From NCBI GenBank assembly GCA_973895155.1, contig OZ316895.1, positions 6,620,084 to 6,684,083 on the forward strand: DNA of 64,000 nt, in the 5' to 3' direction. Every line of letters begins with the position of its first letter. Positions within the stretch are counted from its first letter, which is position 1. The notes beneath the pieces are model-generated. The model was not told where the DNA came from. It made no database searches and worked only from the letters and a program-made list of their open reading frames with translations. Positions 1 through 64,000 of the stretch are shown piece by piece. A program made the position numbers and the translations under genes. Origin of the DNA: Marsupella aquatica (taxonomy: Eukaryota > Plantae > Marchantiophyta).

Positions 1-339
1 ATGATACATTCTGCAAATCATTTATCTCTGCAATGGAGTCAAGATCTACATAGCATGAATCTGGCTCAATGGTATCATTGTCATGCTTGCTGATATCCTC
101 ATTTGCCCCAACATTGATATCATCCACTCCCTTGCCAATGTCATCCTCATCCAAACATGGTTGACTGCCCTCTGTCAAACAAGTTGCTTGTACAGACTGC
201 AACTTTGTTGCCTCTAAATTACAGCGAGTATTTACCAGGTTCTCATACTTCTTCTCTGTAGCACCTGTCTTATTCTCTATGGATACAACAACCACAATAT
301 ATGTTACTGAAAATAACACATTCAACAAACAATGTCAAT

Positions 340-3252
340 TCAAACTATACATTTAATAATCATATCCCACACAGTTGTAAAGGCCTTACCTTCAAGCCTA
401 CATGTCGTTGGCATGCCAGAAGAGTGCATCGACTTTGCCACCTCAAGTGGTGATGGTGGAACTCCTGCAGAATTGGAATCAATTTTATCTCTCACCGACA
501 CAACAGCTTCCATTAATGTCTTGAAGTTCACATGGAACAAGTCAGTCAATGAATTCAAACGTTCATTGATCTCTGGAAGACATGTTTCGACAGCCTTCAA
601 ACAACCACTTATCTCTGTAAGTGAAGATCCACCTCCCTACATGACACAGGGGTATAGGTTCAATCACTCCATATGAAATGTTGGGCAATATATGCACAAT
701 CAATGTTATATACAGTGTACACCTGAAATTCAACGCAGGTCATTCAATTACCAATCAGAACTCATATAACTTACATGCTTGGAGGATTCAGATGCACCCT
801 CTTGAGCCTGGGTGTTCACAATTTCAACCCTCAACTCTTCTTTTGAAGGGTTTTGCCCCAATTGGGCTTTCTGCACATGCATGGCAAACACAAGTTATCG
901 ATCAATATTCAGGGAACGTACACTAAAAAACAAAGTTTACATGTATGGGTTTACACTAAAAACAGTACATAGTGTAGCATAAATTACATAGCTAGGCCAT
1001 TCATTCTTACCAAACGTTTAGCTGTCGGTGCAGTGCCGGTCCTTCCTGTCAGATTAGGGTTCTGAACACTCAACCTGGCCTCGGTCATCTGCGAACTCTT
1101 CTTTTTTGAAGCATCTGTTACAAAATAAGCTACTAACCTTGCCCACACTTTATCACAACTGGCTGGTGGAGGCATATCTGGCTTCTCCCCACCTTCCTTC
1201 CAAGCCTTATGCATTCTCTACCTCTCTTGCTTGATAATTTTACCTGCTGTACTCTCTAGGCAACCTATGTCCACGCCATCATCACTGCCCACATAATTCC
1301 ATTTGGCAGCAACATTTTCACATACAGTCTTCCAATCTTTTGGATGTTGTTTTTTAAAATTAATAACACTCACATCTAACCAACGCAATACTTCAGCTTT
1401 CAAATCAGCATGCCATCGGTTCTTGCGAGGACACTCAGCATCCACCCATTGTCTCTCATTCAACTTTACGTTCCCTTTCTTTGTCACTGCTCTTGGTAGT
1501 ACTGGGCATTGTATTGGCCACCCCTTCATTCACCCTACCTGGGGTTCTGAAGCCACCTGGGAAAATACAATGCCATTCATGCTTGAGAACTACATATAGC
1601 AGAATGGATGACGGCAACATTCAATGCTTCACTTCAAGAAAAATTCTTCAAACATACATACCTGTAGCTCTGCCTGTAGATGCCTGTGCAAGGACTGCAC
1701 TCTGAAATTGTTGCGACCCTGGACCACCTGTCCAGCCTAGTACAGGGGCCGGATGATGTCACTTTCTAGGTATGTGTGTGCAAACATATGTACTGAAAAC
1801 TAAGTACAAACTGTAGGAAAACAACTGAACATTCACAGACATACCTGTCCCCCTTCCGTGCTGCATCTGCATAGGGGCATTAGTGAATACTTGAGTCGAT
1901 GGTTCGACTGTCCAACCTGCACACATACATTTTCTATCATTATACATGTGCAGAGTCCCCCCCACGTGAATGGACTCCACATATAATGAGTTCTTCCATT
2001 GCTGACAAGATCAGACATTACCTGCTCCTCTTCCAGCGTTTGTAGGTACTGAATTTTGATATCCCTGCCAATTACCTTCACCACCTTCCCAACCTTGTTC
2101 ATTCCACGACCCACCACCATCCTCCCAACCTGGTTCAACCCATGTCTGTCCTTGTGGACATTGGAATTGATCATTACTAGCATTTGCCCAATCAGGTTGG
2201 GCAGAATCTGCATGCAATGGTAGGTGGACAGAATTTCATGTTGTCTGAATCCAATACATCCCAAACAATGTCAAAAATTGATATGCAGTCTGAAATTCAG
2301 GAGTGCCATGCCTTCACAAAGAACTGGCATATAGATATATACTCACATCCCCATGGTTGAGGTGGACGTCCATACCCACGAGATTGTGGGTTTGGACCTG
2401 CTCTGCCTCTACCACGGGCATAACCTAGAGCTTGCCCCCTGCCATAGTATTGGGCACCAGCCTGGGATCTACCACTACTACCACCTCGCCAACCTTGATC
2501 AGAGGTCAGCCCCCCCTGCTGGTATGGTGCATGCACAGGCTTCGAAGGCAAAACAGAACTGGCAGGACGCTGCATCACATCACCAACTACAATGTCAGGA
2601 ACTAAGCAAGGTACATATGTGTAGTACTGAACATATGAAACCTCTAAACAAGAGTTTTTAACTCAAAACCTTGTTGGGAAAACTACTTACATGTTTCTTT
2701 TGGGGCTGCTCTGCAATGTATTCATCTTCATAACCCCCATCCTCATCCATTTCCTCTGGAAAATACTCATCATCTGCATCTTCTTGTCTAGTGTCTGCAC
2801 CCACCTGTGCAGCATCAATGTCATCTCCACATTCTGCCATTGTAGGTACGACCTTCTTGCTCAACCTGTCACTCCGACGCACAGGCCCAGAGATAGTGCT
2901 GGTCACCCTTCTTGCGTACTCCTTTTGTTTCTTTGAAAATGCTGTGGCTCTGCGACATTCCAATATGAGAATACAGTCACAATTTCAGTGCCACATTGAA
3001 CTATTCATGTCACACAAACTCAGCGGAGGGGTGTAGTTGAGAATCGTTCCCTTACAATTCAGCCACATCCTTTTCCAGATCCAGTTCTGCGATTTTGGCT
3101 TTCACGTATGCTCGTTGTTCCATAGCTTTCCTTTCATACTCACACATCTCTGTATCACTCTGTTCCATCCTACTGGACCACAAAAACATGTCATCTATGG
3201 TCACCCCGTATAACACAATGCAACCACAATCACCAGGCATCCATCCATACAT
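340..3252 (-). pseudogene. CACTA/En-Spm TnpA-like (Transposase_24/Ptta-type) multi-exon gene, fragmented; may continue past the window start
   Basis: Run of minus-strand ORF pieces directly downstream of TnpD; 984-1214 reads VWARLVAYF...KKKSSQMTEARLSVQNPNLTGRTG, typical of plant Ptta/En-Spm proteins; acidic and Gly/Gln-rich exons upstream; in-frame stop at 1218. Confidence 0.6.
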
Positions 3253-3324
3253 CTGTGTTGCTTCAGAATTACTTTATTACACATCCTTCCCCTCACTAAT
3301 GTCCATGCAAACAATTCACATTAC

Positions 3325-6300
3325 TCATGGCACAGACACACTGTTGGCATCTGCATCTCTGAATTCGCCTCCTTCAGCAAATGCATCTACCCTTGTCACA
3401 GGAATGAAGTCCCCGCTATCATGAACTACAGGCACTTGGTTTGAACGCCGACGATCAAAGGCACTATGAGAGTGTAAATGAAACTCAAGGTTTGATCCTT
3501 CCATCCGACGTTGCCTGGCCTGTTTATGACACACTACACGCCAACCTGGGGAGTCTTCCACATCCAGGAAGAAAGCTTGCTCCACCTGACTAGGAAACAC
3601 AAATGGCTCAGACCATTCGGGCAATTTCCCTCTGAAATTGGCCAGCAAGAAACCGTCGTTGTCTCTCTTCATGGTAGCCCTGTTACCAAGCCAATCCTGC
3701 CGCACCCATGAACCTTTCATAAGAATCACAGGACTGGACACCGCCCCATAGTCCAGAGCCCATATGTCAACTAATTCTCCCACATATCCCATCTCCATCC
3801 AGGCCCTGTCGTGATTGTGGCTCTGTTGCTCAAATACAGTGATGAGCCCGCAGTCATTCGTCACCTTGTAGGCATTGTCACCATCCTTCACTCGGAAGTG
3901 ATTCCCAAATGCTCTCATCCGTTTGTAAGTCTTCACTTTCAGGCTAGGGGCATTAGACAGTAGGTAAACATCTGCATCCATGTCTGGGTGGGTCTCGTGA
4001 TGCTCTCTAATTGCCACTCTGATCCACTCCATGAAACCTGGAAAAGTTGTTCCTGCAGTGGGATGGGCCGCCTTCAATGACTCATACTCCCTGAACGAAC
4101 AACCACATAGCATTAGCTTGGGTAAACATGAACAGGCTGAAGGAGAAAACCACACGAACACAACATTTAAGCTCATGAACTGGATTATAGCACATGTATG
4201 CACTCACTGTATCCAGGGTTCCATCACCACAGTGTTGTGCAATACAAAGTCATGTGCCAAGTCTCTCATAGATATGGTCAGGTTCTTTGTGGTTGCAGCC
4301 CCTTCCAGTACTTCACCTATCACCCCTTCCTCCTCATCAGAATTCCACACCCTGGTCTTCACATGCTCATATTGTGCTATGTATTCGGTCAGAAATCCCA
4401 GAGTCTCATCCTTGATGTAACCTTTAGCCATGCTTGCTTCAGGTTTGTAATATGTTCTCACGTGACCTTTGAGTAGCTTCATGTACCGTTCCAAAGGGTA
4501 CAACCAACGAGCACTCACAGGCCCAAATTGGTGTAGCTCTTCCACAACATGGACAAGTAGGTGGGTCATGACATCAAAAAATGCGGGAGGAAAATAAATC
4601 TCCAGGTCACACAGCACCTGAGCGACATCTTCTGTCAGTTGTGGGAAGTGTGTTTCATCCCAAACCTTCACACAAATACGACGAAACACATCACTGAGTC
4701 GCATGATCACAGTACGAACAGGCTTCTGCAACAGGCCCCTCAGGCATAAAGGCAATACCTGTTGCATCAACATATGGTAGTCATGGCTTTTCATACTACC
4801 AAGCTTTCTAGTCATGATATGCTTCTTGAAAGCACTGCCATAGTTTGAAGGAACCTTCAAAGAACTCAACCTCTACACAAATAGTTCCCACTCTGTGTCT
4901 GTCAGAACATAGGGCACTTGGTACTTCAAGAGCACATCAGCTCTGTGGGCATGTGGCCTCAACCAAAGATGGGGTTTCATTCCCCTCTGTTCAAGATCCA
5001 ATCTCACTGAACCAGTGTCTTTCTCTCCACACAAGAATCTGAGTAGACTCTCACAAATATTCTTTTCAATGTGCATAACATCAATGTTATGTTTGCTTGG
5101 CTCAAACTCCTGCATCGTTGCAATGCAAAAGCGTCAGGAAATGCCTCAAGTTTAGTCTCTCTCTTCGAAATGAATGCACATGCTCTGAACCAAAACATGT
5201 ATCCCAATTAGCATCAACTCCAAGAGGCTTACCCTCCAGTACTTGAGCTCCAAGTCCAATATGCTCAGTCTTTTTACACCATATCGCTTTATTGGATCAC
5301 TCACTCCATCTTCCCTGCCCCCTCGTTTGATATAGTCATCCCTCAGTGCTCCCCACTGCCTGATCTCCTCTTTGGTCACTCGTGCCGGGGGTCCACGTTG
5401 CTCAATCTCATTGCCAAAGTGTGCAATCAGTGCCTGTCTTTCTCTGTAAGGGTGATCTGCCTTCAGAAAACGACGATGGCCCATGTATATCACTTTCTGC
5501 AGGGCTCTGGAGTACTCACTGGTGACATTGCGCCCACAGATAGTACAAGCACAATATCCTTTTGTTGTTTGGCCTGATATCATCCCATGGGCTGGGTAGT
5601 CAGCTATAGTCAGAATGACAATGGCTCTAAGGATGAATGGGTTTAACCTCCCAAGCCTCTGTAGGACATCATATGTGAGAACTCCTTCCTCCCAAAGCTT
5701 TCTCAATTCCTCCACTAGGGGAGCAAGAAACACATCTATGTTGGCAGATACAGCACTGTCTGGCCCTGGTATCAGTAGGACCATCAGAACAAAAAATCGC
5801 TTTGTAGTCATCCAAGGAGGAAGGTTATAATTCAAAATAGTTACAGGCCAGCACGAAAATTTGTTGTTCTTGTCTCCAAATGGGTTTACCCCATCCAATG
5901 ATAGCCCAAGTCTGACATTCCTCGGCTCAGCAGCAAATTCGGGATACATCTCATCTATGAGTTTCCATTGCCTTGAATCTGCAGCATGTCGTTGTAGCCC
6001 ATCATCACTTTTCTTGTCAGTTGCCCAAGTCATCATCTCCGAGATGGCACGGCTTCTGAACATCCGCTGAAGTCTGGGAATGAGTGGAAAATGACGAAGT
6101 ACCTTGGCGGGAACCATAGACTTTCCTGAGTTCCGATACTTGTGCTTCCCACACTTAGGGCATGTCAACGATTCTTTATACTCCTTTCTGAAAAGAACAT
6201 GCCCATCAGGACAGGCATGGATCGAATCATAGTTCAATCCAAGATTAGATATGCATCTTTTTGCCTCGTACATGTTCTTGGGCAAAATATTACCATCTGG

Positions 6301-6915
6301 TAGCACAGTTGTTCGCAAGAATGCCAACAACTCAGAAACCAAAACGTTGGGGACATTGTGGTTGCCGCAAATGTTCAGGAACATGATGACAAATCCCAGT
6401 TTAGAACATTTGCTACCGGGGTACAAAGACTTCCTGCCTTCCTGTATTTGCAGGGGAGAGCCAAACATCCCATCATGCCCAGGGGTTTCCTGCCCTATCT
6501 CAAACTCATCAAGAGGCTCTTCGACAGGGGGCACACTTGCATCTGCAGCCGTATCCTCTTTGTTGTCCAGCCCATCATGAAATGCATCCAAGTCTTGGAA
6601 GATGTCTCTCACCATCTCTTCCACATGAATTCCTTCGTCACGTGGTGCTGCCTGAGCACCATCCCGTTGGAGAGCTGACAACCCACAGAGACCAGCTACA
6701 ACATTTTCAAATGCACCAGGCAGAACCTCACTTGCCCGTCTTGCAGCATTGGCAGCATCAAATTCTAACCTCCACTCCTTGTCGGAAGAATCTTCCTCTG
6801 CAGGATCATTCCAAACTCGATGTCGTGGATCTCTTCCATGAACCGCGATATGCCGCCAAACCTCATTCAGACCCCTGGTACGGGATCCTTGGCAGATTGC
6901 ACAAGGACATCTCAT
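3325..6915 (-). pseudogene. CACTA/En-Spm TnpD transposase (Transposase_21 + DUF4218 + DUF4216), with one in-frame stop
   Basis: Motifs IHACPDGHVLFRKEY, LRHFPLIPRLQRMF, FAAEPRNVRLGLSLDGVNPF, IADYPAHGMISG, IDVMHIEKNICES, MKSHDYHMLMQ, FPPAFFDVMTHLLVHVV, WLYPLERYM, EPFVFPSQVEQAFF; GT-AG introns at about 5110-5232 and 4093-4207; TAG at about 4873-4875 inside an exon. Confidence 0.92.
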
Positions 6916-7489
6916 CCTACTGGCTCCTGAAAGTCTGGTTCGTAACCTTTCACGCTACCAAAGCTTATTATCATGGCGTGATATCCTTGTGGGATGATGC
7001 AAAGGCAGTGCCTGTGCCCTGGGCTGGGTCTGGGGAGGGTGGTGACCAGGGTGCATTGTAACAGGCTGGGAGCTCTGCAGTCATGGACAGCAGTGAACAA
7101 GGATGCCTAATGGTGGTATTTGTGTTCCATATATCCCTGTCTGTATCTGCCAAAAGAGTTAACATAACGTGTACTAAATTCTCACAACCCCTAAACCACC
7201 CCAAAAGAAAAAAACAGGTTCGCAAGTAGTGTACCTATTGTCAAGTGAATGACACAAAATTCCTAAATGTTGGAGGGTGTCACCACCTCCTCCGCTGTCC
7301 TCAAATGTACCGCCTCTGCATGTACGTTTACAGTGACACCCCCAGGCAGCAGGAAACAACAATCCGCCAACAGTAAAATAAGCCCAACTGCCACCAACCA
7401 TAACAAGGTACATTAGTTCAAAGATCACATTTATTTCAATGATCTGATTTATACAAAAAAACTTGTGTCCAAACTGATGCTACTACTCC

Positions 7490-8368
7490 TCACTCTGATT
7501 CAGAATCGCTAATGACCCATTCCTCACTTGTTGTCTCATAGTCCTCTCTATAAGGATCCTGACCCTTCCGTGGCCAGGCCTCAAAAAGATCATAGTCCAT
7601 TGGGTTTTGACGCTTCCCAGCTGCTACTGATTCCACAAGCCAAGCATATGAAACCACAAACACATTATGGGACATGACATAAAAGCGAATGTCTCCCTTT
7701 CCAAACTTGCGGCAGGCTTTGGGATATGACTTAGTAATGACATGAGTGGTGTCCTCTGTTATATTCTCCTCCACTGTCCCACCTAGGTCAAGCACTGTGG
7801 ACTTGTACACTTTGCACTTAACCTCTCCAATTCCCGCCTCCACAAATACCATGCTCAGCCCTTTCAGAATGGGGGTTGGTTGCTTCGTCTCCTCAGCCAA
7901 CATACTCTTCAGCCTTGTAGAGCTCTGTCCTTTGTTGAGTACAGGTCCATATTGGAGATCAGCAAGCCGTGCCTTTGCTTCCCAGACTTCTTGTTCAGCC
8001 CAAGCTGATGTAGTAGCTTCTTCATCCTCCCACAACTCATATTGCTCAGTATCCTGTACAATCTTATGTGCTATGGAATCTGTGATCCAAGAGGCCTCAA
8101 CTACTTTTAGGCCTTGCTTAGTAATTGCAGAATTCATGTAGGACCATGACCACTTCTTTATCACTGATAGCCATGTCCCTGCAACAACATCTGTAGTCTC
8201 TGGAGTGATGTCCTGAACTACAGTGCCATGGAGCTCAGAGAATCGTTTCTGTACAGTTGGCCAATGCACTTTGGTCAACCCATGCTGGCCATGGACCAAA
8301 ATCGCTCTGACCCCTGTAAACACTGCTGGGTGGTCACACTTTCTACGTTTACCAGGCTCCATGTACAC
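7490..8368 (-). CDS. Tandem BRCT-domain protein (two BRCT repeats resembling the plant DNA polymerase lambda N-terminal BRCT), probable CACTA cargo
   Basis: Two repeats with BRCT hallmarks: HGTVVQDITPETTDVVA...VVEASWITDS and LGGTVEENITEDTTHVIT...VVSYAWLVESVAAGK; 292-aa open frame, same strand as the transposase. Confidence 0.75.
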   Translation of the reverse strand: MYMEPGKRRKCDHPAVFTGVRAILVHGQHGLTKVHWPTVQKRFSELHGTVVQDITPETTDVVAGTWLSVIKKWSWSYMNSAITKQGLKVVEASWITDSIAHKIVQDTEQYELWEDEEATTSAWAEQEVWEAKARLADLQYGPVLNKGQSSTRLKSMLAEETKQPTPILKGLSMVFVEAGIGEVKCKVYKSTVLDLGGTVEENITEDTTHVITKSYPKACRKFGKGDIRFYVMSHNVFVVSYAWLVESVAAGKRQNPMDYDLFEAWPRKGQDPYREDYETTSEEWVISDSESE

Positions 8369-8954
8369 ACACCCTACGTGATGACAGTGAATTTTGGAAG
8401 AATGGGTTCACCTGACAATACAAGGACAACAAAATTCCTGCTTTTTGAGTTGATCTGGCCCACTGGTGCTCAGGTCCGATTTTGATAGGTACAAGGGATA
8501 TGTGAACAATACGTACTAGGCACCTGCACGGATGCAGGACATTGTTTGAATATATACTACAAAATCCATATCCGTGGTGAAATGAAGTGCAACCAACTTG
8601 TCATGGCACATACATATTTTGTTGTAAAGGAGGATACATTCAATGACAAACTTATAGGGCAATTTGATTAATTGCATGCCTGATAATTTATACGCTTACA
8701 ACTTAGAAGTCCTGTTTTAATTTAGCAGTCTGATGAAAGTGTTTATGAAAATGACCACTCAGCCTAAATACTTCCAAGAAGGCTTGTAAGGATAAGTTTG
8801 TATAGGCATGTACCCAGCCACTGACGCCAGAGCACAAGATAAGTGCTGCCTATATAAACTCGCCTACCCAACTCCTTTTCAAAATTGGAATCTCTGCAAT
8901 CTCAAAAAATAGTACATCCACATCAGGTGCACTATGCATGTACAATGTTCAGCT

Positions 8955-9635
8955 TCACAGCCAAGATATGTGATCTCTCACAGGAGTGCGCGAGGTAGGA
9001 TCAATGGCATGGCGATGACAATAAAATATCCATCGATCAACACCATGTGCAGAGTGATCATAGATTTCTCTGTCACAAGCATAACCCTCTGCTTGATGAT
9101 CTTTCAGGCAATGATAGTGCCACATAGTGGGACACCTAGCACAGTGGACTATGTCAGTCCAGTAGTCATCATCATGCTCACCACATGCCTTGCACCTATG
9201 AAGTGGGCAAGCTGTGGCATGAGCAGGCAAACACTCAAAACAGAAAAATCTCACACAAAAACGGTCTGGACATTTCCTAACATTTGCTGCAGCATCAACA
9301 GAGCCCTCATAGGACCCCAACTTCCCACACTGTGCACACTTAGCCTGCTTCTCCAAACAATCAGTGCACATCCAGTCTCCCTGGTGTGTTGACGGGAGGC
9401 CCACCCCTGGACAGTTGTTTTCTACAGCAAGGTCAGACTCCGGGTTGAGGTGGAAATGCCTCATGCAAGGGCCCTCACAAATGACCAGGCCCCCACCATC
9501 GTCACAAATGGCACAACAATGAGCTGCCTTCTGGAAAATCTGACTTGCAGAGAAGTTAGTAGCATCTGCCCCAAGTACACCTGTGTTTCTCACCTCTGTC
9601 ACACGCTTTTTGGCTTGAATTTTAGGCCGTGCCAT
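8955..9635 (-). CDS. Stand-alone EDM2-type composite PHD-finger protein (PHD module only), probable CACTA cargo
   Basis: CAICDDGGGLVICEGPCMRHFH...CTDCLEKQAKCAQCGKLGS...CPLHRCKAC...CARCPTMWHYHCL...IFYCHRHAIDPTSRTPVRDHI follows the Cys/His layout and the TPVRDH tail of the EDM2 PHD region. Confidence 0.8.
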   Translation of the reverse strand: MARPKIQAKKRVTEVRNTGVLGADATNFSASQIFQKAAHCCAICDDGGGLVICEGPCMRHFHLNPESDLAVENNCPGVGLPSTHQGDWMCTDCLEKQAKCAQCGKLGSYEGSVDAAANVRKCPDRFCVRFFCFECLPAHATACPLHRCKACGEHDDDYWTDIVHCARCPTMWHYHCLKDHQAEGYACDREIYDHSAHGVDRWIFYCHRHAIDPTSRTPVRDHISWL

Positions 9636-9646
9636 GCCTGCGCATG

Positions 9647-9790
9647 AGATAGACTCTACAATTTAGCAGACTGCACAGAAAGTAAAATATATTTAGCATT
9701 TAAGGTACAAAGGCATTTAGATAGACTCTACAATTTAGCAAACTGCACAGAAAGTAAAATATATTTAGCATTTAAGGTACAAAGGCATTT
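9647..9790. repeat. Two-copy tandem duplication of about 72 bp
   Basis: agatagactctacaatttagca...aaggtacaaaggcattt occurs twice in tandem. Confidence 0.85.
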
Positions 9791-10407
9791 GCTATTGCAA
9801 TGAATTGGAATGGCCACACAAGGATGCAGAGCACACATACTTTTGGTATGTTGAGCCCACACACAAAACTGATCCCCTAATACAATTTCTCCACCAACAC
9901 CTCAATTTTAATTGTGGCTATGATTCACCAAAGGAGATCTGCAACAACATTTCATGCATTTGAATCACATACAATAGTCGTGACATGTAAAACAGGCATT
10001 CTTCGAAGAGGATTGGTATGAAGCAGTGTCATAAGGGTTGAAATTTATACATCCTAAATAGGTTATGATAGTGGCTGAGACAAATAAGTGAGGCATAAAT
10101 CACATTTTGCATATTATCACATGGCCCATTAATTCATTCAACGTTGCAATGTTCACCAGGTTAAAGCAGCCATGAAAGCAGTCTTTCAATAGAGACTTTT
10201 ATGCGAGTTTGCTAGCCTCTTAAATTAGGATATTTTGCTTAGTGCAGGCATAATAGGATATAAGTTATGTACTGTTGACCCTAAACCCTGGACCCAAAAT
10301 TGCTCATACATCAAAATTTTAAGTAAATATCCTCTGTGTTGAAGTCAGAGTGTTAAGCTATAGGTCAATGGTATCTGGTCTGTGCATGCGGTGTGACAAG
10401 TGGTCCT

Positions 10408-10857
10408 CTAGAGCATGTGATCCAAACATGTGTAGACACCAAAGTCACCGGTGGTGGGGTCTGGGAGGGCAGGACAAGTGACATCACCAGGCACACTGCA
10501 GGATGGCGAGTGGTTCCAGATGATACATTGTGCTCTGTGCAAAAATCGGCATCCAAGAGAACGGTCATCCAATTCTGGGCCAGAAGCCCTACAGGCAGGA
10601 CAGTCATATTGGCAACTGTGTACACACCCTTGGCACCTAATTTGTGGCGGGTCATGTACAAGAGACACAAATACCAAGGATGTCGGGAAGGGTACTGAAG
10701 CAAGTAGAGGCCGGCTGTAGTTGTTCCTGGAAACAACAGGGTACTCAAAGTACCATGCAGACTGGGCTGGAAGGATCCCAAGTCTGACATACTCAAGGCG
10801 CAACATCTCTGCCTTGCGTGCAAGTCGCACATGTTCAGCGTTGCGGGTCCTCACCAT
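10408..10857 (-). CDS. Small protein with a Cys-rich, MYND/HIT-like zinc finger
   Basis: RCQGCVHSCQYDCPACR...FLHRAQCIIWNHSPSC (CxxC-x7-CxxC...C-x4-H-x3-C); same strand as the neighbouring cargo ORFs. Confidence 0.4.
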   Translation of the reverse strand: MVRTRNAEHVRLARKAEMLRLEYVRLGILPAQSAWYFEYPVVSRNNYSRPLLASVPFPTSLVFVSLVHDPPQIRCQGCVHSCQYDCPACRASGPELDDRSLGCRFLHRAQCIIWNHSPSCSVPGDVTCPALPDPTTGDFGVYTCLDHML

Positions 10858-11864
10858 AAGTGTTGCTTTCGTTGTGATGTCCTCTGTTCACGTCCTTTGA
10901 TGAGCAAGGTGAGCAGGAGGTCGACTTGCCTCGCCAACAACAACCACCTAAACTAATCAGTTCCCACTCATTGTCTTGGTTCCAACTACAGGTCATAGTA
11001 TACACATAGCATGAAACGTGCATAGTACATATTTGATTCTGAGTTTATGAGTTTCCTAAGACAAAGAGCTTGGTGATAAACCCATATTCTCGACGGACAT
11101 GTATATCAATCATATTAAACTCCTGTTTTTTCATCCAGAAGACCGAAAGTCTCACCTTGCAGGTTGCAGCAGAGAGAAAATTCACTAGTTGTCATGTTGT
11201 GCAAGTGAACCTCCACTGATGCCCCGGTGTAGCCCCTCAGATGCAGGTGACACTTACCAACTCCCAAGTTGCCTGGTCTAACAGAAAATGCTTATATCTT
11301 CAGAACTTTATAGAGCAAGTACATGATCACATACTTCTGGATCTATTCATATTTGGAACTCTTGCCAACTACAACTCCCATTATGCACAAGCTCACATCA
11401 ACAGAGAAAGATACAAAATGCATACTTACTATGGCTCTAAGCACCTTCACTACCTTGTTGAACCCAGTCCTGAAGTCTTTTCAGCGTGTTTGTTGTGCTG
11501 TCTCCTTTGGCACCCAACACCTCAGTCCTTGATGTAACAGAATGCGATTTTACAAGTTAGATGCTTTGGAACCTTCTATGGTCTTAGCTGAATTGATGTC
11601 ATCGTAAGTGGTGAAAGACAAGGAAGACGAAAGCTGGTTGAAGAGCTGTGGACAACACACTAGCATGAAGTGCTTCAACCAATCCACTGCCAAACGGAAC
11701 TCTTACACAGTCACATTCTTTCAGTAAACAGAAACTCAGTCAAACTTCATAATCAAAGTACAGACTCTGAAGGACCAAAGGAGGATGTTGTGAGTTTCTT
11801 TGTTGTTTAATGTGTTACCCTTCTAGTTTCGAAGTTAGCAAATGCTGAATAATGTGTCTACCAG

Positions 11865-12204
11865 ATCTTCGAAAAGAAGCCCACCACAATTAAGAACTTC
11901 GGTATCTGGGTGAGGTATCAGAGTTGTACAGGTTATCCCAACATGTACAAGAAATATCGTGATACCACATTAAACAACCACACAGCAGATGTATGATGAG
12001 ACGGCTTCTTGTCATAGAGTTCGGTTCCCTTGCATCCAGATCATCAAGACTACGACAGTCCCTGTCTCTCTGTGCAAGCGAGAAAGTACCAAGCAGTTCC
12101 ATGATTCAAAGATCAAGTTCCCCTTGACGTACCGCAAGATTCAACCTCCATCGCGAAAGCTAAAGACGACTTACAAGGCCACCAAGCCCAACACATTTGT
12201 TTGA
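11865..12204 (+). pseudogene. RPL18A: 60S ribosomal protein L18a (eL20) C-terminal exon fragment with a frameshift
   Basis: [20 protein letters not shown]...[12 protein letters not shown], then in another frame [22 protein letters not shown]...[18 protein letters not shown]...[10 protein letters not shown]; preceded by a CAG splice acceptor at 11862-11864. Confidence 0.9.
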
Positions 12205-15200
12205 GTAGTGCGGGTGCAGGTTCCCAATTTTGAAACAATTTGGCTCATTTTATGTCCCGAGGGACTCCAGGAGTTTATGTATTGAGTTTCTAGGTCAAGA
12301 TGCTTAATATAAGGAAATTCAATTATCACTTCGTTCCCAACTTCTATTAATTGAATATACACAAGCTGGAAGCAAGAAGACAAGCCACAATCTAGCATCT
12401 TAGCCAAACACAATCGTCCCGACAAAGCAAAACTCAGCTGGACAGAAGTCACTCGGATCCACAAAAAATTGAAGATTCACCTCCAAGCCGGAGGCCGATC
12501 ACTTCAGTACAGCAGCTTCTGGACGGAACAAACTCTGCTCAGCCCCACAGAAACACAAATGTTAAGGCTCCAAGTCAGAGCTCACAAACAGAAACTCAGA
12601 TAAATAACATTCAAAATCTGTCCAGGTTTGTGCAAAGTGTACATATTCATTCTTCTGGAATGAACACGCAATGCATACATCGCCTAGACACAGTCATTAT
12701 AAATCATTGGGCAATTGGGGACCACTAAGCAGGTGTGTTCCTATTTCGAGGCTACAGGAAAGGATAGAGTGACACCAAACTGAAGAGTACACCAAAAGAA
12801 AAACAGCAAGAACCAAAGTCAATCATGTGTGGATAAATTGCACATGGGAAGTTCCCCTGAAGAAGCACCAGTTGCTAACATTGTCACCCGAACCACACCC
12901 AGTTTATTACCTCAATGTCTTCAGCCTCAATATCCAATCCTTAGCCCCCTGGTGCTTCCGTGTTTGTTCTGAAAATTTCTGTGATGAAATAATTATTCAA
13001 TACATTCAATAGCAAAGAGAACTCAATCACAAAAGAAAAATAGTTAGTGTGAATGCTAATTTCTCAACACTTAACTAAATTCAAACCACCAATTCAAGTA
13101 GTAAGTTTCAAAAACTTGCCTTTACATGAAGAGAAACCAATTGGCCATGCATGTTACTAAAGCAATAAACAAATAATTAGGCTCAACCCCGGGCTCAACA
13201 CACAGGCAAACTACTCGAAACATGCTGCTGAGAAGTAGCATTTTTTGAATGTCAGACTATGTGTAAGTGCCATGATCGTGCTCCTACGTTTCACAAGGAG
13301 GGCTGGCCCGAAAGGGAGAAGCAACAATGTGGAGTCTATACACGTAGCACAAATCCCAGTTTAGAAGGGTGGATGAAGTTCAGACAAGAGTTCAGAACTT
13401 GCCATTTGAGATTGCCAATCTGAACTTCACATTCAGACAGGACTTCATCCAGTTCAGGAGTTCAGATAGGAGTTCAGACAATCTGAAGAGGACTTTGGAC
13501 TTGAATGAGGGAGAACGTGGCCATATAGTTATCCTTGTGGCCTTCAGCTGCGTGTCTCAGGCTGAATTTCACTTTCCAGTTTCGAGAGTTCTGAAGGTCT
13601 AGTTTTAGTAACTTCCTCCTGACTCGACTTGGGAGCATTCTCCCTATTTGCTAGCTTGTAGTTAGCTTTGACTCCTGTGAGCTTAGTTGACGACCCTCTT
13701 GGGATATTAACAATTAGAACAAACACAAGTTGTCAAGACAGATTCCACCGGAGCAAAAAGTCCAAAATCAGGTGAAAGAAAACCTAAGGAAAGTCCATAA
13801 GAACGAAAGTAGGAAGGCAGGTGCACGGGCCACCGAGAAAAGTAAAGGATGCATGTGATTAGTGGGGACGGATCCTAGCAAAAACAGGGGAAAGCAAGGG
13901 AACTTGCTGCTAAAATCAGCTGAACGATTGCACGGTTCCTATAAATTTAGTGGACCTTAAGGCCGTCTGTTCACCCCCCCACCCCATTGCCAGAGCACGG
14001 GGCACAAGGCATGTTCTGATACAGGGAGGAGCAAAACAGTCATGTCAAGCAAGAAGTGTGGAGAGACCAATCAGTAAGCAAAAATAGGGGAGAACAGACA
14101 TACATCAGCAGCAGCAGGAAACAAGAAAGATGATACTCTGTTCCATCTTAGAGTCGGGGACACTACTGCAACACTGGGACTGGAGATAGCATCCAGCAGG
14201 CCGGCAACCCATGCCAAAAGGGCAGAGCGGCAATCCGCCATGTAGCGATAGGCGAGAGCAGCGATTACGACAATGAAAGATGGTCGAAGCTGAAGCAAAA
14301 CCCCTAAAGATGCAGCTTGGCCATACTCTCCTTCCTCACCTCATAGCGCTAGGCATTCAACCTCCCTCTTCAATGAACCTCACAGCAGCTTGAAGGTCGA
14401 TAGATTTTACCTCGTCTCCTGAGCAGAAACGTCTGCATTAGCTGAACAGAGCCCGAAACAGAGCTATTGCATTTAGCCTCCCGACTCCAAAATCGAACGC
14501 AACACAACCTCCAACTCCCAATGGCAGCTCAGTAGGTTGATCAGCTCGGTCAATGCAGGTCAGTCGACCTCAATAGCCACACTAGAAGCTCACCGCAAGT
14601 CACTCAAAGGTCAGACTAGAAGCTCCGCCGCCTTCACACCGTAGCAAAAAACAATGAGACCAATATCGAGCAAGGCGACCCTATTTGAATATTTGGCGAC
14701 CATCAGGCTCCACCCCTCCTTTCTCGCTACCGTTCCCCCATGTGATGGTTAAGCTTCTCAGGACACAATCAATCGCACAAATGTAGCTTAAAGCAGGACC
14801 TCACTAAGCAGACTATTGGTTAGGACCTTATAGACATAGAGATAGATAGGTCAATGCAACCTTACTTGGGCCGATGCAGCATGTCTCTTGACAATGTGAA
14901 GCAGCGCAGCATTCCTCCACCTAGCTCGCAGTGATCCTCCGCCTTGCTTGCAGTAACCAGCCTCCGCCTAGCTAGTTTGCACTGTCACGGCTGCAACTTT
15001 TTGTGCAACGACTTGGCCCTCCTACCAACTACGAGCTCCCAAAAGTATGTCGAGCAGATGTACACTCAGGCACCACCTCGTAGAGCTCAACTCCAAGTCG
15101 GCAGCTCTCACTTGAAACTCAATAGTAGCTTAGCTCACCAGTAGGTTGAAAAGCGACAATGGACTCCCCTCAAAAGTGATTGGCAGACCTCCACACTGAC

Positions 15201-15989
15201 GCTCGTAGCAGGCCCAATCCTAAACACATTTGCACCCTAAAGTCCAGTCGCGCTCAAACACTTTCAAACAACCCTGCAGGAAGTTCGCGAAGAGTGCAGC
15301 TGGAATGAAGGTCATCGACTCCCAATTTACCTCGCAAAACCAACCTCTGCGGCACACTGACCCTGAACACTTAGGGCAAGTAGTACCCCCAAAATCTCTC
15401 GCAAAACCAACCTCTAAGGTACACTGACCCTGAGGGAAAGTAGTACCCCTCACATGTGGGCAGCCATCGAGTGACTTAGCAAACAGGTTGGTTTGGACAT
15501 AAAAGAACCAATGCAAATGACTTAGCAAAAAGTTCAATGTGGGGAGAGTGCACTTTGGTCAAGAACAAGGCCAAATATAGTCAGGTATGAATCCACATTA
15601 TAAGTGAAAGTACCCACCATTCTGATGAAAACCCCCATATTTATACCCATTATATTTGGACCTCGCCAACCATGAGTGTGCAATATGTAGTTGCACCGGG
15701 AGTTGCATATTAGGGATTGGCATCCGAAATTGGCTAATGGGGTATGCATGCTGACGGAATTTTAAAAAATGATGTCCAATTCATATTGCACTATTGTGGA
15801 GTAACTAACATAACTTACCTATTTCTTACTTACCAGTGTTACAATAGCGACATTGGATAAAGTTGTAAGCATGACTTCCCACAACCTCACCAAAACTTAG
15901 TTGGTATGATGTAACTAACATGACACCCACAAACTTGGAGTCGCATATTTATGAAGGTCTCGCACAAGTCACATAGGGGAGGGTCTCAG

Positions 15990-18524
15990 AATGGGTGGTT
16001 TTCTTCTAGTGCCATATTGACAAGGGGAAATCTTCCATCCCGAACCGGGTTGAGGGGGAGATTAGTCATGATGCAGTTCATGACAAGAGAGATGGAGAAG
16101 CTCCGGGCTTGGAGCTGGTTCCTGTGATGGAACAAGAGGAGCAGATTGTTGTTGGGGTACCTCAAATTCAACCAGCAGCAGCAGTAGATCAGCCTGAGTC
16201 ATCTACTAGAAGAACTTCCAGTCGTTCTACTAAAGCTCCTACCAGGTATGGTCAATGGGCAGACTCATCTAAGCTAGATGATATTGACATTGCACCTGAT
16301 GAAGATGAGATGACTTTGATCTTGGAAGAAGGAGAGCCTTCTTCATATAGTGAGGCTTGTGCTTCAGAGCAGAAGCATGAGTGGAATGCAGCAATGCAGA
16401 GGGAGTTGCAATCTTTGAGTGACAACAAGACATGGGAGCTGGTGGTCAGGAGCTTCCAAGAGGTCAGCAAGTGGTGGACAGCAAGTGGATTTACAAGTTG
16501 AAGGATAGTCCTTCAGAGGGTGGAGACAAGATCTACAAGGCAAGGCTTGTTGCCAAGGGATTCACTCAGGAGAAAGGAGTGTATTACAATGAGGTCTTTT
16601 CACCGGTGGCTAAGTATTCCACAATACGGATCTTGTGTCAGCTTGTTATATTTTTTGGTCTGGTGATGGATCAGATGGATGTTGTTACTGCTTTTCTCTA
16701 TGGCAACTTGGAAGAGTTAATCTTCATGAGACAGCCACTAGGCTTTATGAAGAAGGGCCAAGAGAACTTAGTTTGCAGATTGCTCAAGTCCTTGTATGGA
16801 TTGAAGCAGTCTCCCAGACAGTGGAACAAGCAGTTTGATGATTTCATGCTTGCTCAAGGTTTTACAAGCCAGGATGGTGTATGATCCTTGTGTGTATACG
16901 AAATCAGTCAAGAATGATATATTTGGTTTCATCATTCTGGTGATCTATGTGGATGACATGCTGATTGTGGCTAAAGATCAATCTGAGGTTGACAGTCTCA
17001 AGGCAAAATTGAGTGTTGAATTCAGGATGAAGGATCTTGGTAAGGCCAAGAGGATCTTAGGGATGGAGATTTTTAGGAACTCTGAGACTGGACAGTTGTG
17101 CTTGAGTCAAGGCCAATATGCGAGGAAAGTACTTGCACGATTCAACATGGAAAATTGTAAGCCAGTGAGTATTCCTTTAGCTTCACATTTCAAGTTATCA
17201 TCGGCTTTCTCTCCTACGGATGCTGTGGAGAAAGGTCTGATGGCTAAGATTCCTTATGAGAAGGCAATAGGCAATCTGATGTATTTGATGACTTGTACTA
17301 GGCCTGACTTGGCCCTAGCGATGGGCAAGGTCAGCAGATTCATGTCAAATCCAGGGAAGGTACATTGGGAAGCTGTGAAATGGATTCTCAAGTATGTGAG
17401 GGGAACACAGGACTATGGATTACTATTTGATAACAGATCAGATAGAACGTTAGTTGGCTATGTAGATTCTGACTATGGAGGCTGTCTGGATACAAGGAGG
17501 TCTACAACTGGGTTTGTATACACTCTTGGAGGAGGATGTATCAGTTGGAAATCTACCTTGCAGAAGTGTATATCTCAGTCTACTACAGAAGCAGAGTATG
17601 TTGCAGCAGCAGAAGCAGCAAAGGAAGCAATTTGGTTGGATAAGTTGATCGCGGAGATGGGTTTAGAGCATGGAAAAATGACTCTAAACTGTGATAGTCA
17701 GAGTGCTCTTCACTTGGCTGCTAACCAGGTGATGGATAGCAGGGTGAAGCACATTGATATCAGGTACCATTTTATCAGGCAAGCAGTGTCTGATAAAACT
17801 TTTGAGCTAGTCAAGATTGATGGAAAGCTCAATCCCGCTGATGCTTTTATCAAAGTGATTCCTTTGGAGAGTTTTTCAAGACACCGTGCTACTTTGCAGG
17901 TTTTGCAGTTGTAGTGCAAGTAGAGTTATTTAGCAATGTGTGACTATTTGTATATGGATTACTCATTCCTGTTAGGCTACGGCTTAGTTCTAGTTAACCC
18001 TTAGTTAACCCTTGTGGTTTTTAGGGGGAGACCTGGTTTGGTGATTGTCTAGAACTTCCCGCTGAGGAATCCATATGGTAGCATTTAGTCCAGTCCCCAA
18101 GACAAGAGTCAAGGGGGAGTTTGTTAGATATTGCTCTAGTCTTGTGACTCATGAGCTAACCACAGTTAGTCTAACTCGGGTTAGGACTTAGCTAATGTTA
18201 GCGGTAGTGCTGTTGTGTATATAGCCAGGGCTGATGCCAGACCCTGGTGGAATTTAGGCTCATTGTTACGGAGCTAGTTGAGAGATAGGGAGAGCTTGTG
18301 CTGTGGATGCTTGGTATGGCCGGTCGGCCTAGAGTGCAGTAAAGCTCTTGTGTGTTCCCGTGGACGTAGCCTCATGTGGAGGTGAACCACGTATCTCTCT
18401 GTGTCGACTATTGTGCGTTGGATGGTTCATGGGCTTGCCGTTACGAATGTCGTCTATGCTCAACAAGAACAGGCCCATGTCACTTTACATTAACTTGAGG
18501 GCACAATCAGGTAAAACCATTACA
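15990..18524 (+). mobile_element. 5'-truncated Ty1/copia LTR retrotransposon (RT, RNase H, PPT, 3' LTR)
   Basis: EPSSYSEA, KARLVAKGFTQ, QMDVVTAFLYG, KSLYGLKQSPRQW, YVDDML, GYVDSDYGG, STTEAEYVA, KHIDIRYHFIR; frameshifts near 16445 and 16870; no gag, integrase or 5' LTR seen; left boundary approximate. Confidence 0.93.
18122..18524 (+). repeat. Copia 3' LTR (TG...CA, about 400 bp)
   Basis: Polypurine tract aagggggag at 18111-18119 followed by TGTTAG; probable end ...ccattACA at 18524 (right end inferred because there is no second LTR to compare). Confidence 0.6.
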
Positions 18525-18870
18525 AATCCTAGTCATCTGCAAGCGGGCCCTTTGTGAGTACTTTTTTTGGTGCTGATGTGTGCATGTTTTTTTGTGAAAA
18601 ACTTGAATCTCCCCTTCAGGTAGTCTAAAAGAATGGACCAAGCATTTCTATTCAGGGTCTTTGCATTTCTATTCTCTTGAGCATTTGGCTCAAGATGTTG
18701 ACTTTAGTGTATGCAACTGGCCCTCACTTTTGCTTTCATTGGACTAAGATACACTGAAAGGCCCCTACTGACTGTCTTGTAAAGGCCCCCTAATTAATAG
18801 CCCTCACTAGCCCTGCCCTGTTTTTGGTGCCTGGGCAAAAATTAGCCAATCACTTATCTAAAAATAATAT

Positions 18871-19064
18871 ATTGCCACTAAAGATGTTTGAATTTACAAT
18901 ATTGTCATTGATTTTTTTGTATTTACAATATTGTCACTGATTTTTTCATATTTACAAAAATGTCACGGTTTCTATATATGGTTCCCCTGGTTACCTTGGT
19001 AAACTTGTCATCCCTATACAAAACAGTGGTAGTATTGTGAATTAGAACATCTTTACTGGCAAAA
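18871..19064. repeat. Small imperfect inverted repeat (MITE or foldback-like remnant)
   Basis: ttgccactaaagatgtttgaatttacaata pairs with tattgtgaattagaacatctttactggcaa; internal short direct repeats atttacaatattgtca. Confidence 0.5.
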
Positions 19065-21345
19065 TGATTATAGTATTGTGAATTAGAAACTTTACTGGCA
19101 AAATGATTAAAAGCTGTACCTAAAATACAGGCAGTTTAATCAACTCTGGCTAAAATTTAGAAAATTCTGGGTCATTTGCCACCACCTAAGGCACTAAGGG
19201 GAATGTTAGCCTGGAAAACCTCCACAATAGTCAGAAAGTGCTCTATGATTGAAAGGAAAGACTCCATAACCAGACCTTTGCTTAGCTGTAGGGTAAACTA
19301 GAAGCCCCCTTGGCTAATGTTTCAAAACAAGAAAAAAAAAACGGCTGGCCCCACCGTCTCGTAAAGTCCCCTGAATAAGATGAATTACTGTAGTTCATCT
19401 TGGTGCTCTGTATTTCGTGATTCTGTAATGTTTAATGTTTAATGAAGCTTGTCTGCGCACGTGGTAACGGTGAATTGCTGGAGAGACGTAACATGCAAAA
19501 GAGTTGCATTCTGTGTAGCTACCGCCTGACAGTAGATTGGAGAGCTTTAGCCCAAAACTTGTACTACTACGGAGTAGTATTTTTCCCGTGATGGGCTGGA
19601 CATCACAATTCTACTGACTAAAACGTCGATGATTTCTTCGTCAAAGGAAGCTGTCAAATGCAGCCCAAAACGTACCGTAGAAAGCTGCACTTGGCAAACA
19701 CTTTCGGCAGCCTCAAAGATCTCGATTGGTACCTGTACCTGAGAAGTAGAATGCAGGAATCGAATTTGATGTCACTGATTGTGGAATTACTCTTCAGCAT
19801 TCAACGTTCCCAGGCCACTGCAGCGATCGAGTTACTTCAACAAATCATGCTGAATTGCACTGGACCTTCAATGACACCTCTCCCATAGTTCCATCCCATC
19901 CTACGGGCCTTATATCCTCTCTACGCAAATGTTCATGTGCCTTTATTGTGGATTGATCCTACTTAAGTTTACACTGCCGCATAATTATATGGTGGTCGCG
20001 AAAACTCATATGCTTGACCAACAGCAAGCCTGATTGATCTTTTGCTGTAGAGTTCGTCAGAGGAAAACATTATGCAGGAATCGCATTAAGATCTCCAGCC
20101 TTCAACCTGTCCAACAGATAGTCTCCGCTGCGTCAAACATAGTATTACCCTCAATTACGGTATTTTTTTAAGACGTCGTGCTCCATCCAAGTCTCTTGCT
20201 ACTTTCACTGATGCTGCGTGATGATGCCGCTTGCTCTACTACAAGACGCTCTGTAGTGGTTATCTTCTTCAAGGCACTTTGGGGCAGTCCTGTTTTCCTG
20301 GAAAAGCAAACGGCAAGCAGCACCCTCCAAATCGTCCATTGTCTGAATACTTAGCTACAGTACTGTAGCTCTCTCCGCTAGCTGTTGCTCTCTCCTCAGC
20401 TCATTCCAAATGCCTCTGTTCAAAGATTCCAACACCTTTAATCCACTTATCCTCACTCAAAGTACTCCCCTCGAATTCATTATTCTGACTACCAGGGTGC
20501 ACTCAAACTGGCCAGGAATCTACTGTAGTAGTTCAGGCCCGAAAAGTCAAGCACGTCGAAACTTGTACATCATCATTTGGTCCGGGAGGGCTTCGATCTT
20601 GGGCGGGGGCTTTCAATTTTCTGCTGTACATCTCGACTGATCTCCAATGAACCAGCTGATATCTTGACCAAGGCTTTGATCTGTCCCGTCCAAATTCGAA
20701 ATGCATCGTCTGGACATTGGCGAACTCGTAAATTGGTATATCTAGACTCAAAGGTTAGGGTGGTATCGATGATCGTGAAGTGCTTTTGTTAGATACTGCC
20801 TTCGAGACATTGTCGATGTCTTTAGTCAACCCCGTTCTCAATCATTTTCACGGTACACTTTAGAGCAACGGCGGGTGTTAATATTGATGCGCTCACCAAG
20901 TGTAACCTATCATGATGACCTCTGCATGCAGCGTCATCATTCTATTCTTTCTTGGTGTGTTCCTTGATTAGTCTGTTAGGAGCTGATTAGTTAGGATCCA
21001 TTGATCCTGCGCGTTGTCTTCCTTGCCTTCTGCACAAGCATGTACTTATTGAGCGCTCGGCCCGATGCTCTCTCATTCGTAAGTATAGTAAAGTTTGTCC
21101 TCTTGTACGCGATCATTAGTTTTTGGTTCCGTTCTCTACCGACTTCAGTTGCCATGCTTTCCCGTTTGCTTTATGTACAGCTCGGCGTGCAAGAAAGAAG
21201 AGCAGCGATGAGTTCCTTTGAATCGCGAAATCTAACAAATTCTCTAAGCAAAGGCTTTCCGATGGAGCATGCAGCAAGAATAAGGGTCCAAGTGTAAACG
21301 CTATCAATGCCATTCAATCTCTCGATAGATCAGTAGATCTTTAAG

Positions 21346-24306
21346 ATGACAACCAGCAGAGACGCGGTCCTAAGAGCGTTAGGGAAGAAAGCTCCCAAGT
21401 TCGAAATGAATTATGAGCTAGTAGACCAGACGGACGTCATGGACATCATAAACAGAGAAAGAGAGGACGTTGAGCTGCTGGAACATACATTGAAAGAAGG
21501 GAGAGAGAACTTGGCGATGGGAGGACTGAAGCTGAGACAGGGTTTGGAGACTGTGAGCAAATGTCCACATCCTGCCGGAAGTGGAAGTAGCGGATTCAGA
21601 AGAGAGCTTGCAGCGGACAGTTCCTCCTCCACGGTGACACCACACAAGCCAAGGCTCATCCAGGCTGTTTTCCTAATAAGTTTTCTGACCCTCATCGCCA
21701 CCTCACTGTTCACTTTGTTTGATAGTATGACCGTTGTCGAGATCGCATATAAAGTGCACGCTTTGGCTGGCATCGTCAAACACAACCGAATGCCTTCCAG
21801 AGATGAGCGAGCCCTGCGTTCGAGAGGTACAGGACCGCCTCTACTATTGGACGATAAGCTGGATAAAGCAACAGGGGAAATATCTGTAAGTAGTTCTGCA
21901 TGGTCTTGATAAAGAATTGTGCTCCATAGAAAATTAGGATCGCTCCAAATGACCACATGATACTCGCTATCCGAAACTTCTTGATCCTTGAGGTAAAGCT
22001 GTAGTGACTTTGACGATAGCAGATGGCAAATTCTTTGGCTAATTTTGTTTGCAGAATGGAGGTCAGTTAAAAAATTTGAAAGCCTTAGAAATAATTTTCT
22101 TCGATATCCACAGACTTCACTTGACGCAAGCTCTCATTACCCATTGAAAATTTCTCCACGTGGTAGTCTGGCCCTCCGAGCTATTTTCAATTCCCACAAG
22201 TTTACAGGTCACGGAGTTTGTTTGACTGCTTTTCAACCAGCTGCTGATTGACAAACAGTGATCCATGGAACCATCTGTTGAGCACAAAACTCTCCTCGTT
22301 TCTCTTGCTTCCACGTTCTTAAAGTCAAGGCTCGTTTGCTGCAGCCCCAACCTTCTCCACATATCACATTCAAGGGATTTATTGAGCATTCTGAGCATCA
22401 AAACGTCCAAGCCCATTTGGGTCGGTCTGATCGCACAACAACGGAACATTCTTAGACATCAGTACTGCCTTCAAGAATGCCGTTTAAGGAACAGTATCAT
22501 GCTGTTCAAGACTGCCTTCAAGAAATCGCTTTGAACTATAATTCGACTTATTTGAACTTTGAAATATGAATCGTTCACGGCAAAATAATGTAAATCGTGA
22601 CGCAACTTATCTGGACCTCAGTTGCCACATTGTGATTTTTGAATTGCCCTACTGCTCTCATCTTGTGACTTTCGTCATCTGACAACATATGAATGTGCTA
22701 CACGATTGCTTATGATCGATTTTTCACACAGAAGGAGGTAGCATCAGTGGAAGAGGTGCCCAAAGTGTCGGTCAGTAAGGACTTGATGCCCGTTCCAGTT
22801 AATCCAGTCACGGCCAACGACGCTGAGATTTCGACGCGACACGTCCAGGACCCGGGGTGCCAAGAAAATACTACAACCTCGGCTCACATCTTCGGGGTTC
22901 CAACGCCGGACAACGACGACGTCGTCCGCCTGACTACAGGATCAGTCCATAGGGTACATCTCGTTGCCTTGAATTCGTTTGGGCAGAGGAGATGCGCCGG
23001 AGGGGATTACTACGAGACAGAACTGAGATCACCAGTCTGGAAGTCTCGGCCACCAGTTGTAGACTATAACAACGGATCGTACGAGGTGAAGCTTTATGTG
23101 GATCCGCGCTTTGCTGGGAAGTTTGTTTTCAAAGTAACTCTCCTGTTCAGTAATTCGGATGGGCTCAAACAACTCGATCCCATGCTCTCGAATCATGAAT
23201 ACAGAAAGCTCCTTCGCGACAAGGGCGTGGCTAGTCTTGAAATCGAATTTATGCCACCACGACAGTCAAACTCCCATACTTCCAGTACTGAGAGATCCGA
23301 TACCCAGGGCGAAGAACGAATGAACGAGGACAATGCTGTGGCGACTGCCCCTACGTTAGAGCTTCATACCTGCACAGGTGAGGACTTCCACTCAAGACAA
23401 TGGAGTGGCCGGTGGACCCGAGGAGCGTTCAACCCGAACTGCTCCATCGATTCGAAAGACAGCGGGAGGTTCCAGTGCTTGGACGCTAAAACCAAATGTG
23501 AGCGCCCATGGTGTGAAGGGGACATTGGCCGACTGGACAGCAACGGCTGGGTGTACTCCGCACACTGCAGCTTCAAGATTTTCTCTGCAGACGAGGCGTG
23601 GAAATGCCTGGATGGAAAATGGCTGTTCTGGTGGAGCGACTCTGATGACCAGGAGAACGCCCTCGTGCGAGATCTTCTGAAATCCGTGCTGGGTCTCAGC
23701 CTGCCAGAGGGCCGGTGGGATGGGATGGGTCGATTCTCGAACAAGGTATTCGTCCGACCTGACGGCACCGAGACCGCCCGTGATGATCACATCACCACAG
23801 CGAGCCTGAGGGCACGGAATCTGAAACAGCAGGTGAGGATGACTAACATGTGGAACGCCAACGTGTTATCAAACTATGATCACTTCCAGGGCGTCATTAG
23901 CTCATACTTTTCCAAGTTCTCGTCCCCGGATGTCGTGATCATGAATTCTGGACTTCATGATGGCCTTCACTGGCACGATTGGGAAGAATTCGTGACAGTT
24001 GGAGTGCAGAAGGCCACAAACTGTTGGAAAGAGACCGTCGAAGCCATCTTGCCCAGTCGACATCCACGCATGGTGTTCGTGACGACAGGAGCTCAGTCCC
24101 TTTCTGACTTTAATCCACAGCTGATGGAGATGTACACAAGCTTTGTCTTGAATGCTTACATCACGGCCAACTTGACATCGGACCTCAAAATAGTGGATGG
24201 ATTTGACAGCTCTTTTTCTTGGATGGGTCGATACAAAGGGAACCAACATTTCGCGGACTTAATGAACCTGCATACTCTGCTGAATGCTATATGTACGGTT
24301 GATTGA
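21346..24306 (+). CDS. Two-exon type II membrane protein (about 704 aa) with an Ig/filamin-like domain and an SGNH/PC-esterase-like fold (At3g06150/At5g19060-like family); exons 21346-21885 and 22732-24306
   Basis: TM segment IQAVFLISFLTLIATSLFTLF in exon 1; phase-0 donor TCT|GTAAGT and acceptor CACAG|AAG join the two ORFs in frame; family motifs RCAGGDYYETEL..WKSRPPV, WSGRWTR, SNGWVYSAHCSFKIF, AWKCLDGKWLFWW, MNSGLHDG, HTLLNAIC. Confidence 0.8.
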
Positions 24307-24969
24307 CCATTCAATGTGTTGTAACTCAGTTTAACGTGTTGGATTGCAGAGTTTGCATCCATATCTGTTAAGAATCATTCTCACACTGGCACGGCTCCTG
24401 CTTGACTACGCACAGACATTCACACGGCCCGAACGCAACCAATTAAATTGGCATTTGACGGATTAGTTAGTGGATGTTTGCGGTCACCAACGCCGTTGAT
24501 CACCCAATACCTGTGCTTTTCGAGATATTGAATCTCAATTGCCACAACGGAGGACAAGCGTTCCATTATTACACCGCAGCTGACGGTGCGCACCATTTTG
24601 AAGTTCTGGTAAATGAGAAAATGCTCAGCGACAAATTGAAACTTGGCCAATCTACTACCCTTTATGCGCCGAAACAAATATTTCAGTACAGAATCTATCA
24701 ATTTTGAAAATGTTGTATCTCTGGTTGCAATATAAATTATCATTCGACATCATTATCCAACTCTCCGATTGCTTCAGTACAGATCCTGATTTTATCTCCA
24801 GGAATAAGATGACCGGGCGGATTGACCCAGGCCCAACACCGGCAATCACAGAATCAGGAACCCCAGCAGCTCATGGGATTCCCAGTGCAAAGTAGAAGAT
24901 CAAGAAGCATTTGGAACCACAACTGTTGATGGGAGAGATCATGCTTCATTGGAAAGCCCGGGAATAGTA

Positions 24970-25150
24970 CACTGTCCACCCTGTGTGAGATATAATTAGT
25001 GTGACACCAAATTAGAGTGACTCACACCGTGTAAATAATGTAATTAGTGTGATACCAAATTAGAGTGACCCACACTAAACTGTGTCAACATTTATTCCTA
25101 ACTCAATTACACTAATTAAGTTTTTAATTTATTTTAAAAGGTGGGTGCCA
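24970..25150. mobile_element. Orphan DNA-transposon terminus related to the ends of the 24-kb element
   Basis: TA|CACTG start followed by repeated aattagtgtgacac/attagagtgac motifs like the subterminal repeats at 38299-38450 and 62290-62400; 25121-25150 resembles the reverse complement of 38395-38426. Confidence 0.5.
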
Positions 25151-25399
25151 CGGCCGTCAATAACACAGAGGGGGACAAAAACCGCCCCAGGGAGAAACAA
25201 ATGGGCCAGACACCCTGGGAGCCCAAGGGCATGCCACACCAACCACACTAGTCAGGCCGAGGGGCCCAGAGTGGCCACCACCCACAATCCTCAAGTGTGT
25301 CCCTTAATGCTCCGACCTACAGTATAATGCATGATAGCTCTCTAATTTACTAGTTAAATGCAATCCTCTCTACTGATGGCTGATGTAAGTCCCAATCTG

Positions 25400-26240
25400 G
25401 TGAAAGCTGATCTACTCTCAATCTGACACCTATTTATCATCATCAATGTTAGCTCCTAGAGAAACTGGGCTCACTGTCGGTCTTCTCCCAAGGTTTGAGG
25501 ACCTCCTGGATTTGATAAATAGTAGCACACCTTGCAATGACTGCCTCATTCATTGGTGAAGAACCCTTGGTTCAGTATACACCGTAAGAAGAATCTCACC
25601 TAACTTGGGCATGTACCATCCTCCCCACAATTTCTGCCATCGGGTATGCAAACACTCATGGGTGCTCAGCTGACCCCATCTCCTATTCAGCTTAGTAACG
25701 TCCTGGGTCATGGGAAGAGAGCAAGTAACCCATATTTTATAGGGGAAAGGTCACCCACATTTTCCCCCTTCCAACCCCACTGCCATACTGCGGAGTCCTC
25801 CAGTCTTTCCTCATTGACGCCTGGGCATTTCGTAAGGCTATTGTAGAATCTGATGACAGAACACTTCCTGTCCAATTGTTCCCGTTGCTTCTCACTCTGG
25901 TGTGGAAGATTCCCTCATCAATCCAACCGAGCGTGTAGCGGCGACCACATGTCCTTGAGCTTCTTGATGCTCCGGGTGGCCAGGTATCTTCTCAGATTTA
26001 CCCCATCCTGGTCAGAGTGTTGTGCCTGGAGTATGACGGTGCAGCCTGCTCAATAGTGAGGGATGCGGGTAGCTACCGTTGCCGATATTGAAATTCAGAT
26101 ATTGACTCTTGGCCAATCATCCTCTCAAGAGTCATTTGAGTGTGGGAGATCCTTTGATCGGCAAGTCGTTGCTGAGCAGCAGAGCTTCGGTCGCTGTCCA
26201 CCAACACCATTTGTTTTGCAGCCCTCAATTAACAGATGCC
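25400..26240 (-). pseudogene. Degenerate LINE ORF2 C-terminal region (zf-RVT-like)
   Basis: Minus-strand reading around 25520-25650 gives RWQKLWGGWYMPKL / FFLRCILNQGFFTN...HCKVC, resembling the zf-RVT region of plant L1 elements; many disablements. Confidence 0.4.
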
Positions 26241-26493
26241 ATGATAGGGCTTGAGTGAAACCTTTATGCCTTCAGTCCTTCCTGAGGCAGGCCTCAGGGC
26301 AGCATCTCATGCCAAGAACCAAGGGCAAAGGCCAGAAACGTTACTCCTGAGGCAGGCCTCAGGGCATCTCATGCCAAGAACCAAGGGCAAAGGCTGGAAA
26401 CTTTCCAGTGCTTTAGAAACTAAACTCCGCCTTGTGAATAAAACAATAGTTTTGCAGCTATTTTGCAGCGCCAATTGCCTGCTTAGTGCATAA

Positions 26494-26560
26494 ATCTGTA
26501 ATGTGAAACGACAGAGATCTGTAATGTGAAACGACAGAGATCTGTAATGTGAAACGACAG
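26494..26560. repeat. 23-bp minisatellite, about 3 copies
   Basis: atctgtaatgtgaaacgacagag repeated in tandem. Confidence 0.85.
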
Positions 26561-28301
26561 CGATGGACCCAAACAGGCTTGTGCAATTCACATGTGATAG
26601 GATACTTCTGTGCTAAATGAAGATCTGCTTTTTCCCACTCGTTTACTTCTGTGCTAAATGGAGATCTGCATTTTCCCAATAGTTTTGGGAGTGCTAAGGG
26701 CCGGTGTCCTTAGGGCTACCTACTTGCAGGTTGGCTCTAAGCATTCCCATCCGAAACGGTGGATATATGAGAAAGCCCAAACATGCAAGCGTTCTCGTCA
26801 GCTAACACCAGGAACGGACCACATTGCAAGACATGTTGAGAAGAAGAAAAAAAGCCATATAATACCCGGCGCAACGCATCGTTTATCCAAAACTTGCACT
26901 TTCACAAAAATTGGAGATGTGGAAAAACAAATTGAGTACTTCAGTAATTGGTGTGATTCTTTAGAAGAAAAGGACGGCAACACTAGGGTCAACACTAGGG
27001 AGTCATTGTGATTCTTTAGAAGAAAAGGACGGCAACTCTAGGGAGTCATTTGTTTCTTATCGATCCTTTGAAACTCCTGTATTTGAGGACCTGTAAGACT
27101 GTCGTGCATATTCCGGGCCTGCCGTGGCAGCAGACTGCAATTACCTTCCAGCCGGGAGAACATCGACGGAAAAATTAGAGAACATCTTGCCACCACTTCA
27201 AGGTGAGGAGAGAACCACGAGACTCCTCCAGCTGCCCGTCCTTGAATAAGAGTTGGAAGTCTCAATGTCTGAACTCTTATTCAAGCCGCAATGTTTCGTC
27301 GTCGGGATAATGATTGTTGTGGATCCTCAGCGTTGATGCTTATGCTTTAATTATCACTCCAACAGGGTTCCGCAAAAGTTTCTTGATGGCCGCTGATTTC
27401 CAGGATGACTAGAGGAATGCTCCAAGAGGCTCATGGTCTTGCTTTGCTTAGTCCACTAGTGGGAATTCTGAGTAAAATTCCTGTTCAGCTCTTCTCCCTT
27501 GCTTCTCTTTGCACCAGAAATAAACGAGGGACGGACAGAGAGCCAGAAGTGAACATTTGAACAACGGGTCCCACATGACGATGAGGTATGACTATCAGCG
27601 GTTGTGTCCTTTTCTACAAACCTTGCAGTGAAGTCCAAACAATTGATAGTAAAAGAAACCAGGAACAATATTAGTTGCAATCCTGAGCTTGTGTCGCTAA
27701 CCGGGGAATCGTTGAGTAGCTGTCAATGGCACCTCCTTAGGGAAAATGTAGAGATGTGGCAAGTCAAACTGAAATTCAGAGTTACACATTCGCCAGGACC
27801 GCCCTCGAAGCCTGACTGCAGTGCTAACATGGAATTGATGCAATTATGATCTGCGGAAACTGCATATCTTCAGTCTCTCAGATGTACCGGTACGGCAAGG
27901 ATGTGGGCATCACGAAAAGCCTTCCAGACAACACTAAACGCAATAGCATGCGATGTTTTAATGCGTTAACAAAGGACCAGCTTCTCGACAAAACTTACAT
28001 ATCACAATTAGTGCTAACATCCCATGCCAAGTAGACCGATTTGAAGGACCCGAAATTACATTTAACGAGGAGATGGAAGCAAACTATTTTCAGGTTCCTT
28101 CACCGTGTGACGGTAATATGTACAAGTTGAGGCAATGCCGAAACTTCCAATGTGAAACGTGCAGAGCAAAACAAAACATTTCTCCACTCCAAAGAAAACT
28201 AGAAGACTCTCTCAGAACAGCTGCAGACCAATGTGCAGTATTTCAAATTAAAGCTGTTGACAGTTCCAATCCGACGTAGGGACTTCTGCAAATGATGAGA
28301 C

Positions 28302-28571
28302 TCAGGACGCTGGGGCTGCTGGTACTGCCGGTGCAGGTGCGACTGGAAATGCGGACGCGCGTTCCAGCTCCTCTTTCAGCTGCTGGGAGAAGTCATCATT
28401 GACATCATCATCATCCCAGTCATCTTCCCACTGTTGCAGGGCGAGCTTCTCTCCTTCTTCATCATCCCACTCCTCATTCTCAAACTCCTCAAATTCATCA
28501 TCATCCTCAAACAGATCGAGTCTGGCATCCTCTGTAGGGTCCTTAGCGGCTGTTTCCGTAGGATTGGCCAT
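28302..28571 (-). CDS. DSS1: DSS1/SEM1 proteasome, BRCA2 and TREX-2 partner protein, 89 aa
   Basis: [12 protein letters not shown]...[22 protein letters not shown] signature; uninterrupted CDS; probable 5'-UTR intron at about 28583-29065 (CAG|GTAATT donor, TAG acceptor just before the ATG). Confidence 0.95.
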
Positions 28572-29249
28572 TTACGAAACCCTAAGCTGCGATAAGAACC
28601 AGAGTTGAGAAAGGCTAAAAACGAACATACAGGAAACGCGAGGGCCAAGCGTCTTGCATCCGAGATAGTAATTATACAACCGGTCCAAACTCTACTTGAT
28701 GACCTCGCGGCACGTACTCCGCAATTCAACCTTTCACACAATCCATCTCTAGCTCGATCGACATGACGACTACCTCACGACACAGGGAAACGTCTCAAAA
28801 ACATACCCTAAACTCGAGCAAAGTCAGAACTTACATTAAAGACATCAACGACCGACAAAACCGATTCCCCCACTCAAAAACCACACGAGAGCAAAAACAT
28901 AGCGCATCCAGTCCCACGTACTCAATTCCTCTCTCAACCCCAAGAACCGAAAGATCAAAAGCAGAACAAAGTCACCTTCCCCTAAACCGTACAAGAAAAC
29001 AGTAAAACCGGGAGCAGAGCAATTCAATACAAAATTTTATGTGCAGGAGAGAAGCAGAAAATTACCTGTCGTCTCGAATGGAGAAGATATGAGACTGGTG
29101 CGATGGATCCACGATTTGCTCGAGAGTTCCTCGTCACCACTGTGCCCTTCGCTTCTCTAGTAGAGGTGACTCTCGTCGAGTGACCTTCAGCAGAGCGATA
29201 GTTGGACGAGGAACTTCGAGAGTCGAGACGTCTCCGGAAACGTCTCAAA

Positions 29250-31025
29250 CGACCTACCTTCAGATCACCTGGCGCCCAGAGCACTCTTTGTAAACTCGAA
29301 ATTCGCGTAGGTCATCTCTCCCGTATTCGAAACTTTAAATCATGCACCCATAGTATCATTGATGAAAGCTTGCAAAGTGATCATTTAGTACAGGTTTAGT
29401 ACATTAGGGTGTGTCAAACCATAAGTGAGCTAGGACTCAGGACAGATTTGCCATGGGCTACCCAAATACTTACCCCGTTAGGGTGGTACGTCCAGAAAAT
29501 AAAAGTTGTAACACTTTGGTTACGGGAAGACTTTGACACGCCCTATTAGACCCGGCACAAAGATGCCCCAAACCACCCACCTTCCGATCACGTGGCGCCC
29601 TTACTGCTTTTTGTAAACTCGAAATTCCCTTATGTCATTTCTCATAAACTTAAAATTTGAATCATGCACCCATAGTATCATGGATGAAAACTTGCAAAGT
29701 GATCATTTAGTACAGGTTTTTGTACGAGGTATATGCTTGATAGAACATATTGTACGAGGTATATGCTTGATTTGACATTTGTCAAAACAAATTTATATGA
29801 CAAGCCCGTACCACTTTTGTTACAAATTAGGCCCCCCACAAAAATGTTGTTTACCAAGTAGACCCCGGGCTACATAGGTTCCATACACATGGTTCTTATG
29901 TGGTGCCTAAATGCATGGTAAATCATACATTTCCCACCACAATCCATTGCACATTGCATCACAGTCCACCACATGTATGTCTATGCTTAAAGACATAATG
30001 TATTATGTCTTCACATGATTATAGAGTTCTGAGGGATCCACCGCTACAGGATAGTGCATTCGTACAATATTTAGTCTAAACATTTGGTCTAGTTCTTGCG
30101 AGCTAGCAAAATTTTCCGATTGTGATTGAGTCCAGAGTGTCTTTGTTTCACACTTACACAATGATTGAAAGTTGCAACAAGGGGAAACAGCCAAAGGTGA
30201 AAGATCCTTAGTTCCTTCTATACTAAGATAAATTTTGGGTCTAGATGTGAGAAGACAAATTATAAACATTGCAACAGGGACCAAAAACCAGAAGTAGAGG
30301 ATTTATTGAATACTTAGACAAAAGATCTATCAAAGAGAAACGTTGAAACATCATCTAAACCCTATGGACATGTTTTGTGAATTGAAATAACCTAAAGACA
30401 GAATTCAAACTTGAAGACATGAACCATGTTGTCTTCACTTAGGAACTTGCAATTCTCACGACGGCCGACATTATTCCACGGTACCCCCAACGGTGTAGGT
30501 TGTTATCAAGCGTGGCTTGACTCTAAACTTTACAGTAGGCAGCTCTTATTGGTGATGATATCAATCTAAAACTCCTTATAGTAACTTTACAAGAACATCT
30601 AGAGGGGGCCTAGTGTGTAACAAAACTTTCATAAGGGCCACCTAAATTTCTTTTGGCAGGGGTTCCATCTAGCATCTACCTTTGTTTTGTACATTACACC
30701 TAGAATGTCCCAAACGACCCACCTTCGGATCACGTGGTGCCATCGCACTCTTTGTAAACTCCAAATTCATGTAGGTCATCTCTTGTGCATTCTAAACTTT
30801 AATAATGCACCCATAGTCTCAACATTGAATAGGTAAAAATTGCAAACTGATCATCTACAGTAGTACAGAATCAGTATTTGGAAACATCTCAAACTACCCA
30901 CCTTCAGATCACCTGGCGCCCATAGTGCTCTTGTAAGCTAGAGTTCCTGTAGGTCATCTCTCCTGTATTCAAACCTTTAATCATGCACCCATGGTATCAA
31001 CAATGAATAGGTAACCTTGCAAACT
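29250..31025. repeat. Four dispersed copies of a ~140-bp unit (about 29250, 29575, 30715, 30895)
   Basis: Each copy has ccttc(a/c/g)gatcac(c/g)tgg(c/t)gcc...ttgtaa...gtcat...atgcacccat(a/g)gt...ttgcaaa. Confidence 0.75.
29756..30350 (-). mobile_element. Truncated, diverged inverted copy of the right arm of the 33710-35831 element
   Basis: Starts GAGGTATATGCTTGA (terminus also duplicated at about 29726) and aligns by eye with the reverse complement of about 35270-35831. Confidence 0.65.
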
Positions 31026-31999
31026 TAGGGTTTATGAGGGAATTTTTAGTGTATGAAATGTAGTTCAATATAACTGAAATGCAAGGATGCATATATATTA
31101 ACATATTCTAACAAAGAGTTGGCAACATTGAAAAAATAAATAATGACCTAAAGAGGGGGTAAAGAAAAGGGAAATTTACAAAAACTAAGAGTTTAAAATT
31201 GACTTTAATAGTACAAATAGCAAAATATGTCCTCATGTAACAATGTCATTGCGCAAAACATGTTGTTGTCTAAAAGATGTTTGCGGATAAATGTTGTTGC
31301 GCAAGACAACTTCATGTAAATGATGTTATTCTTGTCCCATCCATGCCAAGAGTCATTTAGAACCTGGTTATGTTTTTTATTTGCTTTCATACCCTGGTTT
31401 CAATTGGTAATTTAGAGTCTGATTTTTTTTTATTAAATTGGCACATCAAAGAAAGTCGCCCCCTTCTCTCCCCAAAGGATTAAAAAGCCACACCGCACAA
31501 CACCAAAAAAACAAATAGGGCCTACCAGAAAGCTAAATAATAATAAAACCCCCAAAAAACTAACTCTTTAGTTTTAAAAAATGGAAAGAGGTCTAACCTT
31601 TCTAAAAGATACATATAACCTTGTAATGGAACAAAAATGTCAAACCAGGGAAACAGGGTCCCAAAGGCAAAGCAACCAATAAAGTGAAAAGGGAGGGGGC
31701 AAATGTTAAACCGGGAAACAGAGTCCCAACGACAAAGGAACCCAATAAAGGGAAAAAGGGGGGGGGGGGAAGCCCAGAGTGGACCAAAGAGGCCCAGCCA
31801 GCCAAGGGGTCCTCCACAAACAAAAGGAACCAACTAAAAGAGGGCAAAACTATTCAAAATGTCTTATGTCATGCACACGTAATCAGTAATGACGAAATGT
31901 AAGCTACACATGTATAGCTTGCTACCTAATGTACTTTGTCTTAGACACCTATTTCTATGAACATTGAACTTTATAGCTTGTCCCATGGAAACTCATGGA

Positions 32000-32312
32000 A
32001 TGCATCTGAAGGCTCTCATAGATTCTCTCCAAAACTAAATTTGCAAGTGGTAGACCCACCATTTTAGGCAGGATTAGATGTTATTTTAGTTGATTCATGA
32101 ACATTGAACAATTCCAGATAGTGAATTCTCGACCTAAGATTTAAAACAGAGAACTCAGGGAATGCATCTGACTCTCAGAGATTCCCTTTAAAACTAAATT
32201 CGCAAACCAAGGGACCCACCATTTTGTGTGGGATTAGATATTATAGTAGTTGATTCATGAACTTTATTCAATTCTAGATAGGGAATTCTCTACCTAAGAT
32301 CTAAAACAGAGA
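32000..32312. repeat. Two-copy diverged tandem duplication of about 162 bp
   Basis: aatgcatctga...aaaactaaatt...gacccaccatttt...ggattagat...acctaagat(t/c)taaaacagaga occurs twice. Confidence 0.75.
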
Positions 32313-33709
32313 GGTGGGAATTTCAGTTTATGTACAGTGAAATGTGTTCATCGATTTGGAGAAAATTCCTCAAATCTTGATCCATAGATTGCCACAAAGG
32401 AATGCAAATTGACTGTTTGGAAAATGAAAACTCTTGAACACTTTGCATAAGTAAAACTTGGGTAAACTTACCATACAAAATCTATTTTGAATTTAGGTCA
32501 AACATCATTTGGCAGATCTATCTGCGCAACTCACTGACAATAGTTCCAGGGATTGTAGTGTGTAGGGTTTCAGCTTGCAAGAAAGTATGCACAAGTAATT
32601 CTTTGAAATGAGACAAAGGACTAGAATTCTGAATGAAAGTCAAAAAATTTGAGAAACGTCAAAGAATGAAGGAAGTGTCCAGAATTACAGAGTCCCCACA
32701 GTAGATCATTGAAGGGCTCTGATTCCAACGCACCTTACGTAGACTTTTTCTATTTGTATCTTTGATTGCATAAATTTTCCATCCTACCTCCCTTCTTTTG
32801 AGGAGGAGATTATGCAAAAAACCTTAAATCCACTAGTATGTAAAATAAATTAGTTCGAGGACCCCCTGAGACAGATAAACTTGAATACATTTAACAAATT
32901 GGATCAATGAAAGAACACTCTTGCCCATCCCTTCATTCATAGTGAAAATGAGAGCTACGGGTATATATATCTGGAGTTGTGGTTTAAGGGTTGCCCAACT
33001 TGCAAGACATTTGCCTACTCCATCTGTTAGTACGAGGAATTGTCAAATAATGTACGCAGGATTGTTTGTAACTTGCAGGAGTGATTTAATATTTCTACTA
33101 AATTCACCAAAAACTGGCTTGGGTGAGAGGGCAAATTGCCAGATCTAAGAGTATAAGGGTAGCCATTAGCTTTGTCATGTTATCTCAAGTCATCAAGCCA
33201 TTCCCTTTGTCATCTCAAGCCATCTAAAACGTACCATCTACAACTGCGGTACCACTTGGAAACCCAACAGTTTGTTTACTTCACCAAATACTTATTACAA
33301 AACCTTGGAAGCCCAACAGTTTGTTTCTACTTCCTCTAGCCATGTCTATTTAAAAATCTCTGGAAATTAGAAAAATCTAACATTTAATGCAAAACACTGA
33401 TATATCAATTCTAGAACTTTCAAATGTTAATTACTCTTTACCTCATTTTTTGTTTGTTTCAACTTTACTCTTCAGTTTTTTATCATTTTTATAGTTATCG
33501 GGATTGACAGTTTTTTATTGCCTTGTCACAAACACGAACCATCAGGTTTTGTTCTTCTTTCACATCTTGATTTTCTTGTTTGTGGTCATTCCTGCTGATG
33601 TGGCAACGTGGTGTCAGGGATTTTGGAAGGAACTTCCCATGGGGGTCTGTAAAAAATATTTTTACAACATAAACCAAAATAAAAGATTATCTTCAAAATG
33701 AAAGATACT

Positions 33710-35831
33710 GAGGTATATGCTTGAATGATGTTTCACACCATTCTAGGTAGCATTAATTAGAGTATATCGTGTTGTCCAAGTTTATATGTTTTGTATGTGT
33801 GTTATATAAGCGGATCAAGTTCACTTCATGTTTGTGAGGGATAGTTATCCCTTGTTGTGGCTCAAAGGCCTCACTTCTTTGATGTTGAGCCTTTGAGCAT
33901 GAGCTCTGGCAACTATGGTGTGGCCAGCCAGTTTAGTGTATACGTAATGTGTATTCCTTGGAGCGCGACGTGCGTTTGGCTTGATATCTGTATGTGATCG
34001 TTTTGGACAGGATCAGATGTTTGATTGGCGTCGATCGTGGTTTGTTTGTGTTGAGCAGGGTGTTGAGATTATTGTGGGTTTCAGACATGTGTGAATATGA
34101 GTTTCACTTGTATTTCATTCTCTTGTGTTTTATTGGAGTTTTTTTATTGGGTTTAGTGAAATACTTTTAAATTTTTGTTGAAGAACATTAGGGTTATTTT
34201 AATCCAATTTTGAGAATTATAAAAATCATAGGGTTTTTTAAAATCAAATATGAGAATATTCTTGAAATATTCCATTAAGTTAGGGGTAAAAAAATTACTA
34301 GAAAAAACTTTATTGACTTAAGTTTTAGGGTGTTTATTCCCCCAAAACTTCGAGCCTGATATGGGACACCCCTTGGATTGAGGCCCCCGAGAGTTCATCA
34401 ACAACATAATTCATAAAGGTGAGACAATCGAGAGCCCTTGACGCTGAGGTTTGGAGGGACTGAGATTTCTTCCATTAGCAAATAAGCCATATCCCATATC
34501 AGGTACAATTAATAAAGGAGAGCTTTACTATCCACAAATGACCTCAAAGTCCTATTGGTTGCTCCAAGGGAGTGCTAGTCAGAGGAGAATTTGAATAGAT
34601 CACACAAAAATCAGATGTCATGATACAACAAAATCCATCAAGAATGGGTCCAAATTATGGGTCTAAATAATTCAAGAAGTGTATAAAATTCCCAAACACT
34701 CCAAGTCAAACATTAGAAGTACTAAGCTTGCATGTACAATGCAAGGAATATAAACCACCAAGTTAAGCTCATGCTTGAGGAATATTTAGCCATTGGGATG
34801 GGTGACCAATTAGTTGGTAAATGGGAGAGATCTAATGGGTGAAATCTAAAGGGAGAGAGGGGTGACCGTATGCTCCCGCTCCAATAGATATCTTATGCTT
34901 TATCCCATTTTAATTGTTTTGGATTTTCCCATGCTCCCACCATCGGATTTTCCCATGCTCTCACCATCGGACTTTCCCATTCTCCCACATCGGACTTTCC
35001 CATTCTCCCAGCATCGGACTTTCCCATGCTCTCACCATCGGACTTTCCGATAGAAGTCCGATTGTCGATATCTGATACTATTAACATGGCATATTACGAC
35101 GTTGGAAGAATCGGATATATGATTTTTTCAGATTTTATTTTCCAAAGGCGTCCGAGTCAGAAAAAGGAGGCAAAATGTACTAGTGGTTTGAATTCCTATT
35201 ATACCATGTGTCTTTAGGTTGCTTCACTCAACTTATGCACACGGTTTGCATGATGGTTTTTTACGTTTCTCTTTGTTCTTTTGTCTAAGTATAGAAAAAA
35301 TCCTCTACTTTTGGCCTTTGGCTCATATAGAAATGTTCAAAAGTTGTCCAAGTGTGGAACAAAGACAACATGGATATTGTCTTCTCACATGTAGACCCTA
35401 AATTTGTCTAAGTATGAAAGGAACCAATGATCTTTTACTTTTGGCTGTTTGCTCTTGTTCCAACTTTCAAAAATTGTTGTGTGAAACAAAGACAATATGG
35501 AATCAAGTCTAATGGGACTAGACTAAATATTGTACAAACTCGATGTCATGTAGGAGTGGATTCACTAAAACTCAATCATCATGTGAAAACATAATCCATG
35601 ATGTCCTCAAATATAGAGGTACACATGGGGACACAACAAGCTATGGAGTGCGGTGGAAACTGACGGTTGACCATGGCATTGAACATTTGGCAGTGGAACC
35701 ATGTGTAGGACCTATGTAGGGGGACCTAATTTGTAACGCCCCTTTTCTGGTGGGCCTAGTTTGTAACACAACTTTAGTATGGGTCTATTGTGTACAAATG
35801 TGTTGGCAAGGTCCCATCAAGCATATACCTC
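33710..35831. mobile_element. Non-autonomous TIR element, probably Mutator-like (2.1 kb)
   Basis: 15-bp perfect TIR GAGGTATATGCTTGA...TCAAGCATATACCTC; flanks gaaagatact and aaaagatgct match 8 of 10, consistent with a decayed 9-10 bp TSD; no coding capacity seen. Confidence 0.7.
34921..35048. repeat. 23-24 bp minisatellite, about 5 copies, inside the Mutator-like element
   Basis: gga(c/t)tttcccat(g/t)ctc(c/t)caccatc units in tandem. Confidence 0.85.
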
Positions 35832-38282
35832 AAAAGATGCTATACCCCTCCAACTACTTCCTATTTGTCTAAAGAAAATTTATAAACTCTAGTTTTAATT
35901 ACTTTTATGCTTTTGGACCAATTGCATGGCCCTTTAATCTATTTCATAAGTTACTGTTTTTGCCTGTTCCAAAAAGTCACTCAAGTTTTCACCAATGTTA
36001 ATTTTCTGGTTACCAGGATTGTGAGAATAAAGCCCCTACCAGCCCCCTTTTTGGAGGCATAATATTTTACAATGCCCTCCAACCATCACATTAGGTATAC
36101 TTTGAACGCCACTAGTCATGGAAAGGGGGAAGAGTGTCCCCCCCTTTTCCCATTGTACTCATTCTTCTCCTGTCCCAAGCCATTTGCTCCACAATTTCAG
36201 AAAAATGGTACTGTTTATGGCTAGACCTAATGATCAGGCTTTTGTCATTGCTAATGGTGGTTTAAATATATAATGATGTTCTGGTCAGACTTTAATGATT
36301 CTCTATACACATTACGGAAGGAGTTGGAGGCGTAGAGTATCTTCCAATCTGGAAACAATCTTTTACTTTATTTTATGCGGTAGAGTGGAATCTTACCACG
36401 TCAATATTTTGTTTTATGTGGTAAGATTACTCCTCAAAAGAAGGGTGGTAACATGGAAAGTTAATGCACCCAAAAAGAGAAAAATAAAAACAGTCTTAAG
36501 GTAATTACAAGGGTAAGCGCCTGCCGCCTGGACTTTTCTGTGGTTAGATGTAACTAATTCAATTTACCTAGGTGGAATTTAACCACGAGTTCAAACTTGT
36601 CTGAAACATTCATCAGTCTAAATAGGGATGTGCAGACATTCTGTCCAAACAAGTTAGTACCAAAAGAAGCACCTGTCCACCTTTATGGACAGCCTTATTG
36701 TTTCTAACGTTAAAAGTTAACAAAAACAGGAGGACATGTAATTTTGATGTAAATACTGACTTGCCACAAAAACAGGAGAACTTTTATTCGATTACTAACA
36801 ATGATCAAAGCACACATAAATAGGGGTACACAAACTTATTATACTAGCAAACATGCATGTCAGTAGTCACATTAGAACAAAAGGTTATTGATAATGTTTT
36901 GAAAATTCAACTACTTAATTGCAATAGAAAGCTACTCTTCAGAGCCTATATAATTGCAATAAAAAACACTGCTCTTCAGGGCCTTCTATCTAGAGTGACG
37001 TCTTTAAGTGTGACTCTTGGGCCTAACCTAAGTTGGGGTTCAAGTAGAGAACAGAGATTGCCACAAGGTGAGTCTCCGAAAAGCGGTGCTTCAACTTTGG
37101 GGTGGAAGGCTTGTTGGGCCTTCCACTCTGCTTTCACGGCCCTCGTGTAGACTGAAGGAGTCGTGTAGACTGGTTCCTTCAGTTAACGGTTGTCTCCGGG
37201 CTGACCTACAAACTAGAAATGAGAGGCACAGCGTTTGCAAAGCCTTCGTTTTGACCAGCAAGAGAAGCTTGATTCGCTGGAAAGTGTCGACCAGCAGAAA
37301 GGTGGAAAGGTACTTGAAAACTTTCGCCAGCAGAACAGGTGGAAAGTTACTTGAAGAGTCTCGACCAGCAGAAAAGGTGGAAAGCTCCTTTTATGCTGGT
37401 CGAAGCTTTTATTACGCCTTCCCTCTTTTTTGGGCAAATTGTGGAGTTCTGGCAGCGTTGCATGTCCTTTGTTTCGTCTAACACCACACTGCGAGAACAT
37501 TATTATGCACAAGTCTAGGGACTTGTCCGTTAGTGCCCCGGAGGACATAAGCCCTGGAGGAGATGAGCTTCGCGGTCTCGAGGTTCTGTTCCAGGTTGGA
37601 CCATTTGAGACTTGGGCAGTGTCATAAGTATGCTTACACTCACATAGCTATACTAGTTTCAAACCACATTGAATTGCGTGTGACTTTGCAAAATGACTTG
37701 ATCCAAACTGGCAACCTTAGGCCAACCTACAGATTCGATTCATTGATGAAGTTTGTCTCCCTCTGTCCACCGGTACCGTCATTTCTGTATTCATTTTGTC
37801 GTTCAGCTCGAATCTGGTGATGTATGCAATAATACGACGATGGGTGTTCCACTTTTGATAGATATTTGACCAAGCATATATCAACAGCGCCTAATGGCCA
37901 AAACGTCAAACCGGGAGGCAGGTGCCAATGGCAAAGCAGACCAATAAAGGGGGTGGAAAAGTTGACCGGTCCCATTGGCAAAGCAGCCCAATATATAAAG
38001 GGGGTGACCAATCAAGTTCATTTTGATTCTTCTTTGAGCACGGTCATCGTACGTAGGTCTTGTGGTCCATTTGGGTCAGCTTGCAGTTGCATCAGTGGTC
38101 CTCCCCACTCCCTCCCACATTGCCAGATTTCCCTTGTCTTTTTTCGGTCTTTACAGCTTTTGAATATAGAGCATCCCCTCTCTGGTCTTTGCTGCCCAAT
38201 AGTGAGCCGCAAATAACATGGAGCTCAGTGTAGTAGGTACAAGGTTTCAGTGGAGAGGGGTTTAGGGTTTAAGAGCCAACTA

Positions 38283-38450
38283 CACTCTTTACAGTATTTA
38301 GTGTCACAAAACAATTAGTGTCACTAACAAATAGTGTCACATACACTAATTAGAGGTAGCTCTGACTTGATTTTCAGCCAAGTGACACTATATACCGCCA
38401 CCCTTAATTTTGAAAAATAAATTAATATATTGATAATTAGAGGTGACACT
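38283..38450 (+). repeat. Left TIR plus subterminal TAGTGTCAC/GTGACACTA repeats
   Basis: tagtgtcac at about 38299, 38316 and 38332; inverted gtgacact at about 38382 and 38442. Confidence 0.85.
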
Positions 38451-39174
38451 GTTATTACCCTAAACTGCTCTCACTCCAAAGTTATCCAAACTACCAACAA
38501 CATCTCTTTGTGTGTATGTTCTTAGAAAGTTTCTTTCTGTTTAATCTTGTTAGTCTTTGTGAAAGGAGGTTGATAGATTTATAACATGGTGGGATTGGAT
38601 TGGCTGTCATAGTTGGATTTGCTAGCACAAGTGAAAGAGAATCAAGACTATATCAAAATGTCACTAGTAATTAGTTTGCATCTCATTTGGGTTATCCTCG
38701 CTGCATTTCAAAAAATGATAAATGAAGACTTAAAAAATGTGGGGATTGGGACACGGGGCACATCTGGGAAATTGATAAATCCAGGCAAACATGAAGGCAA
38801 ACATTGATTTTTGACATTGGCAAGGGACTTTGTAGCTGAGGTGAACAGTTCTGTTGACAGACATGACATGTCTTATGCACAAAATTCAATGATAAACTTA
38901 CACCAATTTGTCTCTAAATGTCAATGGTTTATAGTCTGAAAATCAACTTACACCTGAAACCCCAATTTAAGGAATACTGAAGTATTAGATTAATTCCAAT
39001 TTTATCTAAATATTATTAGTTAATGAATGATCAACCTCTTTAACATTTGGTGGGATAATCAAAAACTAAAAATGTTTTGTTGCAAGATCTTTATAACAAT
39101 GCATCACTAAATGACATCAAGTACCTCTTGATCCATGCACAAATCCTTAATTAAACTGTCATTCATTGTTTCAA

Positions 39175-39750
39175 TTGTCTATTTAATTATTATAGGGTTG
39201 AATACAAAAAAGATTGACACGCACCAGGGTGCATGACCTACAATCATAGTAAGTACCACCCTTTAATTAGTTAGTTTCTTTACAACAATTAATAGGATTG
39301 TTGTATATTACAATGTCTACTGGACATTCATTTGAATGTCAATAATATCATGCCTTAATATCACCAAACTAAGGCCCCACTAACTAATATTATATCTTAA
39401 ATAAACTAACCAACTAACTAACTTGTCTATTTAATTACTATAGGGTTGAATACAAAAAATATTGACACGCACAGGGTGCGTGACCTACAATCATAGTATC
39501 ACCCTTTAATTAGTTAGTTTCTATTGCTTTGACTCAATCAGGCATGGAACCATATAAAATCAGAAATCATTGAAAGTTGAGTTCACTTGAAGGTGTAACT
39601 ATAATTATAATTTATTAATAGGATTGTTGTATATTACAATGTCTACTCGACATTCATTTGATTGTCAATAATATCATGCCTTAATATCACCAAACTAAGG
39701 CCCCACTAACTAATATTATATCTTAAATAAACTAACCAACTAACTAACTT
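39175..39750. repeat. Local duplication of 250-320 bp downstream of the transposase stop
   Basis: ttgtctatttaatta...tgacctacaatcatagta and ttaataggattgttg...aactaaccaactaactaactt each occur twice. Confidence 0.75.
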
Positions 39751-39844
39751 AGACAATAAGACTTGTCTAAACTTGAGTTCTCTGGCTACTACTATTCTGA
39801 GTTGCCTTTTAAACTGTATGCTAAACTACATGCTTCATTAGTGT

Positions 39845-42800
39845 CTAGGATTTGTCACTTGCTATGCATGTCAAGAGATATTCTCTTGCCTTGGTAGCAA
39901 CATTCTTTGGAATTCCTACCAGCCCTGTCACTGGTCCTTTGCGTGCTTTGAAACACCACAAGGTAGAGGAAACATCTATTGTCTCAGCTTCCTTGTATAT
40001 TGGAGCTGGATCACGTTCCCATTTCTTATCCCAAGAATCTGCCCACCGCTCTCTTGGCTGCCAGTCTGATTGACCACGTTGCTTCTTTGCCATAAATGGT
40101 CTAAACCACTCAATGCCACATACATGAGTAAGAAGGTTTTGTTCATTCACTGGCCCTTCTACCACATCTGTAACAACTAACCCCATATGGACGGGATAAA
40201 CATCCAGGTCTGAGTCGTCCAGCCGTACCAACACATAACAGCCCTTCACAACATCAACCCTAGGGTTAAAACTCTCAGAAAGTTTATCTTTTGCTGGTCC
40301 CACATAATTCACTGTTGCCTCCAACTCACATGCCACATTTTGATATTCTGGTGGAACGTGCTCTCTCCATATTGATAAAGGCCAAAACCCGTATTCCAAA
40401 TTGTGTGCACCTTCAGGTTCATATTGCACCTGCTCACCCTGTAGAGTATCTACAATGTCATTCCAATAATTGATGAGAGTTGTCCAACGTCGCCTTGGTT
40501 CTTCCTCTTTTGTTTGCTTTAGAATAAACTCAAAGAATGACACATGCTTCTTCAACCCTGTCAGCACTTCAGGAAGCATTTTCAACTCCATCATTGGTAG
40601 CCGTTTGGGCACCCCAATTGGGATGTGAGGACTTTTGTCATCTTTCCATGACCACATTTCAATACCTTCCTTGGGTAACCATCCCTGATCAGTTGATTTC
40701 ATTTTGTATTGGAAGCATGGCATACTATCATGACGAACATAGAACCTAAACAGCCTGGGTTTTAAATGCCCCACCAATGCCTCAGGGCCCTTCAACATGA
40801 ATGGAGCTAAGTAGTTTTTGAAATCTGGGACCTCCTGTAGAAAATGTGGGACTGCATTGGGTGTCCTTGCTCTCATGAACAAGGACATTAACTCAAGCAA
40901 TGAGTATGTGGGGTTATGCATCATAGACTCTGAAAAATGCCCGAACATACCGTCAACGTCCTCATGAGTATGCCCAACCACCATGAAACCAAGATGAACC
41001 TCTTCAAACACCTCCCTTGCTGTCAACAATGACAAATAAGCCATCATATATCTGTTCTTGTTGTCTGAGGCACAATTATCCAGGCACAATTATCCAGTTG
41101 TAGCTTCAATACTCGTGGAAGGGGCCTGAACTTTGGTGCCTCAGTTGCTGCATCACAATGTAACAATCTCAAAATGCTTTTAAATAAAACCCTAGTCAGA
41201 CCCTAAACCCTATTAATGAAACCTTGGCTAGGAGGAGCAACAACTACACAAAGTAGAGTGTCAGTGTGTGTGAGCTTATATTATTAAATAATAATAAATT
41301 AAAGGATTGTGAGTAAAGTACCTAGGCTTGAGATGTAGGCAATATCATCCTCAAATGCTCTAAGGACACTTGCCTCCAAGATATCTTTTCTCCCAAAAAG
41401 GAGGTCTTTAAAAAGACTTGTCGAGTCTGGCCCCTCCACAAGTGATTTGATCATTGGATTTGGGTTTTCCAACATCCTTAGTATTGAATCAATTGACCCA
41501 ATAGTGATGTTGACATCACCTGGCCACACTCCAACATGATATTGGGCTATGGCCTTGGGACCATGACCATGAGTAAGGATACCAGTGACAGTAATTGAGA
41601 ACTTTTGGGCACCATCCACATGCTTAGGATTGAAGGGCATTCTTGGGAGAGCTGTCTTTGAATGATCCATCTTATCATGAATAAGGCATAACACTTCCTT
41701 TGGACGATGGATGGACTCATATCTCCAAGTATGATAGCACATTCTTTGTTGTGTGTGGTCTTGGTGATGTTCCTCCTCGTCACGCCTTAGGCCCTCTAAC
41801 TCTTCCTTAGCTCCTGTAAGGTTTGCTTTCCGTTGAAGCAACTCACTACAAGTTGTACACTTTGAAAAGTTGTTGCCCTTTTTGTGACGCAAGAACTCCC
41901 TGAAATACATCTGATGTAGATGACTCAAGGTGGGTTGGGAAATTGGAGGAAGACCAGCCTCCTTGTTGACAACATTAACCCTGTTTCTAATATTCTCCCA
42001 AGTAAGATTTGTTGGCAATTCCCTCAAAACCATCCTTGTATTATCTGCCATGGTTCTCAACTTGGCTGGATGATGATCAGCTGCCTCCCTCAATAATCTC
42101 TTTCATTGACATGAACGCTTGAGATACTTTCTCGGACATACACCTTTTTCCAGCATTACCATGGGTACCTATGTTCATTCCAGACATCACAGTCTTCTTC
42201 AAGGCATAAAATTGAGTCTTTCCTCTTGAATGAATGATTCTCCATGCCTCCAAGCACAATACTTTGCCCTCCACTGCTAGAATCCTTTCTCCAGTACCCA
42301 AGTGTATTGTATTTTTAATAGCCTTGATTTCCACCTCCTTGCGCTCCGCAAAAGATTTTGACCACCACTTTTGCCTAATTGCCATAGCCAAGTTGCGGTC
42401 CAAATATTGGCAACAATGTTCACTACAACAGTCCTTAGTGTTTATCAACAACACATCTTGACGTGCCAAAGATGTGTCTCTTCTAGATGTCTGGGAAGAT
42501 GGACTCTTTCTTTTCCTACTTTTATGGACGTAGGACCGCTTGCCACTTGTTGGAGATGTGTTCCCTCCCACAGCTTGCCTGATGTTGTGGAAAGACAACA
42601 AGTTGCCATCCTTGGCAATGAGTTGGTCCCCCGGTTGGTCCATCGACCAAGCTTTTAAGCAATCTCTATGCTTCAGATGATCTATGGTAGCTCCCTCGAC
42701 AAAATCGTTGATCAGAATTCCTACATGTGTATTCCCAAGGGTGACATCCCCAAGCTTCACTATAGGATCTAGAACATGTATAGTTGCCACTGCAAAAATC

Positions 42801-43245
42801 AACTTGTTCTCATCCACCACCTTTACAGGCATGCCCATCCACAAGGCCTTTGGTAAAACTACTTCCACACCAGACCAACTCTCATTAATATGGTTGTTCC
42901 CATCAGAAATTTGATTGACTGGATCTTGATCATCACCAACAGTGCCAAACACATCCTCTGATTCCATGGGAGCTCGAAAAGCTGATTCCTTTCCCATACA
43001 AGGTAACCCCCAATCATGTCCTTCAAAAGTTTGCCATCTTTGCATAGAATGGTCTCGTCAAAAACTTCCTCCAATAGAAGAAGAACTCTGTCCGCCCCAA
43101 GAGGAACATTGTGACAAACCCTAGAAGGATCAAGACTTATCACGCGACCTTTTCCAACTTGTTTCTCACGTATGCCTATAATAACTTGTCCGCCTTCCCT
43201 GATCCAGACTGTCGATGTCACCATAATAATTATGATCCTACACAT
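39845..43245 (-). pseudogene. DUF7869/Sola1-like DDD transposase with N-terminal Tnp1/En-Spm-like domains; disrupted by frameshifts
   Basis: CCSEHCC...LCLEAWRII...TQFY...HGNAG; FSKCTTC; CLIHDKMDHSKTALP; LPRVLKLQLDNCASDNKNRY; FMVVGHTHEDVDGMFG; intron starting at about 41321; frameshifts near 43000, 42085 and 41080. Confidence 0.8.
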
Positions 43246-43849
43246 CAGAGAATATCACTGTAAGCGTACAGTCCTGTCACGTCCGTCAACTTCACTGCAC
43301 TGTCCTATCACGTTGGTCAATAAGCAGAATGTAGTCAATGCACTGCACTGCACTGCACGCGACTGGTTGCGTGACCCTAGAGGTACCACACATACCGGCA
43401 ACAGACTATGCATGGTCCGTCAATCATTTCAAGTGAATGAGAACGACCACAATTGATTACGATCAATCATTTCACATCCACTCAGAACAAATGAGTGGAC
43501 AGTACCAGTTTGCCAATGAGTGGACACTGGACAGTCAGTAACTACTGAGGATTGTAATTCTAATAAGCGCCAGTAAAACATCCGTGAACTGCATTGTCCT
43601 GTCACGACCGTCAACAAGTAAGCAGAATGTAGTCAATGCACTACCCTGCATGCGACTAGTCGCGTGACCTTAGTCAGAGGGTGTAGGGATAATAGGGTCT
43701 ACGACGTAGAAGCTAGAAGCCTAGGCCCAAACTCTAGCTCGTACTTGGTACTTCATAAGTAAGATACAATTGCGCGTGAGACAGTAAGATACAATTACGG
43801 ATCTGAAGGCATCACACATACCGGTAACAGATTATGGATGGTCCGTTAG

Positions 43850-44218
43850 TCATTTCAAGTGAGACTCATTTCGGATCGGTTTAATAGGATTTCCTGGGAA
43901 AGCCAAATCTAATAAACTAAACTTGATTACACCCAGAAGATAGGTATTCCCAACAAGGTGGCGCCATCTACGACACACCGAAGATAGTCCTACAAACTCA
44001 TCCAATTCCTTTATTGAGAAATTTCCTGCATTAGCCGAGGAATTCAATGACTCCTTGATCCGAGGCCATATCAATTCTGCGACAATCAAATCTGGAAGTC
44101 CAGGTAGTAGTGTTTCAACAAATACAGAATATCTTGCCAGTAGACCATCTTGGCTTCTGTCCAAAACGTCAAATATTGGGCATAGATATCTGAAGCTCTC
44201 TAGACCAGGTTCCCCCAT
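43850..44218 (-). CDS. F-box-like ORF or exon upstream of the transposase
   Basis: LLPGLPDLIVAELIWPRI...LSSVCRRWRHLV, an F-box with an internal insertion, paralogous to those at 51.8-52.9 kb. Confidence 0.6.
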   Translation of the reverse strand: MGEPGLESFRYLCPIFDVLDRSQDGLLARYSVFVETLLPGLPDLIVAELIWPRIKESLNSSANAGNFSIKELDEFVGLSSVCRRWRHLVGNTYLLGVIKFSLLDLAFPGNPIKPIRNESHLK

Positions 44219-44362
44219 GACTCTTTTCAGCCAAATGATATATCCCAGGGATGATTTTCACGCGACTGGTCGCGTCTACAAATCAGAATGTATAAACAAT
44301 TCTTTGGGAGATTGTGGTTTTTTTGGGTCACAACGTGACAAATCATAAATGTTGCTTCGTCC

Positions 44363-45810
44363 TCTAACAGAACCAGTCAATGAGATAGCTACCTCAAACG
44401 CGACTGGTCCGTCAACTGATCCTAAATAGAACGTTACCTTCTCTAACAGAACCAGTCAATGAGAGAGCTACCTCAGACGCGACTGGTCGCGTCACCTGAT
44501 CCTAAATGGAACGTTACCTCCTCTAACAGAACCAGTCAATGAGAGATCTACATCAGACGCGACCAGTCGTGTCAACTGAACATAAACAACTATATCCACT
44601 GAACCTTCCTTGTGGAGATTTGGATATGGTACGCGCTCAATAATCTATCCTGTTTCCTTCTCACACGCAACTGGTCGCGTCAACTGATCCCAAATGGAAC
44701 CTTACCTCCTCTAACAAAACCAGTCAATGAGAGAGCTACCTCAGACGCGACTGGTCGCGTCAACTGATCCTAAATGGAACATTACCTCCTCTAACAAAAC
44801 CAGTCAATGAGAGCTCTACCTCAAACGCGACTAGTCGCGTCAACTAAACCTAAACAACTATATCCACTGAACCTTCCTTGTGGAGATTTGGATATGGTAC
44901 GCGCTCAATAATCTATCCTGTTTCCTTCTCACACGCAACTGGTCGCGTCAACTGATCCCAAATGGAACCTTACCTCCTCTAACAAAACCAGTCAATGAGA
45001 GAGCTACCTCAGATGCGACTGGTCGCGTCAACTGATCCTAAATGGAACATTACCTCCTCTAACAAAACCAGTCAATGAGAGCTCTACCTCAAACGCGACT
45101 AGTCGCGTCAACTAAACCTAAACAACTATATCCACTGAACCTTCCTTGTGGAGATTTGGATATGGTACGCGCTCAATAATCTATCCTGTTTCCTTCTCAC
45201 ACGCAACTGGTCGCGTCAACTGATCCCAAATGGAACCTTACCTCCTCTAACAAAACCAGTCAATGAGAGAGCTACCTCAGACGCGACTGGTCGCGTCAAC
45301 TGATCCTAAATGGAACATTACCTCCTCTAACAAAACCAGTCAATGAGAGCTCTACCTCAAACGCGACTAGTCGCGTCAACTAAACCTAAACAACTATATC
45401 CACTGAACCTTCCTTGTGGAGATTTGGATATGGTACGTGCTCAGTAAATCTATCCTTTTTTCTTCTCACACGCGACTGATCGCATCAATTGATCATAAAA
45501 GGAACCTTAACTCCTCTAACAGAACCATTCAATGAGAGAGCTACCTTAGACGCGACTAGTCGCGTCAACTGAACCTAAACAACTATATCCACTGAACCTT
45601 CCTTGTGGAGATTTGGATATGGTACGCGCTGAGTAAATCTATCCTGTTTCCTTCTCACACGCGATTGGTCGCGTCAACTGGTCCTAAAAGGAACCTTACC
45701 TCCTCTAACAGAACCAGTCAATGAGAGAGCTACCTCAGACGCGACTGGTCGCGTCAACTGATCCTAAATGGAACCTCACAATCTTCTCACGCGACTGGTC
45801 GCGTCAACAG
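44363..45810. repeat. Tandem array 1: 268-bp higher-order unit (80+80+108 bp subunits), one ACGCG-N6-CGCGT motif per subunit
   Basis: aacaactatatccact recurs at 44585, 44853, 45121, 45389 (period 268) and 45578; about 17 motif copies such as acgcgactggtcgcgt and acgcgactagtcgcgt. Confidence 0.95.
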
Positions 45811-48379
45811 CTTAAACAACTTTTGGACACTAGGATAATACAGTGATACCACTGTGATTACTGACCCGTACGGACAAGAAAATCCGAGTAAGCATGATTT
45901 CATTCAATTTGTATTCATTCATTTGTATTCATTCATGAACTTTACAATAATTCAGATGTTTGAGCTCTGTCATTGTGAAACTATTATATATCACAAGTTT
46001 TCATATTGCAAGGAATTCAGTTTAGAGAATGATTCAGCTAAGATGATTCAATTTAGCAGTCTATTGGTTGTATTCGTCAATTAAAGGATTCAGTGTAATG
46101 AGATTCACATAACATGAGAGTTTATATGATTAAATTCACAACGTGCAGGTTTGTAATGACTTACTTAAGACGATTCAGGTTGTATTTTAATTAGTGAGTT
46201 TGTATGATTCAGACATATTTGAGTTTATAGACAAACTGCATTATGAAAACTCAGTTTAACAATCAAGAGAAATTTTAGCAAACAACAATCAACACTAGCA
46301 GAAAATGTAGAAATTGCACCTGAATTCTGAAAAATTGATGTAATCGTCTGAGAGATTGATGTCCAAGCACCTGAAGACCTTGCTGCGGCATTCCAGAAAG
46401 TAAATATAAGATTGAAGATATTAATATGCTAAGCAACAACAACACAACTTCTATATCTTCTATACATAGAGCTTCGCTGCTGCCAATTGAATAACATGTG
46501 CTTAATGCTAAGGAACTCATTATGTCGAGTTAAAAAGACTCTTCCAGAAGTACAATCAAAGTTGTCGATAGACAAACTGAGCATGAATAAAAGCGCACTA
46601 AACCTGAAGATTGAAAAAGTTGAAACAAACCTGAATGATGAATTAAAGGAGCTGAAACAAGCTGCCAAAAAGTAGTTCAAGCTGCTAAAACATGTTGATC
46701 GAGCTGATATGAGCTTAAAATTGGCTGACACAAGTTGATACGAGCACTCCCAAAAAACTAGCTGCAATGAACCCAACGAGCTCCTAAGAATCCCTTCAAG
46801 CAAACTAGAAGTGAATACGAGCTCTAAATGCGAGCTGCAACGCACCAACGAGCTCCTGGTCAAAACGATCAACAACTACTAAGAGCTGCAACGCGCCGAC
46901 AAGCACCTGACCACAACGAACGAGCTGCAACAACGAAAATGAAATCCAGGGCAGGAGCGAGAGCGACGAGAGCAGGCGTGCGAAAGTCTAGGGAGCGAGA
47001 AACAACAACAATGAACAGTGAACTCGAGACCGTGGGCGCCGACACTAAGGAAGGACTAATTAGGGTATCGTTTTAGAATAACCCTAATAACAGCCTAGTG
47101 ACAAGAAGGTTCCAGATGATCTCCGTACACTCCACCATCGACTCAACAAACTATGCAATCGTAAAAAAAATATTACCGAAATCCTTTTGATTTGCCGTAC
47201 TAAAGGAGATTTATATTTGATCGCCAATTTGAAATTTAAACCGGTAATTATGCAACTACAAAAGATTGTTAGTGGGGACCCCCGGATCCGGATCCGTATC
47301 TTCACGATATCTGCCAATTCAAATCCAAAATGTGAACGAACGACAACTTTCTCACGATCGTTCCATCACGTAGTGGAGGCGAACTTCAACATCATTCCAT
47401 TTTGGTAGTGGAGACCGTCGGATCCGGATCCGTACTCCACTCTCTATCTTGCCAATTCAAACCCAAACTCTAAACAACGTAAAACAATTGAACTCACGGT
47501 CGGGGAGAACCGATATTCAAAATCAATCCTATACAATGATTCTCACGACTGGAGACTCAACCAATTTTCAAAATCAAAATCGAGTCCAGATGAACACATC
47601 TTTCATGGAGTCAATAGACTGATCTCACTGCTCACGGATCATTCTTCATTTTCAGTTTCTACTGACCAAGATACTAGCTGGGCTCTCACTGGAGGCTGAT
47701 CCAAGGCACATTTGAGGTGGAGCAGATTGGATCATTCGACTATTCCAGTCGGAGGCGGAGCTCATTCAAGCAACGCTGGCGCAGTTCTTGTTGTATCACC
47801 TTCTTGGGGAGGGCACATCCGATCAACCGGGAGAGAGTTGCGACGAAGTGAGACGACAAAGATTTAGAACCTCCATAGTCTGCCTCATTCACCGAAGCAT
47901 TCTAGCAGACCAACAAAGAGCGGCTATTCTGAAATCACTGTCTGGCTGAGGATTTTGATCTCGATATGATCAACAAGTTGTCATTCTCTGGTGGTGGGAT
48001 TCGGTCACGATACTCAAGGAAATTGGAGTTCAAAGGAGGAGGCTTAGTTGGCTGGGACGAGGAGGAGGCTACGCTAGAAGGAAGAGGCTTGGCTGGGAGG
48101 AGGGTTGCCGCCAACATCGTTGAGACCACACGCAACTGAACAACTTGTAAGTATCAATCAACATTAATTCCGCAATAAATGAGGAGAGTAGTTGCCTTAA
48201 TTCACGCATTCAATGCATGAATTGAGTCAATGAAGTTATGGTCCAATTTCTCACTCCGATTTTGATCAATCCGTGTTTCAAGTCCAATACAGAAGCAATG
48301 TATCAGAAGTACTAGTAGAGGATCCGAATGAATTCTCTAGTCTAAAATTGTATGGCGTTCAATTATAGTTGTCCGTACA

Positions 48380-50430
48380 TTTTGGTATTGTTTATTGTAG
48401 TCGACGGCCTAGCGAAACGAAACATAATCGAGGTCCATTTCTCAGATCAAACTGATCTCAACTTGTTAGTAGGATGACTTGTTTTTTTGGTTACACATGT
48501 AGTTCATCACGCGCACAGTCACGTGAACCAATTTATCTTAGGTCTTTTGATATTGTTTATTGTAGTCGATAGCCTAGCAAATTGGCCAGCAATCTATTCT
48601 AAAACCCAAGTCTTCGTATCATCACGCGCCCGGTCGCGTTAATGTTTTAGAGGTTAGCAAAAGCTCTGCACTCTTAGACATAATCGCCCTTTATTTCTCA
48701 GATCTGCCTGATCTCAACTTGTTAGTAGGATGACCTGATTTTTTGGTTACACATGTAGTTTATCACGCGCACAGTCGCATGAACCAATTTATCTCGTATC
48801 TTTTGATATTGTTTATTGTAGTCGACAGCCTAGCGAATTGACCAGCAATCTATTTTAAAACCAAGGTCTTCGTATCATCACGCACCCGGTCGCGTTAATG
48901 TTTTAGAGGTCAGCGAAAGCTCTGCACTCTTAGACGTAATCGCCCTTTATTTCTCAGATCTGCCTGATCTCGACTTGTTAGTAGGATGATCTGATTTTTT
49001 GGTTACACATGTAGTTCATCACGCGCACAGTCGCGTGAACCAATTTATAACGTGTCTTTTGATATTGTTTATTGTAGTCGACAGCCTAGCGAATTGGCCA
49101 GCAATCTATTTTAAAACCAAGGTCTTCGTTTCATCATGCGCCCGGTCGCGTTATTAGAGGTCAGCAAAAGCTCTACACTCTTAGACGTAATCGCCCTTTA
49201 TTTCTCAAATCTGCTTGATCTCAACTTGTTAGTAGGATGACTTGTTTTTTTGGTTACACATGTAGTTCATCACGCGCACAGTCACGTGAACCAATTTATC
49301 TTAGGTCTTTTGATATTGTTTATTGTAGTCGATAGCCTAGCGAATTGGCCAGCAATCTATTCTAAAACCCAAGTCTTCGTATCATCATGCACCCGCTCGC
49401 GTTAATGTTTTAGAGGTTAGCAAAAGCTCTGCACTCTTAGACATAATCGCCCTTTATTTCTCAGATCTGCCTGATCTCAACTTGTTAGTAGGATGACCTG
49501 ATTTTTTGGTTACACATGTAGTTTATCATGCGCACAGTCGCATGAACCAATTTATCTCGTATCTTTTGATATTGTTTATTGTAGTCGATAGCCTAGCGAA
49601 TTGACCAGCAATCTATTTTAAAACCAAGGTCTTCGTATCATCACGCGCCCGGTCGCGTTAATGTTTTAGAGGTCAGCGAAAGCTCTGCACTCTTAGACGT
49701 AATTGCCCTTTATTTCTTAGATCTGCCTGATCTCAACTTGTTAGTAGGATGATCTGATTTTTTGGTTACACATGTAGTTCATCACGCGCACAGTCGTGTG
49801 AACCAATTTATAACGTGTCTTTTGATATTGTTTATTGTAGTCGACAGCCTAGCGAATTGGCCAGCAATCTATTTTAAAACCGAGGTCTTCGTTTCATCAT
49901 GCGCCCGATCGCGTTATTAGAGGTCAGCAAAAGCTCTACACTCTTAGACGTAATCGCCCTTTATTTCTCAAATTTGCCTGATCTCTTGAACTTGTTAGTA
50001 GGATGACTTGTTTTTTTGGTTACACATGTAGTTCGTCACGCGCACAGTCGCGTGAACCAATTTATCTTAGGTCTTTTGATATTGTTTATTTTTGTCGACA
50101 GCCTAGCGAATTGGCCAGCAATCTATTATGAAACCAAAGTCTTTGTATCATCACGCGCCCGGTTGCGTTAATGTTTTAGAGGTCAGCGAAAGCTCTGCAC
50201 TCTTAAACGTAATTGTGCTTTATTTCTCAGATCTGACTGATCTCAACTTGTTAGTTGGATGACCTGTTTTTTCGGTTACACATGTAGTTCATCACGCGCA
50301 CAGTCGCGTGAACCAATTTATCTCAAGTCTTTTGATATTGTTTATTGTAGTCGACAGCCTAGCAAATCTATTTTAAAACCAACATCTTTGTTTCATCACG
50401 CGCCCAGTCGCATTAATGTTTTAGAGGTCA
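48380..50430. repeat. Tandem array 2: about 8 units of ~256 bp with a 3-unit higher-order duplication, two ACGCG-N6-CGCGT motifs per unit
   Basis: acttgttagt recurs at 48461, 48717, 48973, 49224, 49480, 49736, 49990, 50246; motifs acgcgcacagtcgcgt and acgcgcccggtcgcgt. Confidence 0.95.
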
Positions 50431-50679
50431 GAGGAATCTCATGGATGATTTTTCCTTGATTGAAAAAATGGTTACATCGATCCCGAAGGACTTCGGATGT
50501 GGAATCCATATCCACTAGCGCTATCGAGGAATTTAACTGACCTGGTCTTTCGAACACTATTTTCCACGGGACAAAATTAAGCTACACAGTATCTATAACA
50601 AGTTCTAACTTGAACTACTCTTAAATCTGTAGTTCTAATCTTTGACTACTCAAAATATTGTAGACTTTGATCGAGTCAG

Positions 50680-51114
50680 TCATTCCAAGATGAAGGTGTC
50701 TGGTGTGGATTCCTTTGAATCCAGGAATTCTTCTTTTGCCCAAGTCCTAACGTCCATAGATTTTCTCGGCTTGCTCTTTCTGTAATACAAATCAGAATCT
50801 TCGTTCATCTCTAATTGCCTTTTCTTCGGTGCGTCCACTTTCTTGGCCTCCTTCTTGACTGTCTTAGCGTCTGCTGCTGGTTCCCCCAAAATGGATTTTA
50901 CGCATGCTTTGGCCTTCAACTTCTCCCCCCCCAAAATGGATTCGACGAGGGCTTTGCCCTTTAACTTCTCCCCTGATGCCATCTTTGTAGTCATCTCTGT
51001 CGGATTGCTCTCCATCTGATCTTCCATCAACAAATGTGGCGAACAATGTCGTCTCTCACAAAACATTTGACCCGATTTAGTCACCGTAAATATTATATTA
51101 CATCGCTGACACAT
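50680..51114 (-). CDS. Possible small Lys-rich protein of unknown function inside the element
   Basis: 144-aa ORF with internal duplication GEKLKGKALVESILG/GEKLKAKACVKSILG; no recognisable domain; real start more likely near 51025. Confidence 0.3.
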   Translation of the reverse strand: MCQRCNIIFTVTKSGQMFCERRHCSPHLLMEDQMESNPTEMTTKMASGEKLKGKALVESILGGEKLKAKACVKSILGEPAADAKTVKKEAKKVDAPKKRQLEMNEDSDLYYRKSKPRKSMDVRTWAKEEFLDSKESTPDTFILE

Positions 51115-51798
51115 TCTGTAAGGAGTACCACGAATTTAATATGTCGAATCTTTTGAATCGTTCGTCGGAACATCCTCATTCTTCGAGCTCAGCGAAGTAG
51201 TCATCGCCCTTCAAACAAGAGATGCGGACCAAGACTAAGAATTGGAAATGAGAGAGCTGATGTGCGAATAGATTATCCAGTAGCCAGAAAGTGGAAGGCG
51301 TGGGGGAATGAGCAGTAGGGATCATCTCAATGCTTTATACTATTTAGTCTCCACTAGTCATTGTACATAGTGGTTTCTAGAAGAGAGTGCGCGTTTGACT
51401 GGCGCGTATTAGAATTGGCGGGAAGTTCAGTTGTCCTCTAATTATAGCTTTAATTTCATGTTTGGCGACCGCCCCGGTAATATTGATTGCTAGTGAAGTA
51501 CTGAGATTGCTTATGAGGGTCAATAGTTACTGACTGTCCGGTGTCCACTCATTGGTAAACTGGTACTGTCCACTCATTTTTCTGAGTGGAGTTGAAATGA
51601 TTGTTGGTAATCGATTGTAGTCGTTCTCATTCTCTCATCGTCAGTTCAAAGTTTCTTCCAGAAATACCCAAGAATTAAATTTATGGGGTCAATGTCCATA
51701 GATCTTAGGGAACTCTTAGAGATCTTAGAGATCTTAACTTACGCGACCGGGCGCGTCATATGTCTTCTAACAATGTTTTGTGATATGATAAAAGCAGG

Positions 51799-52926
51799 AT
51801 GAGCCAACTTTTGAATGAGGCTTGAGATTTCCTTTCATCTCATGAAAGAAAACAGAAAACAATATGGGATACGCTGGATGAAACCTCCTCTAGTCTCATT
51901 GGAGGAATACCAGATGTTTTGGTCATTTCAAACATTTGGCCAATACTCTACAAACACTTTATTTCAATTGAAGGATTGCGTCGATATCGACACCCCGATA
52001 ACAATTTGGTTATCGATAGGGTCCAAGACCTTATTCGGCTTGGAGCTTGTAGCAAGAAGTGGAACTTTTTAGTTACAAATACAAGGTTATGGGCTATCCT
52101 CAAACAAGCAACCCGGATTGTCGATGACGCAAATAAAACACTTTACTACATACCCGAAACTGACGAGTTGGAGTTTGACTCATTCTGTCGAGTTATTCGA
52201 GAGGATATTTCTATGTTTCCAGAAATATATGTTCTTGGGACTACTACTTTTGATGAAATCGCATTGTTTATGAACAAATATAACTATTTAGATGAGGAAG
52301 AACGAGATGTTCTAATTGAAAGGTTTGGTAGATTTTCTTAGAATCTAGGTGGTCCCAGTTCGTAATGGATAGGTTCTTGTTCTTAATCTTTTCGATATTA
52401 TGTTGCAGTCCTTTGACATGAATCAAAAATCTCATCGTCAAATGATGATGGAGCGCATTGCACGTGCAAAGGTTATGAACCAAAACATGATATGGAGTCA
52501 AGCTGAAGACCTGATACCCGGTCTTCCGGATGATATTGTCGAGAAATATATTTGGCCATTAGTCAAAGAGTTTTTCCACTCTCTTGGGAATTTGTCGGAT
52601 AATGCGATTAAAAATCGGGTCATGGACTTGATCGCCATTTGAACAGTCAGTAAGAAGTGGTGCCACATAGTTACTTATAGTAGTACTTGGGGGATGGTCA
52701 CCTTGGTAGCTTACAACTTCACTGATAGACCAGGATATGAATCGCTTCGAAGAAATTTGACTTCACGGAGTGTAGCATTCAGATTTACAGAATCCATCAG
52801 AACTCTCCTGCCACTGGACATTCTGGGTGGATTTGAAGGATCTGAACTTGACACGTTTAGGAACCTTTGGTTTTGGTTAGATGAAGATGAGCGAAAGGAT
52901 TGGGTCAGGATAAATGTTCCTAAAAT
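51799..52926 (+). pseudogene. Two tandem F-box-like modules, probably 5' exons of the large cargo gene
   Basis: LIGGIPDVLVISNIWPIL...LGACSKKWNFLV and LIPGLPDDIVEKYIWPLV...I*TVSKKWCHIV; TGA stops at 51823 and 52640; phase-2 donor AT|GTAATC (52927) fits acceptor CAG|A ATG (53003) in frame. Confidence 0.65.
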
Positions 52927-53003
52927 GTAATCGGCATGACGCGACCATGCGCGTGTTAGTATTTTATAATAAATGTTTAACTTTCAATATTTGTCTATTT
53001 CAG

Positions 53004-56000
53004 AATGGATCCTACCAGAACTTCAAAGCAAAAAAGAGACTCGTCTAAAGCTGCTTCTCGTAAGAAAGCCAAGACAAAAATGACTCCCGCGGAGACATCC
53101 ATACTTGCATATCGAGGAAAGTCAATCAGAGAGAGAACAATGGAGACAAAGAGTATCCATCTCTTTGATTCGACTGAGATATCCGATTTTGGAATAGTCG
53201 TTCGCAATGGGGCTGTCCGTCTTGTGGTGGCAAAAAATGATAAAGCTACAGTTTTGGAGAGATCACAAATTCTTGGGTGTTTCTTTGAGAAGAACATGAA
53301 AGTTAAAGAGTGTACGGAGGGATTGGTTCTGCTAGTCAACGACGACCAGCAGGAGGACAAAATAAGCATTTGTTTGGATCGAACGCAATATGTAACCTTC
53401 AATCAGCCCAGAATCGATGATCTTCTAGGTGCAAGGCACTCCTTGGAAAAGGTTACTAGTGTGGGATATCCTTCCGATCCAAAGGGATCAACGGGCTCAG
53501 ATTTGATTTGTCAATACATTATTGACATACTTGAGTTCCAGAGAGTTCCTTTCAACCAGGGATTTTGCTTGGGAAAGGCCCCCCTAGTGACCAAGGTTGA
53601 AGTATACTCGGCGGAGAATCTTCCAAAAGTAATTACCTCAGCGAATGTCGGGGCTCTATTCGATTCTTTCCTCAAAGAATATAGTGTTGTGAATATATTT
53701 AAAAGCAAGTCATTTTTTGTTGAGACATCACGTTGTCATCTTGCACCGGACCATATCAAGTGCCGAGAGTGGAATCATGATTACACAGATAGGCTAAAGA
53801 ATTCACTCCTCTCTCATTCGGCTATAAAGTTTGAAAAGCGATGCTGCTTTTTAGTCCCTGTGAAGTGGGTTCAGTCGGAGGCCGACAGAGATCCCGACTA
53901 CAATGGGACGCCCTACGATTCGGCGCCAACAGAGGAGGACACTATGACCAGTCATTTTTGGATACTCGGAGGCCAGCACACAATAATGGCGTACAAATTG
54001 CTAAAAAAGGTTGACAAAGTCAGCCAAGTTGTACGAGACGCATGCGGTATTGTAGAAGCTGTAATGTTTTGGGCAACGCTCAACAACGACAATAATGTTC
54101 ATTTGATGGGACTATTGAAGGCTCTGCACCACTGTCATCAAACATCAATGGAAGAAGGACAATTTCTCACCATTGTACGACAGTGTCATAATATCTGGAA
54201 CTCATTTGGGCGGCCTGGATCACATTATCGTCATCCAAATTGGAAGGTATGTAAATAACCCTCTTCGATCACATTATCGTTTAAAATTTTGTCACGCAAA
54301 CTGGCCAGTCAATCTTAGAATTTTTCTCACGCAAACGGTCACGTCAATCTTAGAATTGTCATGTTTCCATTATTGTTCAGGTATTTATGAGAGCTACAAG
54401 TTTTATTTGCCCATGGGCTCAAATGGGGAAGAACGAAATGATGAAATTTGGAGAATTGGCTCCGTTTCTCTTTACAATGGAGGACGAAACATTCAAGAAG
54501 TGGATGGAGGTCTACGAACTATCAAGGACAGGAGAGCTTGTAATTTACAACGGAATTTTACAGATGGACGCCATCAAAATTGTGGATAATCCCTGTGCTT
54601 ATCATCTTATGAAGAAAACATTCCGTTCTTGTCAAGGGTGCTCGGACTCGGTTCTTCGAAAGGCAACGGAATATATGTTGAGCGGAAGACTGTCTATACT
54701 CAAAAACCGAAGCATCAAAGTGAAATCTGGGAAGGCGAGGAAGTCCTCTAAGGCTCCGGTGTTGTCAACGACCAGCATGAGTTTGGAGCAATTTTGTATA
54801 AAGAAGAAGACAAAAGTTGAGTTTGAGATTTTATTATTGAGTAAACTCAACGGGGATACATCCACCCGGACGGAGCTAAAAAGTCTGATAGATTCAGCGC
54901 GGAAATTGCGGGTCAAAGGAATGATTGATCGCTTTAAGCTCGACAAGATGGTGCTGAAGCAGTTGAGAGATGCGCTTAGTGGTTATTTGAAGAAGTGCTT
55001 AAATGTAAATATTAGTAATGATAATTTGTTGAAAGAGATCGACCCAATATTCCACAGGTTGGTGGAAGGAATACAGAAATCAGTTGATAGTCAAGGAAAC
55101 CAACTAGTGCGGCCGGTCGGTGAGAGGCTGAAATTACGATCCCTGCAGGATATACAAAATGTTGGGTTTGCTGACTATACCATACGTGAAGACAAGAACC
55201 TTGCGAGCTTGATTTATTTTGATTCCTCATCAATGGGAGATTTGCGTCCGCCCAATTGCCCATTCTATGAGGGGTTATTTCATGCTATTAGCGAGATAGG
55301 GGCAAAACCACACCATGTGGTTATTATTGTAGCCTCTCCCGTTGAGTCTTATTTAATCAAACGAGTATTAGGGAAGTACACACACTACGTTGCTGTCGAT
55401 AGCCATTATATTCAGAAGCGGCCGAAGGAGAAGAAGCTTATTGTAACCTACGCTTTTCACAGCTTGGCCTTCAGCACAATGGGCGATACACAAGCCCTCG
55501 AGTTCCAATTGGTCTCCAAATATCGGATTGAGAAGATAGCCAATTTTAAAGAGAGCGACGAGTACACAACACCTTCCCCAGAAAAGATACTTCCATTCTT
55601 TGAAAGTATTGTTAGTCAATTCGTCCAATGTGGGGAATGGGCTATATGCTTCGGCGAGGGAACCAACTTGATCCAGTGCTTAATGGTAAGTTTTGAGATT
55701 TATATTTTGGGGTTTCAATTTTAAGATTATTTAGATTTTTATATTCTCAATTAATATTGTGAACTAATTTTGGCTTTTTTTACAGGATGCTGGATCCAAT
55801 GTAAAATATTACTGCCCTGTGGCAATGCATAGGGAGTTGTCTTGTTTCTTGCAACACACCACGGCGACAATTGATACAACGCTGTCATTGATTGACCCAG
55901 TACGGGCTAGTATAGAAAAATGTATAGATAAATTAATGAAGTACCGTCCATCTGTAACTGCTCTCAGGGCTGATGTTTTGGATGTCCTCCACGAACAACA

Positions 56001-56107
56001 TATCCCTGCTAATATTTGTAATCAATTATTGCAAGAGTATGCCCTCTCTGAAGATTCTGATCGATTGTACATTCGGCCAACGGAGTACCCTCGTGGGCCA
56101 ATCCAAG
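53004..56107 (+). CDS. Cargo gene exons encoding a ParB/Srx-like domain followed by a degenerate beta-class amino-methyltransferase-like fold (exons 53004-54246, 54381-55685, 55786-56107)
   Basis: Three open exons joined in frame by canonical GT-AG introns; ParB-like CREWNHDYTDRLKNSL...FWILGGQHTIMAY; MTase-like ASLIYFDSSS (DPPY position), PEKILPFFESIVSQFVQCGEWAICFGEGT (KP..L...G..VLDPFxGxGT position), then CLM|DAGSNV. Confidence 0.6.
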
Positions 56108-56235
56108 GTAGGTTACTTTTGAACCCTCTTACTTTTTCTTGTGTCACGCGAACATGCGCGTGGACATTCTTAACATTTCTTTTCATGCAAATATGTGCGT
56201 AAGTCATTCTTATCTAATGATCTGATTTTATTCAG

Positions 56236-57954
56236 ATCAAGTCGATTGCGGCTTCAATGTTGAGGATGCAAGGAGCAATGGTGATGCGGATGGTGAGGGG
56301 GAATGTGACGCGGATGGGGATGTTAATGACCAAGATCCAAAGTGGATGACCGATACGCAGAACGACGTCGGAGATTTCAACAATAGCAAGGAAGAGAGTG
56401 ACGGAGAAGAGATGAAGGACGCTGAGGACGTTGATGAAGAGGACGAGGACATGGAGGGTTCTGAGGACGCTGAGGACTCTGATGAAGAGGCCACACAGGA
56501 TCCTTGACATGAGGCGGACCGAGAGGAGGAGACCAGAGAGGAGTCGGCCCGGCAGGAGGACGCCCGGCAGGAGGCGGCCCGGCAAGAGGAGCTTCAAAAG
56601 AAGGAGGCAGCCCCGCAGGAGGAGGCCCGACAAGAGGCGGCCCGGCAAGAGGAGCTTCAAAAGAAGGAGGCGACCCAACAGGAGGAGGCCCAACAAGAGG
56701 CGGCCCGGCAAGAGGAGCTTCAAAAGAAGGAGGCAGCCCCGCAGGAGGAGGCCCGACAAGAGGCGGCCCGGCAAGAGGAGCTTCAAAAGAAGGAGGCGAC
56801 CCAGCAGGAGGAGGCCCAACAAGAGGCGGCCCGGCAAGAGGAGCTTCAAAAGAAGGAGGCGACCCGGCAGGAGGAGGCCCGACAAGAGGCGGCCCCGGCA
56901 GGAGGCGGCCTGGCAGGAGGCGGCCCGACAAGAGGCGGCTCGACAAGAGGAGCTTCAAAAGAAGGAGGCTAAGAAGAAAAAGGCGGCAGCTAGAAAAGCA
57001 ACTGCCGCAAAGAAGAAGGAAAAAGCCGACACTGAGAAAGCCCAGGCTGAGAGAGTCCTTTTAGTGACAAAGGCAAATAGGGCCAAGGCGGAGAGCGTGG
57101 CGGCTGAGAGGCTGCTGGCCGAGAGGATGGCGGACAAGATCGAACAAACCGCAAGACCGGAAAGGGTGGAGGCGGAGAAGTTGGAGGCGGAAAAGGTTGA
57201 TTCCGCAAGACTGGAGAGAGAAGAAGCCGCAAGACTGGAGAGGGTGGAGGCGGAGAAGGTGGAGGCAGAGAGGAAGGAGGCCGAGAGGGCCGAGGATCTT
57301 TCGCTTATTCCTGAGGCACAACGTCTATCGAAAATAAAGCTGAAGTTGAAGAAGCCTTCTTCACCCTCAGTTGCAGTTAAGAAGAAAATATTAGACTAAT
57401 TTCTTCGCCCGGAGTTTGAATTTAACGATCCACCCTTAAGTACAGTCTCGTTGGAAGATTGGAATAAATATTCACCGGAGCAGCTTTGAGTCCAGGCTAT
57501 CCTTGCTTTGCAATATTGGAAGGGTCTTTTGATTACCTAGGAGAAAACTGCCACTACATCCAGAATGGAGACAATCATCAATAATGTCCGCTTTTCCGAG
57601 AATCGAGTGCAAGACCTGGGAACATCTTTGGCACCAGACTCGGCTCAAGTCGTTAAGAGACTAACATCTGACTTGATATGAGTGGGTTTGTGGTCTCGAC
57701 CCCGATATACTAGTACAGAGGTCACTCGCACAGAAATTGTGGCACCGGATATTTTGGAATCGAATTCCCAGATTGTGGAATATTTAAATCAAATGCCACA
57801 ACCATTCAAAGGTCTTCCTGCCTCATCACTCCAACCTTCACAAACTGGTCCGGTGGAGTGATCACTGCGGTCTCAAGGAGGGCTGAAGGATGTTGTTGCG
57901 AAGGAGGCACCCAAGAGATCAGCTGCAAAAAGGCCAGATCCACCCAATCCAAAG
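56236..57954 (+). pseudogene. Acidic and coiled-coil exon of the cargo gene, with a frameshift near 56893 and several in-frame stops
   Basis: Phase-1 splice G|AT continues into D/E-rich sequence, then EAARQEELQKKEA repeats; the track's Arg-rich 56431 ORF is the shifted frame until about 56895; stops at 57397, 57487, 57538, 57679, 57859. Confidence 0.65.
56571..56968 (+). repeat. Coding 63-bp (21-aa) minisatellite, 5-6 copies
   Basis: gaggcggcccggcaagaggagcttcaaaagaaggaggc... unit with alternating variants. Confidence 0.9.
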
Positions 57955-58105
57955 GTCATTCGCAAGCTATAAGCTTAAAGTTTCTATTATAGCCGTCATT
58001 ATTTTATTATTGATTTGTTATTGTTTCTGTTTTCTGAGGTAGAACCCTTAGGCTACAACCTCAGTACGTTATTTGAAGGCGTACTGAAATCTCTGTTTTT
58101 TGCAG

Positions 58106-58893
58106 TTTTTTGAAAATTTGGCTAGTCAAATAGATCAATGCCTTGATCCTTCTAAGGATATGGAAGAGCTATTGACCAAGTTCTTACAACACTCAATCAA
58201 GAGAAAACATATGATGTGTCTGAGACCGTGCGAGTTTCTCACCGATGATATAATTAATGTTTATTTGAGTTTTCTCAAACTGATTCTCGATAGAGTTGGA
58301 AAGTCAGACCTTGTCAAATTCTTCCAAACACACCATTTTGAGCTTCTCTCCATGGATCCTACCATTTTCGATGAGGAGAGAGCAGCTTGGACAAAGGAGT
58401 TTCCGCTAAAAATCAGTGAATACGACAAACTGGTCTTTCCAGTACACAATGTTGTGAAAGAATATTGGTCATTGGTAGTTGTGTATCCAAAGGAGAAATG
58501 GCTCGAGTACCTAGATTCTCTAGTTCATAATCGACAAAATCCTGGGGTGCTAGATATTGTTGGGAAGTATTACGCCAACGAAATTGGCTGGAGAACTGGT
58601 GTCAACTTGGATCTCTCAGGTTGGGAACGGATATATCGGAATGATATTCCTCACCAGAGTGACGACCACAGTTGTGGTGTGTTTATCTTGAGATACGCCA
58701 AGTGCTTGTGTCAAGGAAACAAAATTAATTTTGCCACAGATCAAATTGAGAAATTCCGTAGGGAGATAGTCTTGTCGTTATTTGACATGGACTTCCGCAA
58801 GCCGACGTCCGCAATAACCTAGTTATCGGGATCCATGCTGCTATGATTGACATTTCTGGCGGAATTCCAGCACTGAACGACCATCTTGTACAG
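58106..58893 (+). pseudogene. Ulp1/peptidase C48 SUMO-protease exon; catalytic His position reads Tyr
   Basis: LRPCEFLTDDIINVYL, LVFPVHNVVKEYWSLVVV, YLDSL, IPHQSDDHSCGVFILRYA; acceptor TGCAG at 58105, donor CAG|GTAATA at 58894; frameshift near 58810. Confidence 0.88.
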
Positions 58894-58979
58894 GTAATAC
58901 ACTTCATTTCAGTGTCTCTTTTTGTAGTCACGCGACCGTTCGCGTTATAAACTTATTTTCATTTCTTAATGTTTCACAG

Positions 58980-59885
58980 AAGCCAATCCCGAAACCCCCT
59001 GATCGAGTATCGAAGGCACCAGTCCGGAAGTCCGGTGATCGTCCGGAGGCGGGAAAAAAACAGACCGTTCTAGTACGTTCTCCAAACCCTACGGCACAAA
59101 AATCACAGGTACAGATGGCGCCTAATCCATTGGCAAAGAAGTCACCGGTTCAGAAGAGACTTGTAATTTTCGATCTGAATCGGGTACTTATCTGGTCAGA
59201 AAAGATCAGCCCTGGGATGCCCATTCGGTCAAGGGGTGTGAGACAGATGCACAAGGTTATCTATCCAAGGCCTGATTTAATGGAATTTCTTGAGAAGGTG
59301 GCAGATCTATACGACATTGCGATCTGGTCGTGCATGTTCAAACGGAATATTCTATCTTGTGTAAGGCTGATACTTTGACCCGAAGTTTTGAAACGTATTA
59401 AATTTATATGGGGACAAGAATCAACTCGACCTATTGGGAAGAATAATAATGACATCCCCTTATTTTTCAAATGTCTCTCCGACATTGCCGCCGATATTAA
59501 AGATTACAACATCGAGAATGTCATTCTTATCGATGATGCTGCATATAAGACAAGCCTTAATAACTTCTATTCATCGCTGTATCCCGATGCATATTCTGGG
59601 CTCGATGATGACCTATTTTTTAGAAAGAAACTATATCCATATCTATGCGACATGTCAATTGACAAGTTGACATTCCGCGAGCTCCTTAGTGGATATGGGA
59701 TTCCAACGTTCTCTCAAGAAAATCTTGAGAGAGATTATATTGATAAGACGAATCTTTGGAGGAGAAATGTGATCATTCGTAATTAGGGGAATAAAGACCA
59801 TTTAGCAAAGTTTGACGAATATATGAAATACTTATCTGCCGAAAAAGACCGTGCTATAGAAGCCCAGGATAAGTCCGATAAGTAA
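58980..59885 (+). pseudogene. FCP1/NIF-like HAD phosphatase domain 1, with two in-frame stops
   Basis: KRLVIFDLNRVL, IYPRPDLMEFL, YDIAIWS, FIWGQE, PLFFKCL, ENVILIDDAAYK; acceptor CACAG at 58979; stops at 59376 and 59784. Confidence 0.8.
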
Positions 59886-60009
59886 ACGTTTATTATCAAT
59901 TATTATTTATAAATTGATTGAAATTGAACTTTATATTTTGGGAGTGACGCGCCCGGTCGCGTGGTTGTTTGCAATTGCATAATATGAGAATCGAATTGTT
60001 CATTTACAG

Positions 60010-60714
60010 GTGTCTAAGTGGAGCAGGTCGCGTCAACTTCTAGTTTTAGGACTGGAAAACTTCCTGTGCTCTGTTTCAAAATATACTCCTCAGTTCAAGT
60101 TGACACCCGGAATTCGTATCGGATCTCTATGTGTCGTTCCGAGGCCGCATCTTCATGATCTTATAAAATTATGTTATGATCATTTTGATGTGATGGTCTG
60201 GTCTATTCTCGACGATAAATTGGTTTATCAGATACTTTCAGAAGTGTTGTCGAGCGACCTGTCGCAGCTGATATATGTGTTCACGCGGGATTATTGCTGG
60301 AATCTTGGTTATGTGAAGAAAAATTATAAGACTGTTGTCTTCAAATCTATTGAGAGACTACGTGATATGTTTCAAGATTATCGACTAGAGAATATAATCC
60401 AGATTGATGCCTGTCCTTCCCATACATGCCAGACAACTGTATGCGGATTATTGTTCTCTAAGTCATTTCAAGGATCGTTGGATGATGTCGTTTTGAGGGA
60501 TGACCTCATTCCATATTTACGAAAGCTATCAGATTTAGGGCTTTGTCTTGCGTTCGCTAACAAGTTTGATTATCCCATCTGGTCGATTAGAAATCTACAT
60601 CGAGATTGGGATCTGAACGAGGATATATGGGAGCATCTGTACGTGCAGAGACATGCGGATCAAGTTCTTATCAAGCACTTCAATAGACGTCACTTATCAA
60701 TGGCCAGAGTGTAG
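60010..60714 (+). CDS. FCP1/NIF-like domain 2, catalytic DxDxT motif degenerate
   Basis: LLVLGLENFL, PRPHLHDLIKLCYDHFDVMVWS, VVFKSI, ENIIQID; preceded by acceptor TTTACAG at 60009. Confidence 0.75.
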   Translation: MSKWSRSRQLLVLGLENFLCSVSKYTPQFKLTPGIRIGSLCVVPRPHLHDLIKLCYDHFDVMVWSILDDKLVYQILSEVLSSDLSQLIYVFTRDYCWNLGYVKKNYKTVVFKSIERLRDMFQDYRLENIIQIDACPSHTCQTTVCGLLFSKSFQGSLDDVVLRDDLIPYLRKLSDLGLCLAFANKFDYPIWSIRNLHRDWDLNEDIWEHLYVQRHADQVLIKHFNRRHLSMARV

Positions 60715-60800
60715 AGGATGTTGTCTCTATAATATGTGACGCGACCATTCACGTGACTACATCCATACGGGCTCATGCATCTTCTTGTGTTTCTCTACAG

Positions 60801-61472
60801 GAGATTCATTGCAGTAGAGAAAATGGGCTCATAGTTTTAGATGTGGAGCATCTACTCTGTTACACTGCACCGCATTCCCGACTGATGGCGGTCTCAACTG
60901 GAATTCGGATTGGGAATATACATGTTTTTCCAAGGCCTCATCTTCAGAAATTCTTGAGATTCTATTTTGAGAATTTCGATGTAGGGATCTGGTCCTCTCT
61001 TGGGAAGAACCTTTTAGATCAGATTTTAGCATCTATTTTTACTGCAATGGAAATGGCCTCATTTAAGTATATTTGGGATCAGTCTCATTGTTACTTATGC
61101 GATGGGCTGACATCAAATAAGCGGATATTTTTGAAGTGTTTTGAGAAGGCGTATCTGCAGCAAAATATAATGCTTATCAAATCCGATGCATTTCATGCTT
61201 GTTTAGATCCTGTTGTTGGATCATTATTTCCGCCCAAATATTTTGGGTCGGTTGACGACAGTTTCCTGATTAACTTGCTGATTCCGTATCTTAGCAAGCT
61301 AGCAAAATCTTGTGAGCCGCTTGTCATTGCCAATGGAAGAGATTATCCTGATTGGTCAGTTAAATCTATTTTTAGAGAGTATGATTATAATCATACTCTA
61401 TGGGAAGACCCTGTGATTCAGAGGCATGGAGATAGATATCTAGTAGAGCAATTTAACAGACTCCCAATTTAG
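60801..61472 (+). CDS. FCP1/NIF-like domain 3, catalytic motif degenerate
   Basis: LIVLDVEHLL, PRPHLQKFLRFYFENFDVGIWSS, YIWDQSHC; preceded by acceptor CTACAG at 60800; clearly paralogous to domain 2. Confidence 0.75.
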   Translation, partial: EIHCSRENGLIVLDVEHLLCYTAPHSRLMAVSTGIRIGNIHVFPRPHLQKFLRFYFENFDVGIWSSLGKNLLDQILASIFTAMEMASFKYIWDQSHCYLCDGLTSNKRIFLKCFEKAYLQQNIMLIKSDAFHACLDPVVGSLFPPKYFGSVDDSFLINLLIPYLSKLAKSCEPLVIANGRDYPDWSVKSIFREYDYNHTLWEDPVIQRHGDRYLVEQFNRLPI

Positions 61473-62289
61473 GACGCTTCCAAAATAATAGTCGGCATGA
61501 GATCAGATTAATTTGTATTGTCGTTCTAGAAACGATTTGTAAACTCCTTATATACTGGTTATCATATATAAAGGATCTTAGAGATTTATTTCTCTATTGT
61601 TATTATTCGCGTGAGCATGTGTCTTGGTCCCGTCAAGTTGGATTGGTTAAAATGTGATGTTGCAGTCATTTTCAGGGTTTCACGCACAGCCACGCGTCCT
61701 GTCGCCCCCTTTTTATTAAAATAATAATATTTAGTGATTTTCGGAATTTCCAAAGTTCGGTTTTCTTAAATTGGGGTTCTGAGCTTCAGAATATCATAAT
61801 GAAAAATCAAGTGAAGTTTTAAAGGAGTTTAGTTGGCCTTGACATTGATGCTACTGTTGAAGTGGCTCCTGATATTGGTGAACCAGGTGAAGAGCCAGCT
61901 CAACCCTCTTCTCTTGGGGCTGTACAATGTCTTGCAAGGATGAGACACATGGGACAGATTGTAAGAGAGTGAAAAAAATGTTAGTTTGTAGCTTATGTGA
62001 GACAACATCTGCTATTCATAGTTGATTAAAGTGAATCAAAGAGATCTGACTTGTTTGCTCAATGTGTTTCAAGCATACCCCAAACTGCAAATGTGAGGAG
62101 GAGTTATAAATTTCTGAAGTTTGCTCAATATTTGAGTAGTATATGAAAGGAGTTATAAGTTTCTGAAGTTTTCTCAATGCTTGAATGAGTAGTAAGTTTT
62201 GTAAATTGTAATCAAATATTGTGCACATTTTGAACTTTTTTTATAAGCAAATTTTAACTATTGTCCATTCTTTGTTTTTAACTTTAAGT

Positions 62290-62425
62290 ATGTGTGACAC
62301 TATTTGACTTGTGACCACAATTAGTGTCATACTATATTAGTGTCACACACCCTAATTATCGTCACTTACCTCAAATATAACCTCACAGTAATTAGAGTGT
62401 GTGAGACTAAATACTGTAAAGAGTG
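62290..62425 (-). repeat. Right subterminal repeats and right TIR
   Basis: gtgacacta at about 62294, tagtgtca at about 62322 and 62338, then TIR 62400-62425. Confidence 0.85.
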
Positions 62426-63189
62426 TAGCATGTGGGCAGCCCTATGTTTACCAGCCCTCCAACTGACTCACGTCCAAATGTAAGTGAGACAACCATGCCT
62501 CAAAATAAGCCCCTTCCTTGCCATGACGGCAAAAAATTAGGAGTTACAAGGGCAAGGGCCGGAAAAATTCTGGTGCTTGAGATGCCGACCTCAAACTCCA
62601 ACACAAAAAAGGCAAAAGGCAACACATGTCATGAAACTCTGCCATTGCAAGCTTGCTTTGCCATGCCCAAGGCAGCAGATACTCTTGTCAAACTATATAT
62701 CTTTCCCCCCTAATGCTCACGAATGCTGAAGGCCATATTGTTGAGGACCCTTCACATCATACGAGTTGACACTAAACCCCTAACCCTTGGCCCTATCCCC
62801 ACAGGACTCAACATAATTAAAGTCAGTAAAACTCCACCACTATAGTCTGTTGAAGCTAATACAGTCTTTTACACAGTCAGGGCATGCAAACAATCTGCTT
62901 CCCACGAGGGCGGATGCAGAAAGTTTTAGAACATTGGAACACTTTGGAAAAAAACACTTTGACATCAGGAGGAGCATCAGATCAGGATTGGAAGAAGAAT
63001 GTCAAAAGATCTCATTATTGGATGAATGGAGGTCAAACTAAGTTGAATGAACAGATGGGGGAAGCACATACGGAAGGAATGCGACCATCAAGTGAAAGGC
63101 AACCACAATCACTGGTCTGATGGCTTTGACAAATTGCAGCAACTCAGAGTGAGTGGGGCAGAAGCAAGGTGGGTAAAGGCCAGGCAGGC

Positions 63190-63880
63190 AAGAGGAACAT
63201 TAATCGCCACAAAGAGCAGGACCATGAATGCTTTTGGGAGGATTATTTTGCTGACACAGTATTTATGAGAGGCACTTCAGAACGAGATATAGAATGGAAA
63301 AGTCATTGTTTTTTGAGCTCTATCATGATGCAATTTACATTGAACACCAGGCTGCAAGCAATATTGTTAGGATGAAATTCCATCCAAAACTAGATGCAGC
63401 AAGGCTGGGTTCTTGGGTTATCTTTGATGTAGAAAAAATGACAGCAGCTTTTTGTCTCGCTTAGTTTACATACACTGTTATTGGGAGTTTCAGTTGATGC
63501 CTTGGATGAGTGTGTAAGGTCTTGAGAGAGCACAACCAATGAAATCATCAAAGCCTGTACAGTTTTGTGCTGCCATTTGGATTGTATTGGCAGAGCAATA
63601 TCTCACGCAAATAACAAAGGATGACATCCATGGAGGAGAAATTTTGTATCAATGAAGCTTGGGGACTCCCAAGTCTGTTCACTTCCCTTGATATACTGTA
63701 TGCGTCATGAGTGGAAGGACTATTCACTGAAACAAAGATTAGCAAGGGGGTAAGTTTTGTCTTGAAGTCAATTGCAGATCAATCTCTTTGGATGTAGCAT
63801 GCATACTTTGGCTTGAGCCTAGGTTGTAACAATGATGTGAATGTCTTGGGTCATTCTCCCTTTGTCAACAATTTCCTTAA
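63190..63880 (+). pseudogene. Highly degenerate PIF/Harbinger transposase remnant
   Basis: RNINRHKEQDHECFWEDYF, HFRTRYRMEKSLF, GVSVDALDECVR, SIADQSLWM*HAYFG, NNDVNVLGHSPF across shifting frames. Confidence 0.7.
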
Positions 63881-64000
63881 AAAAGCAAATGTGATTCAGT
63901 TGGGTTCACTGCTGGATTGCGGGATTCAACCAATATAGCTATTGACTTAGGAAGTACATGACCTTAAAGTCATTTGTATATCATTTAAGGGTCCGCCCTT

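Follow-up and report, generated by a model that had tools for sequence, protein, structure and literature searches.

Does the 24.1-kb DNA transposon in Marsupella aquatica, lying in a window of 64,000 nucleotides (the whole stretch of DNA that was analysed), carry a protein that recognises the element's own DNA, and would such recognition counteract silencing? In our reading the element carries a self-recognition system derived from ParB/parS that would act as a VANC-like anti-silencing system, and we put the probability of this at about one half. The anatomy of the element, the placement of its palindromes, a CpG-retaining zone, the fold match of a cargo protein and the family-specific palindromes of relatives are established, and the coordinates are collected in Table 1.

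Ends, transposase and linkage of the two arms

The element is bounded by 26-bp TIRs with CAC ends, identical at 25 of 26 positions and with TA immediately outside both, as first annotated. The match runs on to CTA/TAG, giving arms of 29 nt, and CTA/TAG recurs at other element junctions in public DNA runs; together with the TA on both sides, this means either that the target is CTAG or that the TIR is 3 bp longer. CACTC ends and short TIRs of 26 bp agree with EnSpm/CMC elements, and the minus-strand arm, annotated as a transposase from the outset, encodes a DDD transposase matching Pfam DUF7869 (E 7.6e-31), in which the LDNC and GHTHEDVD motifs would hold the second and third acidic residues. 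Pfam assigns this protein to DUF7869 and not to Transposase_21; C-x2-C and H-x3-H, a signature associated with EnSpm/Chapaev/Mirage transposases, are both present. Ectocarpus EnSpm elements, in the passages describing them, have CAC ends and TIRs of 20-25 bp (PMC12477816). Two other memberships were rejected: VANDAL/MULE, the transposase being DUF7869 with zero MULE families at E<=1 in Pfam, and Sola1, for which the source passages give a 4-bp TSD (PMC12477816), there being no 4-bp repeat at the TIR flanks. Frame breaks of the transposase at 42087 and at 42976, like a duplication of 14 bp at 41068, are found only in the window copy. A long-protein search with the transposase gave zero matches, which is weak evidence, and zero transposase relatives were found in viral contigs.

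Both arms are high-copy in the public DNA runs. Single-contig depth in run X4 was 598-743 for the transposase, 434-476 for the cargo and 5-12 for the flanks, and in run X2 1260-1454 for the transposase and 9-11 for the right flank, the comparison leaving out 44351-50449 (both arrays and the central spacer); cargo depth is about 0.5-0.7 of transposase depth. The window's own insertion shows 0 differences in X2 and X4, so that independence of these runs from the window is not assured. No contig in the DNA runs joins both arms. The high copy of both arms and the presence of F-box paralogues on both count for one family. That the cargo might be a separate nested element, which the initial annotation had named as the case against itself, is not favoured, since depth shows no break between the cargo and the right TIR, nor at the left CpG boundary, which lies inside the transposase frame.

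Table 1. Features of the element, with positions in the window.
Feature	Position	Strand	Remarks
Left TIR (CACTC...)	38283..38308	+	TA 38281-38282, C 38280
Subterminal AGTGTCAC repeats	38300..38450 and 62294-62347		likely transposase sites
Transposase 3' exon, DUF7869	39848..41089	-	LDNC and GHTHEDVD motifs
Transposase 5' coding region	41302..43225	-	C-x2-C, H-x3-H and HDKMD motifs
CpG-retaining zone (18.6 kb)	43143..61770		o/e about 0.86-0.89 inside, 0.20-0.24 outside
Dispersed palindromes (n=11)	43357, 43650, 44260, 51741, 52939, 54329, 56146, 58930, 59947, 60739, 61682		within 43357..61697
117-bp internal inverted repeat, left arm	43432..43548		upstream of transposase frame
F-box-like ORF	43853..44257	-	paralogue of both plus-strand F-box ORFs
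Tandem array 1	44360..45810		80/188/268-bp units, 16 palindromes
Central spacer without palindromes	45811..48436		probable divergent promoter region
Tandem array 2	48437..50431		256-bp unit, 16 palindromes
117-bp internal inverted repeat, right arm	51520..51635		upstream of cargo arm
Two F-box-like ORFs	51826-52362, 52373-52927	+	internal stops private to window copy
Cargo exon, PH-like (residues about 36-185) and ParB/sulfiredoxin fold (232-400, WILGGQHT)	53005..54246	+	structure match
Cargo exon, conserved helical region, then degenerate beta-class amino-methyltransferase-like region	54381..55685	+	helical part a candidate DNA reader
Cargo exon, end of methyltransferase-like region	55786..56107	+	profile comparison
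Cargo exon, acidic stretch, 63-bp EEARQEAARQEELQKK-type repeats (56539-56950), charged coil	56236..57970	+	broken in window copy; 3' end uncertain
Ulp1/C48 SUMO-protease domain	58108..58814	+	Pfam E 6.9e-18
Three paralogous FCP1/NIF-like domains	58980-59882, 60010-60709, 60801-61508	+	Pfam E 7.8e-6, 1.2e-10, 9.7e-13
Right TIR	62400..62425	-	TA 62426-62427, G 62428

Palindromes and the cargo protein

The palindrome ACGCG-N6-CGCGT occurs 43 times in the element, with 32 copies in the two arrays and 11 dispersed. Allowing at most one mismatch, 40 matches fell inside the element and 0 in the remaining 39.9 kb of the window (20 dinucleotide shuffles gave a mean of 0.10 and a maximum of 1), and at up to two mismatches there were 43 non-overlapping matches inside and 1 outside. 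The arrays had been described as unrelated but for one 16-bp motif, and this holds for one unit taken from each, the two having only the motif in common (the best alignment by blastn covers 20 nt, E 0.008). Six palindromes fall within the cargo span, every one of them in a predicted non-coding gap. These gaps account for 957 of its 9100 bp; six of the eight predicted introns or gaps contain one each and the coding exons none. These intronic palindromes, and the overlap of the palindromes with the CpG-rich zone, are additions to what was first annotated. A sigma-70 promoter scan gave matches at chance level and has no bearing here. With 43 sites, the element has the clustered palindromic sites characteristic of ParB/parS.

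The spliced cargo arm runs from the F-box ORFs through PH-like and ParB folds, a degenerate methyltransferase-like region and charged repeats to Ulp1 and three FCP1-like domains; it may comprise several genes, splicing after exon 4 being predicted. An AlphaFold model of the ParB exon (mean pLDDT 74) gave ParB/Noc proteins in the first six Foldseek rows (best E 2.6e-3, none below 1e-3), and the top 8 of 48,161 chains in VIA-align were all of the ParB/Srx type, led by PadC (Z 8.4, rmsd 5.3, 118 aligned) and KorB (Z 8.3). The ParB arginine patch GxxRxxA, which is the CTP site, is missing, and a G[G/D]GQH[T/S]xxA-type motif is present in 10/10 aligned rows; with GQH[T/S] in place of the patch, CTP clamp behaviour is not assured. 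Sequence searches of the PDB gave nothing meaningful, there was no ParA among the frames scanned, and a long-protein search with the ParB alignment gave zero matches, again weak evidence. The helical region that follows has a conserved FRxxxG, its exon-2 model (pLDDT 35) being too poor for a structure search or a helix-turn-helix call.

The remaining domains of the initial annotation fared unevenly. Ulp1 and the three FCP1-like domains stand, as does the structurally supported ParB fold, whereas the F-box match is weak (Pfam E 0.002, below the cut-off), as is the hhalign match of the methyltransferase-like region to eight beta-class enzymes (E 0.053, score 20.1, 38 columns), which nevertheless scored above 20/20 column shuffles (max 15.3). 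This region gave zero matches in Pfam, PHROG and PDB and none usable in the Atlas, and Pfam N6_N4_Mtase was not matched by any of five C-terminal pieces. Of DPPY, 5/5 homologues retain just one Asp, and in all five the SAM-binding FxGxG is degenerate; among them are L001 and L010, whose frames (1201 aa and 1333 aa) are free of stops. At the usual His position of Ulp1 the window copy has Tyr, and the FCP1-like domains carry DLNRV, GLENF and DVEHL instead of the FCP1/NIF catalytic motif DxDx[T/V].

Of ten metagenome loci related to the ParB gene (L001-L010), eight are intron-bearing homologues and two are bacterial, on contigs too short to show a transposase, Ulp1 or FCP1 beside it. L001 has 13 copies of TTTGGGTCG-NN-CGACCCAAA, and TTACGAACG-NN-CGTTCGTAA is found in L004 (3), L005 (3), L006 (2), L009 (11) and L010 (10), with all cross-counts between families 0, as in shuffles. 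The palindromes lie upstream and in introns, two intron positions and phases being those of the window gene. Conservation of the cargo gene had been proposed earlier as a check. In the two pairs compared, L004 and L005 each against L010, synonymous sites of the ParB exon are saturated (pS 0.80-0.82) and pN is 0.10, by which measure the exon is under purifying selection. In the introns of the same loci the motif columns match at 41/45, 36/40 and 43/47, as compared to 49/66, 50/65 and 44/67 for other aligned columns. Distant relatives that share the gene and two intron positions yet differ in their palindromes are what co-evolution of a protein with its site would lead one to expect.

Some loci fit our reading less well. 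A CpG-poor stretch (o/e 0.09-0.13, 2101-2800) directly adjoins the array of L009; in L003 a 16-mer that is not palindromic and contains no CpG lies outside the gene, itself CpG-poor, with none in the intron; and L002 contained none of four motifs tested. L007 encodes a bacterial DUF6551 protein sharing an IDGQHT motif (hhalign E 6e-6). The C-terminal part of L001 had zero tblastn matches in phages, and viral contigs gave two bacterial-type ParB matches and zero L009-type palindromes.

A zone that retains CpG, and its explanation

Change points of CpG content fall at 43143 and 61770, overshooting the outermost palindromes (43357 and 61682) by about 210 and 70 bp. The transposase body is outside the zone; CpG climbs gradually over 42800-43600, and C before G at codon position 3 is found at 12/296 positions in the transposase vs 94/598 in the cargo (p 7e-8). 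CpG is scarce in the CACTA and Copia frames nearby. In the window copy, 25/25 motif-core mismatches are C>T or G>A, indicating that protection has failed here, and family differences, among those listed, are mostly of the same kinds.

We consider it quite probable that the accessory protein and the palindrome form a functional pair. The protein, with its predicted ParB fold, is likely to bind the element's own palindromes, in arrays and introns alike, and probably shields the stretch from the first to the last of them against CG methylation; the chances that anti-silencing is the task of the pair are about even. A dimer would read the palindrome via the helical region after the ParB domain, and dense sites would load many dimers, with possible spreading, like ParB from parS. 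Occupancy, together with the F-box, SUMO-protease and phosphatase-like modules, would then block or reverse host silencing of two divergent transcription units, with the methyltransferase-like domain a catalytically dead DNA-binding or scaffold part. Since the palindrome is full of CpG, methylation of the sites would switch this loop off, after which a copy would decay, as the window copy did.

Alternatively, the palindrome-binding protein could be a plain transcription regulator (a KorB-like repressor or activator) or a transposition helper in looping or tethering, low methylation being a by-product of occupancy and transcription. We regard this as unlikely, although KorB is the second structural match, the arrays lie on both sides of the probable divergent promoter region, and the methyltransferase-like and FCP1-like catalytic motifs are missing: single sites in most introns over 10 kb exceed what a promoter switch needs, and the palindromes are missing at the ends, where helper sites are expected and which carry their own AGTGTCAC repeats.

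Quite unlikely, in our view, is a capture in which an older, CpG-poor transposon acquired the CpG-rich 18.6 kb, ParB gene and sites together, more recently from a source of low methylation, so that the contrast would reflect age and not protection. Cargo depth is below transposase depth, ParB-type accessory cassettes of algae are described, in the preprint passages concerned, as mobile between transposon superfamilies (10.1101/2025.02.11.637652), and a 2-bp CA repeat lies just outside the internal inverted pair. However, the left change point falls within the transposase frame in a gradual rise, neither boundary has a well-supported joint or loose end among those listed, and 43432-51635 was ruled out as a nested element, the pair having neither transposon-type ends nor a 3-11-bp duplication. 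Capture and protection are, moreover, compatible.

That intact copies encode an active, ParB-guided N4-cytosine/N6-adenine methyltransferase marking its own DNA, as proposed for algal proteins, is very unlikely given the lone Asp, the degenerate FxGxG and the missing Pfam match, despite the above-shuffle hhalign score and a ParB-then-methyltransferase order as in the passages on Sola1-1_Ec32 (PMC12477816).

Returning to the ParB/parS-derived system, the initial proposal of a cis-motif and a trans-factor gains from the intronic motif, the family-specific palindromes, the purifying selection and the motif-bounded CpG zone, while anti-silencing itself is what we infer. A wider version is more tentative, and we doubt it: in giant transposons of streptophytes, ParB/parS might serve as a sliding anti-silencing clamp, loaded at family-specific palindromes, spreading over about 18 kb against CG methylation, with F-box, SUMO-protease and phosphatase-like modules directed at host chromatin factors and lock-and-key co-divergence of protein and site. 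Self-protection of plant transposons is so far proven only for VANC and TnpA, both of flowering plants, and for the ParB-type accessory genes of algae the same role has been proposed and never tested. The window family makes the idea testable through a CpG footprint that starts and ends at the outermost palindromes and through at least three orthogonal candidate protein-palindrome pairs, some with stop-free frames, that could be exchanged in binding and reporter assays carried out in a model bryophyte. Should the reading prove right, a clamp of bacterial chromosome segregation has taken on a new role in epigenetic counter-defence, one that could also provide orthogonal means of lowering methylation at chosen targets over kilobases.

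Comparison with known systems

The domain combination had been thought not to be described. No ParB-type transposon of a land plant was found in the literature searched, subscription journals, Repbase and preprint supplements lying outside the search, but ParB-like genes with inverted-repeat arrays (10.1101/2025.02.11.637652) and a ParB plus methyltransferase gene (PMC12477816) have been published with the same hypothesis. As such accessory genes are known from red and brown algal giant transposons, the window system is not a new category. According to the passages on it, Sola1-1_Ec32 of Ectocarpus is a 21.5-kb transposon with an opposite-strand gene for a ParB-like and N4C/N6A methyltransferase protein, for which self-binding is a proposal (PMC12477816). 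It resembles the window element as a giant DNA transposon with an opposite-strand ParB-like accessory gene, and differs in its 4-bp TSD, AACCG ends and 282-bp TIR (as compared to TA flanks, CAC ends and 26 bp) and in a methyltransferase predicted to be active where that of the window element is degenerate; the same passages make no mention of intronic palindromes, a CpG zone, F-box, Ulp1 or FCP1. PAG3, in red-algal giant Plavaka/EnSpm elements (17-19 kb), is described in part of a preprint as having a ParB-like N-terminal domain beside inverted-repeat tandem arrays, with VANDAL named as analogy (10.1101/2025.02.11.637652). This likeness is by description only, and unlike the window element, PAG3 joins ParB to a 2OG oxygenase, its methylase is encoded separately, by a gene that also has a SET domain, and the transposase is Plavaka.

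In the passages on Arabidopsis VANDAL, VANC recognises a short motif that differs between families and is found in introns, tandem repeats and intergenic DNA, with local CG hypomethylation at bound sites (PMC5735166), a precedent for the logic proposed here. The window element likewise pairs an accessory protein with a family-specific motif in introns and tandem repeats. In contrast, VANDAL has a MULE transposase, DUF1985 and DUF287 in VANC and 9-bp non-palindromic motifs, where the window element has a ParB fold and a palindrome; homology to VANC was ruled out, as none of 13 cargo pieces scanned matched DUF1985 or DUF287, and the function of VANC is proven, whereas we infer that of the window element. 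TnpA of Spm/CACTA, as the relevant passages have it, is element-encoded, binds family-specific motifs that occur in clusters and brings about CG hypomethylation (10.64898/2026.08.24.746577), but is transposase-derived and acts at termini, while the window element has internal sites and a predicted bacterial ParB fold. With bacterial ParB/parS, Noc/NBS, KorB and DUF6551, the window system has in common the predicted ParB/Srx fold and a palindrome that measures about 16-22 bp and is loose at its central 2 bp; unlike bacterial ParB, its protein is without the arginine patch, is encoded by a spliced eukaryotic gene and carries extra domains.

Structure, neighbourhood and copy number of the element

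The initial annotation had proposed a 24-kb TIR transposon with a cargo arm, and this feature was judged to be real. Its 26-bp TIRs, starting with CACTC, match at 25 of 26 positions, have TA directly outside both ends, within CTA/TAG, and enclose, as had been claimed, a minus-strand transposase (DUF7869, Pfam E 7.6e-31), the nearest Atlas clusters of which are eukaryotic, mainly Streptophyta. Judging by these Atlas taxa and by two homologues in Calypogeia fissa, the host is probably a non-seed land plant. Since the CTA/TAG context recurs at other junctions in public contigs, insertion was probably into CTAG, of which TA was duplicated; no empty site was seen. The ends and flanks agree with EnSpm/CMC elements with a 2-bp TSD, as represented in the tabulated entries for Ectocarpus; they do not fit membership of Sola1.

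Features in the window
Feature	Coordinates	Strand	Description
CACTA element	3328-9662	minus	Transposase_21 E 1.5e-70, DUF4218, DUF4216
Copia-type RT frames, degraded	16010-17911		RVT_2 E 8e-19; CpG o/e 0.23, strongly depleted
537-aa open frame, probably a host gene	22693-24303		No Pfam match; CpG o/e 0.89, high
TIR transposon	38283-62425		
Direct duplications	39175-39750		Lengths 137 bp and 50 bp; 3' of the transposase stop
CpG-zone limits	43143/61770		
Outermost palindromes	43357, 61682		
Tandem arrays	44360-45810, 48437-50431		16 palindromes each
151-aa frame inside element	50683-51135	minus	Two Cys pairs, 45-bp repeat
ParB exon	53005	plus	415 residues

The ends of the separate CACTA element were not found in the window; frames adjoining it encode a pair of BRCT domains (E 6e-12) and weakly matching PHD fingers of the NSD type, which may be a chromatin-reading cargo.

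Contigs of four public runs from three studies were compared over 37200-44350 and 50450-64000. In three of the four, depth steps up at the TIRs and remains high across both arms (run X4, single contigs: transposase 598-743, cargo 434-476, flanks 5-12; run X2: transposase 1260-1454, right flank 9-11), which, with depth as a rough guide only, suggests a family of tens to more than 100 members, about half to two thirds of them with the cargo. No single contig of the four runs covers both arms. X2 and X4 contain the window's own insertion, and because several of its stops and frame breaks are missing from the family majority in public contigs, this copy is, from its sequence, a decaying member of a better-preserved family. 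Run X5, from a third organism, has tandem joints of terminal sequence at 62369-62428 and very deep cover on parts of the transposase (40300-42450), with little on cargo; these are probably related families or miniature derivatives.

Palindromes and the CpG-retaining zone

The motif said to be common to both tandem arrays was indeed found in each, as a palindrome, ACGCG-N6-CGCGT (consensus about TCACGCGACCGGTCGCGTGA), with 11 further dispersed copies giving 43 at up to two mismatches. At up to one mismatch, 40 lie in the element, none elsewhere in the window and 0.1 in shuffles. Core mismatches are all C>T or G>A (25 of 25), and all six palindromes within the cargo span lie outside the predicted coding sequence, in gaps that make up 957 of its 9100 bp (six of the eight gaps hold one). 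The outermost palindromes sit just within the limits of a zone with CpG o/e of about 0.86-0.89, as against 0.24 to its left and 0.20 to its right. Codon-junction CpGs differ accordingly between transposase (12/296) and cargo (94/598; p 7e-8). CpG is scarce in two further transposons of the window.

These patterns point to a self-recognition system with anti-silencing, a reading to which we give a probability of about 0.5 overall: a dimer of the ParB-fold protein on the palindromes would keep CG methylation off the CpG-retaining zone. Binding of the palindromes by such a dimer is likely for the predicted protein; that it slides as a clamp is doubtful. Two observations speak against spreading of protein from the sites: L009, a related metagenome locus, is CpG-poor beside its own array, and the window copy is itself decayed.

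A palindrome-bound protein acting as a plain regulator or transposition helper is unlikely, if the best placed of the alternatives. That the CpG-rich zone is a recently captured block is slightly less likely again. The left CpG step falls within the frame of the transposase and so speaks against a simple insertion junction.

Cargo proteins and their relatives

Of the cargo domains claimed, Pfam clearly identifies Ulp1 and the three FCP1-like domains, and the ParB fold was recovered from predicted structure (mean pLDDT 74): residues 232-400 of the ParB exon match ParB, Noc, KorB, PadC and sulfiredoxin (ParB-type folds: Foldseek best E 2.6e-3; VIA-align top 8, best Z 8.4), and residues 36-185 show a weak PH-fold likeness (Z up to 4.9). 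Where ParB has its arginine patch stands WI[L/I/V][G/D]GQH[T/S], a motif common to a bacterial DUF6551 protein. The methyltransferase-like claim fared less well: the exons after the ParB exon end in a region with a weak alignment (E 0.053) to N4C/N6A methyltransferases of the beta class, its score of 20.1 exceeding the maximum of 15.3 in 20 shuffles; both catalytic motifs are degenerate in five of five homologues, making an active methyltransferase improbable. The FCP1 signature DxDx[T/V] is absent from all three FCP1-like domains, and the signature His of Ulp1 is Tyr in this copy. Three paralogous F-box-like frames are spread over both arms. The first three introns after the ParB exon join in frame; later joins are predicted only. 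The 151-aa frame has no Pfam match and no likeness to other cargo frames.

Relatives comprised 26 proteins from a profile search and 10 loci from a metagenome scan (8 eukaryotic-type, 2 bacterial); none of their contigs reaches a transposase. Once spliced, L001 and L010 are open throughout, over 1201 and 1333 residues respectively, and their introns, at two places, agree in position and phase with the window cargo gene. A single perfect palindrome recurs 13 times in L001; L004, L005, L006, L009 and L010 have a different one, in 2-11 copies each. These copies lie ahead of the start codon and within the introns just named, except for one L010 copy in a predicted exon. Because L004/L005 and L009/L010 are near-duplicates (98-99%), these make three palindrome families, window included; in a cross-count of relatives and window, each family's motif was confined to its own loci. 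Between subfamilies, pS in the ParB exon is 0.80-0.82 and pN 0.10 (two pairs only), and the palindromes in the introns are more strongly conserved than the intron sequence around them. L002, with none of the tested motifs, and L003 are CpG-poor; L003 has 12 copies of the non-palindromic GGACAAGTGGTGGACC in arrays on both flanks (1-540 and 3200-4265), which may represent a different recognition code. A bacterial prophage-like region (L007, 5107-7036; also L008 and L021) has two ParB-like genes side by side, one in L007 encoding a DUF6551 protein with the shared IDGQHT motif; such genes are a candidate donor family.

Comparison with known systems

The logic resembles that of VANDAL/VANC (PMC5735166) and Spm TnpA (10.64898/2026.08.24.746577), but the element is a member of neither as the accessible parts of these sources describe them. 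ParB-HTH-fused adenine methylases occur in chlorophytes and chytrids, according to the portion available of PMC4738411. PMC12859917, PMC6839031 and PMC4455052 contributed nothing decisive. The claimed novelty stands in part: no ParB-type transposon of land plants was found in the literature searched, but ParB-type accessory genes are already on record in algae. In the available text of their sources, the closest kind is that of the accessory genes of algal giant transposons, namely PAG3, with inverted-repeat arrays (10.1101/2025.02.11.637652), and that of Sola1-1_Ec32 (PMC12477816). The window system is a further variant of this proposed kind, ParB-type self-recognition in giant transposons.

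What the first reader, a model, noticed from the sequence alone, without database searches (positions are those of the whole stretch)
43357..60754. Bipartite palindrome ACGCG-N6-CGCGT amplified in two unrelated arrays and placed singly in introns and spacers
Seen: about 17 copies in array 1 and about 16 in array 2, whose units are otherwise dissimilar. Isolated copies occur at 43357, 43650, 44260, 51741, 52939, 54329, 56146, 58930, 59947 and 60739, all in introns or inter-exon spacers. The arms are conserved while the 6-bp spacer varies (actggt, cacagt, cccggt, accatg, aacatg, accgtt). Two introns (55686-55785, about 57955-58105) lack it, and I saw no full copy outside the element. Inference: conserved arms with a free spacer suggest a dimeric protein binding site. 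The 16-bp length and clustering recall bacterial parS sites, which is notable given the ParB-like domain; four CpGs per site could make binding methylation-sensitive.
Basis: partly seen in the sequence, partly recalled or inferred. Interest (0 to 1): 0.88.

Follow-up and report, generated by a model that had tools for sequence, protein, structure and literature searches.

The report
Plant transposon studded with parS-like sites
A 24-kb plant jumping gene carries over 40 copies of one short two-armed DNA signal, in tandem arrays and singly in its non-coding gaps, and likely uses them as landing sites for a protein of its own, predicted to fold like bacterial ParB, that would keep the element free of silencing methylation.

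Summary
The motif is real: 40 copies within one mismatch against 0.11 expected, all in 43357-61697, only with a 6-bp spacer. It is longer than reported (about 20 bp, TSACGCG-ACYRGT-CGCGTSA), so the spacer is constrained. Lone copies share no flanks, 8 of 8 sit in the 18% non-coding share, and the arms show no compensatory pairing: a protein site, not a repeat fragment or RNA stem. The host is a 24.1-kb element (38283-62425) with inverted ends, TA flanks and a DUF7869 transposase. The motif zone keeps CpG (0.89) while the transposase and ends lost it (0.17-0.28). The cargo protein has a predicted ParB/Srx fold (Z 8.7) but lacks ParB's arginine patch and resembles Starship DUF3723. Best reading (0.5): a VANDAL/VANC-like anti-silencing system with an unrelated, probably ParB-like, reader. 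It is not a VANDAL member. Against: this copy is now methylated, CpG does not fall with distance from sites, the rich block could be a captured module, no second copy was found, and binding is untested.

The parts
38283..62425 (.). Whole element, 24.1 kb, TA on both sides (38281-38282, 62426-62427; probable target duplication)
38283..38449 (.). Left terminal inverted repeat (26 bp, starts CACTC) and subterminal GTGTCAC repeats
   Evidence: (I4)
62294..62425 (.). Right subterminal GTGTCAC repeats and terminal inverted repeat
38861..39027 (.). Second inverted block, left copy, about 600-750 bp from the end
   Evidence: local score 64; best of 200 shuffles 40
61710..61850 (.). Second inverted block, right copy, same offset; starts 13 bp from the last motif copy; keeps 2 CpG where the left copy has 0
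39219..39481 (.). Two decayed motif-like copies (39219, 39467) in a duplicated unit of the left end
   Evidence: 1.5% of shuffles; pattern chosen after seeing it; best unlisted matrix hit in 64 kb, 10.8 bits
39845..43254 (-). DUF7869 transposase, CpG-poor, about 3 frameshifts, no nonsense codon on its reading path
   Evidence: (PF25273, E 7.6e-31)
43357..43665 (.). Lone motif copies 43357 and 43650 in a duplicated leader 5' of the transposase; 43357 may lie in a minus-strand intron (43395-43230)
43432..43579 (.). Leader segment, inverted copy of 51393-51635
   Evidence: I1, I2, I10; 91% over 117 bp
43850..44257 (-). F-box-like ORF; lone motif copy at 44260-44275 just 5' of it
   Evidence: (E 0.008)
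44360..45804 (.). Array 1: 80- and 108-bp sub-units, 268-bp higher-order repeat, 17 motif copies
48422..50431 (.). Array 2: 256-bp unit with two copies each (115/141 spacing), 763-bp higher-order repeat, 16 copies
50680..51135 (-). Lysine-rich ORF, no family
51393..51756 (+). Leader (inverted copy of 43432-43579) followed by lone motif 51741
51826..52930 (+). Two F-box-like frames, each with a stop; motif 52939 follows
53005..54246 (+). Exon 1 of the large gene: PH-like N-half and ParB/Srx-fold C-half (WILGGQHT); open frame
54247..54380 (+). Intron with motif 54329 and partial copy 54294; position conserved in homologues
54381..55685 (+). Exon 2, open frame; helical region, then a possible degenerate amino-methyltransferase-like region (inconclusive)
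55786..57954 (+). Exon 3, intron with motif 56146, exon 4 with a 21-residue tandem peptide repeat, stops and a frameshift
58106..58822 (+). Ulp1/C48 protease domain (Tyr at the catalytic His position); motif 58930 in the next intron
   Evidence: E 6.9e-18
58980..61472 (+). Three NIF/FCP1-like domains without DxDxT, separated by gaps that hold motifs 59947 and 60739
61682..61697 (.).

Best explanation
The motif is a roughly 20-bp two-armed site spread through the non-coding parts of a 24-kb plant DNA transposon, and it is likely the target of an element-encoded dimeric protein, probably the cargo protein predicted to have a ParB-like fold, that would keep this part of the element unmethylated and transcribed, as VANC does for VANDAL elements. 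Shown: the site, its placement, the element's ends and genes, the CpG contrast. Predicted: the ParB/Srx fold. Inferred: that a protein binds the site, that it is this protein, that binding removes or blocks methylation over about 18 kb, and that arrays arose by tandem amplification of site-bearing units because dense sites recruit more protein. This copy is broken and has since been methylated.
For: Fixed spacing and 40 vs 0.11 copies. 8 of 8 lone copies in 50440-61700 fall in the 18% non-coding share, P about 1e-6 on my predicted exons; 6 of 8 predicted introns hold one. Flanks of 10 lone copies: identity 0.301 vs 0.304 shuffled; complementary pairs at variable positions 31 of 70 vs 35.6 expected. 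CpG o/e 0.89 in the motif zone, 0.28 transposase, 0.17-0.19 ends, 0.41 and 0.19 in two flanking transposons, 0.89 in a host-like ORF; third-position C before G 0.74-0.96 vs 0.29. The CpG change points (about 43055 and 61760) lie just beyond the outermost sites, inside the transposase frame and inside the shared terminal block, and no significant duplication or inverted repeat marks them. The transposase has no nonsense codon, so its CpG loss is probably ancestral rather than post-mortem. The ends carry a different repeat (GTGTCAC), the likelier transposase site. Fold: Z 8.7 PadC, 8.6 KorB, 8 of the top 8 chains are ParB/Srx-type by title or recall; Foldseek ranks 1-11 are ParB, Noc or PadC. 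VANC targets lie in introns, upstream of the transposase and in tandem repeats, and VANC has tandem peptide repeats (PMC5735166), as here.
Against: No binding or methylation data. Between array copies 10 of 87 CG and 6 of 53 CHG sites changed against 2 of 177 CHH, so this copy has been methylated, and motif CpGs (14 of 72 decayed) are hardly better kept than others (13 of 53). Inside the block CpG does not fall with distance from a site (0.67-0.94), whereas VANC's CG effect is local (PMC5735166). The uniform block with steep edges also fits a recently captured module. No second copy or related locus was obtained, so motif-protein co-variation is untested. The arginine patch is missing, Foldseek E-values are all above 0.001, Z near 8.7 is only just above what the tool calls a common arrangement, and the region that should read DNA gave a useless model (pLDDT 34). 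Two introns lack the site.
Confidence: 0.5

Rival explanations
1. The 18.5-kb CpG-rich block is a separate mobile module, recently inserted into an ordinary 5.7-kb DUF7869 transposon. Its CpG content reflects an unmethylated source, and the motif is that module's own protein site for transcription, replication or mobility, not for anti-silencing.
For: Uniform CpG inside with steep edges. Ends plus transposase alone make a plausible element. An 8-bp direct repeat lies near both edges (43271, 61696).
Against: Change points fall inside the transposase frame and the shared terminal block; the 8-bp repeat is at chance level (5 matches of 8 bp or more vs 2.4 expected) and overlaps the motif. The leader 5' of the transposase is an inverted copy of the leader of the cargo genes. 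A decayed site lies in the left end. Homologues at 24-55% identity keep the same intron, so the gene family is old in eukaryotic genomes.
Confidence: 0.2
2. The sites are bound by a host factor of the CGCG-box type (CAMTA, or FAR1/FHY3 on CACGCGC; both recalled) and act as enhancers that the element amplified.
For: All 11 CACGCGC and all 3 GCGCGTG in the window lie in the block, as do 28 of 33 vCGCGb boxes.
Against: Those motifs are single half-sites; a strict 6-bp spacing with a constrained centre is not expected, and no full copy lies outside the element in 40 kb of flank.
Confidence: 0.12
3. A true parS/ParB-type system: the protein loads at the palindrome, closes as a CTP-driven clamp and serves segregation, pairing or copy control of the element rather than chromatin state.
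For: Predicted ParB fold with a conserved box-I-like arginine; 16-bp palindromes in arrays as in sopC.
Against: Arginine patch absent in all 14 homologue records that matched the motif search; no ParA-like Pfam hit in 24 ORFs; profile comparison with SopB gave probability 0.1%; an integrated transposon needs no partition machine.
Confidence: 0.1
4. The motif is an RNA hairpin or splicing signal, or self-amplifying filler without function.
For: The palindrome folds as a short stem in most of 8 pieces tested, with z down to -2.2. An earlier unchecked note on another genome read a palindrome array in a moss transposon intron as filler.
Against: No compensatory pairing; position in the intron varies from 12 to 82 nt from the donor; z-scores span -2.2 to +1.4; no Rfam match; filler would not place single copies with unrelated flanks in six introns or gaps.
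Confidence: 0.08

Closest known systems
VANDAL Mutator-like elements with VANC anti-silencing proteins (PMC5735166, passages and section 9; PMC10398659, passages)
   Same: Short motif concentrated in introns, upstream of the transposase gene and in tandem repeats; accessory protein with a tandem peptide repeat; loss of CG methylation near sites implied.
   Different: Transposase is DUF7869, not MuDR; no DUF1985 or DUF287; target is a 20-bp CpG-rich palindrome, not an asymmetric 8-9-mer; candidate reader has a ParB/Srx fold; CpG retention is uniform over 18 kb.
Spm/CACTA TnpA regulatory system (bioRxiv 10.64898/2026.08.24.746577, abstract and first third of main text)
   Same: Element-encoded sequence-specific factor that needs dense motif clusters; CAC-starting ends with subterminal repeats.
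   Different: TnpA sites and hypomethylation are confined to the termini; here the termini are the CpG-poor part and the sites are internal. No Tnp2 domain.
Bacterial ParB/parS, F-plasmid SopB/sopC, RK2 KorB
   Same: ParB/Srx fold; 16-bp palindrome inside tandem repeats (sopC); dispersed single operators (KorB, recalled).
   Different: GGQHT in place of the arginine patch; no ParA seen; spliced eukaryotic gene linked to Ulp1, F-box and NIF domains; different site sequence.
DUF3723 (PF12520), conserved accessory gene of fungal Starships (bioRxiv 10.1101/2021.12.13.472469, passages)
   Same: Best language-model look-alike of the ParB-like half (cosine 0.96); accessory protein of a large mobile element with no tested function in the passages read.
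   Different: No Pfam match by sequence; Starships move by a tyrosine recombinase; no motif system is described in the passages read.
Phage ParB-DNA methylase fusions
   Same: Top viral fold hit is a 479-residue phage 'DNA methylase' matched over about 170 columns; a methylase-like region may follow the ParB domain here.
   Different: Methylase similarity is not significant and the catalytic motif is not kept.

Membership tests
VANDAL/VANC | MuDR-type transposase | tested here: not met
   Only DUF7869 hits the transposase frames
VANDAL/VANC | VANC protein with DUF1985/DUF287 | tested here: not met
   No such hit in 24 plus 5 element ORFs; short stop-broken stretches were not scanned
VANDAL/VANC | Target motif in introns, upstream of the transposase and in tandem repeats | tested here: met
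VANDAL/VANC | Protein binds the motif and causes hypomethylation | not testable with these tools
   Only the CpG record is available
ParB/parS (CTPase clamp) | ParB/Srx N-terminal fold | tested here: met
   Predicted model, Z 8.7 (rmsd 3.0, 99 aligned) to PadC and 8.6 (2.8, 94) to KorB; Foldseek E above 0.001
ParB/parS (CTPase clamp) | Arginine patch GxxRxxA (recalled) | tested here: not met
   GGQHT, DGQHS or DGQYS in the window and in all 14 homologue records that matched
ParB/parS (CTPase clamp) | Helix-turn-helix DNA-binding domain after the N-terminal domain | tested here: inconclusive
   Exon 2 model pLDDT 34 from 3 sequences
ParB/parS (CTPase clamp) | 16-bp palindromic site in clusters | tested here: met
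   compare sopC
ParB/parS (CTPase clamp) | ParA partner | tested here: inconclusive
   No hit in scanned ORFs; the decayed centre 45830-48370 is unassigned
ParB/parS (CTPase clamp) | CTP binding and sliding | not testable with these tools
   Bench test
CACTA/EnSpm | Tnp2 (Transposase_21) transposase | tested here: not met
   Absent in the element, present in the flanking element at 5155-6954
CACTA/EnSpm | Short CACT termini with subterminal repeats | tested here: met
   CACTC ends and GTGTCAC repeats; a TA flank of 2 bp is weak evidence
Beta-class N4/N6 DNA methyltransferase | Fold and motif order | tested here: inconclusive
   hhalign probability 1.7%, score 20.3 vs best 18.2 of 40 shuffles; HMM E 0.012 for one comparison; no atlas hit
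DUF7869 transposon superfamily (Sola or CMC, recalled) | Assignment of the catalytic domain to a named superfamily | not tested
   No paper holds 'DUF7869'; no profile of Sola or Chapaev was on hand

The most novel reading that the evidence does not exclude
A plant transposon has turned a bacterial-type ParB/parS pair into a chromatin tool: its ParB-fold protein dimerises on the 20-bp palindrome, spreads along 18 kb like a clamp and shields the DNA from CG methylation, carrying SUMO-protease, F-box and dead CTD-phosphatase modules with it. It would be the first such system in a eukaryotic nucleus and would suggest the same job for DUF3723 in fungal Starships.
Probability: 0.22. Interest if true: 0.92.

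Novelty: new variant of a known kind. Interest (0 to 1): 0.7.

Why it matters
Sequence-specific anti-silencing by transposons is shown for VANC, TnpA and one MuDR transposase in flowering plants (papers read). A version in another transposon lineage, with an unrelated reader, would show that the strategy evolved again and give a defined site-protein pair for testing. It also offers a concrete, testable job for a ParB-like family of large eukaryotic mobile elements, including the Starship accessory DUF3723. My searches found no paper with DUF3723 and ParB together, none with DUF7869, and no listing that describes such an element (listings only; subscription journals are not covered).

Tried and rejected
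No genome is held for this window, so no genome-wide motif count or copy census. No sequencing runs were obtained, so splicing, expression and ends are unconfirmed by reads. Related DNA: the metagenome scan gave 1 locus of 39 candidates, a bacterial response regulator read in the opposite frame, rejected; viral contigs 0 of 16 and 0 of 1; prokaryotic genomes 0 of 27. An 18-bp form of the motif occurs once each in 9 viral contigs of 55-73% GC, with at most two further one-mismatch copies within 1.5 kb, i.e. no arrays. Searches for long homologues of exon 1 and of the transposase found none, which is weak evidence. No solved-structure sequence match for exon 1 or the transposase; phage tblastn only at E 3-5; PHROGs gave a ParB-like family at E 0.2. 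Methyltransferase test inconclusive. Longer dispersed repeat, RNA stem, Rfam family and own termini of an inner element were tested and not supported; 1 of 45 flank pairs (56146/58930) scored above all 30 shuffles. Array spacings show no common helical phase. Host species not determined: the named homologues are two Calypogeia fissa proteins among 20 looked up; CG plus CHG decay points to a land plant.
Full report
1. The observation. ACGCG-N6-CGCGT occurs 21 times exactly, and no other spacer from 0 to 14 occurs at all. Within one mismatch there are 40 copies against 0.11 expected, all between 43357 and 61697. Within two mismatches there are 44 hits in 43000-62000; after dropping one that overlaps the 61682 copy, 43 remain (16 in each array, 11 single), and all 25 of their mismatches are CpG transitions. 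The consensus over 16 symmetrised units is TSACGCG-ACYRGT-CGCGTSA, so the site is about 20 bp and its centre is constrained (27 bits from 14 units).

2. What kind of signal. Single copies are not pieces of a longer repeat: the flanks of 10 copies are 0.301 identical against 0.304 for shuffles, and the two arrays share nothing once the core is removed. In 50440-61700, 8 of 8 single copies lie in the 18% that is non-coding on my exon model. Six of 8 predicted introns hold one, at 12-82 nt from the donor. The variable positions of the two arms do not compensate (31 complementary pairs of 70, 35.6 expected), folding scores are mixed and Rfam has no match. Two independent half-sites at a fixed distance point to a dimeric DNA-binding protein. 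That step is inference.

3. The element. Inverted 26-bp ends starting CACTC, flanked by TA, bound 38283-62425, with GTGTCAC repeats inside both ends and a second inverted block at the same offset from each end. The right block begins 13 bp from the last motif copy. The left part codes for a DUF7869 transposase on the minus strand. The rest holds three F-box-like frames, two arrays, an unassigned centre, and a spliced gene or gene row with a ParB-like exon, a peptide repeat, a Ulp1 domain and three NIF domains. A 117-bp leader sits, inverted, in front of both the transposase and the cargo genes, each time followed by a site. A search with exon 1 found 26 proteins among 1.84 billion; of 20 homologues looked up, two are named, both from the liverwort Calypogeia fissa. 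Eight of 9 genomic homologues checked end in the read-through of the same donor, and P0022 spans the exon 1-2 joint, so that intron is real and old. The host is probably a non-seed land plant; this is not determined.

4. The candidate reader. The model of exon 1 (pLDDT 75.5, pTM 0.45) has a PH-like N-half (Z about 4.5, a common level) and a C-half that matches PadC (Z 8.7), KorB (8.6), SerK, sulfiredoxin and SbnI. Foldseek ranks ParB, Noc and PadC first to eleventh but with E above 0.001, and viral hits are mostly ParB proteins, led by a phage DNA methylase. The atlas places it next to DUF3723 (0.96), a conserved Starship accessory gene (bioRxiv 10.1101/2021.12.13.472469, passages). A box-I-like arginine is kept, the arginine patch is not (canonical motifs recalled). 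Exon 2 could not be modelled, and its likeness to beta-class methyltransferases is weak. So the fold is a fair prediction; CTP use and DNA recognition are open.

5. The methylation record. CpG observed/expected is 0.89 across 43215-61700, 0.28 in the transposase, 0.17-0.19 in the ends, 0.41 and 0.19 in two flanking transposons and 0.89 in a host-like ORF. The transposase reads through with about three frameshifts and no nonsense codon, while exons 4-6 of the cargo gene carry 11 stops on my frames and exons 1-3 none in 956 codons. The CpG-poor part is therefore not simply the older wreck. The change points lie at about 43055 (42930-43145) and 61760 (61760-61825), a little beyond the outermost sites and inside shell sequence. 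Against a simple protection model: CpG is flat with distance from sites inside the block, and recent changes between array copies are mostly CG and CHG transitions, motif included. This copy has been methylated, as expected of a dead copy, but that also means that protection is not seen directly.

6. Mechanism. The anatomy matches VANDAL: VANC binds a short motif that accumulates in introns, upstream of the transposase gene and in tandem repeats, VANC has tandem peptide repeats, and hypomethylation spreads from the sites (PMC5735166, passages and section 9; PMC10398659, passages). TnpA likewise needs dense motif clusters, but acts at termini (bioRxiv 10.64898/2026.08.24.746577, first third of the main text). 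I commit to an anti-silencing system of this kind with a different reader, probably the ParB-like protein (0.5). Rivals: a captured module with its own site (0.2), host CGCG-box factors (0.12), a true partition-type clamp (0.1), RNA signal or filler (0.08).

7. Membership and novelty. It is not a VANDAL (no MuDR transposase, no VANC domains), not a CACTA by transposase, and not a canonical ParB system (arginine patch absent). It works most like VANDAL/VANC. I found no description in the library searched. Papers read for context without bearing on the verdict: PMC4738411, PMC4455052, PMC5751038 and bioRxiv 10.1101/2021.02.12.428880 (passages). The main limit is that only one copy was available: no genome, no reads and no related locus.

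8. Verdict. Real feature, new variant of a known kind, interest 0.7. The boldest reading left open, a ParB/parS-like pair reused against silencing, has probability about 0.22.

Noticed in passing
window 3325-9662: CACTA element on the minus strand (Tnp2, DUF4218, DUF4216) followed by a twin-BRCT ORF (7490-8407) and an NSD-like PHD ORF (8955-9662), possibly its accessory genes.
   Followed up: partly
window 16010-17914: Copia-type polymerase fragment by its translation, CpG o/e 0.19; used only as a control.
   Followed up: partly
window 22693-24306: Intact 537-residue single-frame ORF with high CpG (0.89) and no Pfam family.
   Followed up: partly
window 29236-35831: Inverted pair 29756-30400 / 35209-35831 (66% over 685 nt) with four related 130-150-bp repeats nearby: probably another element.
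   Followed up: no
window 44700-45710: On the minus strand of array 1 an acceptor-like site is followed 6 nt later by a donor-like site in 7 units; could be amplified micro-exons or chance.
   Followed up: no
window 45830-48370: Unassigned centre: decayed coiled-coil-like frame near 46250-47050 (+), AACCCTAA boxes near 47060-47090, a 77-bp duplication (47266/47402); no motif copy, yet CpG 0.86.
   Followed up: partly
window 58106-61472: All three NIF domains lack DxDxT and the Ulp1 domain has Tyr at the His position; stops crowd into exons 4-6 while exons 1-3 are open.
   Followed up: partly
window 61376-61399: Perfect 24-bp palindrome inside the third NIF frame.
   Followed up: no
window 41068-41097: 14-bp tandem duplication that shifts the transposase frame at the DNC motif.
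   Followed up: no
window 53110-53560: N-half of exon 1 is predicted with high confidence as a PH-like domain fused to the ParB-like domain.
   Followed up: partly

Follow-up and report, generated by a model that had tools for sequence, protein, structure and literature searches.

A many-copy liverwort DNA transposon encodes a predicted ParB-fold protein and carries a repeated palindrome within a CpG-retaining zone

We analyzed 64,000 nucleotides of the liverwort Marsupella aquatica (contig OZ316895.1; hereafter "the window") and find that positions 38283-62425 comprise a 24.1-kb DNA transposon of the cut-and-paste type, which carries a ParB-like gene. Its left terminal inverted repeat (38283-38308, forward strand) starts with CAC, is preceded by TA, and agrees at 25 of 26 nucleotides with the right one (62400-62425, reverse strand), which is directly followed by TA. 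Position 62426 is the exact start of the flank match in two related contigs. The reverse strand carries a gene for a DDE-type transposase (DUF7869; 39848-43254; PF25273, E = 7.6e-31) that is broken in this copy, with frames disrupted near 41090 and 43057. The element thus has the 26-nt inverted ends, the TA on both flanks, and the DUF7869 transposase of a DNA transposon, and we take the CAC ends and 2-bp target duplication to point to the EnSpm/CMC type. These features support the initial annotation, which had placed the gene in a plant transposon. Of the first 27 matches looked up, two carry an organism name, both from the liverwort Calypogeia fissa, so that the host is likely of bryophyte type.

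All 30 bins between positions 43000 and 62700 are covered by four public runs, which come from two studies. In one public run, the depth of element contigs reaches ~830, compared with 10.9 for the contig that spans the right junction. This disparity indicates a many-copy family, contig depth not being a measure of copy number as such. The copy in the window is decaying: its transposase is broken, its ParB frame stops at 56505, and residues conserved in relatives are altered (at positions 371, 375, and 395, it deviates from a residue that relatives share in 12 of 13, 12 of 12, and 11 of 11 cases, respectively). A separate element nested at 43-62 kb is not favoured: no inverted ends were found at its borders, and no joint that spans it is among the 15 of 117 joints listed.

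Downstream of the ParB gene, cargo frames on the forward strand encode a Ulp1-type SUMO protease (58088-58819; PF02902, E = 6.9e-18) and three NIF/FCP1-like phosphatases (58851-61469; PF03031, E = 7.8e-6, 1.2e-10, and 9.7e-13). F-box-like frames lie upstream of the ParB gene (51826-52927, forward strand), and a similar frame lies on the reverse strand at 43853-44257; the PF12937 matches (E = 0.002 and 0.008) both fall below the curated cut-off. Near each of these sites is one arm of a 117-nt inverted duplication (43432-43548 and 51520-51635; 91% alike). This inverted block precedes both the transposase gene and the cargo genes, and the two putative promoters, which share it, face away from the two tandem arrays described below.

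The rest of the window also contains mobile DNA. A CACTA element on the reverse strand (3328-10887; Transposase_21, DUF4218, and DUF4216) is followed by BRCT (E = 6e-12) and NSD-type PHD-finger (E = 5e-5) frames, which by their domain matches are chromatin-reader cargo in a second transposon. Long inverted arms at 30002-35595, ~80% alike and 5 kb apart, suggest another element. A Copia-type reverse transcriptase remnant (16010-17911; RVT_2, E = 8e-19) is strongly CpG-depleted.

The ParB gene is predicted to have four exons, all on the forward strand. Exon 1 (53005-54246; 414 aa) encodes a basic N-terminus, a weakly PH-like beta domain, and then the ParB-fold domain. Exon 2 (54381-55685; 435 aa) encodes a helical middle followed, from ~55140, by a candidate amino-methyltransferase-like part, the end of which would lie in exon 3 (55786-56107; 107 aa), before further helices. 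An open spliced frame of about 950 aa had been proposed, and we do find that these three exons, with AG/GT borders, join to 956 stop-free codons. The motifs also lie where they had been placed: ILGGQHTIMA at 53962-53991, LIYFDSSS at 55209-55232, EK at 55581, FGEGT at 55650-55664, and DAGSNV from 55786. The predicted splicing is backed by a C. fissa gene model (P0023), in which exons 1 and 2 are joined at the same place. It is also backed by related but diverged copies, in which the match covers 55786/55793-56117 and ends in the introns, with exon 3 conserved. Past the third intron, the frame resumes at 56236 as an acidic tail (exon 4, 56236-57977), in which a 15/33-nt repeat encodes a charged coil; the window copy has a frameshift and several stops there. 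The frame ends at the TGA at 56505-56507. Beyond it, a protein-like charged repeat continues through 56508-57977, where the frame shifts and is interrupted by five further stops; through this stretch, the ParB gene may at one time have been joined to the Ulp1 and NIF frames in a single polyprotein.

The predicted protein belongs to a real family. Searched against 1.84 billion representatives, exon 1 has 26 relatives (E ≤ 0.001). Exon 2 has a single one (P0001), which is 51% identical; identities across the ParB gene family are 22-54%. We looked for longer fused relatives, and also for any relative of the C-terminal part, and found none in either case, although both tests are weak. The lone metagenome locus retrieved as a possible relative proved to match a bacterial gene in the wrong frame. 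No match to the protein was retrieved from viral contigs or phage records, and none that could be used from the protein atlas, where scores of 0.81 to polymerase fragments are at chance level.

The first half of the protein is predicted to have a ParB-like fold. The exon 1 model, folded with relatives, has a pLDDT of 80, and residues ~233-399 (nt 53701-54201) align with Myxococcus and Bacillus-type ParB over 113-116 residues (Z = 9.7; rmsd 2.5-2.6 Å). The best 12 of 998 aligned chains are all ParB, Noc, KorB, or PadC (Z = 8.2-9.7), while sulfiredoxins score Z = 4.9-6.2. Foldseek likewise places ParB, Noc, PadC, and sulfiredoxin in its top rows (probability 0.98-1.00 for the top 10; E = 0.007-0.03, none ≤0.001), and viral structural matches to the exon 1 model also point to ParB. 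The predicted model thus supports a ParB N-terminal fold in exon 1, as the initial annotation had supposed. Residues ~33-182 show a weak likeness to PH domains (Z ≤ 4.8). Pfam and PHROGs scans returned no significant ParB or methylase match (best, the ParB-like phrog_723, E = 0.19; DUF6551 in 2 of 26 relatives, E = 0.05), and PDB sequence searches returned only noise. Neither the Pfam scan nor the low-confidence exon 2 model (pLDDT 34) identified a helix-turn-helix or other DNA-binding domain in the protein, or the C-terminal dimer domain of ParB clamps.

In the ParB-like domain, the box I arginine is kept (R254; 9 of 10 relatives). The box III asparagine is present in 12 of 12 relatives but is His in the window copy. 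The P-motif GxxR arginine of ParB CTPase clamps is absent: with the register set by the motif, and with the one out-of-register row (P0004) excluded, this nucleotide-binding residue is replaced by Thr in eight of nine sequences and by Ser in the ninth. A ParB-style clamp-and-slide mode is therefore doubtful. In the available text of PMC12704722, loss of the GxxR arginine abolishes NTP binding in the ParB folds tested. There is nonetheless precedent for a nucleotide-free role: the accessible part of PMC13229309 describes activation of a DNA-modifying enzyme by a phage ParB, which functions without those nucleotide-binding residues.

The C-terminal half is harder to place. A methyltransferase-like fold had been proposed for it. 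The best local alignments follow the motif order and spacing that had been suggested, but the exon 2 model is unusable (pLDDT 34) and profile scores are at or near noise. The Foldseek list for exon 2 (HAD phosphatases and ATP synthase gamma) was given no weight because the underlying model is of low confidence. We compared the sequence with profiles of 30 stand-alone and 12 ParB-fused beta-class enzymes, dereplicated from 76 and 92 matches, respectively. The real score was equalled by 7 of 60 shuffles with the stand-alone profile, by 26 of 40 with the ParB-fused profile, and by 0 of 40 and then 7 of 150 with the merged profile (best P ~ 0.05); in an HMM test, it was equalled by 660 of 2000 and 887 of 2000 shuffles. 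Thus, no profile test is significant after three templates (P ~ 0.05-0.6). Mean pairwise z values are 1.7 for the window protein, -0.5 for P0001, and 1.55 for an unrelated control. The power of the profile method is low: tested on the ParB half with a profile of few phage ParB sequences, it failed to recover the match that structure supports (7 of 40 shuffles).

The best alignment sets EK...GEW...FGEGT on motifs X-I when the stand-alone or the merged profile is used, and the spacing from K to F is 22 in the window protein compared with 23 in 16 of 19 measured enzymes. The N-terminal half of the candidate part, aligned alone, lands on motifs V-VI (24 of 50 shuffles). In place of DPPY, motif IV reads DSSS in the window and DCSV in P0001, the Asp being kept in both; a D/S/E-P/A/I-P-Y/F motif is present in 36 of 42 comparison enzymes. 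The SAM-binding DPFxGxG is also replaced (CFGEGT in the window and CFSEGK in P0001), with the DPF of motif I gone from both. Because the alignments are in register and there is algal precedent, we consider it fairly likely that the C-terminal part descends from a methyltransferase of the kind that algal transposons carry as ParB-methyltransferase cargo. If it does, the domain is probably catalytically dead, a prediction of the initial annotation with which the motif IV residues of both sequences are compatible.

The element contains a repeated 16-bp palindrome, ACGCG-N6-CGCGT. There are 21 exact copies and 40 with up to one mismatch inside the element, and none in the other 40 kb of the window; spacers other than 6 gave no exact match, and 20 simulations produced no exact palindrome. 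This count is inflated because most copies lie in two tandem arrays: one of 80/188-nt units (44260-45804) with 17 palindromes at ≤1 mismatch, and one of 256-nt units (48422-50506) with 16 at ≤2 mismatches. Eight single palindromes, five of them exact, are spaced ~0.8-2.8 kb apart at 51741, 52939, 54329, 56146, 58930, 59947, 60739, and 61682. These sit in introns and in gaps between reading frames; the one at 60739 lies where a stop-to-stop frame begins. No palindrome occurs in the intron at 55686-55785, and none at ≤1 mismatch in the terminal 4.8 kb and 0.7 kb of the element. Near 57677, related copies have ACGCG-type letters where the window has none, which suggests that a further palindrome was lost from the window copy. 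Across 44 sites, 25 of 27 mismatches are C>T or G>A, which indicates that the sites have at some time been methylated. A 16-bp palindrome is also the usual site format of ParB and Noc.

The palindrome-bearing part of the element (43100-61900) coincides with a zone that retains CpG. The observed/expected (o/e) ratio is 0.85, measured over 13.1 kb of the zone with the arrays removed, compared with 0.24 in the left arm, which holds the transposase (38283-43100), and 0.10 in the right (61750-62425). At 43100 the o/e ratio rises from 0.23 to 0.83, and at 61900 it drops from 0.77 to 0.0; both borders fall within a few hundred bases of the outermost palindromes. The difference is also seen in coding sequence: codon-position 3-1 CpG occurs at 39 of 186 sites in the ParB exons and at 12 of 159 in the transposase (Fisher test, P = 4e-4). 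CpG scores of other transposons in the window are 0.08-0.34. A score of 0.85 is also seen at 21337-24303, where a pair of long frames of 190 and 537 aa have neither a Pfam match nor a repeated palindrome. CpG retention therefore has other causes as well, for example, recent capture from unmethylated DNA. The palindromes, the CpG pattern, and the lost ParB arginine did not feature in the initial annotation.

Considering these features together, we tentatively propose that the protein is a transposon accessory protein, with a predicted ParB fold and probably a dead amino-methyltransferase fold, that binds the element's own palindromes and keeps CpG methylation off the zone around them. It would be best read as a catalytically dead, putative site-binding anti-silencing protein, VANC-like in role. 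A dimer would bind the two-fold symmetric palindromes, both chemistries (nucleotide binding and methyl transfer) having presumably been lost, and its occupancy or the partners that it recruits would keep host CG methylation off the palindrome zone. Candidate helpers are the SUMO protease and CTD-phosphatase-like frames of the element. Both putative promoters lie in this zone and would then remain active. One point against protection is that the transposase gene, which the element needs most, is outside the CpG-retaining zone. A bolder version, which we regard as possible but doubtful, is that a pseudo-enzyme derived from bacterial ParB/parS, with both active sites lost, constitutes a second, independent anti-silencing system. 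In it, CGCG half-sites would be read by the dead methyltransferase, pairing or spreading of the protein would be the task of the ParB domain, and the sharply bounded 19-kb CpG zone would be the evolutionary footprint. If this version is true, it would be the first sequence evidence that the ParB cargo of eukaryotic transposons alters their methylation.

In the main alternative, the CpG contrast would have an origin unrelated to protection. There is some chance, though not a large one, that the protein binds the palindromes for transposition or transcription (looping, end pairing, or promoter regulation) and that the contrast marks cargo that is younger or from an unmethylated source. Palindrome-free, CpG-rich DNA in the same window fits such an origin, as do the host-type domains in the cargo (Ulp1, NIF, and F-box-like) and the deamination-type changes in the palindromes. 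An end-pairing factor, however, would be expected to have sites in the terminal segments, which have none at ≤1 mismatch. Furthermore, the ParB gene family is old, as its range of identities indicates, yet its exons retain CpG, and the CpG borders track the outermost sites closely. It is improbable that a different factor, be it the transposase, a second cargo product, or a protein of the host, binds the palindromes and that the ParB-fold protein has an unrelated role. The element does have several other frames, and no DNA-binding domain was identified in the ParB-fold protein, but the palindrome has the usual ParB/Noc format. Red-algal elements, as far as they are described, also have inverted-repeat arrays beside a ParB gene.

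The last alternative is that the C-terminal domain is an active, divergent enzyme that writes 4mC or 6mA around the palindromes, with 4mC blocking 5mC and so sparing CpG. The motif IV Asp is retained in both sequences, algal relatives are annotated as methylases in the accessible accounts, and the available text of bioRxiv 2021.02.12.428880 describes a working CG-directed 4mC enzyme in a liverwort. We nevertheless consider such activity unlikely: most of the comparison enzymes have a motif that reads DSSS or DCSV here, both sequences lack the DPF of motif I, and the methyltransferase fold is itself only a candidate.

The palindromes and the CpG pattern make the proposal of an anti-silencing accessory protein directly testable, and the CpG border predicts where protection should begin and end. 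The element belongs to a many-copy family, and working genetics are available in its plant lineage. A protein that spares 19 kb from CG methylation via a short site would also be a useful epigenetic tool. In the literature searched, outside which most subscription papers lay, we found no land-plant case, doubly degenerate version, or CpG footprint.

ParB-methyltransferase and ParB-plus-palindrome cargo is already reported from algal transposons. For this cargo, self-protection has only been proposed, and the element described here adds a defined 16-bp site. By its description in the accessible text of PMC12477816, Sola1-1_Ec32 of Ectocarpus is a giant DNA transposon of similar size (21.5 versus 24.1 kb) with a 1104-aa protein, similar in size to the one here, that is ParB-like and then an N4C/N6A methyltransferase. 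In both elements, the gene lies on the strand opposite the transposase, and self-binding and self-modification are proposed for the Ectocarpus element. The two differ in host and type, Sola1-1_Ec32 being a brown-algal Sola1 element with a 4-bp target site duplication and the present one a land-plant DUF7869 element with TA flanks. In addition, the Ectocarpus methylase is predicted to be active, whereas the window protein lacks the catalytic motifs, and that account, in its available part, gives neither a site nor a CpG footprint.

In Plavaka elements of red algae, ParB cargo lies next to arrays of inverted repeats, according to the available text of bioRxiv 10.1101/2025.02.11.637652. Among the cargo it describes, PAG2 and PAG3 of Bostrychia share with ours a ParB-like protein (best match 7BNR, which is also among the top matches here), tandem inverted-repeat arrays, and a giant EnSpm-type element; they include PF01555 methylase cargo, and self-modification is proposed. 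As described there, a 2OG oxygenase is the fusion partner of their ParB, and a gene of its own, with a SET domain, encodes the methylase. In the window, by contrast, the ParB and methylase-like parts are in one protein, both apparently degenerate, and the cargo includes Ulp1 and NIF.

To the extent that PMC12704722 and PMC13229309 are accessible, ParB/Noc/KorB clamps and phage ParB-N6_N4_Mtase fusions share with the window protein the fold predicted for its nucleotide-binding domain and the box I arginine; the box III asparagine of the clamps is shared with its relatives. The window protein differs from them in the replacement of the GxxR Arg by Thr or Ser, in that no helix-turn-helix was identified, in ~430 extra residues between the two domains, and in an extra N-terminal beta domain. 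Inactive methylase domains have also been noted in DIRS1 retrotransposons, according to the available part of PMC4738411.

A parallel in proposed role is VANC of the VANDAL elements of Arabidopsis, also a transposon accessory gene. In the accessible text of PMC5735166, VANC targets short motifs that occur in introns and have been amplified in tandem repeats, and CG sites are locally hypomethylated; the CpG pattern here would be the record of such a local loss. VANC motifs, as given there, are 8-9-nt non-palindromic words in Mutator-like elements; no homology between VANC and the window protein was seen. The available text of bioRxiv 10.1101/2025.02.11.637652 states that VANDAL elements are the only ones proven to bind and demethylate themselves. 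The function of VANC is thus proven in Arabidopsis, whereas the window protein, with its putative anti-silencing role, is likened to it by motif layout and CpG content.
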